Of a stretch of 64,000 nt of DNA, positions 1-64,000 are shown one piece after another. Numbering within the stretch: the stretch's first letter is position 1; each line of letters starts with the position of its first letter. The DNA is from Stegostoma tigrinum. Its lineage: Eukaryota. A program made the position numbers and the translations under genes. The stretch is from contig NC_081358.1 in the NCBI RefSeq assembly GCF_030684315.1, forward strand, positions 12,012,142-12,076,141. Direction: 5' to 3'. A model generated the notes under the pieces. The model was given only the letters and a program-made list of their open reading frames with translations. It had not been told where the DNA came from and searched no databases.

Positions 1-1404
1 TGCACGAAGAAAGCAAGCAAGCAGCCGCATGTTTAATCCATTTAGTCTTGGCAAACAGTCCCTTGATGTTAAATTTCCTTTGAGTTTTTAGAACTTGCTG
101 CATTTTCACAGTAAAATGACTGAAAGTGTAAAAATTTAAATGCAGCATTTCATAATGGAAGCATTCTTTTATATATGATCCTGCATTACTAATAAAACCT
201 TACAGATGCAGAAAATGAAAAATCAAAACTGAAAATCTCTTCCAACAATAAACTACTTTTAAAACTTTTTGATGACACTTTTTTATTAACTCAATACAAT
301 CTTTTTCTATCCATCTATCTGTTCCTAACTTTATCTAATTTGACTCTCATTCACTGAAATCCTTCCCTACCATTGTTGCTGTTGCTTTCTCTATTCTTAA
401 GGCTATTGGTTAAGTGCATTGGTCCCATTGATCACTAAAGTTTCAGACATTCCCCAGAACCTATTAACAACTTCTGCAACTCCAGTAATTTATAGTCCAG
501 AAGTTTCTGAACTGAGGGGTGAGAGTTAAATCCAACTCATGCAGCAATCTATAAAATGTCTATGTTGCAGCAAATTCTGGCCCAATAATGAGTTTTGCAT
601 TGTCCAGAGGGACTGTAAACATACTGCATTTTACAGTTGTATTCTAGAATGTGCCTATATTCTACATATTTGACATGACCCATCCTTTTTTTGCTACCAT
701 AAGGCTCTCACTATTGAGGTAACCAAACATTACGGCCATGATACGCACCCTGTGAGTAGTCTTCCTATTCCTACTCTGCATAACATCATGTTGCTCTCAA
801 TAATTGCAGGCAAGTTTGAGACACACAGCACAACATGCATAAAACCAAGTACCCCTAGATTTTACACTTGAAAGCTCCTCATTTTTCTTGGTGCAGTGGT
901 ACATCCTTGCTTCTTGCAGATGGAGGTGCTCCTGGACAGATGTTCAGGTGCAGTATCCACTTCTCACTGACCCACTACCACATTGTGATGATCTACAGAT
1001 TCACATTAACAGGTACCCACTTTGTGGTCTCCTGGGTGTTTCTCCATCCGTCAAGCCGTCCATGGAAGTAGGAATGCAGAGATCCCAGTTTGGGTGGATT
1101 CCTCTATCATAGACACATGCCTGCTCAGACTGTGAGTGAACTCTCCCAATTTTGGCTCTAAACCCCAAAATGTTAATTCGGAGAACTCTGCAGGCTCATT
1201 AGAGCTGAGTTTGCCATGGTTGTTTCCAACTTTTAGGTCAATGCCAAGTGGTCCACCCAAATTAACTATTCTTTGAGATATTTTTAGTGATTTAATACAA
1301 CTGACTAGATTGCTAAGCCATGCCTGAAGGGAGTTAAGAGCCAACCACATTGCCGTTGTTATTAAGAAATGATAGCAGATAATAGGAGGGAATGTGATAG
1401 CCAT

Positions 1405-1865
1405 TGGAAAAGGTGCAAAGTAAACTTACCAGGATGTTACCTCAACTGGAGAGTTTCAGTTATGGAGAGATTGGCCAGATTGGGGTTTTTCTTCCTCAGA
1501 ACGTATGTGATTGAGAGGGGATACAATTGAGACATATAAAATTATGAGGGTCACAGATAGGGTAACTGATCCCTCCATAAAGGAGAAACAATGATTGGGG
1601 CACAGATTTAAGGTTGGGGCAGAAGGTTTAGAGATTTGAGGAAAAACTTTTTCACCCAGACGGTGTGTGAATCTGAAACTGTGTCTCTAAGGGTGATAGA
1701 GGCAAATACCCTCATAACTGTTTTGGCATATTTGGAATGCCAAAGCGTACAAGGCCATGAGCCAAATGCTGGCAAATGGCACTAGAGTAGTGAGGTCTTT
1801 TTTGACCAGTGTGGACATAATGGCCCGAAAAGCTCCTTTCTGTACTGTAGATCTCCGAGACTGTA
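1405..1865 (+). mobile_element. CR1 LINE 3' fragment
   Basis: ttggaaaaggtgca...accaggatgttacct...ggggatacaattgagacatataaaattatgagggt...tttttcacccaga: decayed CR1 ORF2 C-terminus and 3' UTR. Confidence 0.75.
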
Positions 1866-2657
1866 TGATTTCCTTCCCTAAAGTAGATGCTTAGAGGCTG
1901 TTTCTCTTGGATGGATAGTCTAGAACTAGAGATCAACAATTTAAGACCTATGTAAGGAGAATTGTCTTCAGTCATAGGGACTGTAAATCCACAAAATTCC
2001 CTTCTGCACAGCCTGTATGAACTCAGTTGATCGACAGACTCAAGACGAAGCCTAATAGATTTTTGAACACTATGGTAATCAAGAAATACAGGAAAAAGTG
2101 AAACTGAAATCATAAATGAACCTTTACTGCACTGCCTGTATTGCAATGATATCTTTCCTTAGGTAAGGAGACCAAAACTGTTCATAATACTCCAGTATTG
2201 TGGTCCAAAACAGGTCTCACTAAGGCTTTTATACAAATTTCAGCCAGGCATCTTTTTCCTTGTAATCAGATCCTCTTGCAAGAAAAGGCAACATACCATT
2301 TGTTTTTGTCATTGCTTACCGCATGACATTAGCCTTCAGTGACTCATGAATAAAGTTACCTAAGTCCCTTCAGACCTTTGTCAACCTTGCATCATTTAAG
2401 AAATTGTGTGCAGTTGGGTTTAACCAACCAAACTGGATAACCTCACATTTTTCCAATTATAGTCCATCTGCTCCCTCACTTAACCTATCGAAATCACCTT
2501 GAAGTCTCATTGCATCCTTCCCACTACTCACATTCTCATCGAGCTTTGGGTTATTAGCAAACTTGTTACCCATTAGATCATTCAAAATATTAAGTTATTC
2601 TTTGCTGACAAAAATGCTTCCTAACAGGTGCCTTGAACAAATCTTTTGCCAGTTTGT

Positions 2658-2742
2658 GATAACAAGGTGTGGAGCTGGATGAACACAGCAGGCCAAGCAG
2701 CATCAGAGGAGCAGGAAGGCTGACGTTTCAGGCCTAGACCCT
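2658..2742 (-). mobile_element. Single-arm PLE terminal fragment
   Basis: gataacaaggtgtggagctggatgaacacagcaggccaagcagcatcagaggagcaggaaggctgacgtttcaggcctagaccct matches the PLE 3' terminus; ends inside hammerhead stem II. Confidence 0.85.
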
Positions 2743-5700
2743 CAAGGTTTACAGCTTTACAGTAAATATTGTTGCATATCGTGTCTCCTAACAAATGGCT
2801 TTTTTTGTTTCGGAACTGTAACAATCTGTGATTCTGAACAATTATGCATTGACAACACAGTATTGAGATAACTTTGATTTGAGCATTATCAGATTAGCCA
2901 CACTTTATCTCTCTTTCTTGTGATCTGATGTAGGCTTTCTTTATGTCAAAGCCAAATGAACCACAAAACATAACCAATGTGTGTACAGAATTAATGATTG
3001 CTTCAAATCAAAAAGTGCTGGCTTGAAGAGCTACATTTAGAAAATGAACATAGTCAGCTACTTTATCTGGAAGCTGCTTTCTGCAGTGAAAGCATGTTAT
3101 GTTAAAACAAAAGTAGATCTTTCCAAGAACTGATTAGCACACAAATTTATTTCACATTTTTTTGCTACAATGGTTGTCATGACATACATTTGATACAATT
3201 TAATAACAGCTGATAAAAAGCCACATATCCATATACAAAAATAAATCTGTATCTAAATTCTGATTAATCCTTTATCAAGGCAGTCATTATTGACCAATCT
3301 GAACTAAGGTTAAACCCTGGTGAGTATTTTTCTAGTCAATTCTAGACATAGCCACAAAATGTTTAAATGGAGTCTTAAAACTTTAGAAGTAACCTACAAA
3401 CAGACTTGCTACTTGTAAGCAGATATGGAAATAACAAAGCTGGAAAATATTTTAGCAATGACAATGAGTTTTAACTTACAGCAGTCCAATGAAAATTTAG
3501 AATTATGGGTAACTCCATCTGCAGCCCCTGCATTCCTACTGTTATTCAATATCCTAGCCTTAGACTTATCAGAAAAGATTTGATATGAACGTGCATGGGA
3601 AGACTCAACTTCAACTGGTTACTTAAATCTGATTAGTAAAATCTTCGGAAGTATATTACTAGCACCAGCACAAAATATTCTGATTCAGATTTTAAGTATT
3701 TAAACAGAAGTGTAAACATTTCTTATATATTCTTAGTCATCTTTACACAAGTTACCAAAATGTTCTTTTATACAAGCGTACTTATTATTGAAATATTTTC
3801 CTACCAAATAGAATTTCCTGAAATATAAGGCTGGAAGCGTTAAGCCTTGTAAATGTCCCACATCAGATCTTACTGAGTATGCATTTAACTTAAGCAGCTA
3901 AAGGTTAAAGTAATAGATGAGACAAAGTTTGGTTATACAGTCCTCCAGGACTTGACTGACTGGAGTTATGAATTACAATGTCAGAGTTCAAAATAAAAAC
4001 ACAAACATAAATGATGGCACTATAAGATTTATGAAACCAGCCTCACATTTCATTTTAAAACCTATAGAGAAAAGAAGTTCTCAAATAACATTACACAATT
4101 TACTTTGAAATAGACACTGGTTGAATAATGAGTTGGGATTCACACCACTTATAGGATTATCTCTGGTAGTCTCAAATTTATGGCATTGATTTGAAATCCA
4201 ATGCCCAGTAAAAGGGAACATTTAACTTAAAAGCTCTATATCAGACATATGTACCAGGTTGTACTTAATCAAGTCCATTATCTATCTCAATTCTATAAAT
4301 CATAGGTAGCACTGCTTTATAATTCTTAATCATCTGATGCTTGTGTTATGTCTTAAATTAGTCCTTGAGCTTGAACATCTATTTGTCATTTTGTCATATG
4401 TTATATCCTGTGGCGACTGGAAATACCTATTCAAACCAGGACGCTTTGGTTTTCCACTTTGTGCTTGAATACAAACTAAATTTTCAATACTGCAAAAAAT
4501 ATTCTCCTTTTCCTTTCCCAGTAGGACAGAGCCAACGAGGTAGATAGATGAGTTATGTACAGATTGCACAGAAAACTTCAGAAGTCACATTTCAGTCCTT
4601 GTTCATTCCAAGCATACTTCATTTAAAGCATGAGCTTGACAAAATTTTAGATAAATTCAAGCTTCAAGATGTCATATTTAATTCACTTTCAAAAAGGGAG
4701 TAATTTGAATGAAATTTAATCAGCCAAGGCATAAAGAAAGAAAACAAACAACTTAAAAGAAAAGCCAACCGAAAACACCAAGCGTAAAAACCCTGGTACC
4801 ACTGGACATGTTGTACCTAAACGATGATTAATCTGACAGTTAAATGAAATTTTAATTTCAAATACAAATATTGTTTGCTCTATTTTTGATTACAGCCAGC
4901 AGATCAGATGAGTGATACTTCCATCCATATGGCAAGGCTAGCTGTTGGTCTGCTAATAGATTACTTACAGCAAACTTTGAGAGATTTGGATTGTTCATTC
5001 AAGATTACAGGCAATCCACAAGTTATTTCAACTGCAGCTTAATTCAGCATTCTTTCAACAGAAATGTTAATGGTAAGAATCAATGCAAATATTATTTGCT
5101 TTATTCCGTTTTTTGAAGCTGAACGATACAGTGCGCTAGGACTCACTAAGTTTTTCCAACAAATAAAGTGATACTCGTAGTCAGAACAGTTTGATTTCTA
5201 CATTGTCTATTTGTATTATATTTGTTATTCGTGCCCTGTTCATCTGGAGATTGGAGACCGTCTCAGGATACATTGGCACTTGAGTGACCTGATGGCTTGT
5301 TAGGAAAGAAAACGTGCTAAAATCTTATTTTCTAATACACTTAAATCACATCAATGCATAAAAGTGGCAAGTGTACAAAACTGAAGATTTTTTACTGAGT
5401 GAAGGTGGGCAGAATGACCCTAAACCCAATAACCCTTTGAATGGAAAGCTAAACAGATCCTGTGCCTATCGAACACGTAAGGGATTACCTGGTAGGCTGC
5501 CTGGTGGGATCACTTCCCAGGATAGCGATATCCCACCCGACATGAGGGGTGGCCAATCAGAGGTTGGAAGCTGCTTATGGCAGAATTAACCAGAAGTGCA
5601 GGAGCAGCAGGAAGGAAAGGGGTCAATCAGGGAGCTGGGCCTAAAGGTCAGAGGAACTTAGAATCAAGGGCACAACTATAGCTTTCACAGCCACACCCTT

Positions 5701-5749
5701 TGGTTATATCTGCTGCCTCCTACTCCCCTAGCCAAACATTTCAGATTGG

Positions 5750-6578
5750 AGATAATGGGAACTGCAGATGCTGCAGAATCCAAGATAATAAAATGTGAAG
5801 CTGGATGAACACAGCAGGCCAAGCAGCATCTCAGGAGCACAAAAGCTGACGTTTCGGGCCTAGACCCTTCATCAGAGAGGGGGATGGGGAGTGGGTTCTG
5901 GAATAAATAGGGAGAGAGGGGGAGGCGGACCGAAGATGGAGAGAAAAGAAGATGGGTGGAGTGGAGAGTATAGCTGGGGAGGTAGGGAGGGGATAGGTCA
6001 GTCCAGGGAAGACGGACAGGTCGAGGAGGTGGGATGAGGTTAGTAGGTAGGAAATGGAGGTGCGGCTTGGGGTGGGGGGGGGAAGGGATGGGTGAGAGGA
6101 AGAACAGGTTAGGCAGGCAGAGACAGGCTGGACTGGTTTTGGGATGCAGTGGGTGGAGGGGAAGAGCTGGGCTGGTTGTGTGGTGCAGTGGGGGGAGGGG
6201 ACGAACTGGGCTGGTTTGGGGATGCGGTGGGGGAAGGGGAGATTTTGAAGCTGGTGAAGTCCACATTGATACCATTGGGCTGCAGGGTTCCCAAGTGGAA
6301 TATGAGTTGCTGTTCCTGCAACCTTCGGGTGGCATCATTTTGGCACTGCAGGAGGCCCATGATGGACATGTCATCTAAAGAACGGGAGGGGGAGTGGAAA
6401 TGGTTCACGACTGGGAGGTGCAGTTGTTTATTGCGAACCGAGCGGAGGTGTTCTGCAAAGCGGTCCCCAAGCCTCTGCTTGGTTTCCCCAATGTAGAGGA
6501 AGCCACACCGAGTACAATGGATACAGTATACCACATTGGCAGATCTGCCAGTGAACCTCTGCTTAATATGGAAAGTCA
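5750..6578 (-). mobile_element. Penelope-like retroelement, 5'-truncated (GIY-YIG endonuclease, pyrimidine-rich 3' region, terminal hammerhead and tail)
   Basis: ORF 6109-6612 has ANVVYCIHCTRCGFLYIGETKQRLGDRFAEH...HF...LGTLQPNGINVDF (PLE GIY-YIG); flanked by the direct repeat tcagattgg (5741-5749, 6579-6587). Confidence 0.9.
5848..5875 (-). ncRNA. Minimal type I hammerhead ribozyme motif (PLE terminus), core intact
   Basis: Minus strand reads CTGATGA-A-GGGTCTAGGCCC-GAAAC-GTC; GGG/CCC stem II, palindromic ACGT in place of stem III, GUC cleavage triplet; stem I is only about 2 bp by eye. Confidence 0.7.
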
Positions 6579-7020
6579 TCAGATTGGGACAGATTGAGGA
6601 CTGCACAAGCACAGCAGGCAGGCCAATCTATTCTTGCTGTAGGGGAACCTGCCAGTATTCTCAGCCTTTGGAAATGGTGTTGCTCTGCAGTGGCTGAAGA
6701 GGCCCCTAAGTGCTTATTAATTGACCACTGAAGAGTCCCAACTGGTGTCAGGGTAAGAAGGACTTGCTTGTGTGTTGGGAAGATGACCAGGATCTCCCTG
6801 ATGCCAATCCACCCAATTACCTTCCCCTCCACCTTTTGGGAGGGGTAGATTCTGGACAGTATCTACTTCTTTTACGTCAGATGTCACACCATACAACAAT
6901 AATGTTAATTTTATGAAACCTCGATTCTTTGTTTCCTAAGGCCCTATTTTCCATACAAGGGTGACATATGTAAATTCCCAACTAACTCTTGGAATATCTC
7001 ACCCACAAAAAATTTGTGCA

Positions 7021-7026
7021 TTTATT
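7021..7026 (-). promoter_or_regulatory. Candidate polyadenylation signal for DEPTOR
   Basis: tttatt on plus = AATAAA on the gene strand, about 490 nt after the stop in AT-rich, largely repeat-free sequence; hexamer only, unverified. Confidence 0.3.
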
Positions 7027-7517
7027 TACTTACAGTGAAGGAATTAAAAAAGGGGCAAATCAAAAATATTTCCTTTTCTTGGTTTTCAAACTATTAACAG
7101 GCACCTACATTTTCAAGTGTTGAGGTATTTCTACCACATGTAGATACAACTCATCTAATTACACCCTAGATCCCACTATGAGGAATGGGAAATGTCCACT
7201 TAGAGAGACAAAATGCACCAGCAGAAGTTATTTTCTGCATTCAAGTATCAATTCATTACTGCAACACATACTATATGCCAGGCAGCTCACATTCAGTGTT
7301 AATAAAACTTTAAACATTTATACGTTGAGGCAATGGTAAGCAAATTAAATCACATACAAACAAGGCAATGTTTTAACTCCTGAAGCAAAGAGCTAGGTTG
7401 TACATTCTCTTACTCTGGCATACAAAGGAAATGCAGGTGTGCATTTCCAATATATCTCTCCTATCTTCCAGTGCCAATGCACGATTAGTAGCATGCTTCC
7501 AAATTACCATTTTCTTT

Positions 7518-7646
7518 TCAGAAGTTAATTTCCTCCATGACTTCCATTACTATGGTACGCTGGCCAGTTAGAATGAGATTGCTCACAGTTCTGTAATCTA
7601 CATGAAGAACATTCAGGCCATTTACGGAGACTACAAATTGGCGAAC
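7518..7646 (-). CDS. DEPTOR: DEPTOR terminal coding exon 9 (PDZ second half and stop)
   Basis: VRQFVVSVNGLNVLHVDYRTVSNLILTGQRTIVMEVMEEINF*; ttttAG acceptor at 7647-7648; TGA at 7518-7520. Confidence 0.97.
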   Translation of the reverse strand, partial: VRQFVVSVNGLNVLHVDYRTVSNLILTGQRTIVMEVMEEINF

Positions 7647-8304
7647 CTAAAAATGAGGATCAAAATAGTTGGCATCAAATGTCAATTCAATATCATGTGA
7701 AGTTTTAGTACTTCATAAAGTTTTTGGAAGGACAGATTCACAAGTTCTGATTTTATACTTCATGAAAAGTAAACTTTAAGCAACAATTTTCTTTAAAATC
7801 CAACTGTGAGATCATACAGCAGTGTACGTGGTTTTCATTAGTCGTTTTTTTTAACTTATAGAATGAGTGAGAATATGCAAACAATTTTGCCACCTCCTCC
7901 AGAGCATTAGCGATGGGAAATAAATGCCAGCCTTGCCAGACACACACACATCCAATGAAAGAAATAAATCAGTCATTCAAACCTAAAAGAGGTCATTCAT
8001 AAATGGGAAGTGTGTCCGATGATTACAGATAAAAATATCTGCCGTATCCTTACCTGCATTGTTTTAAAGTTCTAAGGTGGAAACAACTTTATCTTGGGGA
8101 TTTGTCAAACGTTAGTACTACAGAGCTCCATTTGACGCTCCTCTGCTGGTGTGCAGGAAGGCGTGGTGAGGCATAAAAATCCAACGGACAACCTATCCAC
8201 TCACCACCTGCCGGCTACTGCTGAAGTGTTGTCCATCTCCCTTGTGGTTCCCAATGCCTTGCACAGTTCCTTGAATTTTTTTTTCCTTTGCTCTTTCATG
8301 GAAA

Positions 8305-8660
8305 AGTAGCATTGCCAGTAGGGTCAGCATCTGTTTCCCATTCCTAAATTCTCTTTGATTTGAAAAGCTCTCTAGGCCATTTCAGAGGGTAGTTAAGAGT
8401 GAGCCATATTGCTATGGGTTTGGAGTCACATGTAGGCTAGACCAAGTGAGGCTGGCAAATGATGTCATCCTCTAAAGGACATAAGTGAACTGGATGAATT
8501 GTTACAAATTGATGATAATTTCATCTGAACTTCATATTCCAGGTTTACAAATGGAATTTTAAAATTCCATCAGTTGTTGTAATATTTGAACTTGTTTGCC
8601 CATTAGTCTGGCCTCCAGTTTTCCTATGCAGTGACATTACCGCTACACCATCTTCTTCCC
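8305..8660 (-). mobile_element. Older copy of the second SINE family
   Basis: gccatattgctatgggtttggagtcacatgtaggctagacc and taaaggacataagtgaactggatg align to 41116-41206. Confidence 0.65.
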
Positions 8661-8975
8661 TGATGTCCCCAATATCCCCCTGACCTTATGTAAAGTGAAC
8701 TGAATTGGCTGAAGACTAGCATTAGTGATGCTGCTGATCTCAGGAGTAGGCCAAGCTAGTTGTTTGGGCAATAAATTTATTTGCAACCTCGTGGCCAGCA
8801 TATTCCTACTCTATCACTACCATCAAGTCAGAGGATCAACCCTAGTTCAACAAAGAGTGCAGAAGGGCATGCCGAAAAGCTCCAGACATACCCAAAAATG
8901 AGGTGTCCATCAAGATACAGCACAGGATTACTTGTGCACCAAACAGCAGAAGCAGCAAGTGATAGACAGTGCTTA

Positions 8976-9207
8976 AATAAAAGCAAAACACTGCAGATGC
9001 TAGAAATCTGAAATAATCACAGAAAGTGCTGGAGAAACTCAGCAGGTCTGGCAACATCTGTGGAGACAGAAACAATGTTAACATTTCATATCCCACATGA
9101 CTCTTCTCACGGCATGTTCCACACAACTTCAAATGTTAATTCTGTTTCTCTCCACAAATACTGCCAAACGTGCTGGGTTTCTCCAGAATATTCTGTGTTT
9201 GTTGTTT
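8976..9207. mobile_element. Older palindromic element of a related PLE family
   Basis: Tail actgcagatgctagaaatctga, arm tgctggagaaactcagcaggtctggcaacatctgtggaga mirrored by tctccacaaatactgccaaacgtgctgggtttctccaga; degenerate TSD atagacagtgctta / atagacatttctta. Confidence 0.7.
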
Positions 9208-10591
9208 ATAGACATTTCTTAGCAATTTCATCACTAAAGGATCAAATGTAAGCTCTACAGCCCTGCCACAGCTTGTCATGAATAGTGGTAGTGGGAAGCA
9301 GGAGACAATTATACAATATACTAGGGTAGGAGGCTCCATAAATATCTTCATCTTCAGTGATGAGTTTTCTAGCACATCACTGCTAGAGATGAAACTGAAG
9401 CTTTTGAAACATTCTTCAGTCAGAAGTGCCAAATGGATGATCCACTGCAGTCTCCCCCAGAGGCCCCGAGTATCACAGACACCAATCTTCAGCCAATTCA
9501 ATTCACTCCACATGATATAAAGAGGGCACTGGATACTGCAAAGGCTATTGTCCTGACAACATTTCAGCAACTGTACTGAAGATATATGCCCCAGAACTTG
9601 CTGCTTCCCTCGCCTAGCTACTCCATATAGCTACAGCACTGGTATCCAGGGATGTTATCGGAATCTATAAAGTAGAACAAAGTGACTGAGCATTTGCAGA
9701 TGGCCGACGTGAATTTATGGAGGATGTCTCAAGTGTAATCAATCTAGTTGATTGAAAAAGAAACTGTAGAACTGGCCAGAGGAATGCATATAGATATGAC
9801 TGAATAGACATCCAAAGGCACTTGATAATCGATTCCACATAACAGACTTAAAGCTAAAATTAAAGTTCACATAATTGAAGGAAAATGTTTGATCTTCATT
9901 TGGAGATTAATTGTAGAGTAGAAAACAAGAGTAGGAGTGGTACATATTTGAGTCAATAGTTAGGTTCCTTGGAAGATTCTGTGCTCGGTCTTCAACTTCT
10001 CAGTATATTAACTAAGGAAAGAAGGAACACAGCAGGGAGCCATATTTCTGTACCCAGGATTGGCAATGTCACTGCAGCTGGTAAGAGCACACCTAGTTCT
10101 GGGTACCAGTTCTAGGGTACAGCACTTTGAAAAGACATATCAATCTTGGAAGGAGTGCATCCTAAATGCACCAGAACTTCATGGATTAGATTATGATGTG
10201 AGATCTCACAGAGTGGGCTTCAATTCTCTTGACAGTAGGTGCAGGAGGATTTGGTTATGGTTAATAGGATTTTGAAAGGAATGGAAAATGGATAGAATAC
10301 AGGGTGAAACAGTTTCCACCAACAAAGTCTAGGACAAGGGGATATAACTGCAAAGTCAAAGCTAGGGCATTTGGGAGAGAAGTTAGGAAATAATCTTTTG
10401 CAGAAAGGGTGATATTTTGTTCCAAAATACAGTAAGGTGCTAGTTCAATTAACTGTAATTAAGTATAATATTGTAATTTTAAGTTTGACATTGTTGGTAA
10501 AGTTTGGTTAGAAAAGAATATAAAAGAATATGGAATCAAGGTAAGGTTGAGTTGAATGGAGTTAAGATGCAGTTATGGAGTTAGCTATAGT

Positions 10592-10820
10592 TGTATCAGA
10601 GATAATGGGAACTGCAGATGCTGGAGAATCCAAGATAACAAAGTGCGGAGCTGGATGAACACAGCAGGCCAAGCAGCATCTCAGGAGCACAAGAGCTGAC
10701 GTTTCGATCCTAGACTGATGAACCCTCTCTGTTGAAGGGTCTAGGCCCGAAACGTCAGCTTTTGTGCTCCTGAGATGCTGCTTGGCCTGCTGTGTTCATC
10801 CAGCTTCACACTTTGTCATC
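10592..10820. mobile_element. Palindromic PLE-terminus element with hammerhead at the turn
   Basis: Inverted arms of about 85 bp plus tail on the left; TSD ggagttagctatagt at 10577-10591 and 10823-10837. Confidence 0.9.
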
Positions 10821-12695
10821 ACGGAGTTAGCTATAGTCTTGCTGAACGGCAGAATGGTCAACTCTTGTTCACAAATGTAGGCAGGACAAAACAGGAAACC
10901 TAAGGAAGATGAAAAAGATTACTTAAAAACAGACTTGAATAAAACTAAAATCCACTCTATACACTGGTGTCAAACCGAGGTAGAAAAACTAATGGGATGG
11001 ATAGCATTGAGAAACTGGATGAGTTTACCATTGTTCAAACAGGATGCCACTGCCAACAATGCAAGTGTGCCAAACAGCCTTTCAGAAAGATTAATGTTAG
11101 TATCTTCAAACTGGAGAAAGTAAAGATAGTCCCGATCACCATTCCAAATTTCATCCTGAGACTCCAGTAGAAGTGAGGGCTGCTATCAAGGGCAGGATAA
11201 TATTACTTACAATGACCTGCAGACAGAATCTGTCGAAGAATATGAAGCATGGCTGCCTCGTGCACTACTGGAAGTTTTAATTGATGATGATAACTATCAG
11301 TTAGACGAAGCGATGTAGTTCATTTTAATACCAGTCTTTGTCAACTACACAGGAATTTTGATCTGCTTTCAATTTCAGAAAAAAAAGCTGACCACAGTGA
11401 ATGCTTTAAAACACTGATTTTTCATTAGAGTTGTGCACACTTGTGCATTATTCGCTTTAAGGTCCATTCTTGCACATTTGTCAAGTTTTATTAAACTGCA
11501 ACATGACTAACCCAAATTTTATACTCACTGCCTGACCAATGAAAGCAAACATGCCGTATTTCTTCTTTACCACCTTATCCAGTTGTGTTGTGAGCGTAAA
11601 TCATGAGAATTATTCAATCAGACAGTATAATTTGACAACAATATGTGTTGATATTGTTTTTAGTTACACTTGAATACCAAACTTGCAGGAGAAAGTAGGT
11701 TAATAATTATCCTGATCTACAGAAGAAGACATTACTGTAATCAATACCCACTTCTGAAAGTGCCAAATTATTCCTGTATAGGCCCTAATGGCAGCTGTAG
11801 GCAGGCACCGTGACTATAGTTGAAACAAATAATGTTCTCACGTGAAGCCCATTGTTTTCAGTCACTGACAGGAAAGAGAAAAATCAGTTGTGCTAATTAG
11901 GGGCACTGGGGCCCCATCATAACCTTTTACTACAGCACTTCCTGCAAATGTCAGACTTCCTTTTTCCAAACAGTGATACAGAAATTTTGGAAAAACTCAG
12001 CAGATCCAGCAATATTTGTCCAATGCAACCTCTTCTATATACAGAGGGGGAGGTAGAACTATCAGGAAGGTCACAGATCGAGGGTGAGCGAGATTCAATA
12101 CCAGAAATGTTGAGGAATCAAAGGCAAATGGAATGGTAACAGTAGCAGTAAAGAAACACAGTATTCATCTGGAGTCTCCATTAATAGTGCAATGATTTTT
12201 TTTCTTATTCTTTCACAGCATTTAGGCATTGTTGGCTTGGCTAACATTTTGTTACCCATCCCAAATTACACGTGAGAAGATGATGATCTTCTGCTGCTCA
12301 TGCCTCTTTCTGTCAAAGTTGCTGATCGTAGCTTGGACACAATTAAACTCGCTTTTTCATTTTTACCAGTGTTCTCGGTATCACAATCTTCAAAGTAGAG
12401 TTTCCACATTGCTGCAATGGAGGAAGCTATTTTGACACCCCTGCCTGTTCCATCTTTCAACTGGATCACCATTAAATTGCTCCCAAAGCTTTGTCCTCTT
12501 TCATTATGTATGATTCTCAGAATCAAAATTAGCAATTGATCCAGCATCAGTTGCCTTTGGTGAAAAAGACTGTAATACTTCCATCACCCTTTGTAAGCAG
12601 AAGCGTTCTCTAATTTTACTTCCGAAAGATCTGGTTCTAAATTTTAGATAATCCTTCTGGTCCAAGATGTATCAAACAGCAGAAGTTGTTTTTTT

Positions 12696-13023
12696 AGAAA
12701 TAGAATAGAATCCCTACAGTGTGGAAACAGGCCCTTTGGCCCAACAAGTCCACACCGAACCTCAGAGCATGCCACCAAGACCCATCTCCCTATAACCCAC
12801 CTAATCCACACATCCCTGAACACGATGGGCAATTTAGCACAGCCAATCCCCCTAACCTGCACATCTTTGGACTGTGGGAGGAAACCAGAGCACCCGGAGG
12901 AAACCCACGCAGACATGGGGAGAACGTGCAAACTCCACACAGACAGTCGCCTGAGACGGGAATCGAACCCGGGTCTCTGGCGCTGTGAGGCAGCAGTGCT
13001 AACCACTGGGCCACCGTGCCGCC
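12696..13023 (-). mobile_element. tRNA-derived HE1/V-SINE
   Basis: Minus: GGCGGCACGGTGGCCCAGTGGTTAGCAC (A box), GGTTCGATTCCC (B box), V-domain tgtgtggagtttgcacgttctccc...tttcctcccacagtccaaaga, CR1-like tail with (TTCTA)n. Confidence 0.92.
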
Positions 13024-13410
13024 CTCTCTGTCTACCCTTTCATTTCCCAATAATACCTTACAACGTCAATGAAATAACTCTATACCTGTCCAACTTCCAC
13101 GAATTACAACATGAGGACAGCATAAAAATTTAACAGTCGCCACTTACTGCACCATCCTAGCTGCCAAGCTGAGATGATAAGAATTCACAAGGAATTCATC
13201 CTTACCTCCGTCCTAAGTGGTCTACCTCGTATTCTGAGACTATGGCCCCAGTCAGTAGGATTGTCTATCCAGCAACTGCTCTGTGAAGCCCTCGAAGAAT
13301 CTTGTAAGATTTAAGAGATTAGGTTTTAAATTTAAAGCATAGGCTTTGTACTACACTCTCTCCAATGGCAAGTATATCTTTCCTGGAGTAATGAGACCAA
13401 AACTTTGGCA

Positions 13411-13690
13411 CAGTCTCAGAGTGAAGGGGCAACCCTTTAGAACTGAGGTGAGGCGAAATTTCTTCAGCCAGAGGGTGGTTAATCTGTGAATCTCATTTAT
13501 TGCAAAGAGCTGTGGAGGCCAAGTCACTGACTATATTTAAGACAGAGATAGATAGGTTCTTGATTAGTAAGGGGATTAAGGGCTACCGGGAAAAGGCAGG
13601 TGAATGAAGTTGAAAAATGTATCAGCTATGACAGAGCAGACTTGATGGGCCGAATGGTCTAGTTCTGCGTCTATGTCTTATGGTCTTATG
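13411..13690 (+). mobile_element. CR1 LINE 3' end
   Basis: tttagaactgaggtgaggcgaaatttcttcagccagagggtggttaatctgtg (FRTEVRRNFFSQRVVNL); tail tatgtcttatggtcttatg. Confidence 0.75.
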
Positions 13691-14759
13691 ATTATTGTGT
13701 CTGCATAGGTGTAGCTGGGGCTACTACAGGAGGGAAAACCGATTGTCTCTGTAATGGAGAGAATTTGGTGTGCTTTGCATTAAATGGGACCTGAAGTTCC
13801 AAACCATCTTTTGCAGTCTCAACAGTGACCAGCAAAGAGAACTCAATCACTGATAAGGTTACAGTGTTAAGCTGAAGGCAACATCGAGCCAGAGAAAACA
13901 GAGGTTCAAAAACTCCATGTCTGATAAAACAGAAGCAACGTTAGGCCCGAGAAAGATGGTGGAAAGGTACAATTAGCTATTGAAAGTTTCAATCTCAGCA
14001 GAGATGATGTTCTGTAAGCGCAAAAGAAAATATACATTTACCTCATTCTAATTAGTTACTCCTTCCCCTCATTATTTATTTATTTCATTTTCTCTTCATT
14101 CCTTTGTAGGTGGTGACTAAAAATAATTAATTTCATCCCCAACGCATTTCTCATTGCAATTTCAATCTTAGTCATGGCACTCAACATTCAGAACACTTCC
14201 ATCATGACAGGAAAAGGATATCCTTTAAATCTGCATCACCACAGAACACCTGACAGGAATATTAAGTGTACAAATGTCACACAATGTTTAAAATCAGTAC
14301 CAATTTAAAAATATATGCAATTTTGGCTGAGGCATGAATGATGAGCACATTAAATTTGCAAAGTTACCCAACCAATTATGAATCAAATGAGACTTTATGA
14401 GTTTTAAGCTACGCAGCTTCAAAATACAAATAGAGTAATGCATTCTGTGTTACATGGCATAACATTTTATAAAACAGTGCGTTGATTCTGAGCAATGCAA
14501 GGCAAAAGCACTAGTTACATTAACAGCAAGACGCCTTGCAGATATTGTCTGTCCATGATAGTGTAGATTAAATGGGGTTTTCTTCATGAACATATTCATT
14601 GCAGTTCCTGAGTTTTCTTAGCTGGCATTTGAATGAGCCCACTACTTACTGAATAATATTCCCAATTTGTAGCCTTCACATGAGGCATACACTTTATATA
14701 ACAGCCTCTTTTGCCCTACTAATGCATTTTCTTGGTAAAACACAGAGACAACACAGTTA

Positions 14760-15510
14760 CAATTCTAAAAGGAGTGCTGGAACAGAGGGACTCGGGAGTA
14801 TACGTGCACACACGATTGAAGTGGCAGGACAAACGGAGAGAGCAGTTAATAAAACATACAGCATCCTTGGGTTGATTAATCGGGACAAAGAGTACCAGAG
14901 CAAGAAAGTAAGGCTGAACCTGCGTAACTAACTGGTTAAATTTTAAGTGTAGTGTTGTGTACACCACACGATATGAACACACTGAAGAGAGGGCAGAACA
15001 GATTTACGCGAACAGTTCCAATGATGAGCAATTATAATCATAAGAATAAATTGAAAAGTGTGGAATTATCCTCCTTGGAGACAGGTCAGATTGAAGGGGT
15101 TATGTCTCTTCATCCTGGACAGAAGAACAGCTAAGAAGAAGCTAGATATAAGTCTTCGAGATCGAGAAGGGCTGGATTGAGTAGATAGAGAGAAACAGTT
15201 CCCACTTGTAAGAAGATCCAGACATGAGAGGGCTTAGATTTACAGCAATTTGCAAAAGATTCGAATGCAAGGTAAGAAAAACGTTTTCACGCACTAGTGA
15301 GCAATTCAGATCTAGAATTCACTGCCTAGAAGTGCAGTGGATGCAGATCCAATTGAGGCATTCAAGAGGATATTGCTCTATGTAAATGATTATCCAACAT
15401 GCAACGGTATGGGGAAAAAGGCAGGAGAAGAAGTCAAGGCGTTATTTGGAGGGCCAGTACAGAAACAATGGGATGAATAGCTCCCTTCCGTACTGTAACC
15501 CTTCTGTGAT
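14760..15510 (+). mobile_element. Decayed CR1 LINE 3' fragment
   Basis: EGLG..AHTIEVAGQTERAVNKTYSILGLINRDKEYQSK; RGQNRFTRTVP; CR1-type 3' UTR. Confidence 0.7.
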
Positions 15511-16242
15511 TTACTGAGAGTGCAGTGCATTCAAGGATACATAAAAACAATGTTCTTTAAATTGTAATGACAAACCTTGATCATTTCCCAGGGCTGTACG
15601 TTCTGCATGAAATACCTTGATTTTACTCGATGGAGTGTGAGTGTTATTGGCAAGGCCAGCATTTACAACCCATCCTTAAGTGCCCTCGAGAGCCACTGTA
15701 AGTCTGTCTAACTAGAGGGTGTGCAGGATTTCAACAGAGTCATAAAATTCCTACACGGGGTGGAAGCAGGCCATTCGGCCCATATCAAGTCCATACCAAC
15801 AGTCCAAAGAGCTTCCCACCCAGACCCACCCTATACTGTAACAATAAATGGCCAATTACACGTGTTCATGAGAAATACTGTTTGACTGCAGCCAGGCATT
15901 AACCAGGAAACCAAAAAGGGTTGTCATAAAGTCCTTGATTTTCATTCTCCAGCTGTATTTACACAGCAGAAGTTCTTATACACATCTTTCAACAGTCTTA
16001 TTTACTTGCTCTGAACCTCCAAAGGTCTGCATATGTGAACATTCAAAAGTCTGAGTTTCTGAACTCCATGAAAATTGTACCATACAATTGTACATGTCGA
16101 GCTTTAGGAAATGTTTGGGCTGCAGCTAACAACTTCATTGAAAAAGCACAACCTTGGAAAGAAATGCTCATATATTTGACAGAACAAGACAACATTTAGT
16201 CATCTGTACTTAACTGTGCTTGACGAAGACAAAAAGAATTAC

Positions 16243-16347
16243 CTTCATTCCAGCTACGGCAGCAGGGCCACTGGGATCCACTGCTTGAATATGGCATGGT
16301 TTATTTCCACGTACAACAAATCCCCAGCCAACTGCATCACCCACAAT
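16243..16347 (-). CDS. DEPTOR: DEPTOR coding exon 8 (PDZ domain, first half)
   Basis: IVGDAVGWGFVVRGNKPCHIQAVDPSGPAAVAGMK; tttcAG acceptor, GTAA donor; 105 nt, phase 0 to 0. Confidence 0.97.
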
Positions 16348-16742
16348 CTGAAAACAAGCCAGTTTTGCAAAACTTTTAAATAAACAGGCATATTAAAATT
16401 GCACCCAACGTCCGCTTTCAAAAAACAAATTTCCAATGTTTAATCTGGCTTCTGTATTCACAAAATTCTTATTTTTGAATGCAGTGACTATCTTTGCAAT
16501 AAACTAAATACAGATCATAAAAAAATCTGGTTTGATGAGCCTCCTTAATATTTTCAAAAAGGACAAGTCACTCAAGTGTAAACTGGGCTTTTATTTCAGC
16601 AAATCTAAGCATCTCAAGAATGCAACACTATTCAATTGTAACCAAGTGAAACTATATCATAACTCTGAAAATGTACTGCTCGGTGAATCGTTGCAAAGTG
16701 CAACAGATTGGGGAAGGAATACGATTTAAAGCACAGACTTAC

Positions 16743-16813
16743 TGTAAGTGTCTTCTTTGTGTAGGGTGCACCAGGAGCTAAGAGCTCCTCTGTCGTTACA
16801 GGTCTCTTTAAAA
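16743..16813 (-). CDS. DEPTOR: DEPTOR coding exon 7
   Basis: (V)LKRPVTTEELLAPGAPYTKKTLT; CAG acceptor, GTAAGT donor; 71 nt, phase 1 to 0. Confidence 0.96.
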
Positions 16814-18798
16814 CTGAAACAGAATGCAGAATTCTTAAGCCGTAAATGTGATTCACAACCCATTGTCTCCAATTCACTTTAACTAATCAGTTCAGCCACA
16901 TTTACAACTGGAACTACTCTGTAGTCAGGATCATAACAGGAAATCAGTCTTTCTTTTTGTTATTATTTGTTTAAGCAGTATGTAGACATTATTCTAATGC
17001 AGCGACAATTAAAATTTCAATTGTACCTTTAACAAAATGAAATGTCCGAGGCACTGTACAAGAGCATTATCAAAACAAACTATGATGCCAAACCACAGAA
17101 GAGAAACATTAGTTCAGCTAAACAAAAGTCTGGTAACAGTGTGTACTTTAAGAAGTGCTTTAAAGGTGGAAAGCAAAGTGGAGGGGCATCCTGAAGGAAT
17201 TCCAAGGCCATGGCTACTTGACGACACGACCACCAATGGTGGAGAAATCAAAATCAAAATTAGAGGAACGCAGATCACTCAGAAGGTTGTGAGGTTGGAG
17301 GAGATCACAGAGTTAGAGGGACACAGAGCCCTAGAGGGATTTGAAACCAAGAATGAAAATTTTGAATGAAAGTATTGCTTGACTGGGAACTAGTTCAGGT
17401 CAGCATGCACAGGGAGGGGAGAGAAATAAGACTTGCTGCCAGTTGAGTCTCTGGCAGAATTTGGAAGATCTCAAGCTTGGAGCTTAGAATGTGGGAGACA
17501 ATCCAGAAATGAGTTGGTACAGGCAGATCTAGAGCAGACAAAGACTTTGACAGCAGCTGAGGTGATTGCAGACAAAACTGAGCAATACTAAAGGTTGCAG
17601 TGGCCAGCTGTAGTGATGTCGTGGGTGTTGGAGGTTGATCAAGATCAAATGAGACACCAAAGGTTATATGAATAGATTATACGTAATTTAAACTCACACT
17701 AGGAACAGAATTGGAGCTAGTAATAAGGGAAAGTAATTTGGGTTGGGTACCAAAAACAATGACTTCAATTTTTGCAATTTTTACTCAGAGGACGTTTCTG
17801 CTCAACTAGTACTGCATGTTGAATTATCAACAGTAGAGTAATTGAGAATGAAAAGATTCATTCGATTCATTCATTGCTATGAATTACCTGAAAAATTCCA
17901 ACTTCGCTAATTCAAGTGCTCAATTACAAAAAAGTCAAAATATAGGCTAATGGTGCCCAAGAATCTGTGTTGACCAGGCTTGTACAAGGCACAACAAACA
18001 AAACGAGACAAACCACAAAGAGATAATAACAAATGACGAGAAGTTGTTTAAAGAAATGGAGAATATTAGAAGTGCAGACAAAGAGATTTTGCTGAGGAAA
18101 TTGCAGAGCTAAGCAGCTGGGGGAGAATCTTTAAAATGAATTTGCATTGGGACTCAATGTAAGTCAGTGAGCAGTGGTGACTTGGTTAGATTCAGGATAC
18201 AGGCAGGTGAATTTTGGAAAAGTTATAGTTATCTGTGGGCTGCAAGAAGTAAAGTTGTACAGAATAGCATTGTACTAGAGATAGGAAAGACACAGATGCG
18301 GTTTCAGGAGGAGAGAGGATAGGGGCAGCATTGGTAATGATACAGAGTTGGAAGTAGGTGGTCTTGCTGAAAGAGGAAATACATAATGAGAAGCTCAACT
18401 CTCAGTCAAAGAAGACACAAAGTTTAAAAATGGTCTTGTTACCTTCAGACCGTTATCAATGGGAGGAATGAAGATAATGGTCATGGAATGGAGTTTTTAG
18501 CAGGATCAAATACAATGCTTTTCCCAGTATTAGACAGAAAGAAATTTCTGCACATTCAGCTGGACATGCATCCTGACAATTTAGAGACAGTATAAGGGTC
18601 AACAGAAGTGGTGATAAAATACTGTTGGGCATTGTCAGCCTTTGGGTACAACCCAAAGTTTCATTTTAATGAGAACAGCAGGTAAATGAGGAAGAAGAGG
18701 GGCCTAAGGATAGATTGTTGCATTAATGTGAGAATTAATGGTGACTAAAGAAAATAGATTGTTGAAGAACAGAATTATACCAAACAAAAAAACCTTGT

Positions 18799-19017
18799 AT
18801 CAGAGATAATGGGAACTGCAGATGCTGGAGAATCTGAGATAACAAAGTGTGGAGCTGGATGAACACAGCAGGCCAAGCAGCATCTCAGGAGCACAAAAGC
18901 TGACATTTTGGGCCTAGATTTTTCTGATGAAGGGTCTAGGCCCGAAACGTCAGCTTTTGTGCTCCTAAGATGGTGCTTGGCCTGCTGTGTTCATCCAGCT
19001 CCACACTTTGTTATCTT
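18799..19017. mobile_element. Palindromic PLE-terminus element; intact plus-strand hammerhead core at 18924-18951
   Basis: Inverted arms; perfect 17 bp TSD aaacaaaaaaaccttgt at 18782-18798 and 19018-19034. Confidence 0.92.
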
Positions 19018-19945
19018 AAACAAAAAAACCTTGTTCAAGATTAAAACATATTAGAACAAACAGCAGCTAATTATAAAGTTTTTCAAATGTGAGTTATTGA
19101 AATTATGTAATTCAACAACAGGCAGTTATTGAATATTAGCTTTAGCTCTGAGCCACAGTCAGATTGCACTTTCTTCAAATTCTATGAGACATTTATGATG
19201 ATATGCTGATGTATCCTCTGTATTTTGTTGAAAAAGCTTAGTCTATATTTAGAAGAATTGTGATAGTTGTAAAGAGATTGATCCAATTTAGCATAAGTAG
19301 CAACAAATACAGTGGAACTCATCATTGCCCTTTACAGACCTTTCCCTCAAGAAACAAATTAACTTGTCTAATTTTAATGTTATAAGTTAACTGAATGTCA
19401 AAAAAGCAGACTGAGTTTCACATCATTATTTTTCAACTGATTTTTAAAAAAATATATTCAAAAGGAAACCTCAGTCATGATATGCAGACTTGTCAGAACT
19501 GTGTCAACAAGGCAGTGTGCATGTGTCTTGGACACATAATTCTTTAATGTTGCCTGTGGTGCAATATTCCAGACCTTATTGTGGGAACATGAACTGCCTT
19601 CCATTCTAAAAAAAAACTTCTTGGTCATTTTGGCTGAGTGCTCACTGCTTTAATCACTGACATTCACTCAGGTCCTCATAAAAAGCAAAATTCCATGATG
19701 CGGGATTGAATTGGCACTTGAACCATTCGATATGAAGAACTGAAGAACGGAGGTGGGGGGGGAGTCAATCACTAGAAGAGCCAACATTTCACAATGACAG
19801 TTCACGTACAGAACATGAACAAATCATTGACTATGTCATTCACTTCATTTCCCCCTTAAAAACTATAGCTGCAAATCGAAGAAATGTGTGATTTGTAACT
19901 TCTTACACTGTACTGTCAGCAATTCCACATGGTCACAGCCCTTAC

Positions 19946-20083
19946 CAGACTTTGGATTGGACAGCAGAGGAGGGCTGCTGCTGGGGGCGGGGCTACTGCT
20001 ATAATAGCCGCTACTGGCACAGCTGCTGCTCATGCTACACCGTCGAACCGCAGAACCAATCTTGATTTCTTTTGTCGGGCTCA
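19946..20083 (-). CDS. DEPTOR: DEPTOR coding exon 6 (Ser-rich linker with SSGYYS phosphodegron-like motif)
   Basis: (V)SPTKEIKIGSAVRRCSMSSSCASSGYYSSSPAPSSSPPLLSNPKS; CAG acceptor, GTAAG donor; 138 nt, phase 1 to 1. Confidence 0.96.
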
Positions 20084-21173
20084 CTGTAAGAGAGCATATG
20101 TCATGTTCAACAATAGAGGTTTCAGTAGAGCTTCACCAAGTTGCCAAGTTTTAAAAAAAAACACATCGCTGGCTACTCTATCAATTCTGTAGGGGATTCT
20201 CTTTTGTTTTTACGTCATAAAAATCAGATAAGTTTCAGGGAACTATTTAGCGTGTTCTCAAACAAAAAAAAAAATCACAAGTTCAAATTTTAGTCCACTC
20301 CAGGTTAGAGGGTCCCAATCTAATTCAACTGTAAGGAGCTGAATTAGTGTCACAGCATGGGCCTGTGGAAATAGTCAGGGTTCACACACTGAAAAAATTG
20401 CATCTCGAGATATAGATGTCATCCTACAGTCTGGAACGTATTTCCCTCTCCAGCTGTTCCCAAGAATGTGGGAACAGGGGTCGGTCATGTCGCCCCTTTA
20501 GGCTGGTTCTCCTTGCCAGATCGATAAGATCACTGCGGATCTGTAACTTAGCTCCTTTGCACCATACTGTTTAGAAATCAAGTTCAGATATTAAAATCAA
20601 TTACTGATGAAGCACCATCTGCAATTTGGTGAAGCTGGCCCCAACCATTTATTACACCATGCTTGGAGAAGTACTTCGTAATTTGTGCAACTTAAGAGTC
20701 TGGTTCTAAATTTCAAGATAATGCCCCTAGTTCGAGACTCAACCAGCCAGCACAAATGGTTTCTTCTATCGATTTCATTCCATTTCCCTTCATATCTTGA
20801 AAACTTTGATCAGCCTTTAATGGTGACCACCTTGATGTGATATCTCAATAATGTTACCATGTCATAACCTTCAAGTTGAATTTGCACCTGTCAAGTTTGC
20901 AGATGAAACCAAAATTGGTGGTGTAATGGACAGTGAAGAGGGTTATCTCAGAGCCTAATGGGACCTTGATCAGATGGGTCTGTCCGCCAAGGAGTGGCAG
21001 ACGGAATTTAATTTAGATAAATGTGAGCTGTTGCATTTTGGTAAGACAAATGAGGGCAGGACATGTAAAATTATTAGTAGAGCCCTGGGGAGTGTTGCCG
21101 AACAAAGAGACCTTGGGGTGAATGTTCACAGTTCCTTCAAGATGGGGTCACCGATAGACAGAGTAGTGAAGGT

Positions 21174-21228
21174 AATAAAATGTGAGGCTGGATGAACACA
21201 GCAGGCCAAGCAGCATCTCAGGACCATA
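21174..21228 (-). mobile_element. 55 bp PLE-terminus remnant inserted in a CR1
   Basis: aataaaatgtgaggctggatgaacacagcaggccaagcagcatctcagga flanked by TSD agtagtgaaggt (21162-21173, 21229-21240). Confidence 0.85.
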
Positions 21229-21306
21229 AGTAGTGAAGGTGGTGACTAGCATTGGTCAGTGTTTTGAGTATAAGAGTTAGAATGTTATGTTGTGGCTGTA
21301 CTTATA

Positions 21307-22762
21307 CAGAACAGAGAACAAAGAAAATTACAGCACAGGAACAGGCCCTTCAGCCCTCCAAGCCTGCGCCGATCGAGATCCTCTGCCTAACCTGTCATCT
21401 ATTTTCTAACGGTCTGTGTCCATTTGCTCCCTGCCCATCCATGTACCTGCCCAAATACATCTTAAAAGACGCTAACGTGTCTGCATCTACCACCTCCGCT
21501 GGCAAAGTGTTCCAGGCACCCACCACCCTCTGCGTAAAGAACTTTCCACGCATATCTCCCATAAACTTTCCTCCTCTCACGTGAACTCATGACCCCTAGT
21601 AGTTGAGTCCCCCACTCTGGGAAAAAGCTTCTTGCTATCCACCCTGTCTATATCCTTCATGATTTTGTAGACCTCAATCAGGTCCCCCCTCAATCTCCGT
21701 CTTTCTAATGAAAATAATCCTAATCTACTCAACCTCTGTTCATAGCTAGCACCCTCCATACCAGGTAACATCCTGGTGAACCTCCTCTGCACCCTCTCCA
21801 AAGCATCCACATCCTTTTGGTAATGTGGCAACCAGAATTGTACACAGTATTCCAAATGTGGCCGAACCAAAGTCTTATACAACTGTAGCCTCACCTGCCA
21901 ACTCTTGTACTCAATAATCTGTCTGATGAAGGAAAGCATGCCATATGCCTTCTTGACCACCCTATTGAACTGCGTTGTCACCTACACGGAACAATGGACC
22001 TGAACACCCAGATCTCTCTGTTCATCAATTTTCCCTAGGACTTTTCCATTTACTGCATAGTTTGCCCTTGAATTTGATCTTCCAAAATGCATCACCTCAC
22101 CTTTGCCCGGATTGAACTCCATCTGCAATTTATCTGCCCAACTCTCCAGTCTATCTATATTCTGCTGTAATCTCTGACAGTCCCCTTCACTATCACCTAT
22201 TCCACCAATCTTAGTGTCATCTGCAAACTTGCTGATCAGACCACCTACACCTTCCTCCAGATCATTTACATATATCACAAACAACAGTGGTCCCAGCACA
22301 GATCCCTGTGGAACACCACTGGTCACAGGTCTCCAACTTGAGAAACTCCCTTCTACTACTACCCTCTGTCTCCTGTTGCCCAGCCAGTTTTTTATCCATC
22401 TAGCTAGCACACCCTGGACCCCATGTGACTTCACTTTCTCCATCAGCCTGCCATGGGGAACCTTATCAAACGCCTTACTGAAGTCCACGTATATGACATC
22501 TACAGCCTTTCCCTCATCAATCAACTTTGTCACGTCCTCAAAGAATTCTATTAAGTTGGTAAGACATGACCTTCCCTGCACAAAACCATGCTGTCTATCA
22601 CTGATAAGCCCATTTTCTTCCAAATGGGAATAGATCCTATCCCTCAGTATCTTCTTCCCTACCACTGACGTCAGGCTCACCGGTCGATAATTACCTGGAT
22701 TATCCTTGCTGCCCTTCTTAAAAAAGGGGACAACATTAGCAAGTCTCTGGAACCTCACCCAT
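21307..22762 (-). mobile_element. Young CR1 LINE, 5'-truncated (RT domain to 3' UTR)
   Basis: ORFs 21982-22758 and 21577-21981: NYRPVSLTSVVG, QHGFVQGRSCLTNL, DFSKAFDKVPH, GVPQGSVLGPLLF, KFADDTK, RPHLEYCVQFW; (TTCTTTG)-type tail. Confidence 0.96.
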
Positions 22763-23439
22763 GTCTAGAATACTTCATTTAATTCTGATCTCCCTGCAAT
22801 TGGAGAGATGCAGTCAAACTTGAAAGAATGCAGAAAAGATTTACAAGAATGATGCCAAGGTTAAAGGGTTTGAGTTACAGGAAAAGGCTGAATAGCTGGG
22901 ACCAGTTTCCCTGGAACGGAGACTGAGTGGTGACCTTATAGAGGTTTATAAAATCATGAAGTACACTATTAGGGTGAATAGCCAAGGTCTTTTTCCTTGG
23001 GTAGGGGAGTCCAAAACGAGACGGCATAGGATAAAGAAGAGAGGGGAAAGAGAGGGATCTCATGGTCAACTTTTTCACACAGATGGTGATGTGTGTTAGG
23101 AATGAGTAGAAATGGTGGAGGTGGTACAATTACAACATTTAAAAGGTATCTGGACGGGTATATGAAGAGGAAGGATTTACAGGGATATGCGCCAAATGCT
23201 GGCAAATGCGACTCGATTAATTTAGGATATCTGGTCAACATGGGCAAGTTGGACCAAAGGGTCTGTTTCTGGGCTGTACAACTCTAATTTGATTTTTATA
23301 CCCTGGCTGTATAAGTATACATATTTGGGTTATGTACCCGAATATATCCTTAATCTCTCTAGTTTTATTCACATTGCATCTTTAAAGTTTTCGTGTAATG
23401 TCTAAAACACAATTTATGATTGCTCGTCCTTTGATTTCT

Positions 23440-25170
23440 TTTAGTTTTGAAATACCGTCTTGAGTACCATTTCAAAAATCTATCAGCCTCCTCTTTAAAT
23501 ACTTTCAGTGATCTAGCCTCCACAACACTACTGGTAGAAAATTTCAGATATTCACTACCTGCTGGGGGAAGAAATTCCTTTAGATCTCAGTTTTAGAGAT
23601 TTTCTGTAACCATGATTCCCAGTGTAAGATTACCCGATGAGTGGAAAGATCTTCTCAATATCTACCCTGTCAAGCCTTTGCAAAATATTCAATGAAATCA
23701 CACTTCATTCTTCTAAATTCGATAGAATAAAGGCCAAATCTGTTCAGGCATTCTTGATAATTCAACCGTTTTAACCTCATGAACTAGCTTTGTGAATCTC
23801 TTTTGAACTGTCTTTTGAACTTCCTTAAATTCATGGACCAAAACTGTACACAGTATACCAGGTGCAGTCTCACCAAAACCCTGTACAGTTGAAACAAAAT
23901 TTCTCTAGTTTTAAACTCGACTACAACCACCTCCCACAGCAACATAGACCAAAATTTCATTTGCTGCACCTGCATGTTAGCATTTTGTACTTCATCCAGA
24001 AGAACATCCAGGTTCCTCTACACTGCAGTCTGTTTGGGTCTCCCAAAAGGTCTTGCCTTTTGATTCTCCTATCTGCATTTTCCTACATTAAACCCAATCT
24101 GCCAAGTTTAACCCCATTCATGAACCTGTCTGTATCTCCTTACAAACTTCTTAGAACGTCATTACATCATTACATCATGCCCTCCCATCTATCTTTGTAC
24201 TATCAGAAAATCTGGATACATTACACTCCGCCTTCCTCCAAGTCAAGAATTTTGATGGTAAAGAATTGAGTCTCTATGATTAGTCTTTTTGGAATTCCAC
24301 CAGTTATGACTTTCCAACCTGAAACATACCCATTCATTCCAAGTCTTCATCTTCTCTATATTAACCAATCCTCAATCCATGCTACATACATCATCTCCAA
24401 AACCATGTCTTTTAAGAGGGTCCTTAGGAATGCCTTTTGAAATTCCCTATATATTACATTTACCAATTCCCTTTTATCAGCTCTGCTTGTGTGGTCTCAA
24501 AGAACTTCAGAAAATTTGTCAAATAAGCTTTCCCTTTCATAAAGCTGAATTGAGTCTGTTTGTGTTAATCTTTTCTATTTGTACTGTAATTGCTTCCTTA
24601 ATAATGTACATTCTCCCAACAACAAATCTTAGGCTAACTAACATATAGTTTCCTGTTTTATGTCTCACTTCCTTCTTCAACACTGGCATATTAGCCGCAT
24701 TCCAATCCACTGGAACCCTCTGGAATCCAGTGTGTTCTGGAATATTTCAATCAATGCCTCCACTATCTCTGCAGCCATGCTCAGAATCCTGGATACATCA
24801 GGACCTGGCAACTCTTATGCATTTAGTCCCGTTAATTTGTCAAATACTTTTTCTTTTGTAATGGAGACTTTAACAAGACCCTTTTTTCCCATGAACACCT
24901 TGCTTATCTGATATCCTTGGGATTTCTACAATGTCCTCCAGGTAAAGACTGATGCAAAATATTGGTTTAAATTGTCTACAATTTCCTGATCCTTGTTGTC
25001 AATTCCCCTATCACATCCTCCTAGAGTTTAATGTGTACTTTAGCACTCTCTTTCTGTGTACCCACAGGAAAACTTTAAAAAATATATTTCTTGCTAATTT
25101 ACTTTCATTATTAATTTTCTCCCTTATTTTGAAGCTTTTTAGTTATTTTTTGCTGGTTCCTTAAATATTC
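23440..25170 (-). mobile_element. Old decayed CR1 LINE
   Basis: EFKTREILFQLYRVLVRLHLVYCVQFWS on minus; scattered RT-like remnants up to about 25100; boundaries approximate. Confidence 0.7.
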
Positions 25171-26584
25171 ACAACCCCTTGGACTTCCCCTAGGGTAACC
25201 TCTTTGTTGAGCAGCTGCTATCCTTGAGAATAATGTACAGCCTCATGCAGACCACAACCATTTTGATCCAGTGGCTCTAAACAAACAGTAATGCAGGATC
25301 AAGTTGGGATGTTGTTTAACCGAGTCATTGTGGGAACTCTAGATATTCCCCTTTCCTCAGAGGCACCAAGGATAACAGTAACATCCATGTTCCAAATAAG
25401 CAATCCTGTAAGAGATGGAGAATTGGTGTGTATGTATGGATCACAACAGTAAATGTACTCAAAGAGTTCAGATTCAGGGTGGGGCTGGGCTGGTGTGGTT
25501 ACATGGGCTTTACTGCTCCCTTGAATCATTTGCCACCTCGCTTCAGAGATCAATTCTCAATAATTTGAAGTTAAAGAACATTTACTGAAGCACGGAAAGT
25601 GGCAAGCAAGAGGACAGAGAACTATACCAACGTCAAATATTCTTTCTGCTGCCAGACTACAAAAAAAAGTAACTGTTTTCTAATTCAATCTTGCAATCTG
25701 CTGTTCACAAATGCTTTGAAGGTTTGGTCAATTAACATTTTAGACCTTGCACTATTGTTCTATGTGTGAAAAGCAGTAGACTTTGGAGGGGGGGGGGTTG
25801 TTAAATGGCACTTCTCTCCTTCATGCGTTCTCATGGGAGATGTTACTCCCATTCTCATAACAAAGACTAAATGTATTTTCAAATATAAATATGCTTTAAG
25901 AAAGGAAGAATGCTTCATTAAACCTAAATTCATGAAAGCAATCCTTACAACCAAATTTAAATTCACAAAAGCATCAGTTGTAGATGAGAAATTATTAGGC
26001 AGTCAATGGTCAAGCAGAATGCGACTGAAAAGCAAGTATTATTTTATTAGCTTTTCAATCATTTTGATATAAGATTGATTTACCACAAGCAATTTATAAG
26101 TGATAGATGCTGAATCTGGGATATCTTTCACAGGGTGCGTGACATGCTGATAACAGTTGCTTTGTATACTCTAACCAGAGTACTCCATGCCTGCTTTCTG
26201 TACAAGTCCATCTGCGTATAAGACAAATTTTACTTTAGCAACTAAAATCGTGCACCTGTTTTGGAAGACGCAGCCCACTTTCTTCATTCACCGGAATGGC
26301 AGACAGCACACTGTCTTATCATCAGATAGTGTCGGGAGGGGAGGGGAGATCACAGGGAGCTGGGAGGGTGGTTATACAGAACGGACAAAAGAGAAAGGAA
26401 AAGAAACAATGAAAGTGAAAACTTTTGTACCAGCATGCATTTTGGAAGCCCAATTAATCTGAAGGTTCATGAAAGTTGACTACTTGCCTAAACCAACCTC
26501 CCAAAATGTAGCACAAGCATTTATTGTGGAACACCAAATAGAACAATAATAAGTCAGAGGGCATTTAGAGTAAATCATTTTTAC

Positions 26585-26767
26585 CTGAGAGGAAGCTGGT
26601 ATTCGGGTTGTCAGGATTCTGTTTTCGTAAACAGAAAGGGCTTTCATGACTGTCAGGTGCCAAGGACACACTTTCGTTCAGCAGCTCCACCAGTCTTCGC
26701 CTTCTGCGAAAGTTCATGCGGAACTGGTACAAGAGGTTACCATCCACAAAGTGGTGTTTGTTGGCCA
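26585..26767 (-). CDS. DEPTOR: DEPTOR coding exon 5 (end of DEP2 and linker)
   Basis: (V)ANKHHFVDGNLLYQFRMNFRRRRRLVELLNESVSLAPDSHESPFCLRKQNPDNPNTSFLS; CAG acceptor, GTAA donor; 183 nt, phase 1 to 1. Confidence 0.96.
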
Positions 26768-27208
26768 CTGTGTACAGAATAGTGAGAAAGGATAAACAGG
26801 ATGGTGAAAGTGGAGGAATTAATTGTGCTGGTAAATACACAGGCTGCTTGTCAAACAGCGCAATTTGAACTCTGAAAGAACAATTAATACAAAGCAATAG
26901 CCACAAAGGCACAACAGGAGAAAAATACTGAAATGACTCTTTGCAAAAGCTTCAGTCTCGTAGTTCCAGACTGAACATCATCATTATGGAAATTTGTTCG
27001 TAAGATTTAGACAATTCCAGTTAATTGCACCACGTACCTTACATCTCCTATTACATGTAAACATTTCAAATATTTTGTTTAGAGACATACATTGCACAAC
27101 TGAGAATAAATGCATGAAGATCAAAGGCTGTGTTTTTAAAAAATAAATTCAAAACTGAATGAATTTAAGACCTAATCATAATTTTTTGTTGGGTTGCAAA
27201 CAACAATA

Positions 27209-27266
27209 TTTATATATGTATATACATATACATATAGGTATACATATATACAAATATATACATATA
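27209..27266. repeat. Imperfect (TA)/(TATACA) microsatellite
   Basis: tatatatgtatatacatatacatataggtatacatatatacaaatatatacatata. Confidence 0.85.
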
Positions 27267-27749
27267 AAAGCATACTTTGCAATGGAAACTGTCCAATATC
27301 CAACGCTGAATTAGAAGAAGACATTTCCTCTATTGCCTCCAGGCTCTACCGCAAACGCCATTCTCAAGCCATTGACCCGCACCCGCTCTATCTTACTTTC
27401 CTAAACTTGCTGTCACATTTGTCACAAAAACGGCCACGAAATGGCCACACATCTGTTTTGTCATCGCTTCAATCAATTACGAAGGAATCTTCTTTTTCAA
27501 TTCCGCTACCTCACCTAAATTATTTTCTCTCTCCTCTAACAGCATTCAACCAGGCTGGAGTCAACTTGACACACATATCCTTGTCTGACAACTGCCTAAA
27601 ATCACATTTTTGCACATCCACACCCCAGCCCCACCCAGTCCGAATTAAAATTCATCAAAAATCCTGCGATGAAAACAATATCACAATGGCAGTTATAAGT
27701 TTTAAATTAAGCTGCTTTAAAGAATATAAACTGGGCTTCTGTCTGCAGT

Positions 27750-29050
27750 AAAGCTGGATAAACACAGCAGGCCAAGCAGGATTAGAGGAACAGGAAGGCT
27801 GACATTTTGAGCCTCGACCCTTCTTCAGAAATGGCGGAGGGGAAGGAGGTTCTGAAATAAATAGGGAGAGAGGGGGAGGCGGATAGAAGATGGATAGAGG
27901 AGAAGACAGACAGGTCAAAGAGGCGGGGATGGAGCCAGTAACGGTGAGTCGAGGTGGGGAGTGGGGAGGTAGGGAGGGGATAGGTCAGTCCAGGGAGGAC
28001 AGACAGGTCAAGGGGGCAGGATGAGGCTAGTAGGTAGGAGATGGGGGTGGGGCTTGATGTAGGAGGAGGGGAGAGGTGGGAGGAAGGACAGGTTAGGGAG
28101 GCAGGGACGAGTTGGGCTAGTTTTGGGATGCGAAGGTGGGGGAGGTTTTCAAGCTTGTGAAGTCCACATTGATACCATTGAGCTGCAGGGTTCTCAAGCA
28201 GAATATGAGTTGCTGTTCCCGCAACCTTCAGGTGGCATCATTATGGCACTGCAGGAGGCCCATGATGGACATGTCGTCTGAGGAATGGGAGGGGGAGTTG
28301 AAATGGTTCTCGACCCGGCAGTGCAGTTGTTTAGTGCAAACCAAGCCTAGGTGTTCTGCAAAACTGTCCCCAAACCTCCAAGATAATAAAATGTGAGGCT
28401 GGATGAACACAGCAGGCCAAGCAGCATCTCAGAAGCACAAAAGCTGACGTTTCGGGCCTAGACCCTTCATCAGAGAGCATCTCTGATGAAGGGTCTAGGC
28501 CCGAAACGTCAGCTTTTGTGCTCCTGAGATGCTGCTTGGCCTGCTGTGTTCATCCAGCCTCACATTTTATTATCTTGGAATTCTCCAGCATCTGCAGTTC
28601 CCATTATCTCTGTCCCCAAACCTCCACTTGGTTTCCCTGATGTAGAGAAGGCCACAACGTGTACAGCAGCTGCATTATACCACATTAGCAGATGTGCAGG
28701 TGAACATCTGCTTGATGTGTGAAGTCTTCTTGGAGCCTGGGATGGGGGTGAGGGAGGAGGTGTGGGGGCAGGTGTAGCACTTCCTGCGGTTGCAGCAGAA
28801 AGTGCTGGGTGTGGTGGGGCTAGAGGGGACTGTGGAGGGACCAGAGAGAGTGGTCCCTCCAGAAAGCAGATAAGGGTGGGGAGGGATAAACGTCTTTGGT
28901 GGTGGTGTCGGATTGTAGGTGGCAGAAGTGTCGGAGGATGATGCGTTGGGTCAGGAGGTTGGTGGGTTGGTGAGGACAAGGGGGATTCTGTTTTGGTTGT
29001 TTTTGCAGGGACGGGCTGTGAAGGGTGAGTTGCGGGAAATGTGGGAAATA
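27750..29050 (-). mobile_element. Penelope-like element, left (inverted) arm of a composite; interrupted by a younger palindromic insertion
   Basis: Minus strand carries decayed GIY-YIG (FGDSFAEHL...HFNSPSHSSDDMSIMGLLQC) and the same 3' region as 29520-30600 in inverted orientation. Confidence 0.88.
28381..28609. mobile_element. Young, near-perfect palindromic PLE-terminus element with intact hammerhead cores on both strands (28446-28473 minus, 28483-28510 plus)
   Basis: Arms of about 96 bp with one visible mismatch around a 3 nt loop (gca); tail on the right; perfect 17 bp TSD ctgtccccaaacctcca at 28364-28380 and 28610-28626. Confidence 0.95.
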
Positions 29051-30624
29051 GCTTGGACCTGCCTCTTTGTACGTTACATGGAACAATCCCTCTTCCATAG
29101 CTATACTGGCCCTAAACCCCACCATTTCCTCCGTTACATTTGATGACTGTATCGGTGCCACCTTGTGCTCCCACGAGGAGCTCGAACAGTTCATACACTT
29201 CACCAACACCTTCCACCCCAACCTGGAGTTTACCTGGGCCATCTCTAATACCTCTCTCTCCTTCCTGGATCTCTCTATTTCCATCTCTGGCCACCACCTG
29301 GAAACCGATATCCATTTCAAGCCCACCGACTCCCCACAGCTACCGAGAATACACCTCCTCTCACCCACCTTCCTGCAAAAATTCCATCCCCTATTCCCAA
29401 TTCCTTCACCTCCACCGCATCTGCTCCCAGGATGAGGCATTCCACTCCTATACATCTCAGATGTCCTCGTTTTTCAAGGACCGCAACTTACGCATCTCAT
29501 TGGTCGAGAATGCCCTCAACCATGTCTCCCGCATTTTCCGCAATTCATCCCTCACACCCTCTCCCCGCAATAACAGCCAAAACACAAACCCCCTTGTCCT
29601 CACGTACCACCCCACCAACCTCCAGATCCAACGCATCATCCTCCAGCATTTCCGCCATCTGTAATCCGATCCCACCACCAAAGACATTTTTCCCTCCCCA
29701 CCCTTAACTGCTTTCTGGAGAGACCACGCTCTCTGTGACTCCCTTGTCCGCTCCACACTCCCCTCCAGCCCCACCACACCCAGCACTTTCTGCTACAACC
29801 GCAGGAAGTGCTACACCTACCCCCACACCTCCTCCCTCACCCACATCCCAGACCCCAAGAAGACTTTCCACATCAAGCAGATGTTTACCTGCACATCTGC
29901 CAATGTGGTATACTGCATCAGCTGTACCCGTTGTGGCTTCCTCTACATCGGGGAAACCAAGTGGAGGCTTGGGGACCATTTTGCAGAACACCTACACTTG
30001 GTTTCCACTAAACAACTGCACCTCCCAGTCGCGAACCATTTCAACTCCCCCTTCCATTCCTCAGACGACATGTCCATCCTCGGCCTCCTGCAGTGCCACA
30101 ATGATGCCACCCGAAGGCTACAGGAACAGCAACTCATATTCCGCTTGGGAACCCTGCAGCCCAATGGTATCAGTGTGGACTTCACAAGCATCAAAATCTA
30201 TTCCCCTCACCCTCCGCATCCCAAAACCAGCCCAGCTCATCCCCAACTCCCTAACCTGTCCTTCTTCCCATTTACCCTCTCCTCCCACCTCAAGCCCCAC
30301 CCCCATCTCCTACCTCCTTGCCTCATCCCACCCCCTTGACCTGTCCATCCTCTCGGACTGACCTATCCCCTCCCCACCTACACTCACCTTTACTGGCTCC
30401 ATCCCCGCCTCTTTGACCTGTCTGTTTCCTCTTCCCCTATCTTCTCCTCCACCCATCTTCTATCCGCCTCCCCCTCTCTCCCTATTTATTTCAGAACCCC
30501 CTTCCCCACCCATATTTCTGATGAAGGATCTCGGCCCAAAACGTCAGCTTTTGCGCTCCTAAGATGCTGCTTGGCCTGCTGTGTTCATCCAGCTCTACAC
30601 CTTGTTATCTGCAGTTCATACTAC
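29051..30624 (+). mobile_element. Penelope-like element, right arm: RT C-terminus/thumb, GIY-YIG and 3' terminus (frameshifted)
   Basis: DDCIG...EELEQFIHFTNTFHPNLEFTW..SLSFLDL...HFKPTDS; YTSSHPPSCKNSIPYSQFLHLHRICS; ANVVYCISCTRCGFLYIGETKWRLGDHFAEH; terminal CTGATGA at 30518 with GAAA mutated. Confidence 0.92.
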
Positions 30625-31317
30625 TTTTGTCTGCTATAATCAGAGTTCTAAAGAATTGACAACAATTTCAAGGATAACTATTTTGATAACACATGGCAAA
30701 TTCTTTTCAACCTGTACCACGGTTGACATTCATACAACTCTCTGGCTATCGGAGCAAGTAGATTACAACTCGGATCACTGCCTCAAATACTTTGTGTATG
30801 AGCAGTTAAAAAAGGAGGGATAATGGAAGTCAATGGGTCCTTTCCCAAGATGAGTACTGGCTGCTTGGAAGATAAAAGGCTTGGCATTTTAATGCAGTCA
30901 GCCGATCACGGGCGGTTCGCAGTAGTATGCTCTATTAACCTGAATATCTGGAGGGAGAAGCAACACCTTGACTTGCTGCTCAGTAACCGGCAGCTGCTCC
31001 TCACAGACTCGAATAAATGTCAGACTTGGCTGTGAAACACTCCATGCCAATGCAAGCTGGAAATGTCAAATGACACATTGTAAAAGCTCACTCGTGAAGA
31101 ACATGGCCTTACAAAGTACTGTGTTGGTACACATGGGAACATCCGTACCAAGTAAACAAACCCCCATCCTCACTTGTAAGGCGGAATCACATCTCCTGAA
31201 GATATTGTAAAAAATATATGGAGTTGGCCAGCAAATAACACTTGTGAAGAAAATAAATACCTTCGACTAATGCTGAAAAGGGGATGGGTGGAGGAGGAGC
31301 ACACGATGGGTGGAGAT

Positions 31318-31839
31318 GGACCACAGAAAATATATGTCCATAAAAATGATCCTGAGCTTCCTGCTGCTTGCCACTTCAACACCCCACTGTGTTTCTGTCT
31401 CAGGTTTGCTGCAGCAAAGCTCAGTGCAGACTGGAAGAGCCGCATCTTATTTTCCAATTGGGGACCCTGCAACCTTCAGGACTCAATGTCGAGTTCAATA
31501 ATTTTCGGGTCTGAGCACCTTCTGCCATGTTGTTACCCCAACCCCCACACACCAGACCTTGTAATTACATGGGCTGCTCCCACAAACAACACATTGTCAG
31601 CCATTAACGCTCGCCATTATCAGGTATTCATTCTCCCAATCCTTTGTGTGGCCAGCTGTTTTACTCTCTCTGGGCTCCATATCCACTAGCCCCCACCTCC
31701 CCGCACCCAATCTTCAGCATATATACCAACCTTTTCCGAGCTAAAATCAGTTCTGCAAAGGGTCACTGGACCTGACACATTAACTGAATTAACATTAAAT
31801 TTATGCTTTTGTTTCTGATTTCCTGCATCTGTAGTTCTT
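31318..31839 (+). mobile_element. Older PLE family 3' fragment (GIY-YIG C-terminus, decayed hammerhead, tail)
   Basis: PELPAACHFN and, in another frame, LEEPHLIFQLGTLQPSGLNVEFNNF; ttctgcaaagggtcactggacctgacac at about 31751; ends tgatttcctgcatctgtagtt. Confidence 0.75.
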
Positions 31840-32098
31840 ACTTTAAAAAATCTTATTGCAATATTTAACCAGCTTTTGCGCAGATCAAACACCAGAAGTT
31901 ACTTATGATAAACAACTTCAGGCACTTCGAATTCTGGCGATTGCAGAGAAAAGTTATTTTGGCACAATGGACGTGGTGGGCCCACGAGCATCATTTCCCT
32001 GGGTGACAGCCTGGCAAGTCATTAAAGAAGTAAACAGAACAGCTCTTCAGATTGCAGTTACACAGTAGCACAACAAAGGCCCGAGGCTGGCTGTAAGA
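31840..32098. repeat. Local direct duplication, copy 1 (partner 34607-34864)
   Basis: Alignable end to end with 34607-34864; 71 bp identical run at 32015-32085. Confidence 0.93.
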
Positions 32099-32134
32099 AC
32101 AGAAGTTCAAAGAGCAACAAATGTGACAACAACA

Positions 32135-32400
32135 CAAAATCAAAAGACTGCAGATGCTGGAAATCGGAAAGAAAAACAGGAAATGCTGGAAATCTTAGCA
32201 AGCAGGGCTGCACAGCTTTTAAGGGAAACAGCGTCAATTTCAGGCTAATCTAAAAGCAAATACTGAGGATACTTGAGTTTTGAAATAAAAACAGAAAGCC
32301 TTAGAGGAACTCGGCAGATCTGGCAGCATCTGCGGAGACAGGAACAAAGTTAATACTTTGAATCCCATGATTCTTCTCGGGAACAGTTTCAGGTTGATGG
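32135..32400 (-). mobile_element. Two decayed termini of older PLE families
   Basis: gactgcagatgctggaaatc...aatgctggaaatcttagcaag and gaactcggcagatctggcagcatctgcggagac resemble the arm at 8990-9090. Confidence 0.6.
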
Positions 32401-32528
32401 TTCTTAATTCAGACCGAGGAAAACAGTCATGTAATTGGTTTTGAGCAAGCCAAAGGGCAGGTGTCGGTAATAAATGCTGCTGTACTAATGCTCTCCATCT
32501 CCTCAAAGCAAATATAAGAGAATGTGTA

Positions 32529-32749
32529 CAGGAGATAGTACGAACTGCAGATGCTAGAGAATCTGAGATAACAAGGTGTAGAGCTGGATCAACACAGCAG
32601 GCCAAGCAGCATCTTAGGAGCAGGAAAGCTGACATTTCGGGCCTAGACTCTTTTTCCGATGAAGGGTCTAGGGCTGAAACGTCAGCATTCCTGCTCCTAA
32701 GATGCTGCTTGGCCTGCTGTGTTCATCCAGCCCTACATCTTGTTATCTC
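32529..32749. mobile_element. Palindromic PLE-terminus element
   Basis: Inverted arms plus left tail; TSD ataagaga(a/t)tgtgta at 32514-32528 and 32750-32764. Confidence 0.9.
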
Positions 32750-33049
32750 ATAAGAGATTGTGTAAACTGGTTATTTTGCAGCAACACCAATGCAAATGTT
32801 ACTTACAACATTGCAAACTTTAACTCTGTGACTCAATCTCGGTAGAGCAAATAAACCAGAAGGGAAAAGGTAACTGCACAATTCTGGAACTGAGCCACCA
32901 GTGAGGAGGTTGTCAACTGTTTGGAGGCAGCTCTTAGGCTGCAGACAGGGGTACAGGGATCCAAATAGGCCTGGGTACAGCAACAGTGACCTATTCCTAC
33001 CCCACCCTGCAGCGGCATGGCTGAAAAACCCTCTTTTTTTACTTTAAAA

Positions 33050-34430
33050 CCAGGTTAGGCCAGGTAGCTTAACTTCAGTGGTGGGGAAAATGCTTGAATC
33101 TATCATTAAGGAAGAAATAACAAGACATCTGCATATAAATTGTCCCATTGGGAACACCCAACACGGGTTCATGAAGGGTAGGTCATGTTTAATTAATTTG
33201 GTGGAATTCTTGGAGGACATTACTTACATGGTGGACAATGGGGAATGTGTAGATGTGGTGTATCTGGATTTCCAGAAGGCATTTGACAAGGTGCCACACT
33301 AAAGGCTGCTACTTAAGATAAAGTTGCACGGCATTACAGGTAATGTATAGGCATGGACAGAGGATTGGTTGACCAGTAGAAAGCAAACAGTAGGGGTAAA
33401 TAGGTGTTTTTCTGGTTGGCGGTCTGTGGCTAGTGGTGTGCCTCAAGGATCAGTGTTGGGACCGCAACTGTTCACAACTTAGAGATGATTTGGAGTTAGG
33501 GACTAAGTGTGGTGTGTCAAAATTTGCAGATGAAACTAAGGTGAGTGGTGCAGCAAAGTGTGCAAAAGACACTGAAGGTCTGCAGAGGGATATAAATAGT
33601 CCAAGTGAGTGGACAAAGGTCTGGCAGATGGAATACAATGTTTATGTGGGAGGTCAAAATGGAACAGCAAAATGGACTATGTTTTAAATGGTACAAAATT
33701 GCAGCACGCTGCTGTGCAGAGGGACTTGGGTGTCCTTGTGCATGAATCGCTAAAAGGATTGCAGGTACAGCAGGTAATTAAAAAGGCAAGTGGAATTTTG
33801 TCTGTCATTGCTAAAGGGATGGAGTTTAAAAACAAGGAGGCTATGCTGCAGCTGTATAGGGTCCTGGTGAGGCCACACCTGGAGTACTGTGTGCAGGTTT
33901 GGTCTCCTTACTTGAGAAAAGACATATTAGTACTGTAGGGGGTGCAGAGAAGATTCATTCAGTTGATTCCAGAGTTGAGAGGGTTGGATTATGAGGAGAG
34001 ACTGAGTAGACTGGGATTCTACTCATTGAAATTCAGAAGAATGAGGGGGGATCTTATAGAAACATATAAGATTATGAAGGGAATAGATAAGGTGGAGGCA
34101 GGGAGGTTGTTTCTGCTAGCAGGTGAAACAAGGACTGGAGGGCATCACCTCAAAATAAAGGGAAGCAGATGGAGGACTGAGGTCAGGAGGAACTTTTTCA
34201 CACAAAGAGTTGTGAATCTGTGGAATTCCCTGCCCAATGAAGCAGTTGAAGCTACTTCGCTGAATGTTTTTAAGGCAAGGCAAGATAAATGTTTGAACAG
34301 TAAAGGAATTAAGGGTTATGGTGAATGGGCGGGCAGGTGGGGCTGAGTCTCAAAAAGATCAACCATGATCTTATTAAATGGCGGGGCAGGCTAGAAGGGC
34401 CAGGTGGCCTACTCCTGCTCCTAGTTTTTA
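33050..34430 (+). mobile_element. CR1 LINE, 5'-truncated, several stops and frameshifts
   Basis: VGKMLESIIKEEI..QHGFMKGRSCLINL..YLDFQKAFDKVPH; KFADETK; RPHLEYCVQVWSPYL; RNFFTQRVVNLWNSLP. Confidence 0.95.
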
Positions 34431-34606
34431 CGTAAAACCTTCAAAACTCTGGTGCTCCATCTGACTCAACTGTCATTGCAGACTGCTGCTTCATTTGAGT
34501 TGGAAGACATCTGATTGGCTCACTAGATTTGACAGCCTGCTCACTGTCCTCCAATTGGATTATAAACCCTACCCTCAGACTGTCTCAGGGAAAAGCACAA
34601 CTGGTA

Positions 34607-34864
34607 ACTTTTTAAAATCTTATAGCAATACTTCACAAGCTTTTCTGCAGATCAAACACTAAAGTTACGCATGATAAACAACTTTAGACACTTTGAATTG
34701 TGGCGATTGCAGAGAAGAGTTATTTTGGCACATTGGGCGTGGTGGTCCCACTGGCAACATTTCCCTGGGTGACAGCCTGCCAAGTCATTAAAGAAGTAAA
34801 CAGAACAGCTCTTCAGATTGCAGTTACACAGTAGCACAACAAAGGCCCGAGACTGGCTGCAAGA
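34607..34864. repeat. Local direct duplication, copy 2
   Basis: 71 bp identical run at 34781-34851; flanks diverged. Confidence 0.93.
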
Positions 34865-35198
34865 TCTGACCCACATGTCAATCTAGGATTGGGATGAAAA
34901 CCCTTGATTCCCGCCAGTACCAGAGTGCTGATGTCAAACCTCAAGTGGCTGAGGTCAGGAGAACAAAATCAGCCAAAGTTCTTGCTCCCAATCATTACTG
35001 ATTCTAAGGAATTTGTTAGCAACCTCTGTGTATGGTTATAATCTCTTTGTTTCAACCCACTTTCAACTTGCAGCCTGTAACCACCATTCTGATTGCCCAA
35101 GAAATTGTCTTGATACGACCAACTGATTCAGTGCATGATAATGAAAAATAATAGGGTGTGTTTTTTAATTGAAGATGCCATTTAGAGCCACAAAGACT

Positions 35199-36439
35199 AA
35201 TTCTTTGAGGACGTGACAAAGTTGATTGAGGGAAAGGCTGTAGATGTCATATACATGGACTTCAGTAAGGCGTTTGATAAGGCTCCCCATGGCAGGCTGA
35301 TGGAGAAAGTGAAGTCACATGGGGTCCAGGGTGTGCTAGCTAGATGGATAAAAAACTGCCTGGGCAACAGGAGACAGAGGGTAGTAGTAGAAGGGAGTTT
35401 CTCAAGTTGGAGACCTGTGACCAGTGGTGTTCCACAGGGATCTGTGCTGGGACCACTGTTGTTTGTGATATATGTAAATGATCTGGAGGAAGGTGTAGGT
35501 GGTCTGATCAGCAAGTTTGCAGATGACACTAAGATTGGTGGAATAGGTGATAGTGAAGGGGACTGTCAGAGATTACAGCAGAATATAGATAGACTGGAGA
35601 GTTGGGCAGATAAATGGCAGATGGAGTTCAATCTGGGCAAAGGTGAGGTGATGCATTTTGGAAGATCAAATTCAAGGGCAAACTATACAGTAAATGGAAA
35701 AGTCCTAGGGAAAATTGATGAACAGAGAGATCTGGGTGTTCAGGTCCATTGTTCCCTGTAGGTGGCAACGCAGGTCAATAGGGTGGTCAAGAAGGCATAC
35801 GGCATGCTTTCCTTCATTGGGCAGGGTATTGAGTACAAGAGTTGGCAGGTGAGGCTACAGTTGTATAAGACTTTGGTTCGGCCACATTTGGAATACTGTG
35901 TACAGTTCTGGTTGCCACATTACCAAAAGGATGTGGATGCTTTGGAGAGGGTGCAGAGGAGGTTCACCAGGATGTTGCCTGGTATGGAGAGTGCTAGCTA
36001 TGAACAGAGGTTGAGTAGATTAGGATTATTTTCATTAGAAAGACGGAGATTGAGGGGGAACCTGATTGAGGTCTACAAAATCATGAAGGGTATAGACAGG
36101 GTGGATAGCAAGAAGCTTTTTCCCCCCCAGAGTAGAGGATTCAATTACTAGGGGTCATGAGTTCAAAGTGAGAGGAGGAAAGTTTATGGGAGATATGCGT
36201 GGAAAGTTCTTTACACAGAGGGTGGTGGGTGCCTGGAGCGCATTGCCCGCGGAGGTAGACACAGACATGTTAGTGTCTTTTAAGATGTATCTGGACAGGT
36301 ACATGGATGGGCGGGGAGCAACGGGATACAGACTGTTAGAAAACAGATGACAGGTTAGACAGAGGATCTCGATTGGCGCAGGCTTGGAGGGCCGAAGGGC
36401 CTGTTCCTGTGCTGTAATTTTCTTTGTTCTTTGTTCTTT
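35199..36439 (+). mobile_element. Young CR1 LINE, 5'-truncated; near-identical to 21307-22548 in opposite orientation
   Basis: ORFs 35213-35761 and 35762-36151 with DFSKAFDK, GVPQGSVLGPLLF, KFADDTK; tail ttctttgttctttgttcttt. Confidence 0.96.
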
Positions 36440-37301
36440 AAGACCTTGGCAATGTAACTCAAGACATGCTGAGACACTGCTACTGAATCACCATCTGCAA
36501 AACTTGCTGACACATGCCTCTGCAAGTGACTCGGAGAAAACATTTCAGACCTGCAAAGCTGAGCAAAGGATTATATATTATGTTGGAAACTTTGGGAACA
36601 ATTTTATACAAGTTATGCTTGCGTTGTTCTAAGCTGCATTAAAATCCTGTTCAGTGACAAAATGCAAAAAGATTATTCAAAATAAAAATGTCTTCCCAGC
36701 ATAACTTTGGCTATTTGATTAAAAGATGCTCTGAATGTCATGCACACTCCTACAGTGTTTTTGTTTTTCTGTTTGCTTATTATGCTCAAATTCATTTGGT
36801 TCTGTATATACTGGCAACTAGTGTCTCTTGCTTTTCCACCAATGTATTACAGAAGGCCAGGAGGAAATGTCCTCTTCACTAAATGGCCACAAGTTCTGGT
36901 AGTGTGGAACAGAAATTGGAAGGGGGGATCCTGGATGAATTTCTATTTGGAAGCCTTGGGACTCTTTGGCAAATTGCAATTGTATCATAGGTTGAGATCA
37001 AATCAAGCTGGGCTTCCTCATCACTTAAACAGAGAGCTTCATAAAACTATTATGCACCAACAAACAGCTGAAGACCAGGCCAGGGTTGGGGCAGTGCACA
37101 GATAAGTCACCATTTGCTTGAACTCTTTCTACCTGTTTTTATAATCGACCTGTTCAGTGATGTTATGACATGACTCGGGAATAGGTGGGACTTGAATTCA
37201 GGCCTGGCAGTCCAGGGGCAGGGACTCCAGCACTGTGCCACACTGGGGAACAAGTGCTTCACATTGCATGTCAAATGGCAATTAGTTAATCAATTTCTCA
37301 C

Positions 37302-37480
37302 CATGTTGAATAATGCCATGTTCCAGCAATCTACAGCAGAGCTGTTCCCCTTCACTCCTTAAGGCAACCTCTCCTTCTTGTATCAGCCAGTTGACAAATT
37401 CACTTGCTACAAAGGCACGCTGATATTTCATTCCTTCTTCCTCCCTTGTCTGCATTAGGTAGTTCTCAGTGGTCATCAAC
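37302..37480 (-). CDS. DEPTOR: DEPTOR coding exon 4 (second DEP domain)
   Basis: (K)LMTTENYLMQTREEEGMKYQRAFVASEFVNWLIQEGEVALRSEGEQLCCRLLEHGIIQH(V); CAG acceptor, GTGAG donor; 179 nt, phase 2 to 1. Confidence 0.97.
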
Positions 37481-37727
37481 CTGTTGTGACAAAGTTACAA
37501 ATACACCCCTTGGTTTAAAATAGCTATGCGTACATAAACAGCAACTGACCTAAGAGAGGAGAGAAACAAAACAGAAGTCTATATACGAATGCAATCTTCA
37601 ATCTAAGGCAAACTTAAAATTGCACTGAACGTTCCAGATTCCACAATAAATTGTCCTTGAGTACAGTGATATTTCATGAGTTTGTGTGGCAACTGGTATA
37701 AAAAAAAAGAGACACTTATAATTTGTT

Positions 37728-37951
37728 ACAGAGAGAGTAGAAACTGCTGATGCTGGAGAATCTGAGATAGCACGGTGTGAAGCTGCATGAACACAGCAGG
37801 CCAAGCAGCATCAGAGGAGCAGGAAAACTTGATGTTTCGGGTCAGGACCCTTCTTCTGAAAGGAAGGGTCCCGACCCGTAACGTCTAGCTTTCCTGTTCC
37901 TCTGATGCTGCTTGGCCCACTCTGTTCATCCAGCTTCATACCATGTTATTT
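37728..37951. mobile_element. Palindromic PLE-terminus element (variant stem II GGGTCCTGACCC)
   Basis: Inverted arms plus left tail; TSD gaca(c/t)ttataatttgtt at 37711-37727 and 37952-37968. Confidence 0.9.
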
Positions 37952-39653
37952 GACATTTATAATTTGTTGACTTAGAAGGCCTGGATACAACAACAAGATA
38001 TACAATGAAATACTTTTGAGTAAAAGTACAGACAACATTTTAAAGCTTCAATTTATTGATTTCATGCACAGGCACCCAAGATTTTATTTTAAAAAAAAAC
38101 AACGCAGGCAACTTCAGACATTGCATGCAGGAATTTGCAAAGAGAGACCCCTGTTAGTTTTCCTCAGCTTTGCTTGTACTGTCAAAATTAATTTTGACAA
38201 GGGACAAATAAGGGAGGAAAAGGAGGAGAAAGAGAAAGGAAAATTTATAAAATATAGGACATCAGCATTGAAATAAACTCCTACGCCAAAAAGACTAAAA
38301 GAATATTTTTCATGTTCATGACAAATGTAAATCAAAATGAAAAATACTTCCACTCTCCCACCAAAAGCAGTCTGTGCTTTTTTTCCATTTACAGAAAATG
38401 AAAATGTTTGTTAAATGAAACTTATTGTGTCCTCACTAACAAAGTCAGAAAGAGGAGTATATTTTCTAAAAATGTTGAATCATTCAGAACAGAAAAGCCA
38501 AACCAAACTCACTTGTTAGGCTAATACCATTTGTCAGTAGCTTCTAGGCTTTTGGAACTTATGAATAAAGTTTTAGTTACAACTCACTGCTGGACTATTT
38601 TAGGATTTAATTCAGGTTCAGCCCAGATCTTGCTGAAGAATAGGATGATCTCCATTGCTGAAAAATACAAACAATTTGCAAATCAAGACACATGGATATC
38701 CTGACACAGCTGACTCTGTGAATTTCCCAGGAAGTTGAAACTTCTGACAGCCAATTACCCAGCATTTGGAAGCCTACAGAAAAGTTCCCTCCTTGACCAG
38801 TTACCTTCCAGCCCTCTAGCCATCCAATGATACCTGACACACCCACATCCCCAGCTCTCTCCCACTTCTACCTGAAGAAAATTAATGCCATACCCCCCTA
38901 TGACCTGACCCCAACTCTATCGCCCCACCTTGGACCTGCCCCAGCAGCTCCACCACACTCTCCCATGTTCCAAACTAAATGCCACTCTCTTCCCCAACCT
39001 ACCCATTCTTCATTTACTTACTTCCTGCCTTACCCATCCTACTGGCCTCCCTGCCTTACCCATATACCTGGTCCACTGATCTGCCACTCTACCGCCTTAC
39101 CTCACCCACCTTGCCTCATCCAACTTCTGGAAATCATTAACGACATTGAACACAGATTTTTAATTAGTAACAGGTTAAAGGGTTGGGAAGAGCAAAGTGG
39201 AGTTGGGAGGCTGAGATGAGATCAGCCATGATGCGGAGCAGACTCAAGGAGCTAAAGTATTGACTCCTGATCCCAGGACTTGTGACTGACAATTCTCGGG
39301 GGTCACTGAGGGGCAGAAATCCCATTTGAATGGAGTAAGCTCATAAACATATGAATTTGGAGCAGAAATCAGCCACTCAGTCCCCAATCATGACTGCTGT
39401 GTCTGTGTTTCAAACTTCATGCAGGAGAAGCCAAATATTACTTCCCAAAGTTGTTCAACCCTCTAAAAAAGTTTTCTCTTCGTCTGTCTTGAAAGGATGA
39501 CACCCAATTTTCAAACAGGGACCCCTATTTCTGGATTCACCCCCAAGAGAAAATATCATTCTCCACCCCACCCCAACCTTGTCAAGACCATTTAGGATCT
39601 TATACACATCTCACTGTTCTATAGCAAAACAGAAGCATACTCAGTCTGTCCAT

Positions 39654-39866
39654 GAGGGATAATGGGAACTGCAGATGCTGGAGAATCCGAGATAACAAAG
39701 TGTCAAGCTGGATGAACACAGCAGGCCAAGCAGCATCTCAGGAGCACAAAAGCTTATGTTTGGGGCCTAGACCCTTCATCAGAGGGTCTAGGCCCGAAAG
39801 GTCAGCTTTTGTGCTCCTGAGATGCTGCTTGGCTTGCTGTGTTCATCCAGCTCCACACTTTGTTAT
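39654..39866. mobile_element. Palindromic PLE-terminus element
   Basis: Inverted arms plus left tail; TSD ctcagtctgtccat at 39640-39653 and 39867-39880. Confidence 0.9.
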
Positions 39867-41059
39867 CTCAGTCTGTCCATCCTCTGTTATTGCTGCAGCG
39901 TGTGCTTCTTTCTGGTGGGTAGCTGCTGGCTGGCTTTCCTAAAATCAAACTCTTTGAAGCTTCTACCAGCCTATCAGAACAAAATAGGATTTCACTGTGG
40001 TTTTGTGCTTGTTTCCAAACTTTATAGCCGTATAAAAGGATTGCAACATTATCTTCAGCTTGGGTTTTTTTTGTCCAATAGATTGAGTTTGAATGCAGGG
40101 TTTCCTTAAATTGCTCAATGCTTTTCCAGTTATACTGAAATTACTTTCATTGCCACTGTATGGCTGCTGAGAACTGCATGTTAGAAATATAGGTGAACAG
40201 CAACAGGGGATATATGGGAGAATGAGGTGACACAGGCGAAGAGAAAGAGATTGGTGAAGTTTCTGATGAGTTTAAACAATGCTGTACTGGAGTATTTCCA
40301 AGTCCGGATTGACTTTTTTTTTAAAGACCACCATCAATTCACTCATGTCACTAATTACTGACTCTAGATTGAAAATCAAGCATTTAATTTGCTCTGCATG
40401 TGGAATATACTTGATGGTTACAGAACATCACAACAATACAGACACTTTCACAAACAGGTCATCAACTCAGAATGGTAATTCTGAATCTCTCTTTGCAGAT
40501 GTTGCCTGACCGCCTGAACACTTCCAGCTTTGTAATCTGCTAGAAAAGTCATTCCGAGTTGAATGTTATGTTTTTTGGTAAGTCTGAGCTGTGTTTAGTT
40601 TTCAAAGGGTTTTTCACCATGAGGCCTAGCAGATTTCCTCGCCCTATCTGATCAAACTTGTGCATTAAAATTGCCTGTTCCCACCCGACAGTGTCTCTCA
40701 CATCCAATTTCTGCCCCATGTTACCACAACTCAACTACTCTGCCAATATCTAGCCAAAGACTGAAATCTTCTGTGCCATCTTGAAAATACCACAGCCCAC
40801 TTGGCCAACTCTGAGGCTGCCCTTCTCATTTGTAGACATGTCTGCAAGATGTCGGAAAAGGAGAAGGTGGCAATGCGATCTACCAACACTAAGCTGGAGA
40901 TCCTGGTGGGAACTGAGAGAGGAGGCCAGGCCACCAGGCCCTGCAAACCTGCTCTGAGCTTGCCACCTGGGTCAGTGCCATCTCCAGGATGAACAGAACA
41001 ACAGACAGCATGTTCCACGGAAGGTCAATGATCCTCTGCGCTCAGCCAGGGTTAGTGTC

Positions 41060-41385
41060 ACTGGCTAGGCTAATTTATTGCCAATCCCTAATTACCAGAG
41101 AGCCGATCAGAATCAGCCACATTGCTGTGGGTCTGGAGTCACGTGTTGGCCAGACCAGGTAAGGACAGCAGTTTCCTTTCCGTAAGGACAGTAGTGAACC
41201 AGATGGACTTTTCTCAACAATGGGCAACGGATTCACGGTCATCACTAGATTCTTAATTCTAGATATTTTGTTGAATTCCAGTTCCACCATCTGCCATGGC
41301 AGGATTCAAACCCAGGTCCCCAGGATGTTATCTGGGTCTCTGGATTAATAGTCCAGCGACAAAAGCACTAGGCCATCGTCTCCAT
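41060..41385 (-). mobile_element. Second tRNA-derived SINE family (older copy at about 8305-8660)
   Basis: Minus head ggagacgatggcctagtg (A box) and gggtttgaatcc (B box); body ccacattgctgtgggtctggagtcac..gccagacc is shared with 8403-8450. Confidence 0.75.
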
Positions 41386-41399
41386 CTGAGGTCTGTTTC

Positions 41400-42365
41400 A
41401 CAGAATCATAGAGATCTACAGCATGGAACCAACCCTTTGGCCCAACATGCTCATGCAAGGCAGTTTTCACAATTAATCTAGCCCCATTTGCCTGTGTTTG
41501 GCCTATATCCCTCCATCATATCCCATCCATGTACCTGTCCAAATGTTACTTAAATGACAAAACTGTATTTACTTCCACAGCTACCTTTGGCAGCCCACTC
41601 CAAGCACTCATCGCATTCTGCGTGAAAAGAACTGCCCCCCTGGATCCTTTTGTATCTCTCCCCTCTCATCTTAAACCTATGCCCTCTAGTTTTAGACTCC
41701 CCTACCCTTTGGAAAAGCTGTTTGCTATTTACCTTATCAATGCCTCTCTGGATGTTATTAGCTTCTATACGGTGACCCGTCAGTCTCCTATGATCCAGGG
41801 ATATAAGTTACATCCTATCCAACTTCTGTTTGTAACTCAAATCTTCCAGTCCAGGTAGAATCCTAGTTCATTTTTCCTGTGCTCTTTCTAGTTTAATATC
41901 CTTTCTATAGTAGGGCAAACAGAATTTTATGCAGTAGTCCAAATGTGGCCTCACCAAAATCTTGTACATCTGCAACAAAATGTCAAACTATTATATTCAA
42001 TGCCCTGACCGATGAAAGCGAGCATTCTGAAAGTCTTCTTCACTACCCTGTCTAATTGTGACTCCAATTTCATGCAGATATGAAACTGTACACCTAGGTC
42101 TCTTGAACACATCCCAGAGCCCTACCATTGACTGTCTAAGTCCTGCCCTGGTTTGACCCACCAAAATGCACCACCTTGCATTTACCTAAATTGAACTCCA
42201 TCTGCCATTCCTTAGCCCACTGGCCCAATTGATCAAGATCCCACTGCATTCCCAGATAACGTTCTTCACTGTCCACTATACCACCAATCTTGGTGTCACC
42301 TACAAACTTATTAACCATACCTCCTAAATTCTCATTCAAATCATTTATATAAATGACAAAATAAT
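41400..42365 (-). mobile_element. CR1 LINE 3' fragment
   Basis: FVIYINDLNENLGGMVNKFVGDTKIGG..QWAKEWQMEFNLGKCKVVHFG on minus, continuing to the 3' UTR near 41400. Confidence 0.88.
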
Positions 42366-43342
42366 GCATCCACGGATTTTACTGGTGACACACCCCCACC
42401 GATAGCGTTTGCCAGTTTGCTACACATACAGTGTTTGTGCTGCATGAAGTTCTGGTACACTGTACAGCTGTGAGATTCATGTAGCACACACTGCCATACA
42501 GCAATATGTCCACCTTCCACCACTGCCTCCCAGGCTGAGGGCTTCTGACCAGCAATGCAAGCAGCCTGGTTGTGTGAGAGCGTTAACTGGCACAGCTACT
42601 AAGACAAAGCAAGGAGGACATGCTGTGAATAAGCATGTTGGTGCTAAGTGAGTGAACTCTAACAGAGCAAGCAAGCAGCCCAGTGGTCTGTGAAGAGGGT
42701 GCCAGACCTGTGTGCACAAAATGTACCTGCTGCAGCCGTTACAACATTTGGTGTCAGTGTGCCATCCAATGCTGCAAGACTGCATGGCCAGCATCTCAAA
42801 CAACTGTAAAGACAACAATGTCTTTGGAGGAGGAGGGAGTAAAGCTCTTGTACCTTACCCAGGGCTGCAGTTTGATCACAGTCACCACGGAAATCATCCA
42901 GAGCAAGTGGTGCACTGAACCCACCAGCTGCTTGCTCTGGTTTCCATGTTGAGTTTTCCCCCATGTCTAGCTTGTTTGGCTCGTTCACTGAAATGGGATT
43001 CTGAATATTAATGCGGTGTTAACAAGACATTTAACAAGCAGTAATCCCTGTCAACTGGCATCTCGCCACAGCACAGTGAGAATCCTGTCAGGCTGCTTGT
43101 GAAAAATGTAAAACATGGCACAGGATGGTTTTGAATTCTTGCTGTTTCTGAAGCGCCTCTCACCATAGCCCATGTTGCTCAGACCCCTAACAGATTCTAT
43201 CCTCAATTGGCATCTTCCAAATCCATCAGGATACGATATTTCAAAGTTGAGAAGATTGAGAGTGCTGCCATTGATAAAGCAGTATCAATTATTATGAGGC
43301 AATAAGAGGTCGAAAGGTCCATCTGAAATGGGATCTACCTAC

Positions 43343-43466
43343 TTATCGTATATCCTTTGACCCCTCGTGAAAACCTTCACTTCACTATCCAATGGAAAAG
43401 TGCCATCATCTTTTCTGAAGCGGTAGAAGAGTTTGGCATCCTTAAATTCCTTATGTTCATCACAAA
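43343..43466 (-). CDS. DEPTOR: DEPTOR coding exon 3 (end of DEP1; absent from the ORF track)
   Basis: (V)CDEHKEFKDAKLFYRFRKDDGTFPLDSEVKVFTRGQRIYD(K); poly-T tract plus TAG acceptor, GTAGG donor; 124 nt, phase 1 to 2. Confidence 0.97.
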
Positions 43467-44147
43467 CTAAAAAAAAATACAGAAAGTTTCAGGTTTAATA
43501 CATTTTGGAGCACAGGTCGGAACCATTTCATTAGAGAACATGGGGCTGGAGTTTTCAAGGAGTGGCAGTCACACACAGCTATCCTCTCTGCTCCTTTTTA
43601 TTAAGCAACAACAGAGCTCTACATTCCTGACAGGAGATTCCAACTGGGACTCCTTCAAAACGTAGAACCATACTTCCATTCCTACACCTCCCTTGCAGTG
43701 TTGGACTTTTGGGAGAGGACAATGATGCTCCATTTATTACAGAACTCAGTCGCTCTGTGCTAAAATCTAAAAATGGCCTAGGTCAAGTGATGGTAGTTGG
43801 AACTGGGGCATAGATGGCTGGAGGAGTTGGGGGAAGCTCAGGTCTCATTGTGGGCTAATGTCAGCAGAGGGGCATGGTTAAGCATCTGTGGGAGCGTAGT
43901 TTGAGATATGTTTGCAAAGTCAGGATTGTTACTCAGAGTTAGACTATATATTTAAAAATCTTACATTCCCCGAGTAACTATTGACTTAATTTCCTCAGAA
44001 CCCTCCGATGTCTGATTTAAATGGATACTTTCAGAACGTTTCAGGCACAGCCGAACACAAGGTTCTTCAATCATCAATGTCCCCAGAAATTCCTTTGACA
44101 TCTGCTATGATGGGGATTCCACAGAGTCCCCACGCAAAAAATTTAAA

Positions 44148-44459
44148 ATAGATTAGATTCCCTACAGCGTGGAAACAGGCCCTTTGGGCCATCAAGTCCA
44201 CACTGCCCCTTGAAGCATCCCACCCAGACCCATCCCCCTATAACCCACAAACCCCTGAACACTATGGGCAATTTAGCATGGCCGATCCACCTAGCCTGCA
44301 CATCTTTGGACTGTGGGAGGAAACCGGAGCACCCAGAGGAAACTCACGCTGACACGGGGAGAATGTGCAAACTCCGCACAGACAGTTACCCGAGGCTGGA
44401 ATCGAACCTGGGTCCCTGGCGCTGTGAGGCTGCAGTGCTAACCACTAAGCTACCATGCC
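44148..44459 (-). mobile_element. tRNA-derived HE1/V-SINE
   Basis: Same head, B box ggttcgattcc, V-domain and tail as 12696-13023. Confidence 0.92.
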
Positions 44460-44659
44460 TCCCCAAAGAAAGTGGCCATCAGAAAGTCCAGGCCATTATG
44501 CCTGGGATGCTTCAGCAATGATTTATTATATGTAACACAATTTTACACCAGCAGCAATCTACAGGAGATTCTGATCAACTCTGTACTTTATCCCATCAAT
44601 CCTGCTTTCAAATTAACCATAGCCCGATCACAGCTGTTACCAGCAGAAACAATATGAGC

Positions 44660-44811
44660 AAATTACTGCTGATGCTGGAATCGAAACGAAAAGCGAAAAA
44701 ATGTTGGAGATCACAGCAGATCAGGCAGCAAGCATGGAGAGAAACATTAGCTTGCTTTCTGTCCATAGATGTTGCCTGGCCCGCTGTGATTTCCAGCATT
44801 TTTTGTTTTCC
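44660..44811. mobile_element. Older palindromic element of another related PLE family
   Basis: Tail actgctgatgctggaatc; arm aatgttggagatcacagcagatcaggcagca mirrored by tgttgcctggcccgctgtgatttccagcatt; degenerate TSD aaacaatatgagc / aaacaataagaagc. Confidence 0.65.
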
Positions 44812-45950
44812 AAAACAATAAGAAGCTCAGGAAATGGTTTATAGATTGGTTAACGAAGAAAACAATACAGAGGCAGTGGTTTATTTTGTCCACATTGTAA
44901 TGTTGAATTCCTAATAGTTTAAATGTGTGACAGGGTAATAAAAAGTGTACACGAATAACACCACATTTAACAAATTAAAGGAAATCAGATGCTTTTGTCA
45001 CTGTACATGCAACTCACATCTTTACAAAATTCATTTCAAGCAAACAAAGTTTGTTTGGAGGTAAGAGAAGTATGTATTGAGAGAGACATGTACTTCCTTT
45101 GACAATGTGAACAGTTACGTCTTTTGCATCACTCACATAGTTCTACTAACTCTGTTTGACTAACCACCACCTTTAGAGTAACTTAATTATATATTGCATG
45201 TACAGCAAAGATAATGAAGAGGCAAACTTGACAGCAATCTAAATATACCCACCCTTTATTAAATCCCACGCTGAGCAATGTGTGAAAAGGGCTCTTCAGG
45301 AGATTTCCTGAACCGTAATACAAATGTTGGCTGTGTCTGGGACAGCACAGTGTAAAACTGAATACAGCAAATGGAACTCTTTTTTTGCCTAAAACCAGGA
45401 GCGGGTGGAGCAGGAAGTAATCAGTTTGTCACATTGCTCAAGTGATGCATTTGAGATGCAGCAACGTCAACAGCGAAAAGATACATGCGGACTTCAGTAT
45501 TCATTTTAAACACACACTTTATTTGACTTCCCGCAAACTGTAAAACTGTATTGTAAACATTCGAATATTTTCATGTTGGAGCAATGTGTGATAACACATC
45601 AGCGCCCTGACAGACTGTACCAGGTATGACATGGGTTCAGTCTGACTTTGCACACTTCACAAATATGTAACGTGAAGTCATATTGTTTAACTTCAGTGTA
45701 AATCTTGCTGCACCATCCACTTATTAGCACATCTGGATCAAGATTATTTACATCAGAATATTAGCTGTTTGGAACAGCAAAGATTTTGGGACAGAAGGAG
45801 GAAGGCTATGGAAAAAGGTAGCGTGAAGTAAAATTGGGTTTTCTCATAATCACATTCGCCAAATTTACATGTGACTTTTTACCATAGGAAGCACAGCCAT
45901 TGACATTTTAAAAAAATCTTTTGAACTGATTGATAGTCGTGCAAACATAC

Positions 45951-46129
45951 CATGATGGATGACACTATGGTCCAATAGTTTCTGCACCAACTTGATTGCC
46001 ATGTTCCTGTCAGCAGCATCTTTGTGATCCAGCAGCCAATCAATTAATTCTTTCGCCACAAAACAATTTGGATAGGTTCTAAGGTGATATCGCCGATCTT
46101 TGATAACCTTTTCTTCATGAAGCCTGAGC
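45951..46129 (-). CDS. DEPTOR: DEPTOR coding exon 2 (first DEP domain, N-terminal part)
   Basis: Translates (R)LRLHEEKVIKDRRYHLRTYPNCFVAKELIDWLLDHKDAADRNMAIKLVQKLLDHSVIHH(V), recognisably vertebrate DEPTOR; acceptor tttcAG at 46130-46131, donor GTATGT below 45951; 179 nt, phase 2 to 1. Confidence 0.97.
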
Positions 46130-46229
46130 CTGAAAGTAGACATACAATAATTTATCAGCAGTGACCGAAGGTTTCTAAGCGAATGAAATTCAAGAGACTG
46201 TTGATTCAAAACACCCAGTGATTCATCCT

Positions 46230-46404
46230 AGATAACAAGGTGCAGAGCTGGATGAACACAGCAGGCCAAGCAGCATCAGAGGAGCAGGAAGGCTGACATT
46301 TCGGGCCTAGACCCTTCTTCTGAGCTTTCCTGCTCCTCTGATGCTGCTTGGCCAGCTCCGCACCTTGTTATCTCAGATTCTCCAGCATCTGCAGTTCCTA
46401 CTAT
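46230..46404. mobile_element. Palindromic PLE-terminus element 100 nt upstream of the exon 2 acceptor
   Basis: Inverted arms (right arm internally deleted) plus right tail; TSD cagtgattcatcct at 46216-46229 and 46405-46418. Confidence 0.9.
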
Positions 46405-47069
46405 CAGTGATTCATCCTTACCAGCATAATGTGAAATTCAGAATTCAGTAAAGGGTTGAATAGGTACAATTTAGAAAGCTACAGAAACTGTAATGAGGAG
46501 TGGATATTCCAAATACAGAAACACCAAGTACCAGAAACCAGATAAACTGAAACAACAGGGGGGAAATGTACAAGATGATGAGATTGGAAAAGAATTGATT
46601 CAAGGCGACAATGCAGTTCAGACAGACATAGCTCAGTGAAGTCAGCAATGCAGTAATTAATCGGGGGTGGATATATAAAGGCAGGTCAAGAGCAAAATCC
46701 CCGATAGGTGTCAACAACAAGGCTATGGGCCTAAGTGCTGGGAAATGGGTTTAAAACAGTTAGCTGGTTGTATTTGACTGGTGCGGACTCAATGAGCCAA
46801 CTAACTTTTTTCTGTGCTGTAGACCACTTTTAACTCAAGGAATTGTGACATGTCTGCATGCTAAGTCCTACTTGATCACTACATTACAGCAAGATTTTGC
46901 AAGTTAATACAAAGCTGAAGAAACCTTATCTGTGATGAAAGGTTAAAGATCTGAGGATTGGTTGCTCTAGAGAATAGATACTCAGCGGAAATATTGCACA
47001 GAAAACTTCAATGAACTGTGAAATATTGGAGAGTGCCAAAATCTAGAAACATGGAGTAACAGGAATACA

Positions 47070-47780
47070 GAGGACTGGGCTAATGGTAAGATTCTTGGTA
47101 GTGTGGGCGAGCAGAGGGATCTCGGTGTCCACATGCATAGATCCCTGAAAGGTGCCACCCAGGTTTATAGAGTTATTAAGGTGTACAGTGTGTTAGGTTT
47201 TATTGGCAGAGAGATTGAGTTTTGGAGCCATGAGGTCATGTTGCAGCTGTACAAAAGTCTGGTGCGGCCGCACTTCGGAGTATTGCGTACAGTTCTGGTC
47301 GCCACATTATAGGAAGGATGTGGAAGCATTGGAAAAGGTGCAAAGGAGATTCACCAGGATCTTGCCTGGTCTGGAGAGAAGGTCTTACAAGGAAAGGCTG
47401 AGGGACTTGAGGCACTCGAGAGAAGAAGGTTAAGAGGCGACTTCATAGAGACATACAAGATGATCAGAGGATTAGATAGGGTGGACAGTGACAGCCTTTT
47501 TCCTTGGATAGTGATGGCTAGCTTGAGGAGACATAGCTTTAAATTGAGGGGTGATAGATATAAGACAGATGTCAAAAGTAGGTTCTTTACTCAGAGAGTA
47601 GTCAGAGCATGGAATGCCCTGCCTGCAACAGTAGTAGACTTTAAGGGCATTTAAATGATCATTGGATAAACATACGGATGATAATGGAACAGTGTGGGTT
47701 AGATGGGCTTCAGATTGGTTTCACAGGTCGGCGCAACATCGAGGGCCGAAGGGCCTGTACTGCGCTGTAATGTTCTATGT
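47070..47780 (+). mobile_element. CR1 LINE 3' fragment
   Basis: EQRDLGVHMHRSLK; EYCVQFWSPHYRKDVEALEKVQRRFTRILPG; FFTQRVVRAWNALP; tail tgttctatgtt. Confidence 0.92.
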
Positions 47781-48519
47781 TTGATGAAATGCAAGCTCAA
47801 ATTCAGAATGACAGAAGTCCATGGATTTAGCTTTGTCTCATTTGCAAGAAGGATTAGGAGACAAACAGATAGCAAAAGACAACTTGGGAGGCAACAAGAA
47901 ATTAGGAACGATTTACGGGAAAATGCGAGAGACATTTTAGGAGGCAGATGATTGCAGAAAAACAAAAACTAATAACTCAATTTGTTACACTGCAACAAAG
48001 CCAATTAACCATAATGCCGCATATACCTTGGACTGAAAGGTTATAATAACTTCTGAAGGAAGTCATCTTTACTTGAGGTAAAAAAATTTCCATCCCTTTC
48101 TCCTCCTCAGTTGAAATACTGTTTCACTGCTCTCCAGGCACAAAAAATGTACAAGGAGTCACAGGCTTGTAGATTAGGCAGTTCTATGGTAAATTATTTT
48201 TAAAGAAAGTGAATGGAAGAAATTCTGCTCAGCCACTGTTGTAACAGCAAAATTTTGAAAAGCCCAAATGTCATATATTCTGATACAAAATGGCACTTTT
48301 GAATCATTCAATACCCTTTTGTCTTACAGTCTGTAAAACCCAACCAGCCTCATTTTTCACTGCATAATGACATCTCCACAATGAATATATTATATTCACT
48401 TGTCGATGTAAGGAGTTCTTTATCCCATATTTTGTGAAGAACTACCAACAAAAATTCAAGTAGGAATTGAATGCCCTCTGATTTGAACATGAATAACTAA
48501 ATTACTACAACTTGGAATG

Positions 48520-49770
48520 AACATTAAGATCATGCCAGAACTTCTTTTTTTCTCCTAGTTCCCATCACGGTCACATTTTGACCAGGAGACCTAAACCCTG
48601 TTTATATGATCCTACTGCCACTAAATCGATAACCAATCAACAACTCCTCCTGGACTTTTATGTTAGTTAATATAGCCAGGTACTGCTCCTTTTCAAATGT
48701 GCAGTCACTCTGTCTTTCAAAAACTTATCTTTGAACCCTTTTCCACTTTCCATATTCCTCCCCACCTTTCACAACTCCATGTTTGAATTTCTCCAATCAG
48801 TGCCTGAAAAAGCCTTCAAAGTTAGAAATCACATTTCATTAGATTGTGACCATGCTACGTACCCTCCAGCTCGTCACCCATCAGTACTGGTCTGCGACTT
48901 TTGACTATTTGATGAAACCATCCTCCCCGAGTGTCTAGCCAATGGCTCTGCCCCTGTTTGTTCCCACTCTATTGTCCTGAGTCAGTGAGAGACTCTCTTA
49001 TGACTTCTCTCACGCAAACTACCCCAAAGCAATATTACTGGAAGACATCAGGTTCTGCAAGCGCACTGACAACAACAGATGTGACTTCATTGTCACCTCT
49101 TTTGACCTCAATGTTGTCTCTAATTTGTCTTACCAATTGTCCAACTTCCAACACAAGGACTTTCGCCAATTTATACTTTAGAAAGACTGAATCCTGCACC
49201 TTGGGTCCCAACAAAACGCCAACTTCCATCCATCCTGTGACTAAACCAGGCTGATAGAAATGACCATGTAGTGGCTGAAACCCGCTAGACTTTGTTGACC
49301 ACAAAGTCCTTGATTGGGGTTGTTAACCTCGACCAATCAGGAAAGCCCTGGCTGGCCAAAATAACCAGGAGATTAGAATCTCCTCAATTCAGGGGACTGA
49401 CTCTGAGCTGGGCTATAGCCAGTGTACAGTGCACAAGGATGACTTGGTGAAGGGATACTGGTCTCTGTGCAGTTATTTCAGATCCCAACTGATCTATTGA
49501 CATTTTATTTTCTCAATCACCACTGCCCACATAATTCCACTACGTAACATCACCATTGGACCCTTATCTCAGACCTCAACCATGAAACCCTCAGCCACGC
49601 CTTTGTTCCCTTTGTATTTGACTTTCCTACTGCTCCCTTCGCCAGTCTTACATGCTGCATTCTTAGAAAATGTTAGTTTATCAAAAAAAAGCTGCCATTT
49701 CTGAACCCAAACTCACTATTAGCCCTGAGCACTTAAAAGGAACAACACTGGCTACTCCAGTCTTCTGGGG
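48520..49770 (+). mobile_element. Old L2-like LINE remnant interrupted by a probable solo LTR
   Basis: gaaaccctcagccacgcctttgtt...ttgactttcc resembles the L2 motif ETLIHAFVxSRLDY; pyrimidine-rich decay. Confidence 0.45.
49236..49480 (+). mobile_element. Probable solo LTR
   Basis: 245 bp, starts TGTG and ends TTCA, flanked by catcc / gatcc, contains opposed CCAAT boxes; compositionally distinct from its host. Confidence 0.55.
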
Positions 49771-49811
49771 CCTTGCCGGTGGCTAAAGAGGTAACAAAAG
49801 TCTGAAGCAAT

Positions 49812-50893
49812 TAATGTGGTCTACATGGACTTCAGAAAGGCCTTTGTCAAGGTCCCATATGGAGTTCTGGTCCAAAAGGTAACAGCCTATGAGATCTCAA
49901 GCGCGTTGGCAAGCTTGCTCCAAAATTGGCCTGCAAACGGGAAGGAAAGGGTGATGGTGGAGGGCTTTTGTGATTGGAAGCCTGTGACCAATGGTGTACC
50001 ACAGGGATCAGTGCTGGGACCCTTGCCGTTTCTTATGTATGTTAATGACTTGGATGTGAATGCAAAACGTGAACATTAGTGCTGATGTTGATAGTGAGAA
50101 AGAGGGTTTCAGGCTACAGTCTGATTGATCAGCAGATCATTTGGGTGGAGCAGATGGAATTTAATCCTGATAAATTTGAGGTGATACATTTGGAATATCT
50201 CATAAAGGCTGGATTTACACAAGGAATGTAAGTCCCAAGTGAGTACTGAGAAACAGAGTACATAACATCCCTGAAGGTGGCCACACAGGTAGAGAGGGTG
50301 GTGAAGAATGCATCCAGGAACTGGCCCTCATTAACCAGGGTATAGAATAGAGGAGCAAGGAAGTCAGGTTACAACTTCATAAAACATTGGTTTGCCCACA
50401 GATGGAATACTGTGCGCTGTTCTGGTCACCACAGAAGGTTGTGATTGCACTGAAGATTCAGGATTTTGCCTGCAATGAAAAGTCTCAATTATGAGGAGGG
50501 ACTGGATAGGCTGCGTTCATTTTTCTTGGAGCATAGGAGGCTGAGGGAGGGGATCTGATTGAGGAATTCATAGTTATGAGAGATATAGGTAGGGTCGATA
50601 AATCTTTCCCCATGGCAGATCTGTCTAAGACCAGAGGGCATAAGCATAAGGTGAGGAGTAAATGGTTTAGAAGCAATCTGAGGGAAGAAGTTTTCACCCA
50701 GAGGGTGGTAGATACATGGAACGTGCTGCCTGAGAGGGTAGTGGGAGTAAGTACACACTCTTCAAATTCTGGAGCATAGTAGGCTATAGACAGGTACAGA
50801 TAAATGGTATTAGTGTAGTTTGGCGCTTGTTGGTCAGCACAGAAATGGTGGGCTAACGGGCCTGTTTCAATGCTATGTCACTGTGTGACTCTA
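49812..50893 (+). mobile_element. CR1 LINE fragment
   Basis: VYMDFRKAFVKVPYG..VTNGVPQGSVLGPLPFLMYVNDL; FTQRVVDTWNVLP. Confidence 0.9.
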
Positions 50894-53049
50894 AATGCTA
50901 CTTTTTAAAAAAAGAAATGTAGAACAGAGACATGGAACTGAATCTTACATCGTTTTGGCTAAGTGCAAGCTGTGTTGAGTCTTTTTTAGATGATTTTTGG
51001 CTGTGAGACCCTGCAATTTCTTTATTTTTTTCTTCATCTTGGCAAATTCACCTGAGTATCTACCTGCCCTGCCCCGATGGAGTCCCGCTTTTCTGATTGC
51101 GGCCACTCTGATGGGGTGGAATAGTGTAAGTGTAAGTGCTACCGTCTTCACTCTCCTCCAAACGTTCGCTCTTTCTTTGATACAAGACCCACCTCCCAGG
51201 AGGACTCGTGCTATATAATTCTCACTGAGAAATCTGTAGCACCACTAGCTCTGCATGTCCTCAGTGCTGCCTACTCACTCGCTCAGGATACTTTTCCAGC
51301 TGCACAAGGAATAGCAGCCACGCCACAGGCTTTCATCTCCATTAGTACTCGCTTCAGTCTCATTCCAAGAGAAAATCAACCAAAATGGAGCAGAAAATGT
51401 CAAGAGTGTGGTGGGCTGCCCAAATTCAGCCCCTCATACTTTATGAGAGGATCCTGATTCTGACTGAGTGACTGGCCATATCGAACCCCCTGTGGAATCG
51501 TAAGGTGCTTGTGACTTATGTATTGGGACCTCCTGAGAAAAGGCTCTCTCCGATGACTTGCCTGAGGCCTAGTAACTACCACGATGAGTTTCCTGACTTT
51601 GTGTCTGCACTAAATGACACGGCAAGGCAATAATACCAAGATGTTAGTGCAAAAAATTCAACATCTTTTGGAGTAAGCAATTAGCCGTGGACCCATTCTG
51701 TCTTCCTCATTGAGAATTCTTGATGTCTAGTTTGCTCAGCAAATTTCTTAAGACAAGAAGCTGAATATTAATGAGGTGAGCTGAACCAAACCAATAATAA
51801 AGCATATAACAAGCAATAATCACTTTTAATTCGCACCTTGCAGCAGACTCGTCAGAACTTTACCTCGCGATGCATAAAAGATGGAAAGATGATCCAGACT
51901 TTGGGACTACCACAAGACTTCTCGGTAATTCTGCTCCAAATCTGACCATAGCTCTCAAATTTCAGGCCTCAATAAAATTCCACCCAGTTGCTATATGTAC
52001 TCACATCTTTGAATGTGGTAAGCTAAGTAGGGAAGATTCTTTAAAGAGGGCTCCTGGCTTTATAAATAGAGGCATCGATCACACCAGCAAGGATTCATGC
52101 AAAACGTTTATAGAACATTGCTGAGGGCCCAGATGGAGTTTTATAGTCATTTTGGGGCAATACGCTTTGAAAAGATTTGAATTGATTTGATTTATTTATT
52201 GTCATGTGCATTTTATTCCAAAGCTGTCAAGACCTTGGGTGAGTGTGAAGGAGATTTGCTAGAATGGTACTGGTGGGGTAAGAAAAACTTCAGTCATGTT
52301 GAGAGAGAAACTATGGTCATTCTCCTTGAAGGCAGAGGATGAAAGGAAAAATTGTTACCAGATATGTCACTTCATTCTCAGACGTACTACTGATAGTGAA
52401 ACCTGGAGGATCCCTTTGAAAGCTTCATTCCAGTCTGGAAAATTCCACTCACCATTGCTCTCCCTCTTCCTGAACTAACTTAAAACAAAGTGTCTTACTG
52501 TTATGGTCCATGCGTTTTCCAAAGAAGTTAACATTTTGGTACTTTTATCAAACGCTTTCTGTAAATTCTTAAGGCCAGCATCAACTGCACTTTCAATTAC
52601 CCTTTCGGGTATGTCATCAAAAAAACTTAATCAGTTAAATAGATATGATTTGTGTTTAACAAATCCATTCTGTCTGGCCCTTTTTACTCATACTTCTCCA
52701 GGTGAGAATTTAACTTTTGTCTTCAATGTTGGTCCCACTACTGACATTCAACTGGGCTTTTGTTAGCAGGTTTATGGTAATCCAAATTTGAATGGTAACA
52801 CTTAAGTGTTCTGATGTCATGGAAATGTAAAGGATGTTTAAAGATTGTGATCAGAGCTTAATCTTAAACTATCTCAATGCTAGCTTCCTTCAATAACCCC
52901 GTTGCCTAGTTGAGATATAATCAAAGAACCAGCATGCTATTGTTGGTAAAATGATCCCACACTGAAAAATCTGATTAATGACGTCAGTCTGTGCACATCC
53001 AGTCATGAATTTTAATAGATAATAAAAAACGAACATGAAGAGGCTCCAA

Positions 53050-54425
53050 TCCCATTCTTGCAATGTTGGACCCAGCACATATGTTAAAGATCAGGCAGAA
53101 GCATTCACAACCATCTTCAGCCTGAGGTGCTGACTGATTTTATTGTTGTCGCATGCAGCGAGATACAGTGAAAAGCATTGTTTCGCATGCTACACAGGCA
53201 GATCATATCATATAAAGAAGGAGAGTGCAAAATAAGTGTTCAATGGCAGAGCACGTGCAGAGAGAGATCAGAATTAACAATTGATAGATCTGTTCAAAAG
53301 TCTAACAGCAGAGAAGAACGTTGTTCCTGAATCTGTTCATACGTGTGCTCAAATTTTCTTCTGGCCGACAGAAGTGGGTGGAAGTGCGTATAACTGGAAT
53401 GGGAGGGGTCTTGATTATAAGTGGATCATCCATACTAACTTCCATCTGAGGTCAGTATCATCACAATGAGACAAATGAAGGCTTATGGGTCCATGACATT
53501 TCAGCTGTAGTGCAAAAGAGTTTTGCTCTAGAACTAGCCTCACCTCTAGCCAAGCTGTTCCAGTTGAACTCCTGACCTCTGACCAATTCGAAAATTGCCT
53601 TGTTTTGCCCACTCCAATATGAACAGGATAAAGCCGATTTGGCTTAGTATTGCTTCATTAGTTGACTTATCAATCATTAAAGTGACAGAAGGTGTCAGCC
53701 CACAGTGCTGTCATTAATATACTGAGCAGTGATGCTCAATCTAGGTTTCACCAGGGTCATTTCACTCCAGATCCAATTGGTATCTTGGTGTAAACATGAA
53801 CAAAATGCTAAATTCCAGAGGTAGTGGGAACTGCCGGTGCTGGAGAATCTGAGACAACGTGGAATAGAGCTGGATGAACACAGCAAGCCACGCAGCATCA
53901 CAGGAGCAGGAAAGCTGATGTTTCGGTGATTTCTGAAGAAGGGTCTAGGTCCGAAATGTCAGCCTTCCTGCTCCTCTGATGCTGCTTGGCCTGCTGTGTT
54001 CATCCAGCTCTACATCACTAAATTCCAGAGGCTAGATGAGAGTGACTTACCAGCACATCACAGCAACATTCTGACTATGAGAGGCCAAGGAGTGTGGCAA
54101 AAACTAGAGTCACTGAGAATCAGGCTGGAAAACCTTCACTGAAGTCATAACCTGCACAATTACTGGAGGCCAAACTTCTCAGCCCCAAGAGATCTCTACA
54201 GGAACTTTCCTAGGACAAAGACATAGACCATTTCCAACTGCTTCATCAAAGACATCCTGCCTTCTAATGTTCAGAAATTGGAATGCTGGCTATTGATTCC
54301 AGTTCACCATTTCATTTCAAACAAGAATTGGACAACAGTCAACCCAGCACTGATAAGTGGCAAGTTACATTTATACCATACAACTGCAATTGTCTCAAAC
54401 AGAACAGGCTAATCACTTCCCTTGA
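53050..54425 (+). mobile_element. Old LINE fragment (second copy at about 9265-9650), host of the 53822 palindrome
   Basis: Shares gaggctcca..atc, accatcttcagcc, gctccagaact..cc..tagccaagctgttcca with 9330-9640; RT-like decay downstream; clade not determined. Confidence 0.55.
53822..54017. mobile_element. Palindromic PLE-terminus element; plus-strand core CTGAAGA..GAAA at 53933-53960
   Basis: Inverted arms plus left tail; TSD ctaaattccagagg at 53808-53821 and 54018-54031. Confidence 0.9.
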
Positions 54426-54547
54426 GATACAGCATAATTAATGATGAGGAAGGATAAGGCCATGGAGTGATCCAAACACAAGTCTTGAGATTTTTGAAAT
54501 TTGAATGATTGAATGACTTGTTTTGGTCAGTAAAGCAAAACGGTAAA

Positions 54548-54915
54548 GTAGACAATCCAGGAAATTATAGGCCAGTGAGCCTCACATTGCTGGTAGGGAA
54601 ATTATTGGAGAAGATTGTTAGGGACAGGATTTACTCTCATTTTGAACAGAATGGATTCATTAGGAATAGTCAGCATGGTACTGTGTGGGATGGGCTTGCC
54701 TCACGAGTTTGATTGAGCTTTTTGTGGAAACGGTGAAAATGATTGTGTGTAGGGCAGCAGATGTAGTCTGCATGGACTTTAGTAAAGCATTTGACGGATG
54801 TGTGAGCAGGCAGGAATAGAGGGATACAGGCCACATGCAGGCAGGTGGGATTAGTTTAGAATGGCATGGTGAGCCAAAGGGCCTTTTCCTGTGCTGTATG
54901 GTTCCATGTTCTACA
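54548..54915 (+). mobile_element. Internally deleted CR1 (RT start fused to 3' UTR)
   Basis: DNPGNYRPVSLTLLVGKLLEKIVRDRIYSH...gactttagtaaagcatttga followed directly by 3' UTR-type gaatagagggatacagg...cctgtgctgtatggttccatgttcta. Confidence 0.8.
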
Positions 54916-55404
54916 TTCTTGTTCTTAATTAGCAAAATGTGATAGTAGAATTAGCAACAGCGCCATCAGATAACGTCGGCACACCACTGAGCTCTTCACC
55001 AGTGTTAATTCTGACCCTTTAAAATTGTTACCTGCTGTAGCCTTTTCTCTGAAGCTAAGTTTCACAAATTCACAGCACTGTCAACCATCGTACATCATGT
55101 GAGAAAACTTGTTTCAGTCAGGTGCAATTCAATCAATAAGAAGTTGAAGTCATTGCAGATGATGTCAATATCAAAAACAGAAATCCCAAGAGTAATTTCA
55201 TTAAGAGGCCTGCTTCAAGCACAAAGTAACACCATACAAAACAGCCAATATTGCTTATCACTCCATCAAATCAAACAGTCTGGGTGAGAACTACAGCAAC
55301 TGGAGTTTGTATAATGTTCACAGGTAAGGGCATTAACAGGTGTGGTTGGTTGAAGATCTAGGGACTGGAACTGTTCAGGAGGGAAAGGTTACATTAAACA
55401 TTTT

Positions 55405-56000
55405 AGGAACATAGAAAGAGGAAGAGCTATTCTCTCACATCTGCTCCACCATTTAATGAGATCACTGCTGACCTGTCATTTCAATTATAAAAATAAGTTC
55501 GATAAACAATCATCATCTACACAAGACATTGCCAAGCTTCCACCACTCCTTGCATAAAGTGCTGTTTCACAATTTTCATCAAAAAAATGTTTGGTTTTAA
55601 TTGTTTTTAGGCAATGACTGCTCACTTTGTGGAAATTGCTTATGTATATCTCCCACATATTGATTATCTTCAACACTGGTTCAATAGACCACTAACCTCC
55701 CAAAAGAACCAGTAGTTTGTGCATTCTTTTCTCCTAGCTTTCCAATATATCTACGTGTCACTTCCTCAAAAAGGTGATATGATTTGGTGCCCAAACTGTT
55801 CACAGTACTGCAGGTCTGACAAAACCAGGGCTTCGGATAGCTAAAGCGTGACTCACACCCCTTGTATTCTAGCCTTCTAAATACAAAGTCCAGCTTCCTA
55901 CTGGGCCTTTTGATTATTTTCTGCACCTGCTCATGACATTTTCATGATCCATGTGGATGGTCTTCAACAATCTTTGGCCTCACTGTCCTGTTTTTCACCA
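55405..56000 (-). mobile_element. Old CR1 3' fragment
   Basis: QKIIKRPSRKLDFVFRRLEYKG on minus; gaacatagaaa..gctccaccatttaatgagatca typical of a CR1 3' end. Confidence 0.6.
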
Positions 56001-59000
56001 TTTAGCAAGCTCCTGATTGATCCTTGACAAATACCAGGGGGGATGATCTCTTACACGGAAATGCATTTACCACAATTTTGTCCATCCCCTTAAATGTATT
56101 CATTTTGGCCATTTTTTGCATTAATTTACATTATTTGCCTTCTAAAAGATATCTTTGTTGCTTTTTAGTTAAGGGCCAAAATAGCAATATTTCCTTTTCT
56201 GGACATCACTATACAGAATGCATTTTGCTACAGTGAATTCAAAATGACGCTGGTCTAGCAGCGCTGGTGGAGACAAAAAACAAAGAGAATTCTTTGAGTC
56301 CATTATAAGTCTTCTTCAGAACTTCACATTCCATCACTTAAATCTTTAATAAGCAGTGAATAGTTGAAGCCCATTATGTTAGCCATTTGTCCTTGCTGGA
56401 CACCTCTTGTCACTTTCTGCTGAAACCTACCCATTATCATCACCGTGTCTATAGCTCAGCTGACTTCTCAGTCAGGTCAATAACTTGAGTTCAATATCAT
56501 GGACTTAGCTAACAGTCCCTCAGGAGGGAATTTCAGTGGTGACCTGGATTTACACTGAGACACATGCGCACACACAAGCTTGTGGTCGAGAGCGTACAGG
56601 GTCCTGGGTGGGGATGTGCAAGATCGCTGGTGCATGTGTAAATGGACTGGAGAGGAACATGATCAAGATGTAACAGGGTTGAGGGTAGAGAATATGGTGA
56701 GACTTTTCATCTGGATCGTGTTCTCACTGTCTCATTCCACATCTTGCAACCCCAGGACACAGTTCACCCTCTCCACAGTTCTCCATGTCATTCCCCTTCC
56801 ATTCGCCTTCCAATTCTTTCATCTTCAGGTTTCCCCTTCTTACCCTATTACTAAGCTTCTCCCTCTCCTCTCCCAACCACATGTCTCCTTCTTTTTCTCC
56901 CAACTACACCGCTGTCTCCATCTCCCTTCCAATTCCTCTCTCCACCTGAGATTGTCCTTCTTCCCTCCAACCTCCAGCTCTTCCCTCTCTGTCCCCTACC
57001 ATTTCCACCTCCGCTCTCTTCACCACCTCTGACCTGCTGACCCTCTCGAAGCAAGCAGCAACATCTTAGAAACACAGCTAGCAGAAGGGGTGGGGATTTT
57101 GGGGCAGTGGGGGACTTCTGTTACAGATTAGTAGATCAGTAAAAGGGAGTGAAGGAGAGAGAGAGAGATGAAATTTTGTGATGGAAAAGCCTGGAGAGAA
57201 AAGATACAGAAGGGACAATTGTGCAATTGTGGGTGACAATGAAACAAACAAAAAAATATATATAATTATCTGGTTATTCATAGCTGCTCCGGCCATGAGA
57301 TCTGCTGTTATGGTAGATCGCACTTGTCTGTCTTGCACCTTCCACACACATCCATTGGGATTTGCCTGGAACCACTGTGTCATCCATCATCCTACTACGC
57401 TTAGGTCAACCCTCATTCTGCTGACATTCACCTTTGTCTTCTCAAAGAGATTGTTGTAGCTTTACAGCTCTGAACAATAGCCAAAATAGCACAATTCTCT
57501 TCTCTAGATGTCACTTTATAGAAGGTATTTTGCTACGGTGCACCTCTATCCGTCTTTTTTTTAAACTTATGTCTTAGCATCCAACGGCATCACTTCTCTT
57601 TGTTGATCTTTATCTTTTGCACAAGTGTCTAGCGCATACAGGAAAGTGGATACAATTTAGCATCTTATCTTTCTTTCCTTATGACAAGCTTCAGTTTACT
57701 TGCTGCTAATATATCATTCATCTTCACAAAATTACTTCTGGCCACATCAATCCTTCCCTCACTTTAGCATCACATTTATTTCCTTACGTTATCGTTTGCC
57801 TTAAACAGACAAATTTATCTCATGATTCCAGGGTCACACTATCTATTTCAATGTTCACTCGTTTCTAATAACGTATTTCTTCTAATTATCATTGACCCTT
57901 GTCTTTTTGGGGTTCATACGTAATCCATATTCTAAACTTCTGATTCTGCAAGTCATGTTGCGCCTTAAGTGTACCATAAGTTTGTTATTTTCTTGCCTCC
58001 AACTTTCACCCCTGGAAGTATTTGTTCTTGGTACAGATTGAATAATTTTGGCAAAAAGATACAGCCTTGCCATATTCTTCCTTTCCCATTCAACTGTCCC
58101 TTTTCTCACCTAATGCTCGCTATTTAACTGCAACATTTAGGCTCTACGTAAATCTTACATCTTTCCTGTCAATGTCGCATATCAGTGACACTTCTATTCT
58201 CTTTTGGTGACAAACAGAACTGACTCCGTTCTCACTGCACAGTATGTGATTCATATATAATTAGTTTTGTTTAATTTTAGGGATTTATTGAAGAATGTCA
58301 CCCAGTCCGTATTCCACTAATTTCTGCTTCAAAATGAACTATTGATTTTTTTCTCATGATTTTCAAGAGCCTTTTGAAAAGACAATTCATTAAGCACAGA
58401 GCTTGAAAATGATTGCATACCTTTGGCTTAGGTTTCTTAGGCATCAATAAGAATGATGGTCTCGAATGTCATTTAGAATGTATCTTTTGATATCTAAGTG
58501 ATCACAAATCTCTGTTATCACTTCTAATTCTGTTTATCCAAAGGCTTTTAAATGTTCTCTTCTTACTTCATCTAAGCCTGAATATAGTTTCCTGTATAAT
58601 ATATTCTTTACCTTCAATATCATAATGTTTGGTCCATCATTTGCCTCTTTATCTTGAGGGATCCCGGCAACAGTAGAACCTGCTATCAGCACCTGCTCTC
58701 TGAAAGAAATGGGTGTGGTGGTTATGATCTATAGTTATTGAACTCAGCATCGAGTTCATAAAATTGTAAAGTGAAAAACTACCAATGTCAGTGCTCATAG
58801 CAGAGTCAAAGTGCCTCCGAACAATCATTGCTAGAGTTCACACATTTATTGTGTTTATGTTAGGGATGCAGTAGCAGTATAAATTCTAAAACAAAAGCAC
58901 ACAACATACAGAGTTAAAGTTCAATCAATTCATATGGCACTTTAGAATAAGATTCTAACCCTTGATAAGAGGAAGTCATTTATGTTTCAAAATTTCTTGC

Positions 59001-59668
59001 CTCCCGTCGTTTTACTTCTTCCTCTTAAGGGGGCTTGTGATTCAAGATGGCTCAACATAATTACGCATCAACATTATTGTACACAAATTCCTCATGCTCT
59101 TGATTGTGCAGTGACCATATGGAAGGTGATTAGTCTTTCAATGAATATTTGTGGTGTGTGTTTTACAGCTGACTCCATTAAACTGTATCATCCATTAACT
59201 ATCCCCACTAAAGGAAGCATAGGGATGGCTTATGTAGTACAGTATATATTCACAACACATTACCATACTAGCTCCTCTTCGCCATCCCATCCGACTCCAT
59301 TCATAAGATTTTTTTTTCCCCTCACTGCAACCACAATAATCTAAACTGGCATTTCAGCACAGCACTGGGGCAACTGAAACAGACATTGACACAGGCACAA
59401 ATCTGTTATTGGCTGGATACACAAACCAAAAAGAAGATTTCGCCTAACAGCAACGTGTCAATGCCAAGATTTATTCTTTAACTGAAAGCAGTTGGCTGGG
59501 CAATAAGCTCATTGCTGATTTTGGACATTGTGTTGAATACTTCGGCTGTCCTACTTATTGCATGAAAACAATAGCTAGGGTCCAAGAAGTCTTTCACTTA
59601 AAAATAAATCCTTTATAACGTCTTAAGATTGGGATGGCACCAAATATATGCAAATTCTTTGCACTGTA

Positions 59669-60020
59669 GGTGAGACATGGTGTCTGTGGTTAGCACTGCT
59701 GATTTACAGCACTAGGGACCTGGATTCAATTCCCTCCTTGCTTACTGTCTGTGTGGAGTTTGCATGTTCTCTCCATGTCTGTGCAGGTTTCCTCCGGGTG
59801 CTCTGCTTTCTTCCCATAGTCCAAAGATGTATAGGTTACGTGGACTGGCCACGCTAAATTGCTTGTAGTGTTCAAGGATGTGTAGATTAGGTGGATTAGC
59901 CACAGGAAATGTGGTGTTACAGGATATAGTGGAGTCTAGATCTATGTGGGATGCTCTTTGGAGGTTCTGTGTAGACTTGATGGGCTGAATGGCCTCCTTC
60001 TGTACAGTAGGGGTTCTATG
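59669..60020 (+). mobile_element. Older HE1/V-SINE copy
   Basis: gtggttagcactgctg, ggattcaattccc, ctgtgtggagtttgcatgttctc...gtttcctccgggtgctct...gtccaaagatgt. Confidence 0.85.
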
Positions 60021-60339
60021 TATTATGACCTTTTTCTTTTAGAGATGGAGTAACACAAGAAGTGCATCATGGGCACTAGACAGAACAAGGTTTGTAGTTC
60101 CTTCATGACTGGGATTCAAACTGGGATTTGCCAGTTCTGCCATATTGGGTACAGCCAATAGTGAGGAAGGCTATGGAAGCAGAGATGGACAGATTCTTGG
60201 TAAGCACACGGTGATAGCTTATCGGATGTAGGCAGGAACGTGAAGTTGGGGTTACAGTCACATCAGCCATGATCTTGTTAAATGGTGGAACAGGCTCGAA
60301 GTGTCAAAGGTCTACACTTGATCCTAATTCGTATGACAA

Positions 60340-61065
60340 TTACGAGACAGTTATAAACTTGTAAAATGGGCAAATGAAGTGTGAGACTTTACATGTTAAG
60401 AGAAACAAAGTGATCACATATTACTTGGAAAATAAGAACATGGATAGACATGGAGAGCGGATGGATCAGGAAAACAAATTTTCAAATCACTGTAAGCAAA
60501 GTTTAATCGCACATTCATGAAAGGAGAAACCAAAGGCTAAAGTTTAGCTCTAAAGGGGCACAACTGTAGAATAGGAAAAGCATGCTAAACATGTATCTAA
60601 CCATGGATGGTATACCAAATACTGTTTTTGTCGCTGTGATTTAAAAACAATTTGGAGGCACTGGAGATGTTATAAAAATAGGTTTACAAACATTATATCA
60701 GAACTATGAGATTACACCTATTAGGAGAGGATGAATAACTCGCTCTCTTTTCTCTTGTGGGATAAAAGGCAAGGGAGTCTTCAAAATTATGAATGGTTTT
60801 GATAGAAGTAGATGTAGACATTCTGAGAAATTAAATAGGAAACTGAGAAAACATGATTTTTCAATTTAGTATTGTAAGAATGTGGCACTTACCACCACAG
60901 GGAATAACTTAGGTGAATTGCATTTAAGCAACAGCTGGACGAGCAGGTGAGGGATAGTGAAATACAGGTAGATGACAAAGTTTGGGAAGTGACTCGAGTG
61001 GCAGATAAATGCTAGGAAGGATTGGTTCAGTTGACTGGCCCGCATCTGTGATGTAAATTCTATAG
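60340..61065 (+). mobile_element. Very old CR1-like fragment
   Basis: gaggcactggag...tttacaaa...tcttcaaaattatgaatggttttgatag resemble CR1 ORF2 C-terminus; heavily decayed. Confidence 0.55.
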
Positions 61066-61199
61066 AACTCTACATAACCTTCACTACTGTAATAATACAA
61101 TTCAAACTTCTCAAGTCACGCCGTAAAACTGAAGTCCCTCACATTCCAGTGTCACTCTACAAAATCCATTCTGCAATCGCTCTCTAGCACCTTGACATC

Positions 61200-61810
61200 C
61201 TTCCTAAAGTCAAACATCATTCTCCATCTGAGCCCAAAGCAAAGGTTTAACATGAGCTTCCTTTTCTTGCCTCTATTTATAAAACCAAGGATGCTGAATG
61301 CCTTTTTAAACAGCCTTCGCGACTTGCTCTGCCAACTTCAATTTTTTTTTCCACGCACTCCAAAGTTGGGTTTGTTCAATGCACCAGTTTTTAAAATTAC
61401 TACTTTCAGTTCATAAAGTCTCTCCTCATTCTTCCTACCAACAGGATCACTGCACATTTAATTGTGATAAATTTCATCTCTCATACATCTGCCTATCTCA
61501 GTTGATGTCCATATCCTCGTAAAGGCTGCTATCTTCTCATTAATTCCCACATTTAAAATTGTGTCATCTGCAAAGTTTGATACTATATCCTGTGATACCC
61601 AAGTCCAGGTCATTCATGTACAAAGGGAGCATAAATACTGATATACATGTATTCCCCTCAGTCTGAAAACAACAATTTATAACCTTTCTGCTCAGTTTCA
61701 TTTCTCTGCAACATCTTTAATCCCAAATCTGCTTATAAGTCTGTTATGTGACTTCTTGTGAAACGCCTTTGAAAGCCCACATTCACAATGTCAACCACAA
61801 TACCCTCATT
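61200..61810 (-). mobile_element. Very old CR1-like RT fragment
   Basis: gtgtcatctgcaaagtttg (antisense of FADDT) at about 61561; aacgcctttgaaagcc (antisense of FxKAF) at about 61762. Confidence 0.6.
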
Positions 61811-62190
61811 AAATTGACTGACTGTTTTTGATAAATAATAAAAGCCTATTCAGACGAATAGAAAGCTATTGCACAGAAAGCGGTCATTTGGCTCATTGGG
61901 ACCACGCTGGCTCTTTGCAGGAGGAATTCACTCAGTACCACCACCCTGCAGCACTCTTGGGAATTCCCCAAATCTTGTTTGAAAACCATAATTGAATCTG
62001 CCCCCGATCACTCAATCATTGCATTCCAGATCTTAAGCAATCACTGCACAAAAGAAACCACATTTCTTATCTCATCATTGCTTCTCTTGCCAATCACCTC
62101 AAATATGTGCCCTCGTGAAAATTTTTCTCCCTATCTTCCCTGCCCAGTTTCCCTATGATTACAAATATATCTATCAAATCTCCCTTTCCA

Positions 62191-62310
62191 AAGAAGGGTC
62201 TAGGCCCGAAACGTTCCTGCTCCTCTGATGCTGCTTGGCCTGCTGTGTTCATCCAGCTCTACACCTTGTTATCTCAGATTCTCCAGCATCTGCAGTTCCT
62301 ACTACCTCTG
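62191..62310 (+). mobile_element. Single-arm PLE terminus with tail, 5'-truncated inside the hammerhead core
   Basis: aagaagggtctaggcccgaaacgt...gattctccagcatctgcagttcctactacctctg; TSD aaatctcc(c)tttcca at 62176-62190 and 62311-62324. Confidence 0.88.
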
Positions 62311-64000
62311 AAATCTCCTTTCCACCTTCTCTTTGATAACAGTCCCAGCTTTTCCAGGGTGAGCGTTTTAGTGGCTCACAAATTGTGAATTGTACTTGCC
62401 AATGGGAGTTAGCAGCAACTGGGGTCATGAGCTCCCGACTGTGCACAAGCAAAACAGACAAGAGAACTCAGCCAATGACTTCAAAATTAAATCGGGAGAT
62501 CGTCTGCCTGACCTTGGAAAGACTGGCAGAGATTTCAAACTTGACCATGTTTCTGCTTCTTTCTGCCTGTTGTATCAGATCCTTAGCCTGGATTTGTGAC
62601 TTTGCCTCACAGAAGCCTGTAACAAGGCCAAAAGTAAGGGGACAACAGCAAGTAGCTGCAGAAGTGGGTGGAGGGGAAACCGGCTCTTCACCCAGTCTTC
62701 TGCCTCTCAGGAACGTGCCTCACAAAGCCCTACATGAGTACATAAAATAACACATTTAGAAAGCACTTGAAAAACTCAGATCTATAATAAAAACTTTAGT
62801 AACTCTATACTGAAATGATATTTTGCTGTTTATTTATGTTGACTTCTGGGTTATATTAGTTTTCAAGTGTTAAAGTGGGCTCATATTTGAAAATAGTTAA
62901 TACTAACTTATTGAATCTGTAAGTGCAGGGTCACATTCATTTGGCCTTTAATCCCCTCTTGTAAATGTGTCTACTCTGTACCCAAACTGTACTTACTTTG
63001 AAGGTCTCCAAATTTCCAATTACTGTTTAGCACATCAATATTTAATTCCAATCAACCTTTGCCACATCTTTTTCCGACTCATCAAGTTATCTAGAGCAGC
63101 TCATTTGGGAAATTAGCTTCTGCTTAATGTATTTGCTACTATGCACTTCCATGTTAAACATTTACCAGTTAAGATCACAATACTATCTGTGATTTACCTT
63201 ATCTTATACATAAGGAACACTTGGATGCAACACAGGAATACACATTCCACTTTCTCCTCTGCAGTCTTAATACAACACATACTTCAAATAAACAAAGAGT
63301 TGACTCCTGTTTCTGGAAAGTAATCTTTGCAGGAAGGTTATTAGTGCAATTGTTCCACATTTTCACAGTTTCCATTGTTTTTCCTACCAACTGCAGCAAA
63401 GATACTTCATTTTTTTAAGGTGAAATTATAGATACAATCCCAGAGACCTTCAGTAACAAATTCTATCTAATTTCCAGCGGAATTTTCAACAGAAGACAAT
63501 TTAAGGGACACTACAATGGTGCAAACTTTAATGCAGTAAGAGGAAAATTCTTCTTCCCTAAGGGAAGGTACAAATACTTATTTTTTAACCACACCCTAAA
63601 CACTCAAATATAAGCTAAAAGAAAAAGGCTTATTCTTGCTCCCAACAGGCTCAGATTAGTTCTGCCCCTCGCTGGTTGGTTTGTGGATTGTGAGTCTTTG
63701 TGTCTAATTTTTTCCTTGCATATCCTACAAATTGAGATAGAAAGTGAGGGTGAAAGACATCAAGACTTATGTTTTTAATCTCCAGGTTAACAGCTACAAA
63801 TATTACAGACAAATATGCTCTGAATGACTGCACCAAATCATGGAGTTCAAATACTTGGATTTTGTACCATGGGATTGGATTGTTTGGAATTAAAGGACAA
63901 CGGTAAACATACGCAAAAGACTTGAAATCTTAAAGCATATTTTAAACATTCCTCTAAAAGTAATCTCACCTTTTCTAGCAAAAGTGCAAATTCAAAATTT

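Follow-up and report, generated by a model that had tools for sequence, protein, structure and literature searches.

Breakpoints of head-to-head Penelope-like element insertions cluster beside a predicted hammerhead ribozyme in Stegostoma tigrinum

Insertions of EN+ Penelope-like elements (PLEs) have been described as carrying an inverted 5'-truncated copy and a one-sided tail of 30–40 bp (Craig et al. 2021, PMC8557442; Arkhipova et al. 2013, PMC3846280), and their head-to-head layout is thus already published. In the available text of these papers, self-priming, with an antisense template, accounts for the palindromes, and the tail is put down to resolution by the endonuclease. Motifs of EN+ PLEs include a DKG that precedes the RT core and, between GIY and YIG, the CCHH cysteines, with a CX2-5CxxC zinc-finger-like linker between RT and EN defining the Neptune/Nematis clades (PMC8557442). 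In the green anole PLE Poseidon_Ac (PAc), the tail lies between two adjacent internal RT start sites, and ribozyme cleavage was unnecessary in vitro; according to the available text, no ends in RNA-seq fell at the ribozyme cut (Frangieh et al. 2024, PMC11167929). Minimal hammerheads were described in metazoan PLEs by Cervera and De la Pena (2014, PMC4209133), who proposed circular RNA as the template from which more-than-unit copies arise. The origin of the inverted and partial-tandem insertions and the role of the hammerhead remain unsettled across these studies, with competing views that invoke antisense self-priming (PMC3846280), circular templates (PMC4209133) or dispensable cleavage (PMC11167929, the only biochemical study). 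Neither PLE twin priming nor breakpoint edges at the hammerhead were treated in any paper returned by a literature search thin on subscription journals.

The window, a stretch of 64,000 nucleotides, contains the following copies of the end of such an element. Positions along the element are numbered with the C of the hammerhead CUGAUGA as +1, the arm at 5749..6580 serves as the reference copy, and pairs are listed without a strand.

2658..2742, minus strand: single tail-less arm spanning +8 to +92
5749..6580, minus strand: single long tailed arm spanning -670 to +127, with the end of the GIY-YIG region, the C-rich 3' UTR, the hammerhead motif and the tail
10599..10820: head-to-head pair, tailed arm (minus strand) to +11, tail-less arm (plus strand) from -5, target duplication of ~15 nt
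18803..19016: pair, tailed arm extending to +12 and tail-less arm beginning at -4, target duplication of ~17 nt
21169..21229, minus strand: single tail-less arm spanning +34 to +94, within another repeat
27748..30615: long head-to-head pair with its junction at 29046/29058 in the ORF (-990 and -1469)
28377..28610: young pair nested in the preceding one, arms from -3 and -2 that are 97.5% alike, target duplication of ~14 nt
32532..32749: pair, tailed arm (minus strand), tail-less arm (plus strand) from -5
37731..37957: older-subfamily pair, overlapping arms from about -2 and -1
39658..39868: pair with a target duplication, its tailed arm reaching 0 and its tail-less arm starting at +8
46231..46404: pair, tail-less arm to 0, tailed arm from the predicted ribozyme cut (+29)
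53818..54012: pair whose tailed arm is truncated within the core and whose second arm starts at -3 behind a G
62191..62308, plus strand: single tailed arm from about +4, which the aligner over-extends into the target duplication (~15 nt)

Each of the eight junction strings quoted in the original prediction was found at its place, with one occurrence (10709, 18913, 28469, 32645, 37850, 39775, 46314 and 53921), and the arms that it had listed as single at 2742 and 62191 were confirmed as such, with starts at about +8 and +4. The arm at 21169..21229 was absent from its list. Starts of the short arms in the window range from about -5 to about +34.

The palindromes, of ~200 bases, are head-to-head insertions of the end of a PLE, which by its sequence motifs is of the Neptune/Nematis type. 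The single ORF, read as an 853-aa open frame in locus L207, gave an RVT_1 match just under the curated cut-off (E 3e-6 at 339-481), and the window copy in the 27748..30615 pair gave a weak GIY-YIG match (E 0.051, in 29665-30198). The L207 translation contains ADKGG as the DKG motif, CIHCTRCGFLYIG with the CCHH cysteines between GIY and YIG, a visible VVY-CxxC-LYIG, and the zinc-finger-like linker CNRRKCYTC between RT and EN. A PDB sequence search with the long ORF returned no relatives at E <= 0.01. The copies have a pLTR, a one-sided tail of 30-40 nt and an inverted 5'-truncated copy, and the 3' ends of their arms are bimodal, at about +92 (tail-less) and about +127 (tailed). In common with published EN+ PLEs (PMC8557442, PMC3846280) are the head-to-head copy, the tail on one arm, target duplications, microhomology junctions and partial tandems, whereas most units here are only pLTR-sized. 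Element and layout are ordinary for PLEs, and the value lies in the breakpoint statistics given below, of which the available text of those two papers holds none.

The hammerhead has the minimal PLE core, comprising CUGANGA, the extra base, G10.1-C11.1, GAAA, the palindromic ACGU and GUC. Among 112 arms, chosen by a pattern that itself fixes part of the core, A occupied +8 in 111, T27 was present in 108 and C28 in 103, and the first helix II pair was G-C in 87 and G-T in 20. The motif resembles the PMC4209133 hammerheads in its type I minimal core, the extra base between 9 and 10.1, the palindromic 15.2-16.2 and the occurrence of motifs 100-700 bp apart on opposite strands. Helix II has 4 bp and helix I only 2 bp (U0-A29 and C/U-1 with G30), as in D. 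virilis (PMC4209133), against 4-5 bp in the definition. An Rfam scan of the window found no hammerhead family at E <= 1, only chance miRNA-hairpin matches below gathering scores, and the minimum-energy fold pairs +1 to +6 with +25 to +30, so that an inactive hairpin is preferred over the hammerhead. Self-cleavage after GUC is predicted from sequence, with a genomic edge at +29 as an indirect sign.

Breakpoints were collected from an unselected sample of 146 grid-picked 10-kb stretches (1.46 Mb), which yielded 323 arms and 80 pairs once arms within 30-40 nt of a stretch end had been dropped (335 to 325 to 323). The query-selected loci L001-L030 and L177-L242 were excluded from the histograms, whose downstream side is cut because arms with <24 nt in +29 to +92 went undetected. 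Extrapolated from large contigs, the 80 pairs per 1.46 Mb correspond to an estimated genome total of 1.7e5 pairs. Arm starts peaked at -5 to +4, with 100 of 323 there against 10 at -15 to -6 (binomial p 8e-20), and 100 of the 206 arms that reach +4 end in that interval. The suggested histogram of 5' breakpoints thus bore out a concentration at the hammerhead, although not the claim that all of them fall there. Upstream of -15 lie 96/323 sampled arms, 14/80 pairs join >50 nt and up to 2 kb upstream of the hammerhead, and the window itself holds counter-examples in its ninth head-to-head pair (27748..30615) and in the single arms that start at -670 and +34.

This main edge lies 3-4 nt upstream of the hammerhead core and 32 nt from the predicted cut. 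Exact genome matches starting at -3 numbered 7443, compared with 4344 at -2 and 3368 at -4; letters were tallied in the first 100 matches listed for each, all from contig C1, and G preceded the start in 71, 33 and 34 of them, respectively. The -3 edge occurs in three subfamilies and adjoins a C-rich tract in all of them. A second edge falls at the predicted cut, with 2402 matches at +29 against 127 for the matched +27 control. Perfect palindromes centred on AGCT gave about 1490 matches, against 95 for the neighbouring ACGT; among the first 100 of the 2402 matches at +29, likewise all from contig C1, 40 loci were perfect palindromes centred on AGCT, which extrapolates to ~960. The idea that the ribozyme defines the template end hence suits the minor class at +29 and not the main edge. 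Ribozyme cleavage was rejected as the cause of the latter, its cut lying 32 nt downstream, as was a D. virilis-like splice acceptor: in D. virilis helix I is where an intron ends (PMC4209133), whereas here no AG acceptor precedes -3, the template reads CCCC or CCCA there, and no upstream exon is common to the copies.

Of 16 young near-full-length copies, nine retain a 5' pLTR. Seven of these extend past -66, one starts at +6, one at +29 and none at -5 to +4; all seven that reach the -3 edge therefore read through it, and -3 was rejected as the start of the RNA that yields full-length copies (0/9). One old copy has a 5' pLTR from -109. In L019 the 5' pLTR starts at -2, but this locus was found with a query beginning at that edge and was not counted as support.

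By polarity, the 80 pairs comprised 69 of a tailed and a tail-less (short) arm, one with two tails, three short with short and seven untyped, so that 69/73 typed pairs were tailed plus tail-less; where unpaired arms kept a hidden remnant of a partner, it was of the opposite type in 12/14. The counts below refer to these 69 pairs, with the other 11 excluded. Target duplications of >=10 nt flanked 52/69, against 4/333 shuffled, and all 69 junctions were distinct, in agreement with the earlier view that each palindrome formed at its own insertion. Because the arms show differences of 2-20% and have target duplications, we rejected an assembly fold-back artefact. The arm reaching further 5' was the tailed one in 26 and the tail-less one in 25, with starts within 3 nt in 18, and in several long pairs the tail-less arm was longer by 162-974 nt. 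Arm lengths were coupled, with 10 long/long, 58 short/short and 1 mixed pair (Fisher 3e-11); in the random sample, 26 of the partners of long arms were long and 2 short, the figures for EN-selected loci being 42 and 4, and none of the six short partners began at -5 to +4. Arms from +29 onward paired with each other (odds ratio 9.4, p 0.001). The second proposed check, for variants shared between arms, gave 57 doubletons within 17 pairs versus 58 over 544 cross pairs. The arms of long pairs were sisters in the tree in 13/17 cases and not in four, the subfamily was common to both arms in 27/28 typed pairs, and L019, L084 and L105 carry an identical private deletion in both arms.

Each palindrome is one PLE insertion with a tailed and a tail-less arm, and we consider it somewhat probable that two nicked target strands prime copies of the same RNA and that the arms stop at the start of that RNA. 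The target breaks were staggered, as the duplications of 10-19 nt show. Two separate cDNAs of one template would then be joined head to head through short homology or small insertions; we infer separate cDNAs because the arm that extends further 5' can be either of the two, and one template because private variants are shared between them. In the twin priming of LINE-1, both target strands likewise prime cDNA on one RNA and leave an inverted junction with microhomology. The two LINE-1 cDNAs cover neighbouring, non-overlapping parts of the RNA, however, whereas the starts of the arms here lie 35 nt from each other and the region covered is shared, so that a palindrome results. By comparison with the anole Poseidon enzyme, the arm ends at +127 and near +92 would represent two internal RT start sites (PMC11167929). 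As in PAc, there would be two adjacent start sites around the tail and cutting and extension of both target strands, with a predicted dimer and a hammerhead upstream of the start sites, although PAc belongs to another clade, without the linker zinc finger (PMC11167929). The available text of that study does not link the start sites to head-to-head pairs, whereas here 69/73 typed pairs have one end per arm, and its lack of RNA ends at the ribozyme cut contrasts with the genomic edge at the predicted cut. A requirement for sequence downstream of the tail is borrowed, by analogy, from another PLE clade.

Some observations run against this twin copying. No partner was detectable for 31/59 long and 85/224 short arms, and the old copy with its 5' pLTR from -109 is also at odds with it. 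The partner was the single nearest arm by raw distance in just 6/17 long pairs and four pairs are not sisters, contrary to one source, and gene conversion between arms could be an alternative origin of the shared variants. The 2-bp helix I, the missing Rfam match and the anole results on cleavage likewise speak against a role for ribozyme-cut RNA.

Self-priming or fold-back, in which one strand (cDNA, or the antisense RNA proposed in PMC3846280) copies itself and staggered endonuclease cuts leave the one-sided tail, would directly account for coupled arm lengths and shared variants. It also agrees with the 18/69 pairs whose arm starts lie within 3 nt, and the junctions of L018, L022 and L024 resemble a 3' end primed on GCATCT within the arm. 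A cDNA primed at +127 cannot, however, yield a partner further 5', nor one from +92 a tail; the tail-less arm is the longer in 25/69 pairs, by up to 974 nt, and unpaired tail-less arms are as frequent as tailed ones (74 vs 75). On sense RNA, moreover, the anole enzyme cuts both strands and extends them (PMC11167929). A simple fold-back, the mechanism that the original prediction's term names, is unlikely because 69/73 pairs are tailed plus tail-less, either arm may be longer (26 vs 25, by up to about 1 kb) and private variants are common to both arms; an antisense template may be compatible with the arm counts. We regard self-priming overall as improbable.

Structure-defined stops are in our judgement equally improbable. 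Here an RNA or cDNA hairpin of +1 to +30 would stall the RT at its 3' foot (+29 to +38) or free the cDNA at its 5' foot near -3, ahead of a C-run, without any RNA ends. The stall had been raised in the original prediction, the minimum-energy fold contains exactly such a hairpin, and the C-rich tract adjoins the edge in every subfamily; with both edges flanking one 30-nt hairpin, structure alone could, on this folding model, set their placement. If the stop acted per passage (100/206), though, long/short pairs should be numerous and full-length copies should contain stops. None of 74 partnered long-arm entries, some loci being counted from both arms or twice, had a partner at -5 to +4, and the chance of seven read-throughs in seven is about 0.01. 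The explanation is viable only if folding is fixed once per RNA molecule.

We give little credence to hairpin deletion that trimmed long palindromes after insertion, down to the hammerhead, another mechanism offered at the outset. Spacers are longer in older pairs (rho 0.37, p 0.002), so junctions change or are selected with age. Unpaired arms nevertheless end at the same edge (37/81 at -5 to +4 vs 6 at -15 to -6), across 66 short pairs the position of the junction is uncorrelated with the divergence of the arms (rho -0.14, p 0.27), and young long pairs with kilobase arms persist. Both stochastic stalling and later trimming fit badly because arms are both short or both long and 7/7 copies read through.

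Junctions were also said to be all different, as holds in the window and for the 69 sampled pairs, but not genome-wide: the junction of the 28377..28610 pair matched exactly at 21 places (six on small contigs with shared flanks), besides the ~960 estimated for the AGCT palindrome. Such recurrence, together with internally deleted mini-units transposed as units (L019, L084 and L105), would favour short copies that form a self-propagating SINE-like or palindromic master lineage and are copied as units, which we consider very unlikely. The sampled junctions are all distinct, whereas copies of a palindromic (MITE/foldback-like) master would share one; the recurrent ones lie at self-complementary or microhomology sites and make up <1% of the extrapolated 1.7e5 pairs. 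A palindromic master would not leave both outer ends fixed at the two start sites, as they are here, and the same edge is present in three subfamilies. Short non-palindromic copies transcribed from -3 are possible, in which case -3 would still be an RNA end.

Under twin copying of one RNA, the coupled arm lengths and the sharp edges near -3 and at +29 suggest three template classes. The first would be a primary RNA starting near -3, probably capped and primed in the first pLTR, which would give the commonest arms of ~100-130 nt as a 'strong-stop'-like product. The G before -3 need not stem from a cap: 47 of the 71 matches with it have A before it and the partner arm can supply the G, and of the G's in nine unpaired arms at -3, a partner remnant or the target duplication accounts for at least three. 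Ribozyme-cut RNA would form the second class, with arms from +29, and tandem or circularised RNA the third, with long arms, partial tandems and multi-unit arrays through the -3 edge. Units of 446 or 301 nt, 99.3-99.7% alike, occur ~2.7-3 times within single insertions that have target duplications. L084 and L105 resemble non-LTR retrozymes in their tandem 300-450-nt hammerhead units from PLE ends (bioRxiv 10.64898/2026.07.22.740005), yet those are satellite blocks, whereas the arrays here are scattered single insertions that have target duplications and a partner arm in head-to-head orientation.

The sites at which arms stop likely mark the RNA start and so bear on the question of how PLEs replicate. 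Predictions at base resolution follow from this genome: the RNA would have a capped end close to -3 and one produced by cleavage at +29, a circle would be joined at +28/+29, and each arm would use one start site. More tentatively, the genome may be a fossil record of the whole PLE RNA cycle, with a capped transcript, a linear form cut by the ribozyme, and a circle produced by ligation. A single enzyme dimer would copy twice whichever RNA it holds, and only the circle would give long and more-than-unit copies. It is similarly doubtful, though conceivable, that the capped primary transcript begins 3-4 nt before the ribozyme and that the dimer uses each start site once. If this RNA cycle is correct, the hammerhead would act as the switch that decides whether an abortive 130-nt insertion or real transposition follows, the 2014 proposal of a circular template would gain in vivo support, and the two RT start sites seen in vitro would be tied to the head-to-head layout of PLEs.

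Positions are numbered from the C of CUGAUGA (+1), which places the predicted hammerhead cut between +28 and +29. Self-comparison of the window resolved eight palindromes of ~175–235 nt, four single arms and one long inverted pair of the Penelope-like element (PLE):

27748–30615, long inverted pair, junction at −990/−1469, within the ORF

Each of the eight junction strings in the original prediction was found where it had been placed, and the short arms begin between about −5 and +34, matching the predicted range. The claim that all junctions lie at the hammerhead fails within the window itself because the long pair joins inside the ORF. The young palindrome at 28377–28610, cleanly flanked by a target duplication, interrupts an older long PLE arm in its endonuclease region. 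Pieces of another retroelement were found at 21305–22764 (−) and 35199–36440 (+), both matching RVT_1 strongly (E 6.5e-32 and 1.6e-21).

The host assembly comprises 3.2 Gb in 835 contigs. In the long copy L207, a frame of 853 aa matches reverse transcriptase (RT; E 3e-6) and carries a DKG motif, a linker of the form CX4CxxC and, at its C-terminus, a VVY-CxxC-LYIG endonuclease; the GIY-YIG match on the window's PLE copy was weak (E 0.051). By the motif definitions of PMC8557442 alone, the element is assigned to the EN+ PLEs, Neptune/Nematis type. Its hammerhead bears marks of the minimal PLE ribozyme described in PMC4209133, as compared across 112 arms picked with a pattern that partly fixes the core. 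Helix I has 2 bp only, the hammerhead was undetected in the Rfam scan of the window, and the predicted fold of the region is an inactive hairpin spanning +1 to +30.

For an unselected sample, 146 grid-spaced 10-kb stretches were taken (L031–L176) and arms were mapped against 12 real copies. Arm 3′ ends were bimodal, near +92 (tail-less) and near +127 (tailed). Among 323 arm starts clear of edges, 100 fell at −5 to +4, 10 at −15 to −6, 11 at +19 to +28, 33 at +29 to +38 and 32 past +38, while 96 lay upstream of −15 (median −441). The sample held 80 head-to-head pairs, 14 of them with the junction more than 50 nt upstream, and 163 arms without a partner. Breakpoints are therefore clustered without being limited to the ribozyme, so that the anticipated clustering is borne out and its restriction is not.

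Of the 69 pairs combining a tailed and a tail-less arm, 52 were flanked by target duplications of at least 10 nt; among shuffled flank pairs this held for 4 of 333. No two of the 69 junctions were alike. Every pair is a separate insertion, as had been predicted. Copying of a master lineage is disfavoured by this distinctness, and recurrent junctions, located on self-complementary sites, make up less than 1% of roughly 1.7e5 pairs (extrapolated). That each junction differs thus held for the sampled pairs but not genome-wide: the junction of 28377–28610 has 21 exact matches, and among the first 100 of 2402 matches listed, 40 loci carried a perfect AGCT-centred palindrome at +29. Seven query-selected loci (L004–L006, L009 and L013–L015; contigs C30, C61, C64, C86, C88 and C114) have flanking sequence in common on either side of one palindrome, suggestive of a large repeat of tandem or segmental type. 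Later trimming of the loops, the alternative originally offered, is a poor fit: of the 81 short arms without a partner, 37 end at −5 to +4, and junction position shows no trend with arm divergence. A clear duplication accompanied only 18 of these 81 arms.

Polarity was nearly constant, 69 of 73 typed pairs combining one tailed and one tail-less arm. Reach in the 5′ direction was greater for the tailed arm in 26 of the 69 and for the tail-less arm in 25, the other 18 agreeing within 3 nt; in long pairs the difference ranged from −1084 to +974 nt. Thus, either arm can contain sequence absent from its partner, which fold-back of a single cDNA cannot yield. Self-priming, proposed on an antisense template in PMC3846280, is a competing explanation. 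On sequence grounds, the two arms of a pair have a common source: among 17 long pairs, 7 from the random sample and 10 selected, 13 consisted of sister arms, doubletons numbered 57 within the 17 pairs versus 58 across 544 cross pairs, and three insertions carry an identical private internal deletion in both arms. By raw distance, however, the partner was the one closest arm in no more than 6 of the 17. For the anole PLE enzyme, PMC11167929 describes cutting and extension of both target strands, with RT beginning at two internal sites that bracket the tail. We infer one RT start site per strand, on a single RNA or on two RNAs from one locus; gene conversion between arms may instead account for the shared variants. 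One of the three insertions with a private deletion, the internally deleted mini-element at L019:1152–1885, has a tailed arm that extends back to −2 of an upstream pLTR; it came from a query biased to that −2 edge.

Arm lengths were coupled, with 10 long/long, 58 short/short and one mixed pair among the 69. In a looser partner search, long arms had 26 long and 2 short partners in the random sample and 42 and 4 at endonuclease-selected loci, none of these short partners starting at −5 to +4; for short arms the partners were 137 short and 2 long. Nine of the 16 young near-full-length copies retained the 5′ pLTR; seven of these continued beyond −66, one began at +6 and one at +29, with none beginning at −5 to +4. 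A stall encountered at −3 on every passage (49%), one form of the RT stall point first envisaged, predicts common mixed pairs and full-length copies often stopping there, contrary to both counts. Because lengths are coupled and near-full-length copies pass −3, this edge is a property of one template class.

Exact counts in the young subfamily peaked at −3 (7443; −2, 4344; −4, 3368). At −3, G was the upstream base in 71 of the first 100 matches listed, with A in 4; the corresponding G/A counts were 33/39 at −2 and 34/27 at −4. About two thirds of the G's listed before −3 were preceded by A, and such a G possibly derives from the partner arm; a non-A preceded the G in 2070 matches. At L018, L022 and L024, an arm from −2 joins its partner near +45, at the internal GCATCT site; this microhomology recurs and also increases the share of A before −2. 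The G before −3 is suggestive of a cap that was copied as one additional base, and −3 is fairly probably the RNA start. More divergent hammerhead-bearing PLE families, 70–75% identical to the panel (L045:9060–9275, L110:287–544, L069:9460–9575 and L085:9820–9893), also start at −2 to +1; the 5′ edge may be common to several PLE families.

The second edge, +29, gave 2402 matches versus 127 for the +27 control; about a fifth of those listed for +29 were neither short deletions nor partner-derived. AGCT-centred matches numbered ~1490 versus 95 for ACGT, 5 nt upstream and equally self-complementary, and arms from +29 paired preferentially with each other (p 0.001). The ribozyme as template end would apply to this edge and not to the main peak, which lies at −3. 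As +29 is both the first base past the predicted cut and the foot of the predicted hairpin, structure-defined stops compete with in vivo ribozyme cleavage, towards which we lean slightly.

Two dispersed arrays were found in 1.46 Mb:

L084:6750–8440, multi-unit array, one arm of about three near-identical units
L105:4980–6182, multi-unit array, one arm of about three near-identical units

Both are single, retrozyme-like insertions (target duplications of 12 and 15 nt), in which one arm consists of ~2.7–3 units, 99.3–99.7% alike, of a repeat of 446 or 301 nt with an internal deletion. Each unit comprises a post-tail piece, the deletion, and then 3′ UTR, hammerhead and tail. Such arrays, together with the 5′ pLTR read-through, are what copying beyond one unit on a circular RNA or a tandem transcript would produce; circular templates were proposed in PMC4209133, and a circular template RNA is entertained here tentatively. 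In a few contigs from sequencing runs X3–X5 (other organisms, run kind uncertain), compared with L084:7331–7775, the post-tail region directly abuts the hammerhead 5′ edge, as expected of a template jump there or of a very short tandem unit.

Beyond the demonstrated anatomy, polarity, duplications, common source, length coupling, two edges and read-through, we consider twin priming likely, whereby two start sites, one per target strand, would each give a cDNA of one template. Arms would stop where the template RNA begins, near −3 or at +29, and long or multi-unit arms would come from a circular or tandem template; this whole scheme, with −3 start, +29 cleavage and circles, is only narrowly favoured. 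The head-to-head layout has been published (PMC8557442, PMC3846280), and our literature search returned no paper that gives counts of polarity and coupling, an edge at +29 or the contrast in read-through. The breakpoints of this element make the open mechanism of PLEs testable.

Follow-up and report, generated by a model that had tools for sequence, protein, structure and literature searches.

Two hammerhead cores in a duplicated-target insertion

The window analysed here, a stretch of 64,000 nucleotides from Stegostoma tigrinum, contains a near-perfect hairpin whose arms (28377–28476 and 28480–28579) mismatch at 1 of 100 positions (28433) and are separated by a 3-nt loop. Each arm carries a 28-nt minimal hammerhead core, and the two cores are identical and lie on opposite strands where a sequence-only reading of this DNA had placed them (Table 1). 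That reading was right about the hairpin and its cores; it did not notice that the target is duplicated, that one arm has a tail or that the insertion sits in a host element. The hairpin is a 229-bp insertion (28381–28609) between identical 17-bp copies of a target-site duplication (TSD), a 30-bp extension (the tail) is present on the right arm and absent from the left, and the whole stub landed in the antisense arm of an older inverted copy of the same family. We number element positions so that 0 is the C that opens the hammerhead core, which places the core at 0 to +27 and the predicted cut between +27 and +28.

The plus core is made up of CUGAUGA, an extra A, a 4-bp stem II with a tetraloop, GAAA and a palindromic ACGU that replaces stem III. 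As RNA the hairpin has a fold of −196.6 kcal/mol (z = −27.9), equalled by none of 200 shuffles. Exact back-to-back cores, 0–12 bases apart, occur 6,574 times genome-wide; as the reversed control gave none and about 0.001 would be expected by chance, the pattern is not a chance arrangement. An ATG within the young-subfamily core opens a 13-codon frame (28486–28527, plus strand in the window). At L079:6329–8143 (minus strand) this frame is joined to the element ORF, which continues across the repeat into it; older copies with CTGAAGA are without the core ATG.

The inverted arm of the insertion is likely a cDNA primed from the top target strand. The last four bases of the left TSD match the arm, and this may be microhomology at the left priming site. 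Among loci picked for their likeness to this hairpin, the target often ends in CCA next to the tail-less arm, matching the template (window 28377–28380, L002, L003, L006, L015, L018 and L024), which suggests priming with 3–4 bases of pairing. Two bases in the junction (28478–28479) are without counterpart in parent copies, and the first of them would be a copy of the RNA cap.

Table 1. Coordinates of the hairpin insertion, its host copy and related features of the window
Feature	Position	Strand	Details
TSD, left copy, 17 bp	28364–28380	+	Identical to 28610–28626; last 4 bases match element arm
Inverted tail-less arm, element +92 back to −4	28381–28477	−	Sequence comparison
Minimal hammerhead core	28446–28473	−	Predicted cut between 28446 and 28445
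Head-to-head junction	28474–28482	.	Left arm to −4, right arm from −3
Direct arm, element −3 to +96	28480–28579	+	Arm alignment
Minimal hammerhead core	28483–28510	+	Predicted cut after 28510
One-sided 30-bp tail, +97 to +126	28580–28609	+	Insertion comparison
TSD, right copy, 17 bp	28610–28626	+	Identical to left copy
Older long inverted copy, same family	27748–30610	.	Arms 83–86% alike, divided exactly at the stub
Decayed core of older copy	27828–27801	−
Decayed core of older copy	30518–30545	+
TATA-like box of older copy	30483–30490
Element ORF remnant (P0002), Cys-motif linker and GIY-YIG endonuclease	29665–30339	+	Weak Pfam GIY-YIG match, E 0.085
Young parent-type reference copy	5748–5909	−	TATA-like box 5909–5902, −4 at 5879, core 5875–5848, arm, tail
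Further short hairpin, own centre	10599–10820
Further short hairpin, own centre	18803–19017
Further short hairpin, own centre	32531–32748
Further short hairpin, own centre	37731–37950
Further short hairpin, own centre	39658–39868
Further short hairpin, own centre	46225–46405
Further short hairpin, own centre	53818–54015

The parent is an EN+ Penelope-like element

The plus arm of the older inverted copy encodes the GIY-YIG remnant P0002, which gave 372,395 first-look candidates genome-wide. At locus L079 an ORF of 605 amino acids matches RVT_1 (E 2e-4) and GIY-YIG (E 6e-3), both under the Pfam cut-offs, with YIDD and YIGET motifs visible. Many of its 841 homologues carry RVT_1 and some carry GIY-YIG; the closest named ones are from carpet sharks, at 88–94% identity. 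The parent ORF is known from its start (L023) and from this 605-residue RT–EN stretch. A Cys linker of the form C-x4-C-x2-C is present in P0002 and P0004, the L079 frame also has the Cys linker motif, and a CX2-5CxxC motif in the RT–EN linker is described as marking Neptune/Nematis (PMC8557442). Copies running beyond the tail enter a 5′ UTR and then the ORF start at +167 (L023); arm and tail are therefore the 5′ UTR of the element RNA. At a Pfam threshold of E 0.001, none of the nine PLE-remnant frames of the window matched, and the two matches obtained were unrelated RT remnants. These two, at 21985–22764 (minus) and 35201–35758 (plus), match RVT_1 with E 6e-32 and 2e-21 and likely belong to another class of retroelement.

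The family thus assembled has an ORF with RT followed by GIY-YIG, a repeat with the 5′ UTR and ORF start, a 30-bp tail, an inverted truncated copy and a TSD, the features of EN+ Penelope-like elements. An inverted 5′-truncated copy, a one-sided tail of 30–40 bp and a TSD form the layout described for such elements (PMC3846280, PMC8557442). The 229-bp hairpin is a stub insertion of an EN+ Penelope-like element in this known inverted-end layout; the structure of the locus has already been described in print, and the locus itself is ordinary. A MITE or other DNA transposon was also considered and is contradicted by the tail, which is one-sided in 58 of the 62 short hairpins, by TSDs of 10–19 bp and by variable centres.

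Short hairpins are abundant, one-tailed and variable at the centre

In a random sample, 146 stretches of 10 kb spaced at fixed steps (1.46 Mb), we found 327 arms, of which 132 form 66 head-to-head pairs, 62 of them short. The density of short hairpins is about 42 per Mb; scaled up to the genome, the sample implies about 1.4e5 of them and about 7e5 arms. A TSD of 12–19 bp flanks 42 of the 62 short hairpins and one of 10 bp flanks a single further case, with none in 19; among 200 mismatched-flank controls, one reached 12 bp or more. Arm 3′ ends concentrate near +93 and +126. Exactly one tail is present in 58 short hairpins, none in 4 and two in 0, where independence would expect 31, 18 and 14 (p 5e-12).

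The exact 35-nt junction of the locus recurs at 20 places, which reduce to 14 independent insertions after seven duplicates are merged, and it lies in one orientation relative to the tail in 8 of these insertions and in the other in 6. Junctions are diverse: those 14 make up 0.2% of the 6,574 back-to-back junctions. Among the loci retrieved, 29 others match the 229 bases at 94–100%, seven of them duplicates of one insertion and two (L023 and L027) a single locus. The seven (L004, L005, L008, L010, L011, L012 and L014) are copies of one same-junction insertion with shared flanks on six contigs, and this insertion sits inside a larger duplicated unit. Each of the further short hairpins of the window has its own centre, and in the one at 46225–46405 one arm begins at the cut site. 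Short re-copied pieces of arm ends are found at some junctions (L067:5052, L071:6497, L206:4337 and window 10715–10725); they may be insertions templated by the arm ends, of the kind that end joining or template jumping produces.

Two separately primed cDNAs would account for the hairpins

Starting from what the DNA displays directly, namely the target duplication, the one-sided tail, the parent ORF with RT and GIY-YIG, 3′ ends near +93 and +126 and 5′ stops at −4 and +28, we propose that the hairpin represents two head-to-head copies of a ribozyme-bearing Penelope-like end within one target-duplicated insertion. Both cut target strands would each prime a short cDNA, one strand probably at each of two internal RT start sites; each cDNA would run off the 5′ end of the element RNA, and the two would be joined end to end. 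Position −4 would be the capped transcription start and +28 a 5′ end produced by hammerhead cleavage, which may cut a minority of the RNAs in the germ line, and the stub itself is probably a dead by-product. At 28381–28609 both cDNAs would have reached the start of uncut RNA, which would be why both cores are whole. We give this overall reading a probability of about 75%. An enzyme with the necessary activities has been described: the purified protein of Poseidon_Ac (PAc) from Anolis carolinensis nicks and extends both strands, and its two internal RT starts flank the tail (Frangieh et al. 2024, PMC11167929).

For the junction palindromes of rotifer Penelope elements, the published account is self-priming (PMC3846280, Discussion). 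One cDNA, or an antisense RNA in the version proposed by Arkhipova et al. 2013 (PMC3846280), doubles back to serve as its own template, and resolution of one end by the endonuclease leaves the tail one-sided. Such a fold-back would explain the strict one-tail rule without coordination of two primers, and the 1–4-nt overlaps or templated re-copies at many junctions speak for it. It predicts that the arm made first should be longer, whereas among 58 hairpins the 5′ reach is greater for the tailed arm in 21 and for the untailed arm in 20, and equal to within 2 nt in 17. Neither arm being systematically longer, two separately primed cDNAs are favoured. A fold-back should also leave a loop, yet loop-less is the commonest type of junction (modal type 8 of 50; loop-less palindromes are 12 of the first 50 junctions listed, by hand count); loop-less centres could instead come from later repair. 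Nor does self-priming accord with one asymmetric junction found in both orientations (8 versus 6), or with solo arms, which likewise stop at −4 and +28. We regard it as quite unlikely.

The recurrence of one exact junction in 14 independent insertions, and the 29 other loci at 94–100% identity, would be expected if the 229-bp hairpin were an independent non-autonomous element whose full length is transcribed and then copied by the enzyme of the parent. That junction is nevertheless a tiny fraction of a diverse set and lies both ways relative to the tail, grounds on which we downgraded a self-propagating hairpin element. The TATA-like box, moreover, lies outside the stub, and the tails of several hairpins continue into the parent 5′ UTR. 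Copying of the hairpin as a unit is thus highly improbable, and assembly from two cDNAs at each insertion remains the preferred explanation.

Arms stop at −4, a candidate capped RNA start

In the sample, the interval −8 to −1 holds the ends of 48 of the 132 arms in hairpins and of 38 of the 185 unpaired ones, and 9 arms in hairpins end further upstream. Ten arms at the edges of stretches were flagged, and the unpaired ones among these are omitted from the counts. Because divergence of old copies from the references could mimic ends in this interval, the young subfamily was counted genome-wide. Its non-parent ends number 6,246 at −4, 2,615 at −5 and 1,592 at −6, the listed rows at −6 being mostly overlaps with the opposite arm. 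All 32 long references have an AT-rich box upstream, which in most is TATTTATT at about −34, 30 nt before −4. About 30 nt is the canonical spacing between a TATA-like box and the start of transcription.

Of 100 rows, 71 have G immediately before −4, 21 have T and 8 have A (the search pattern excluded C); in the non-hairpin rows, judged by eye, G is found in 24 of 41. The listings for −4 and for +28 comprise the first 100 rows met along contig C1 rather than rows drawn at random. For L1 and SVA insertions, cap copying is the published explanation of an extra 5′ G (PMC3287187), and the extra G before −4 is likely a cap copy as well. In the four solo copies with this G and a readable TSD, the G is extra in one and target-derived in three (L242 read by eye). 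A target-derived G would fit pairing of the terminal C with the target and does not prove it. Taken as RNA ends, these stops make −4 the likely capped start of the element RNA.

A second stop at +28 coincides with the predicted ribozyme cut

The 1.46-Mb sample has no clear peak at +28 (4 of 127 arms, with a mean of 2.2 per base). In the young subfamily genome-wide, 34 of the first 100 of 7,927 arms starting at +23 to +35 do so at +28, with 2–6 at neighbouring positions (counted by hand). Perfect hairpins centred on AGCT at +28 number 709; two control palindromes of equal length, ACGT at +23 (CpG decay permitted) and GGCC at +55, are the centres of 47 and 23. Since two ends at +30 could give the same junction, AGCT-centred hairpins were excluded, after which the first 100 of 2,166 rows, again by hand, comprised 37 at +28, 8 at +29, 7 at +30, 13 at +31, 14 at +27, 5 at +26 and 16 at +25. 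The excess at +28 has p 1.5e-5 against +29, 5e-6 against +30 and 9e-4 against +31. G precedes +28 in 9 of 37 rows, as against the 24 of 41 before −4 (p 0.003), and this low proportion is as expected of an uncapped end; cleavage would leave just such an end, at precisely the predicted cut. The peak was not repeated in the older subfamily, where the first 100 of 971 rows on C1–C2 (by hand) gave 15 at +28, 14 at +29, 7 at +30 and 15 at +31, about 20 of the rows being of a frame-shifted subfamily or unclear. Starts at +25 are also in excess, at 16 of 100 in the young subfamily with AGCT hairpins excluded and about 11 of 100 in the older one, often after the same few upstream bases.

Both stops might instead be stalls of the reverse transcriptase at RNA structure, either the stem between core positions 0–5 and 24–29 or the C-rich tract upstream, rather than ends of RNA. 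The 0–5/24–29 stem is the predicted minimum, two +30 ends could produce the AGCT-centred junction, and the older subfamily is without a clean +28 peak. Stalling nonetheless sits poorly with a peak that stays at +28 and not +30 once AGCT hairpins are excluded (37 versus 7), and it cannot explain why G precedes −4 and not +28 or why −4 lies 30 nt from the TATA-like box. We consider stalling unlikely. Understood as an RNA end, the +28 peak suggests hammerhead cleavage in vivo, read from DNA fossils. If real, cleavage would touch a minority of RNAs, because 100 of the 132 arms in hairpins include bases upstream of the cut and so came from uncut RNA. In Anolis, Frangieh et al. report that RNA-seq reads ending at the cut site were not found and that cleavage is not needed in vitro (PMC11167929).

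The motif fits a minimal, dimer-type hammerhead

The features of a minimal type I hammerhead are present, namely CUGANGA...GAAA...UH, an extra base before stem II, G10.1–C11.1 and a palindrome in place of stem III. Together with the parent ORF, they bear out the identification as a minimal, Penelope-type hammerhead of the dimer type. The minimal hammerheads of PLEs described by Cervera and de la Peña 2014 (PMC4209133) likewise have no helix III, a palindromic 15.2–16.2, an extra base 9/10.1 and G10.1–C11.1. That paper already records dual minimal hammerheads on opposite strands, 100–700 bp apart, whereas the two here are 9 bp apart; stem II is 4 bp here compared with 7–8 in Schistosoma, and stem I is 2 bp, the same as in D. 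virilis.

The motif is described from 179 cores, taken both from the window and from the random sample and chosen by their core letters. A7 is found in 178 of 179, pair 8–19 in 169 and C at position H in 166. Position 7 is variable (T 121, A 57, C 1) and stem I is short, with pairs −1/+28 in 170, −2/+29 in 166 and −3/+30 in just 17 of the 179, both as the sequence-only reading had noted. Its third observation, that stem II covaries, held in part: stem II pairs are intact in 165–174 of 179 cores, the commonest listed pair types are one-sided changes (U–G 143, U–A 30) and none of the common types is two-sided. The example that it had drawn from about 31.76k is a decayed core of a different family, without intact CUGANGA and GAAA. 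The decayed end in which it lies (31720–31840), with its core-like motif and a segment resembling a tail, belongs to another Penelope-like family.

An Rfam search, proposed earlier as a check, returned no hammerhead model at E ≤ 1, presumably as expected, because the motif is without helix III. All 13 matches that it did return, to miRNA-hairpin models and one scaRNA model, were under the gathering score, and we rejected the miRNA-model matches as hairpin artefacts. Folding predictions point to a misfolded monomer (−11.4 versus −3.6 kcal/mol); the modelled dimer form is also distant from its minimum (−13.3 versus −38.0). The stem of the predicted minimum pairs core positions 0–5 with 24–29. 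Assistance by a protein, as for PAc, would reconcile poor folding with activity.

It had also been proposed that the antisense arm of the hairpin is a built-in off switch, one selected to silence the ribozyme in any transcript. Its physical premise stands: the antisense arm emerges first whichever strand is transcribed, and read-through RNA would fold into a single long duplex that buries the motif, in keeping with the fold energy given above. The notion of a built-in switch is unsupported. Both cores are spanned in only 13 of 62 short hairpins, and the 709 perfect hairpins that fold back at the cut site are without any core. At about 42 per Mb, short hairpins are a routine insertion product, and their diverse junctions, with both tail orientations (8 versus 6), are as expected of new assembly at each landing. 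An element RNA that likely starts at −4 would have no antisense arm, the stub has no TATA-like box upstream, and the monomer is predicted to misfold even without an antisense arm. The locus, besides, is a young insertion within a decayed copy. We therefore hold a selected switch to be extremely improbable.

Relation to known elements

Pen2a_Av of Adineta vaga (PMC3846280; PMC8557442, Fig. 2 legend) is alike in its head-to-head inverted 5′-truncated copy, one-sided tail and TSD, and its terminal repeat also holds a hammerhead and a TATA-like box (PMC3846280, PMC8557442). The unit in the shark differs in being about 230 bp long, without an ORF between the arms, and in its extrapolated 1.4e5 copies. 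The explanation in print for Pen2a_Av is self-priming, whereas the symmetric arms seen here favour two primers. PAc resembles the present family in the two RT starts that flank its tail, in the nicking and extension of both strands, in a hammerhead upstream of the RT starts and in a template that is mostly uncut. The PAc ORF, however, begins within the hammerhead, whereas that of the present family starts at +167 and encodes a linker with the Cys motif of Neptune/Nematis; its report found no reads at the cut site (PMC11167929).

A search of the main text of open-access papers found none that reports these insertion-end maps. From the maps, a start site, two RT starts and a cut site can each be placed at an exact position. 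For the minimal hammerheads of metazoan PLEs, PMC4209133 stated in 2014 that in vivo evidence was absent; the +28 peak would be such evidence, of an indirect kind. With thousands of insertion ends at the predicted cut and a contrast between cap and no cap, cleavage in vivo becomes directly testable. The one-tail rule and the symmetric arms bear in addition on the origin of inverted pseudo-LTRs.

A more tentative idea, which we hold to be doubtful, is that PLEs replicate in an LTR-like way without a tRNA primer. The RNA would run from the capped −4 to the ribozyme cut in a downstream repeat, with −4 to +27 (32 nt) as terminal redundancy. Target-primed reverse transcription from near the 5′ end would yield a strong-stop cDNA of 95–130 nt that normally jumps to the cut 3′ end and rebuilds the pseudo-LTR, and hairpins would be pairs in which the jump failed. 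If true, this would give the hammerhead, whose role in EN+ Penelope elements is stated to be unclear (PMC8557442), a function, and it would explain the 5′ UTR at the 3′ end of the element.

Non-LTR retrozymes (Li et al. 2026, 10.64898/2026.07.22.740005) likewise derive from PLE terminal repeats, are non-coding and carry type I hammerheads. They are head-to-tail tandems, whereas the hairpin unit is head-to-head and TSD-flanked; membership of the hairpin in that class is contradicted by this single head-to-head unit with its TSD. Retrozyme-like head-to-tail arrays of the element end do occur at L094:4982–5845 and L077:7450–8218. The L094 array has 301-bp units with a TATA-like box, hammerhead, tail and ORF start, and the spacing in L077 is 440 bp. 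In principle, such arrays could supply tandem hammerheads.
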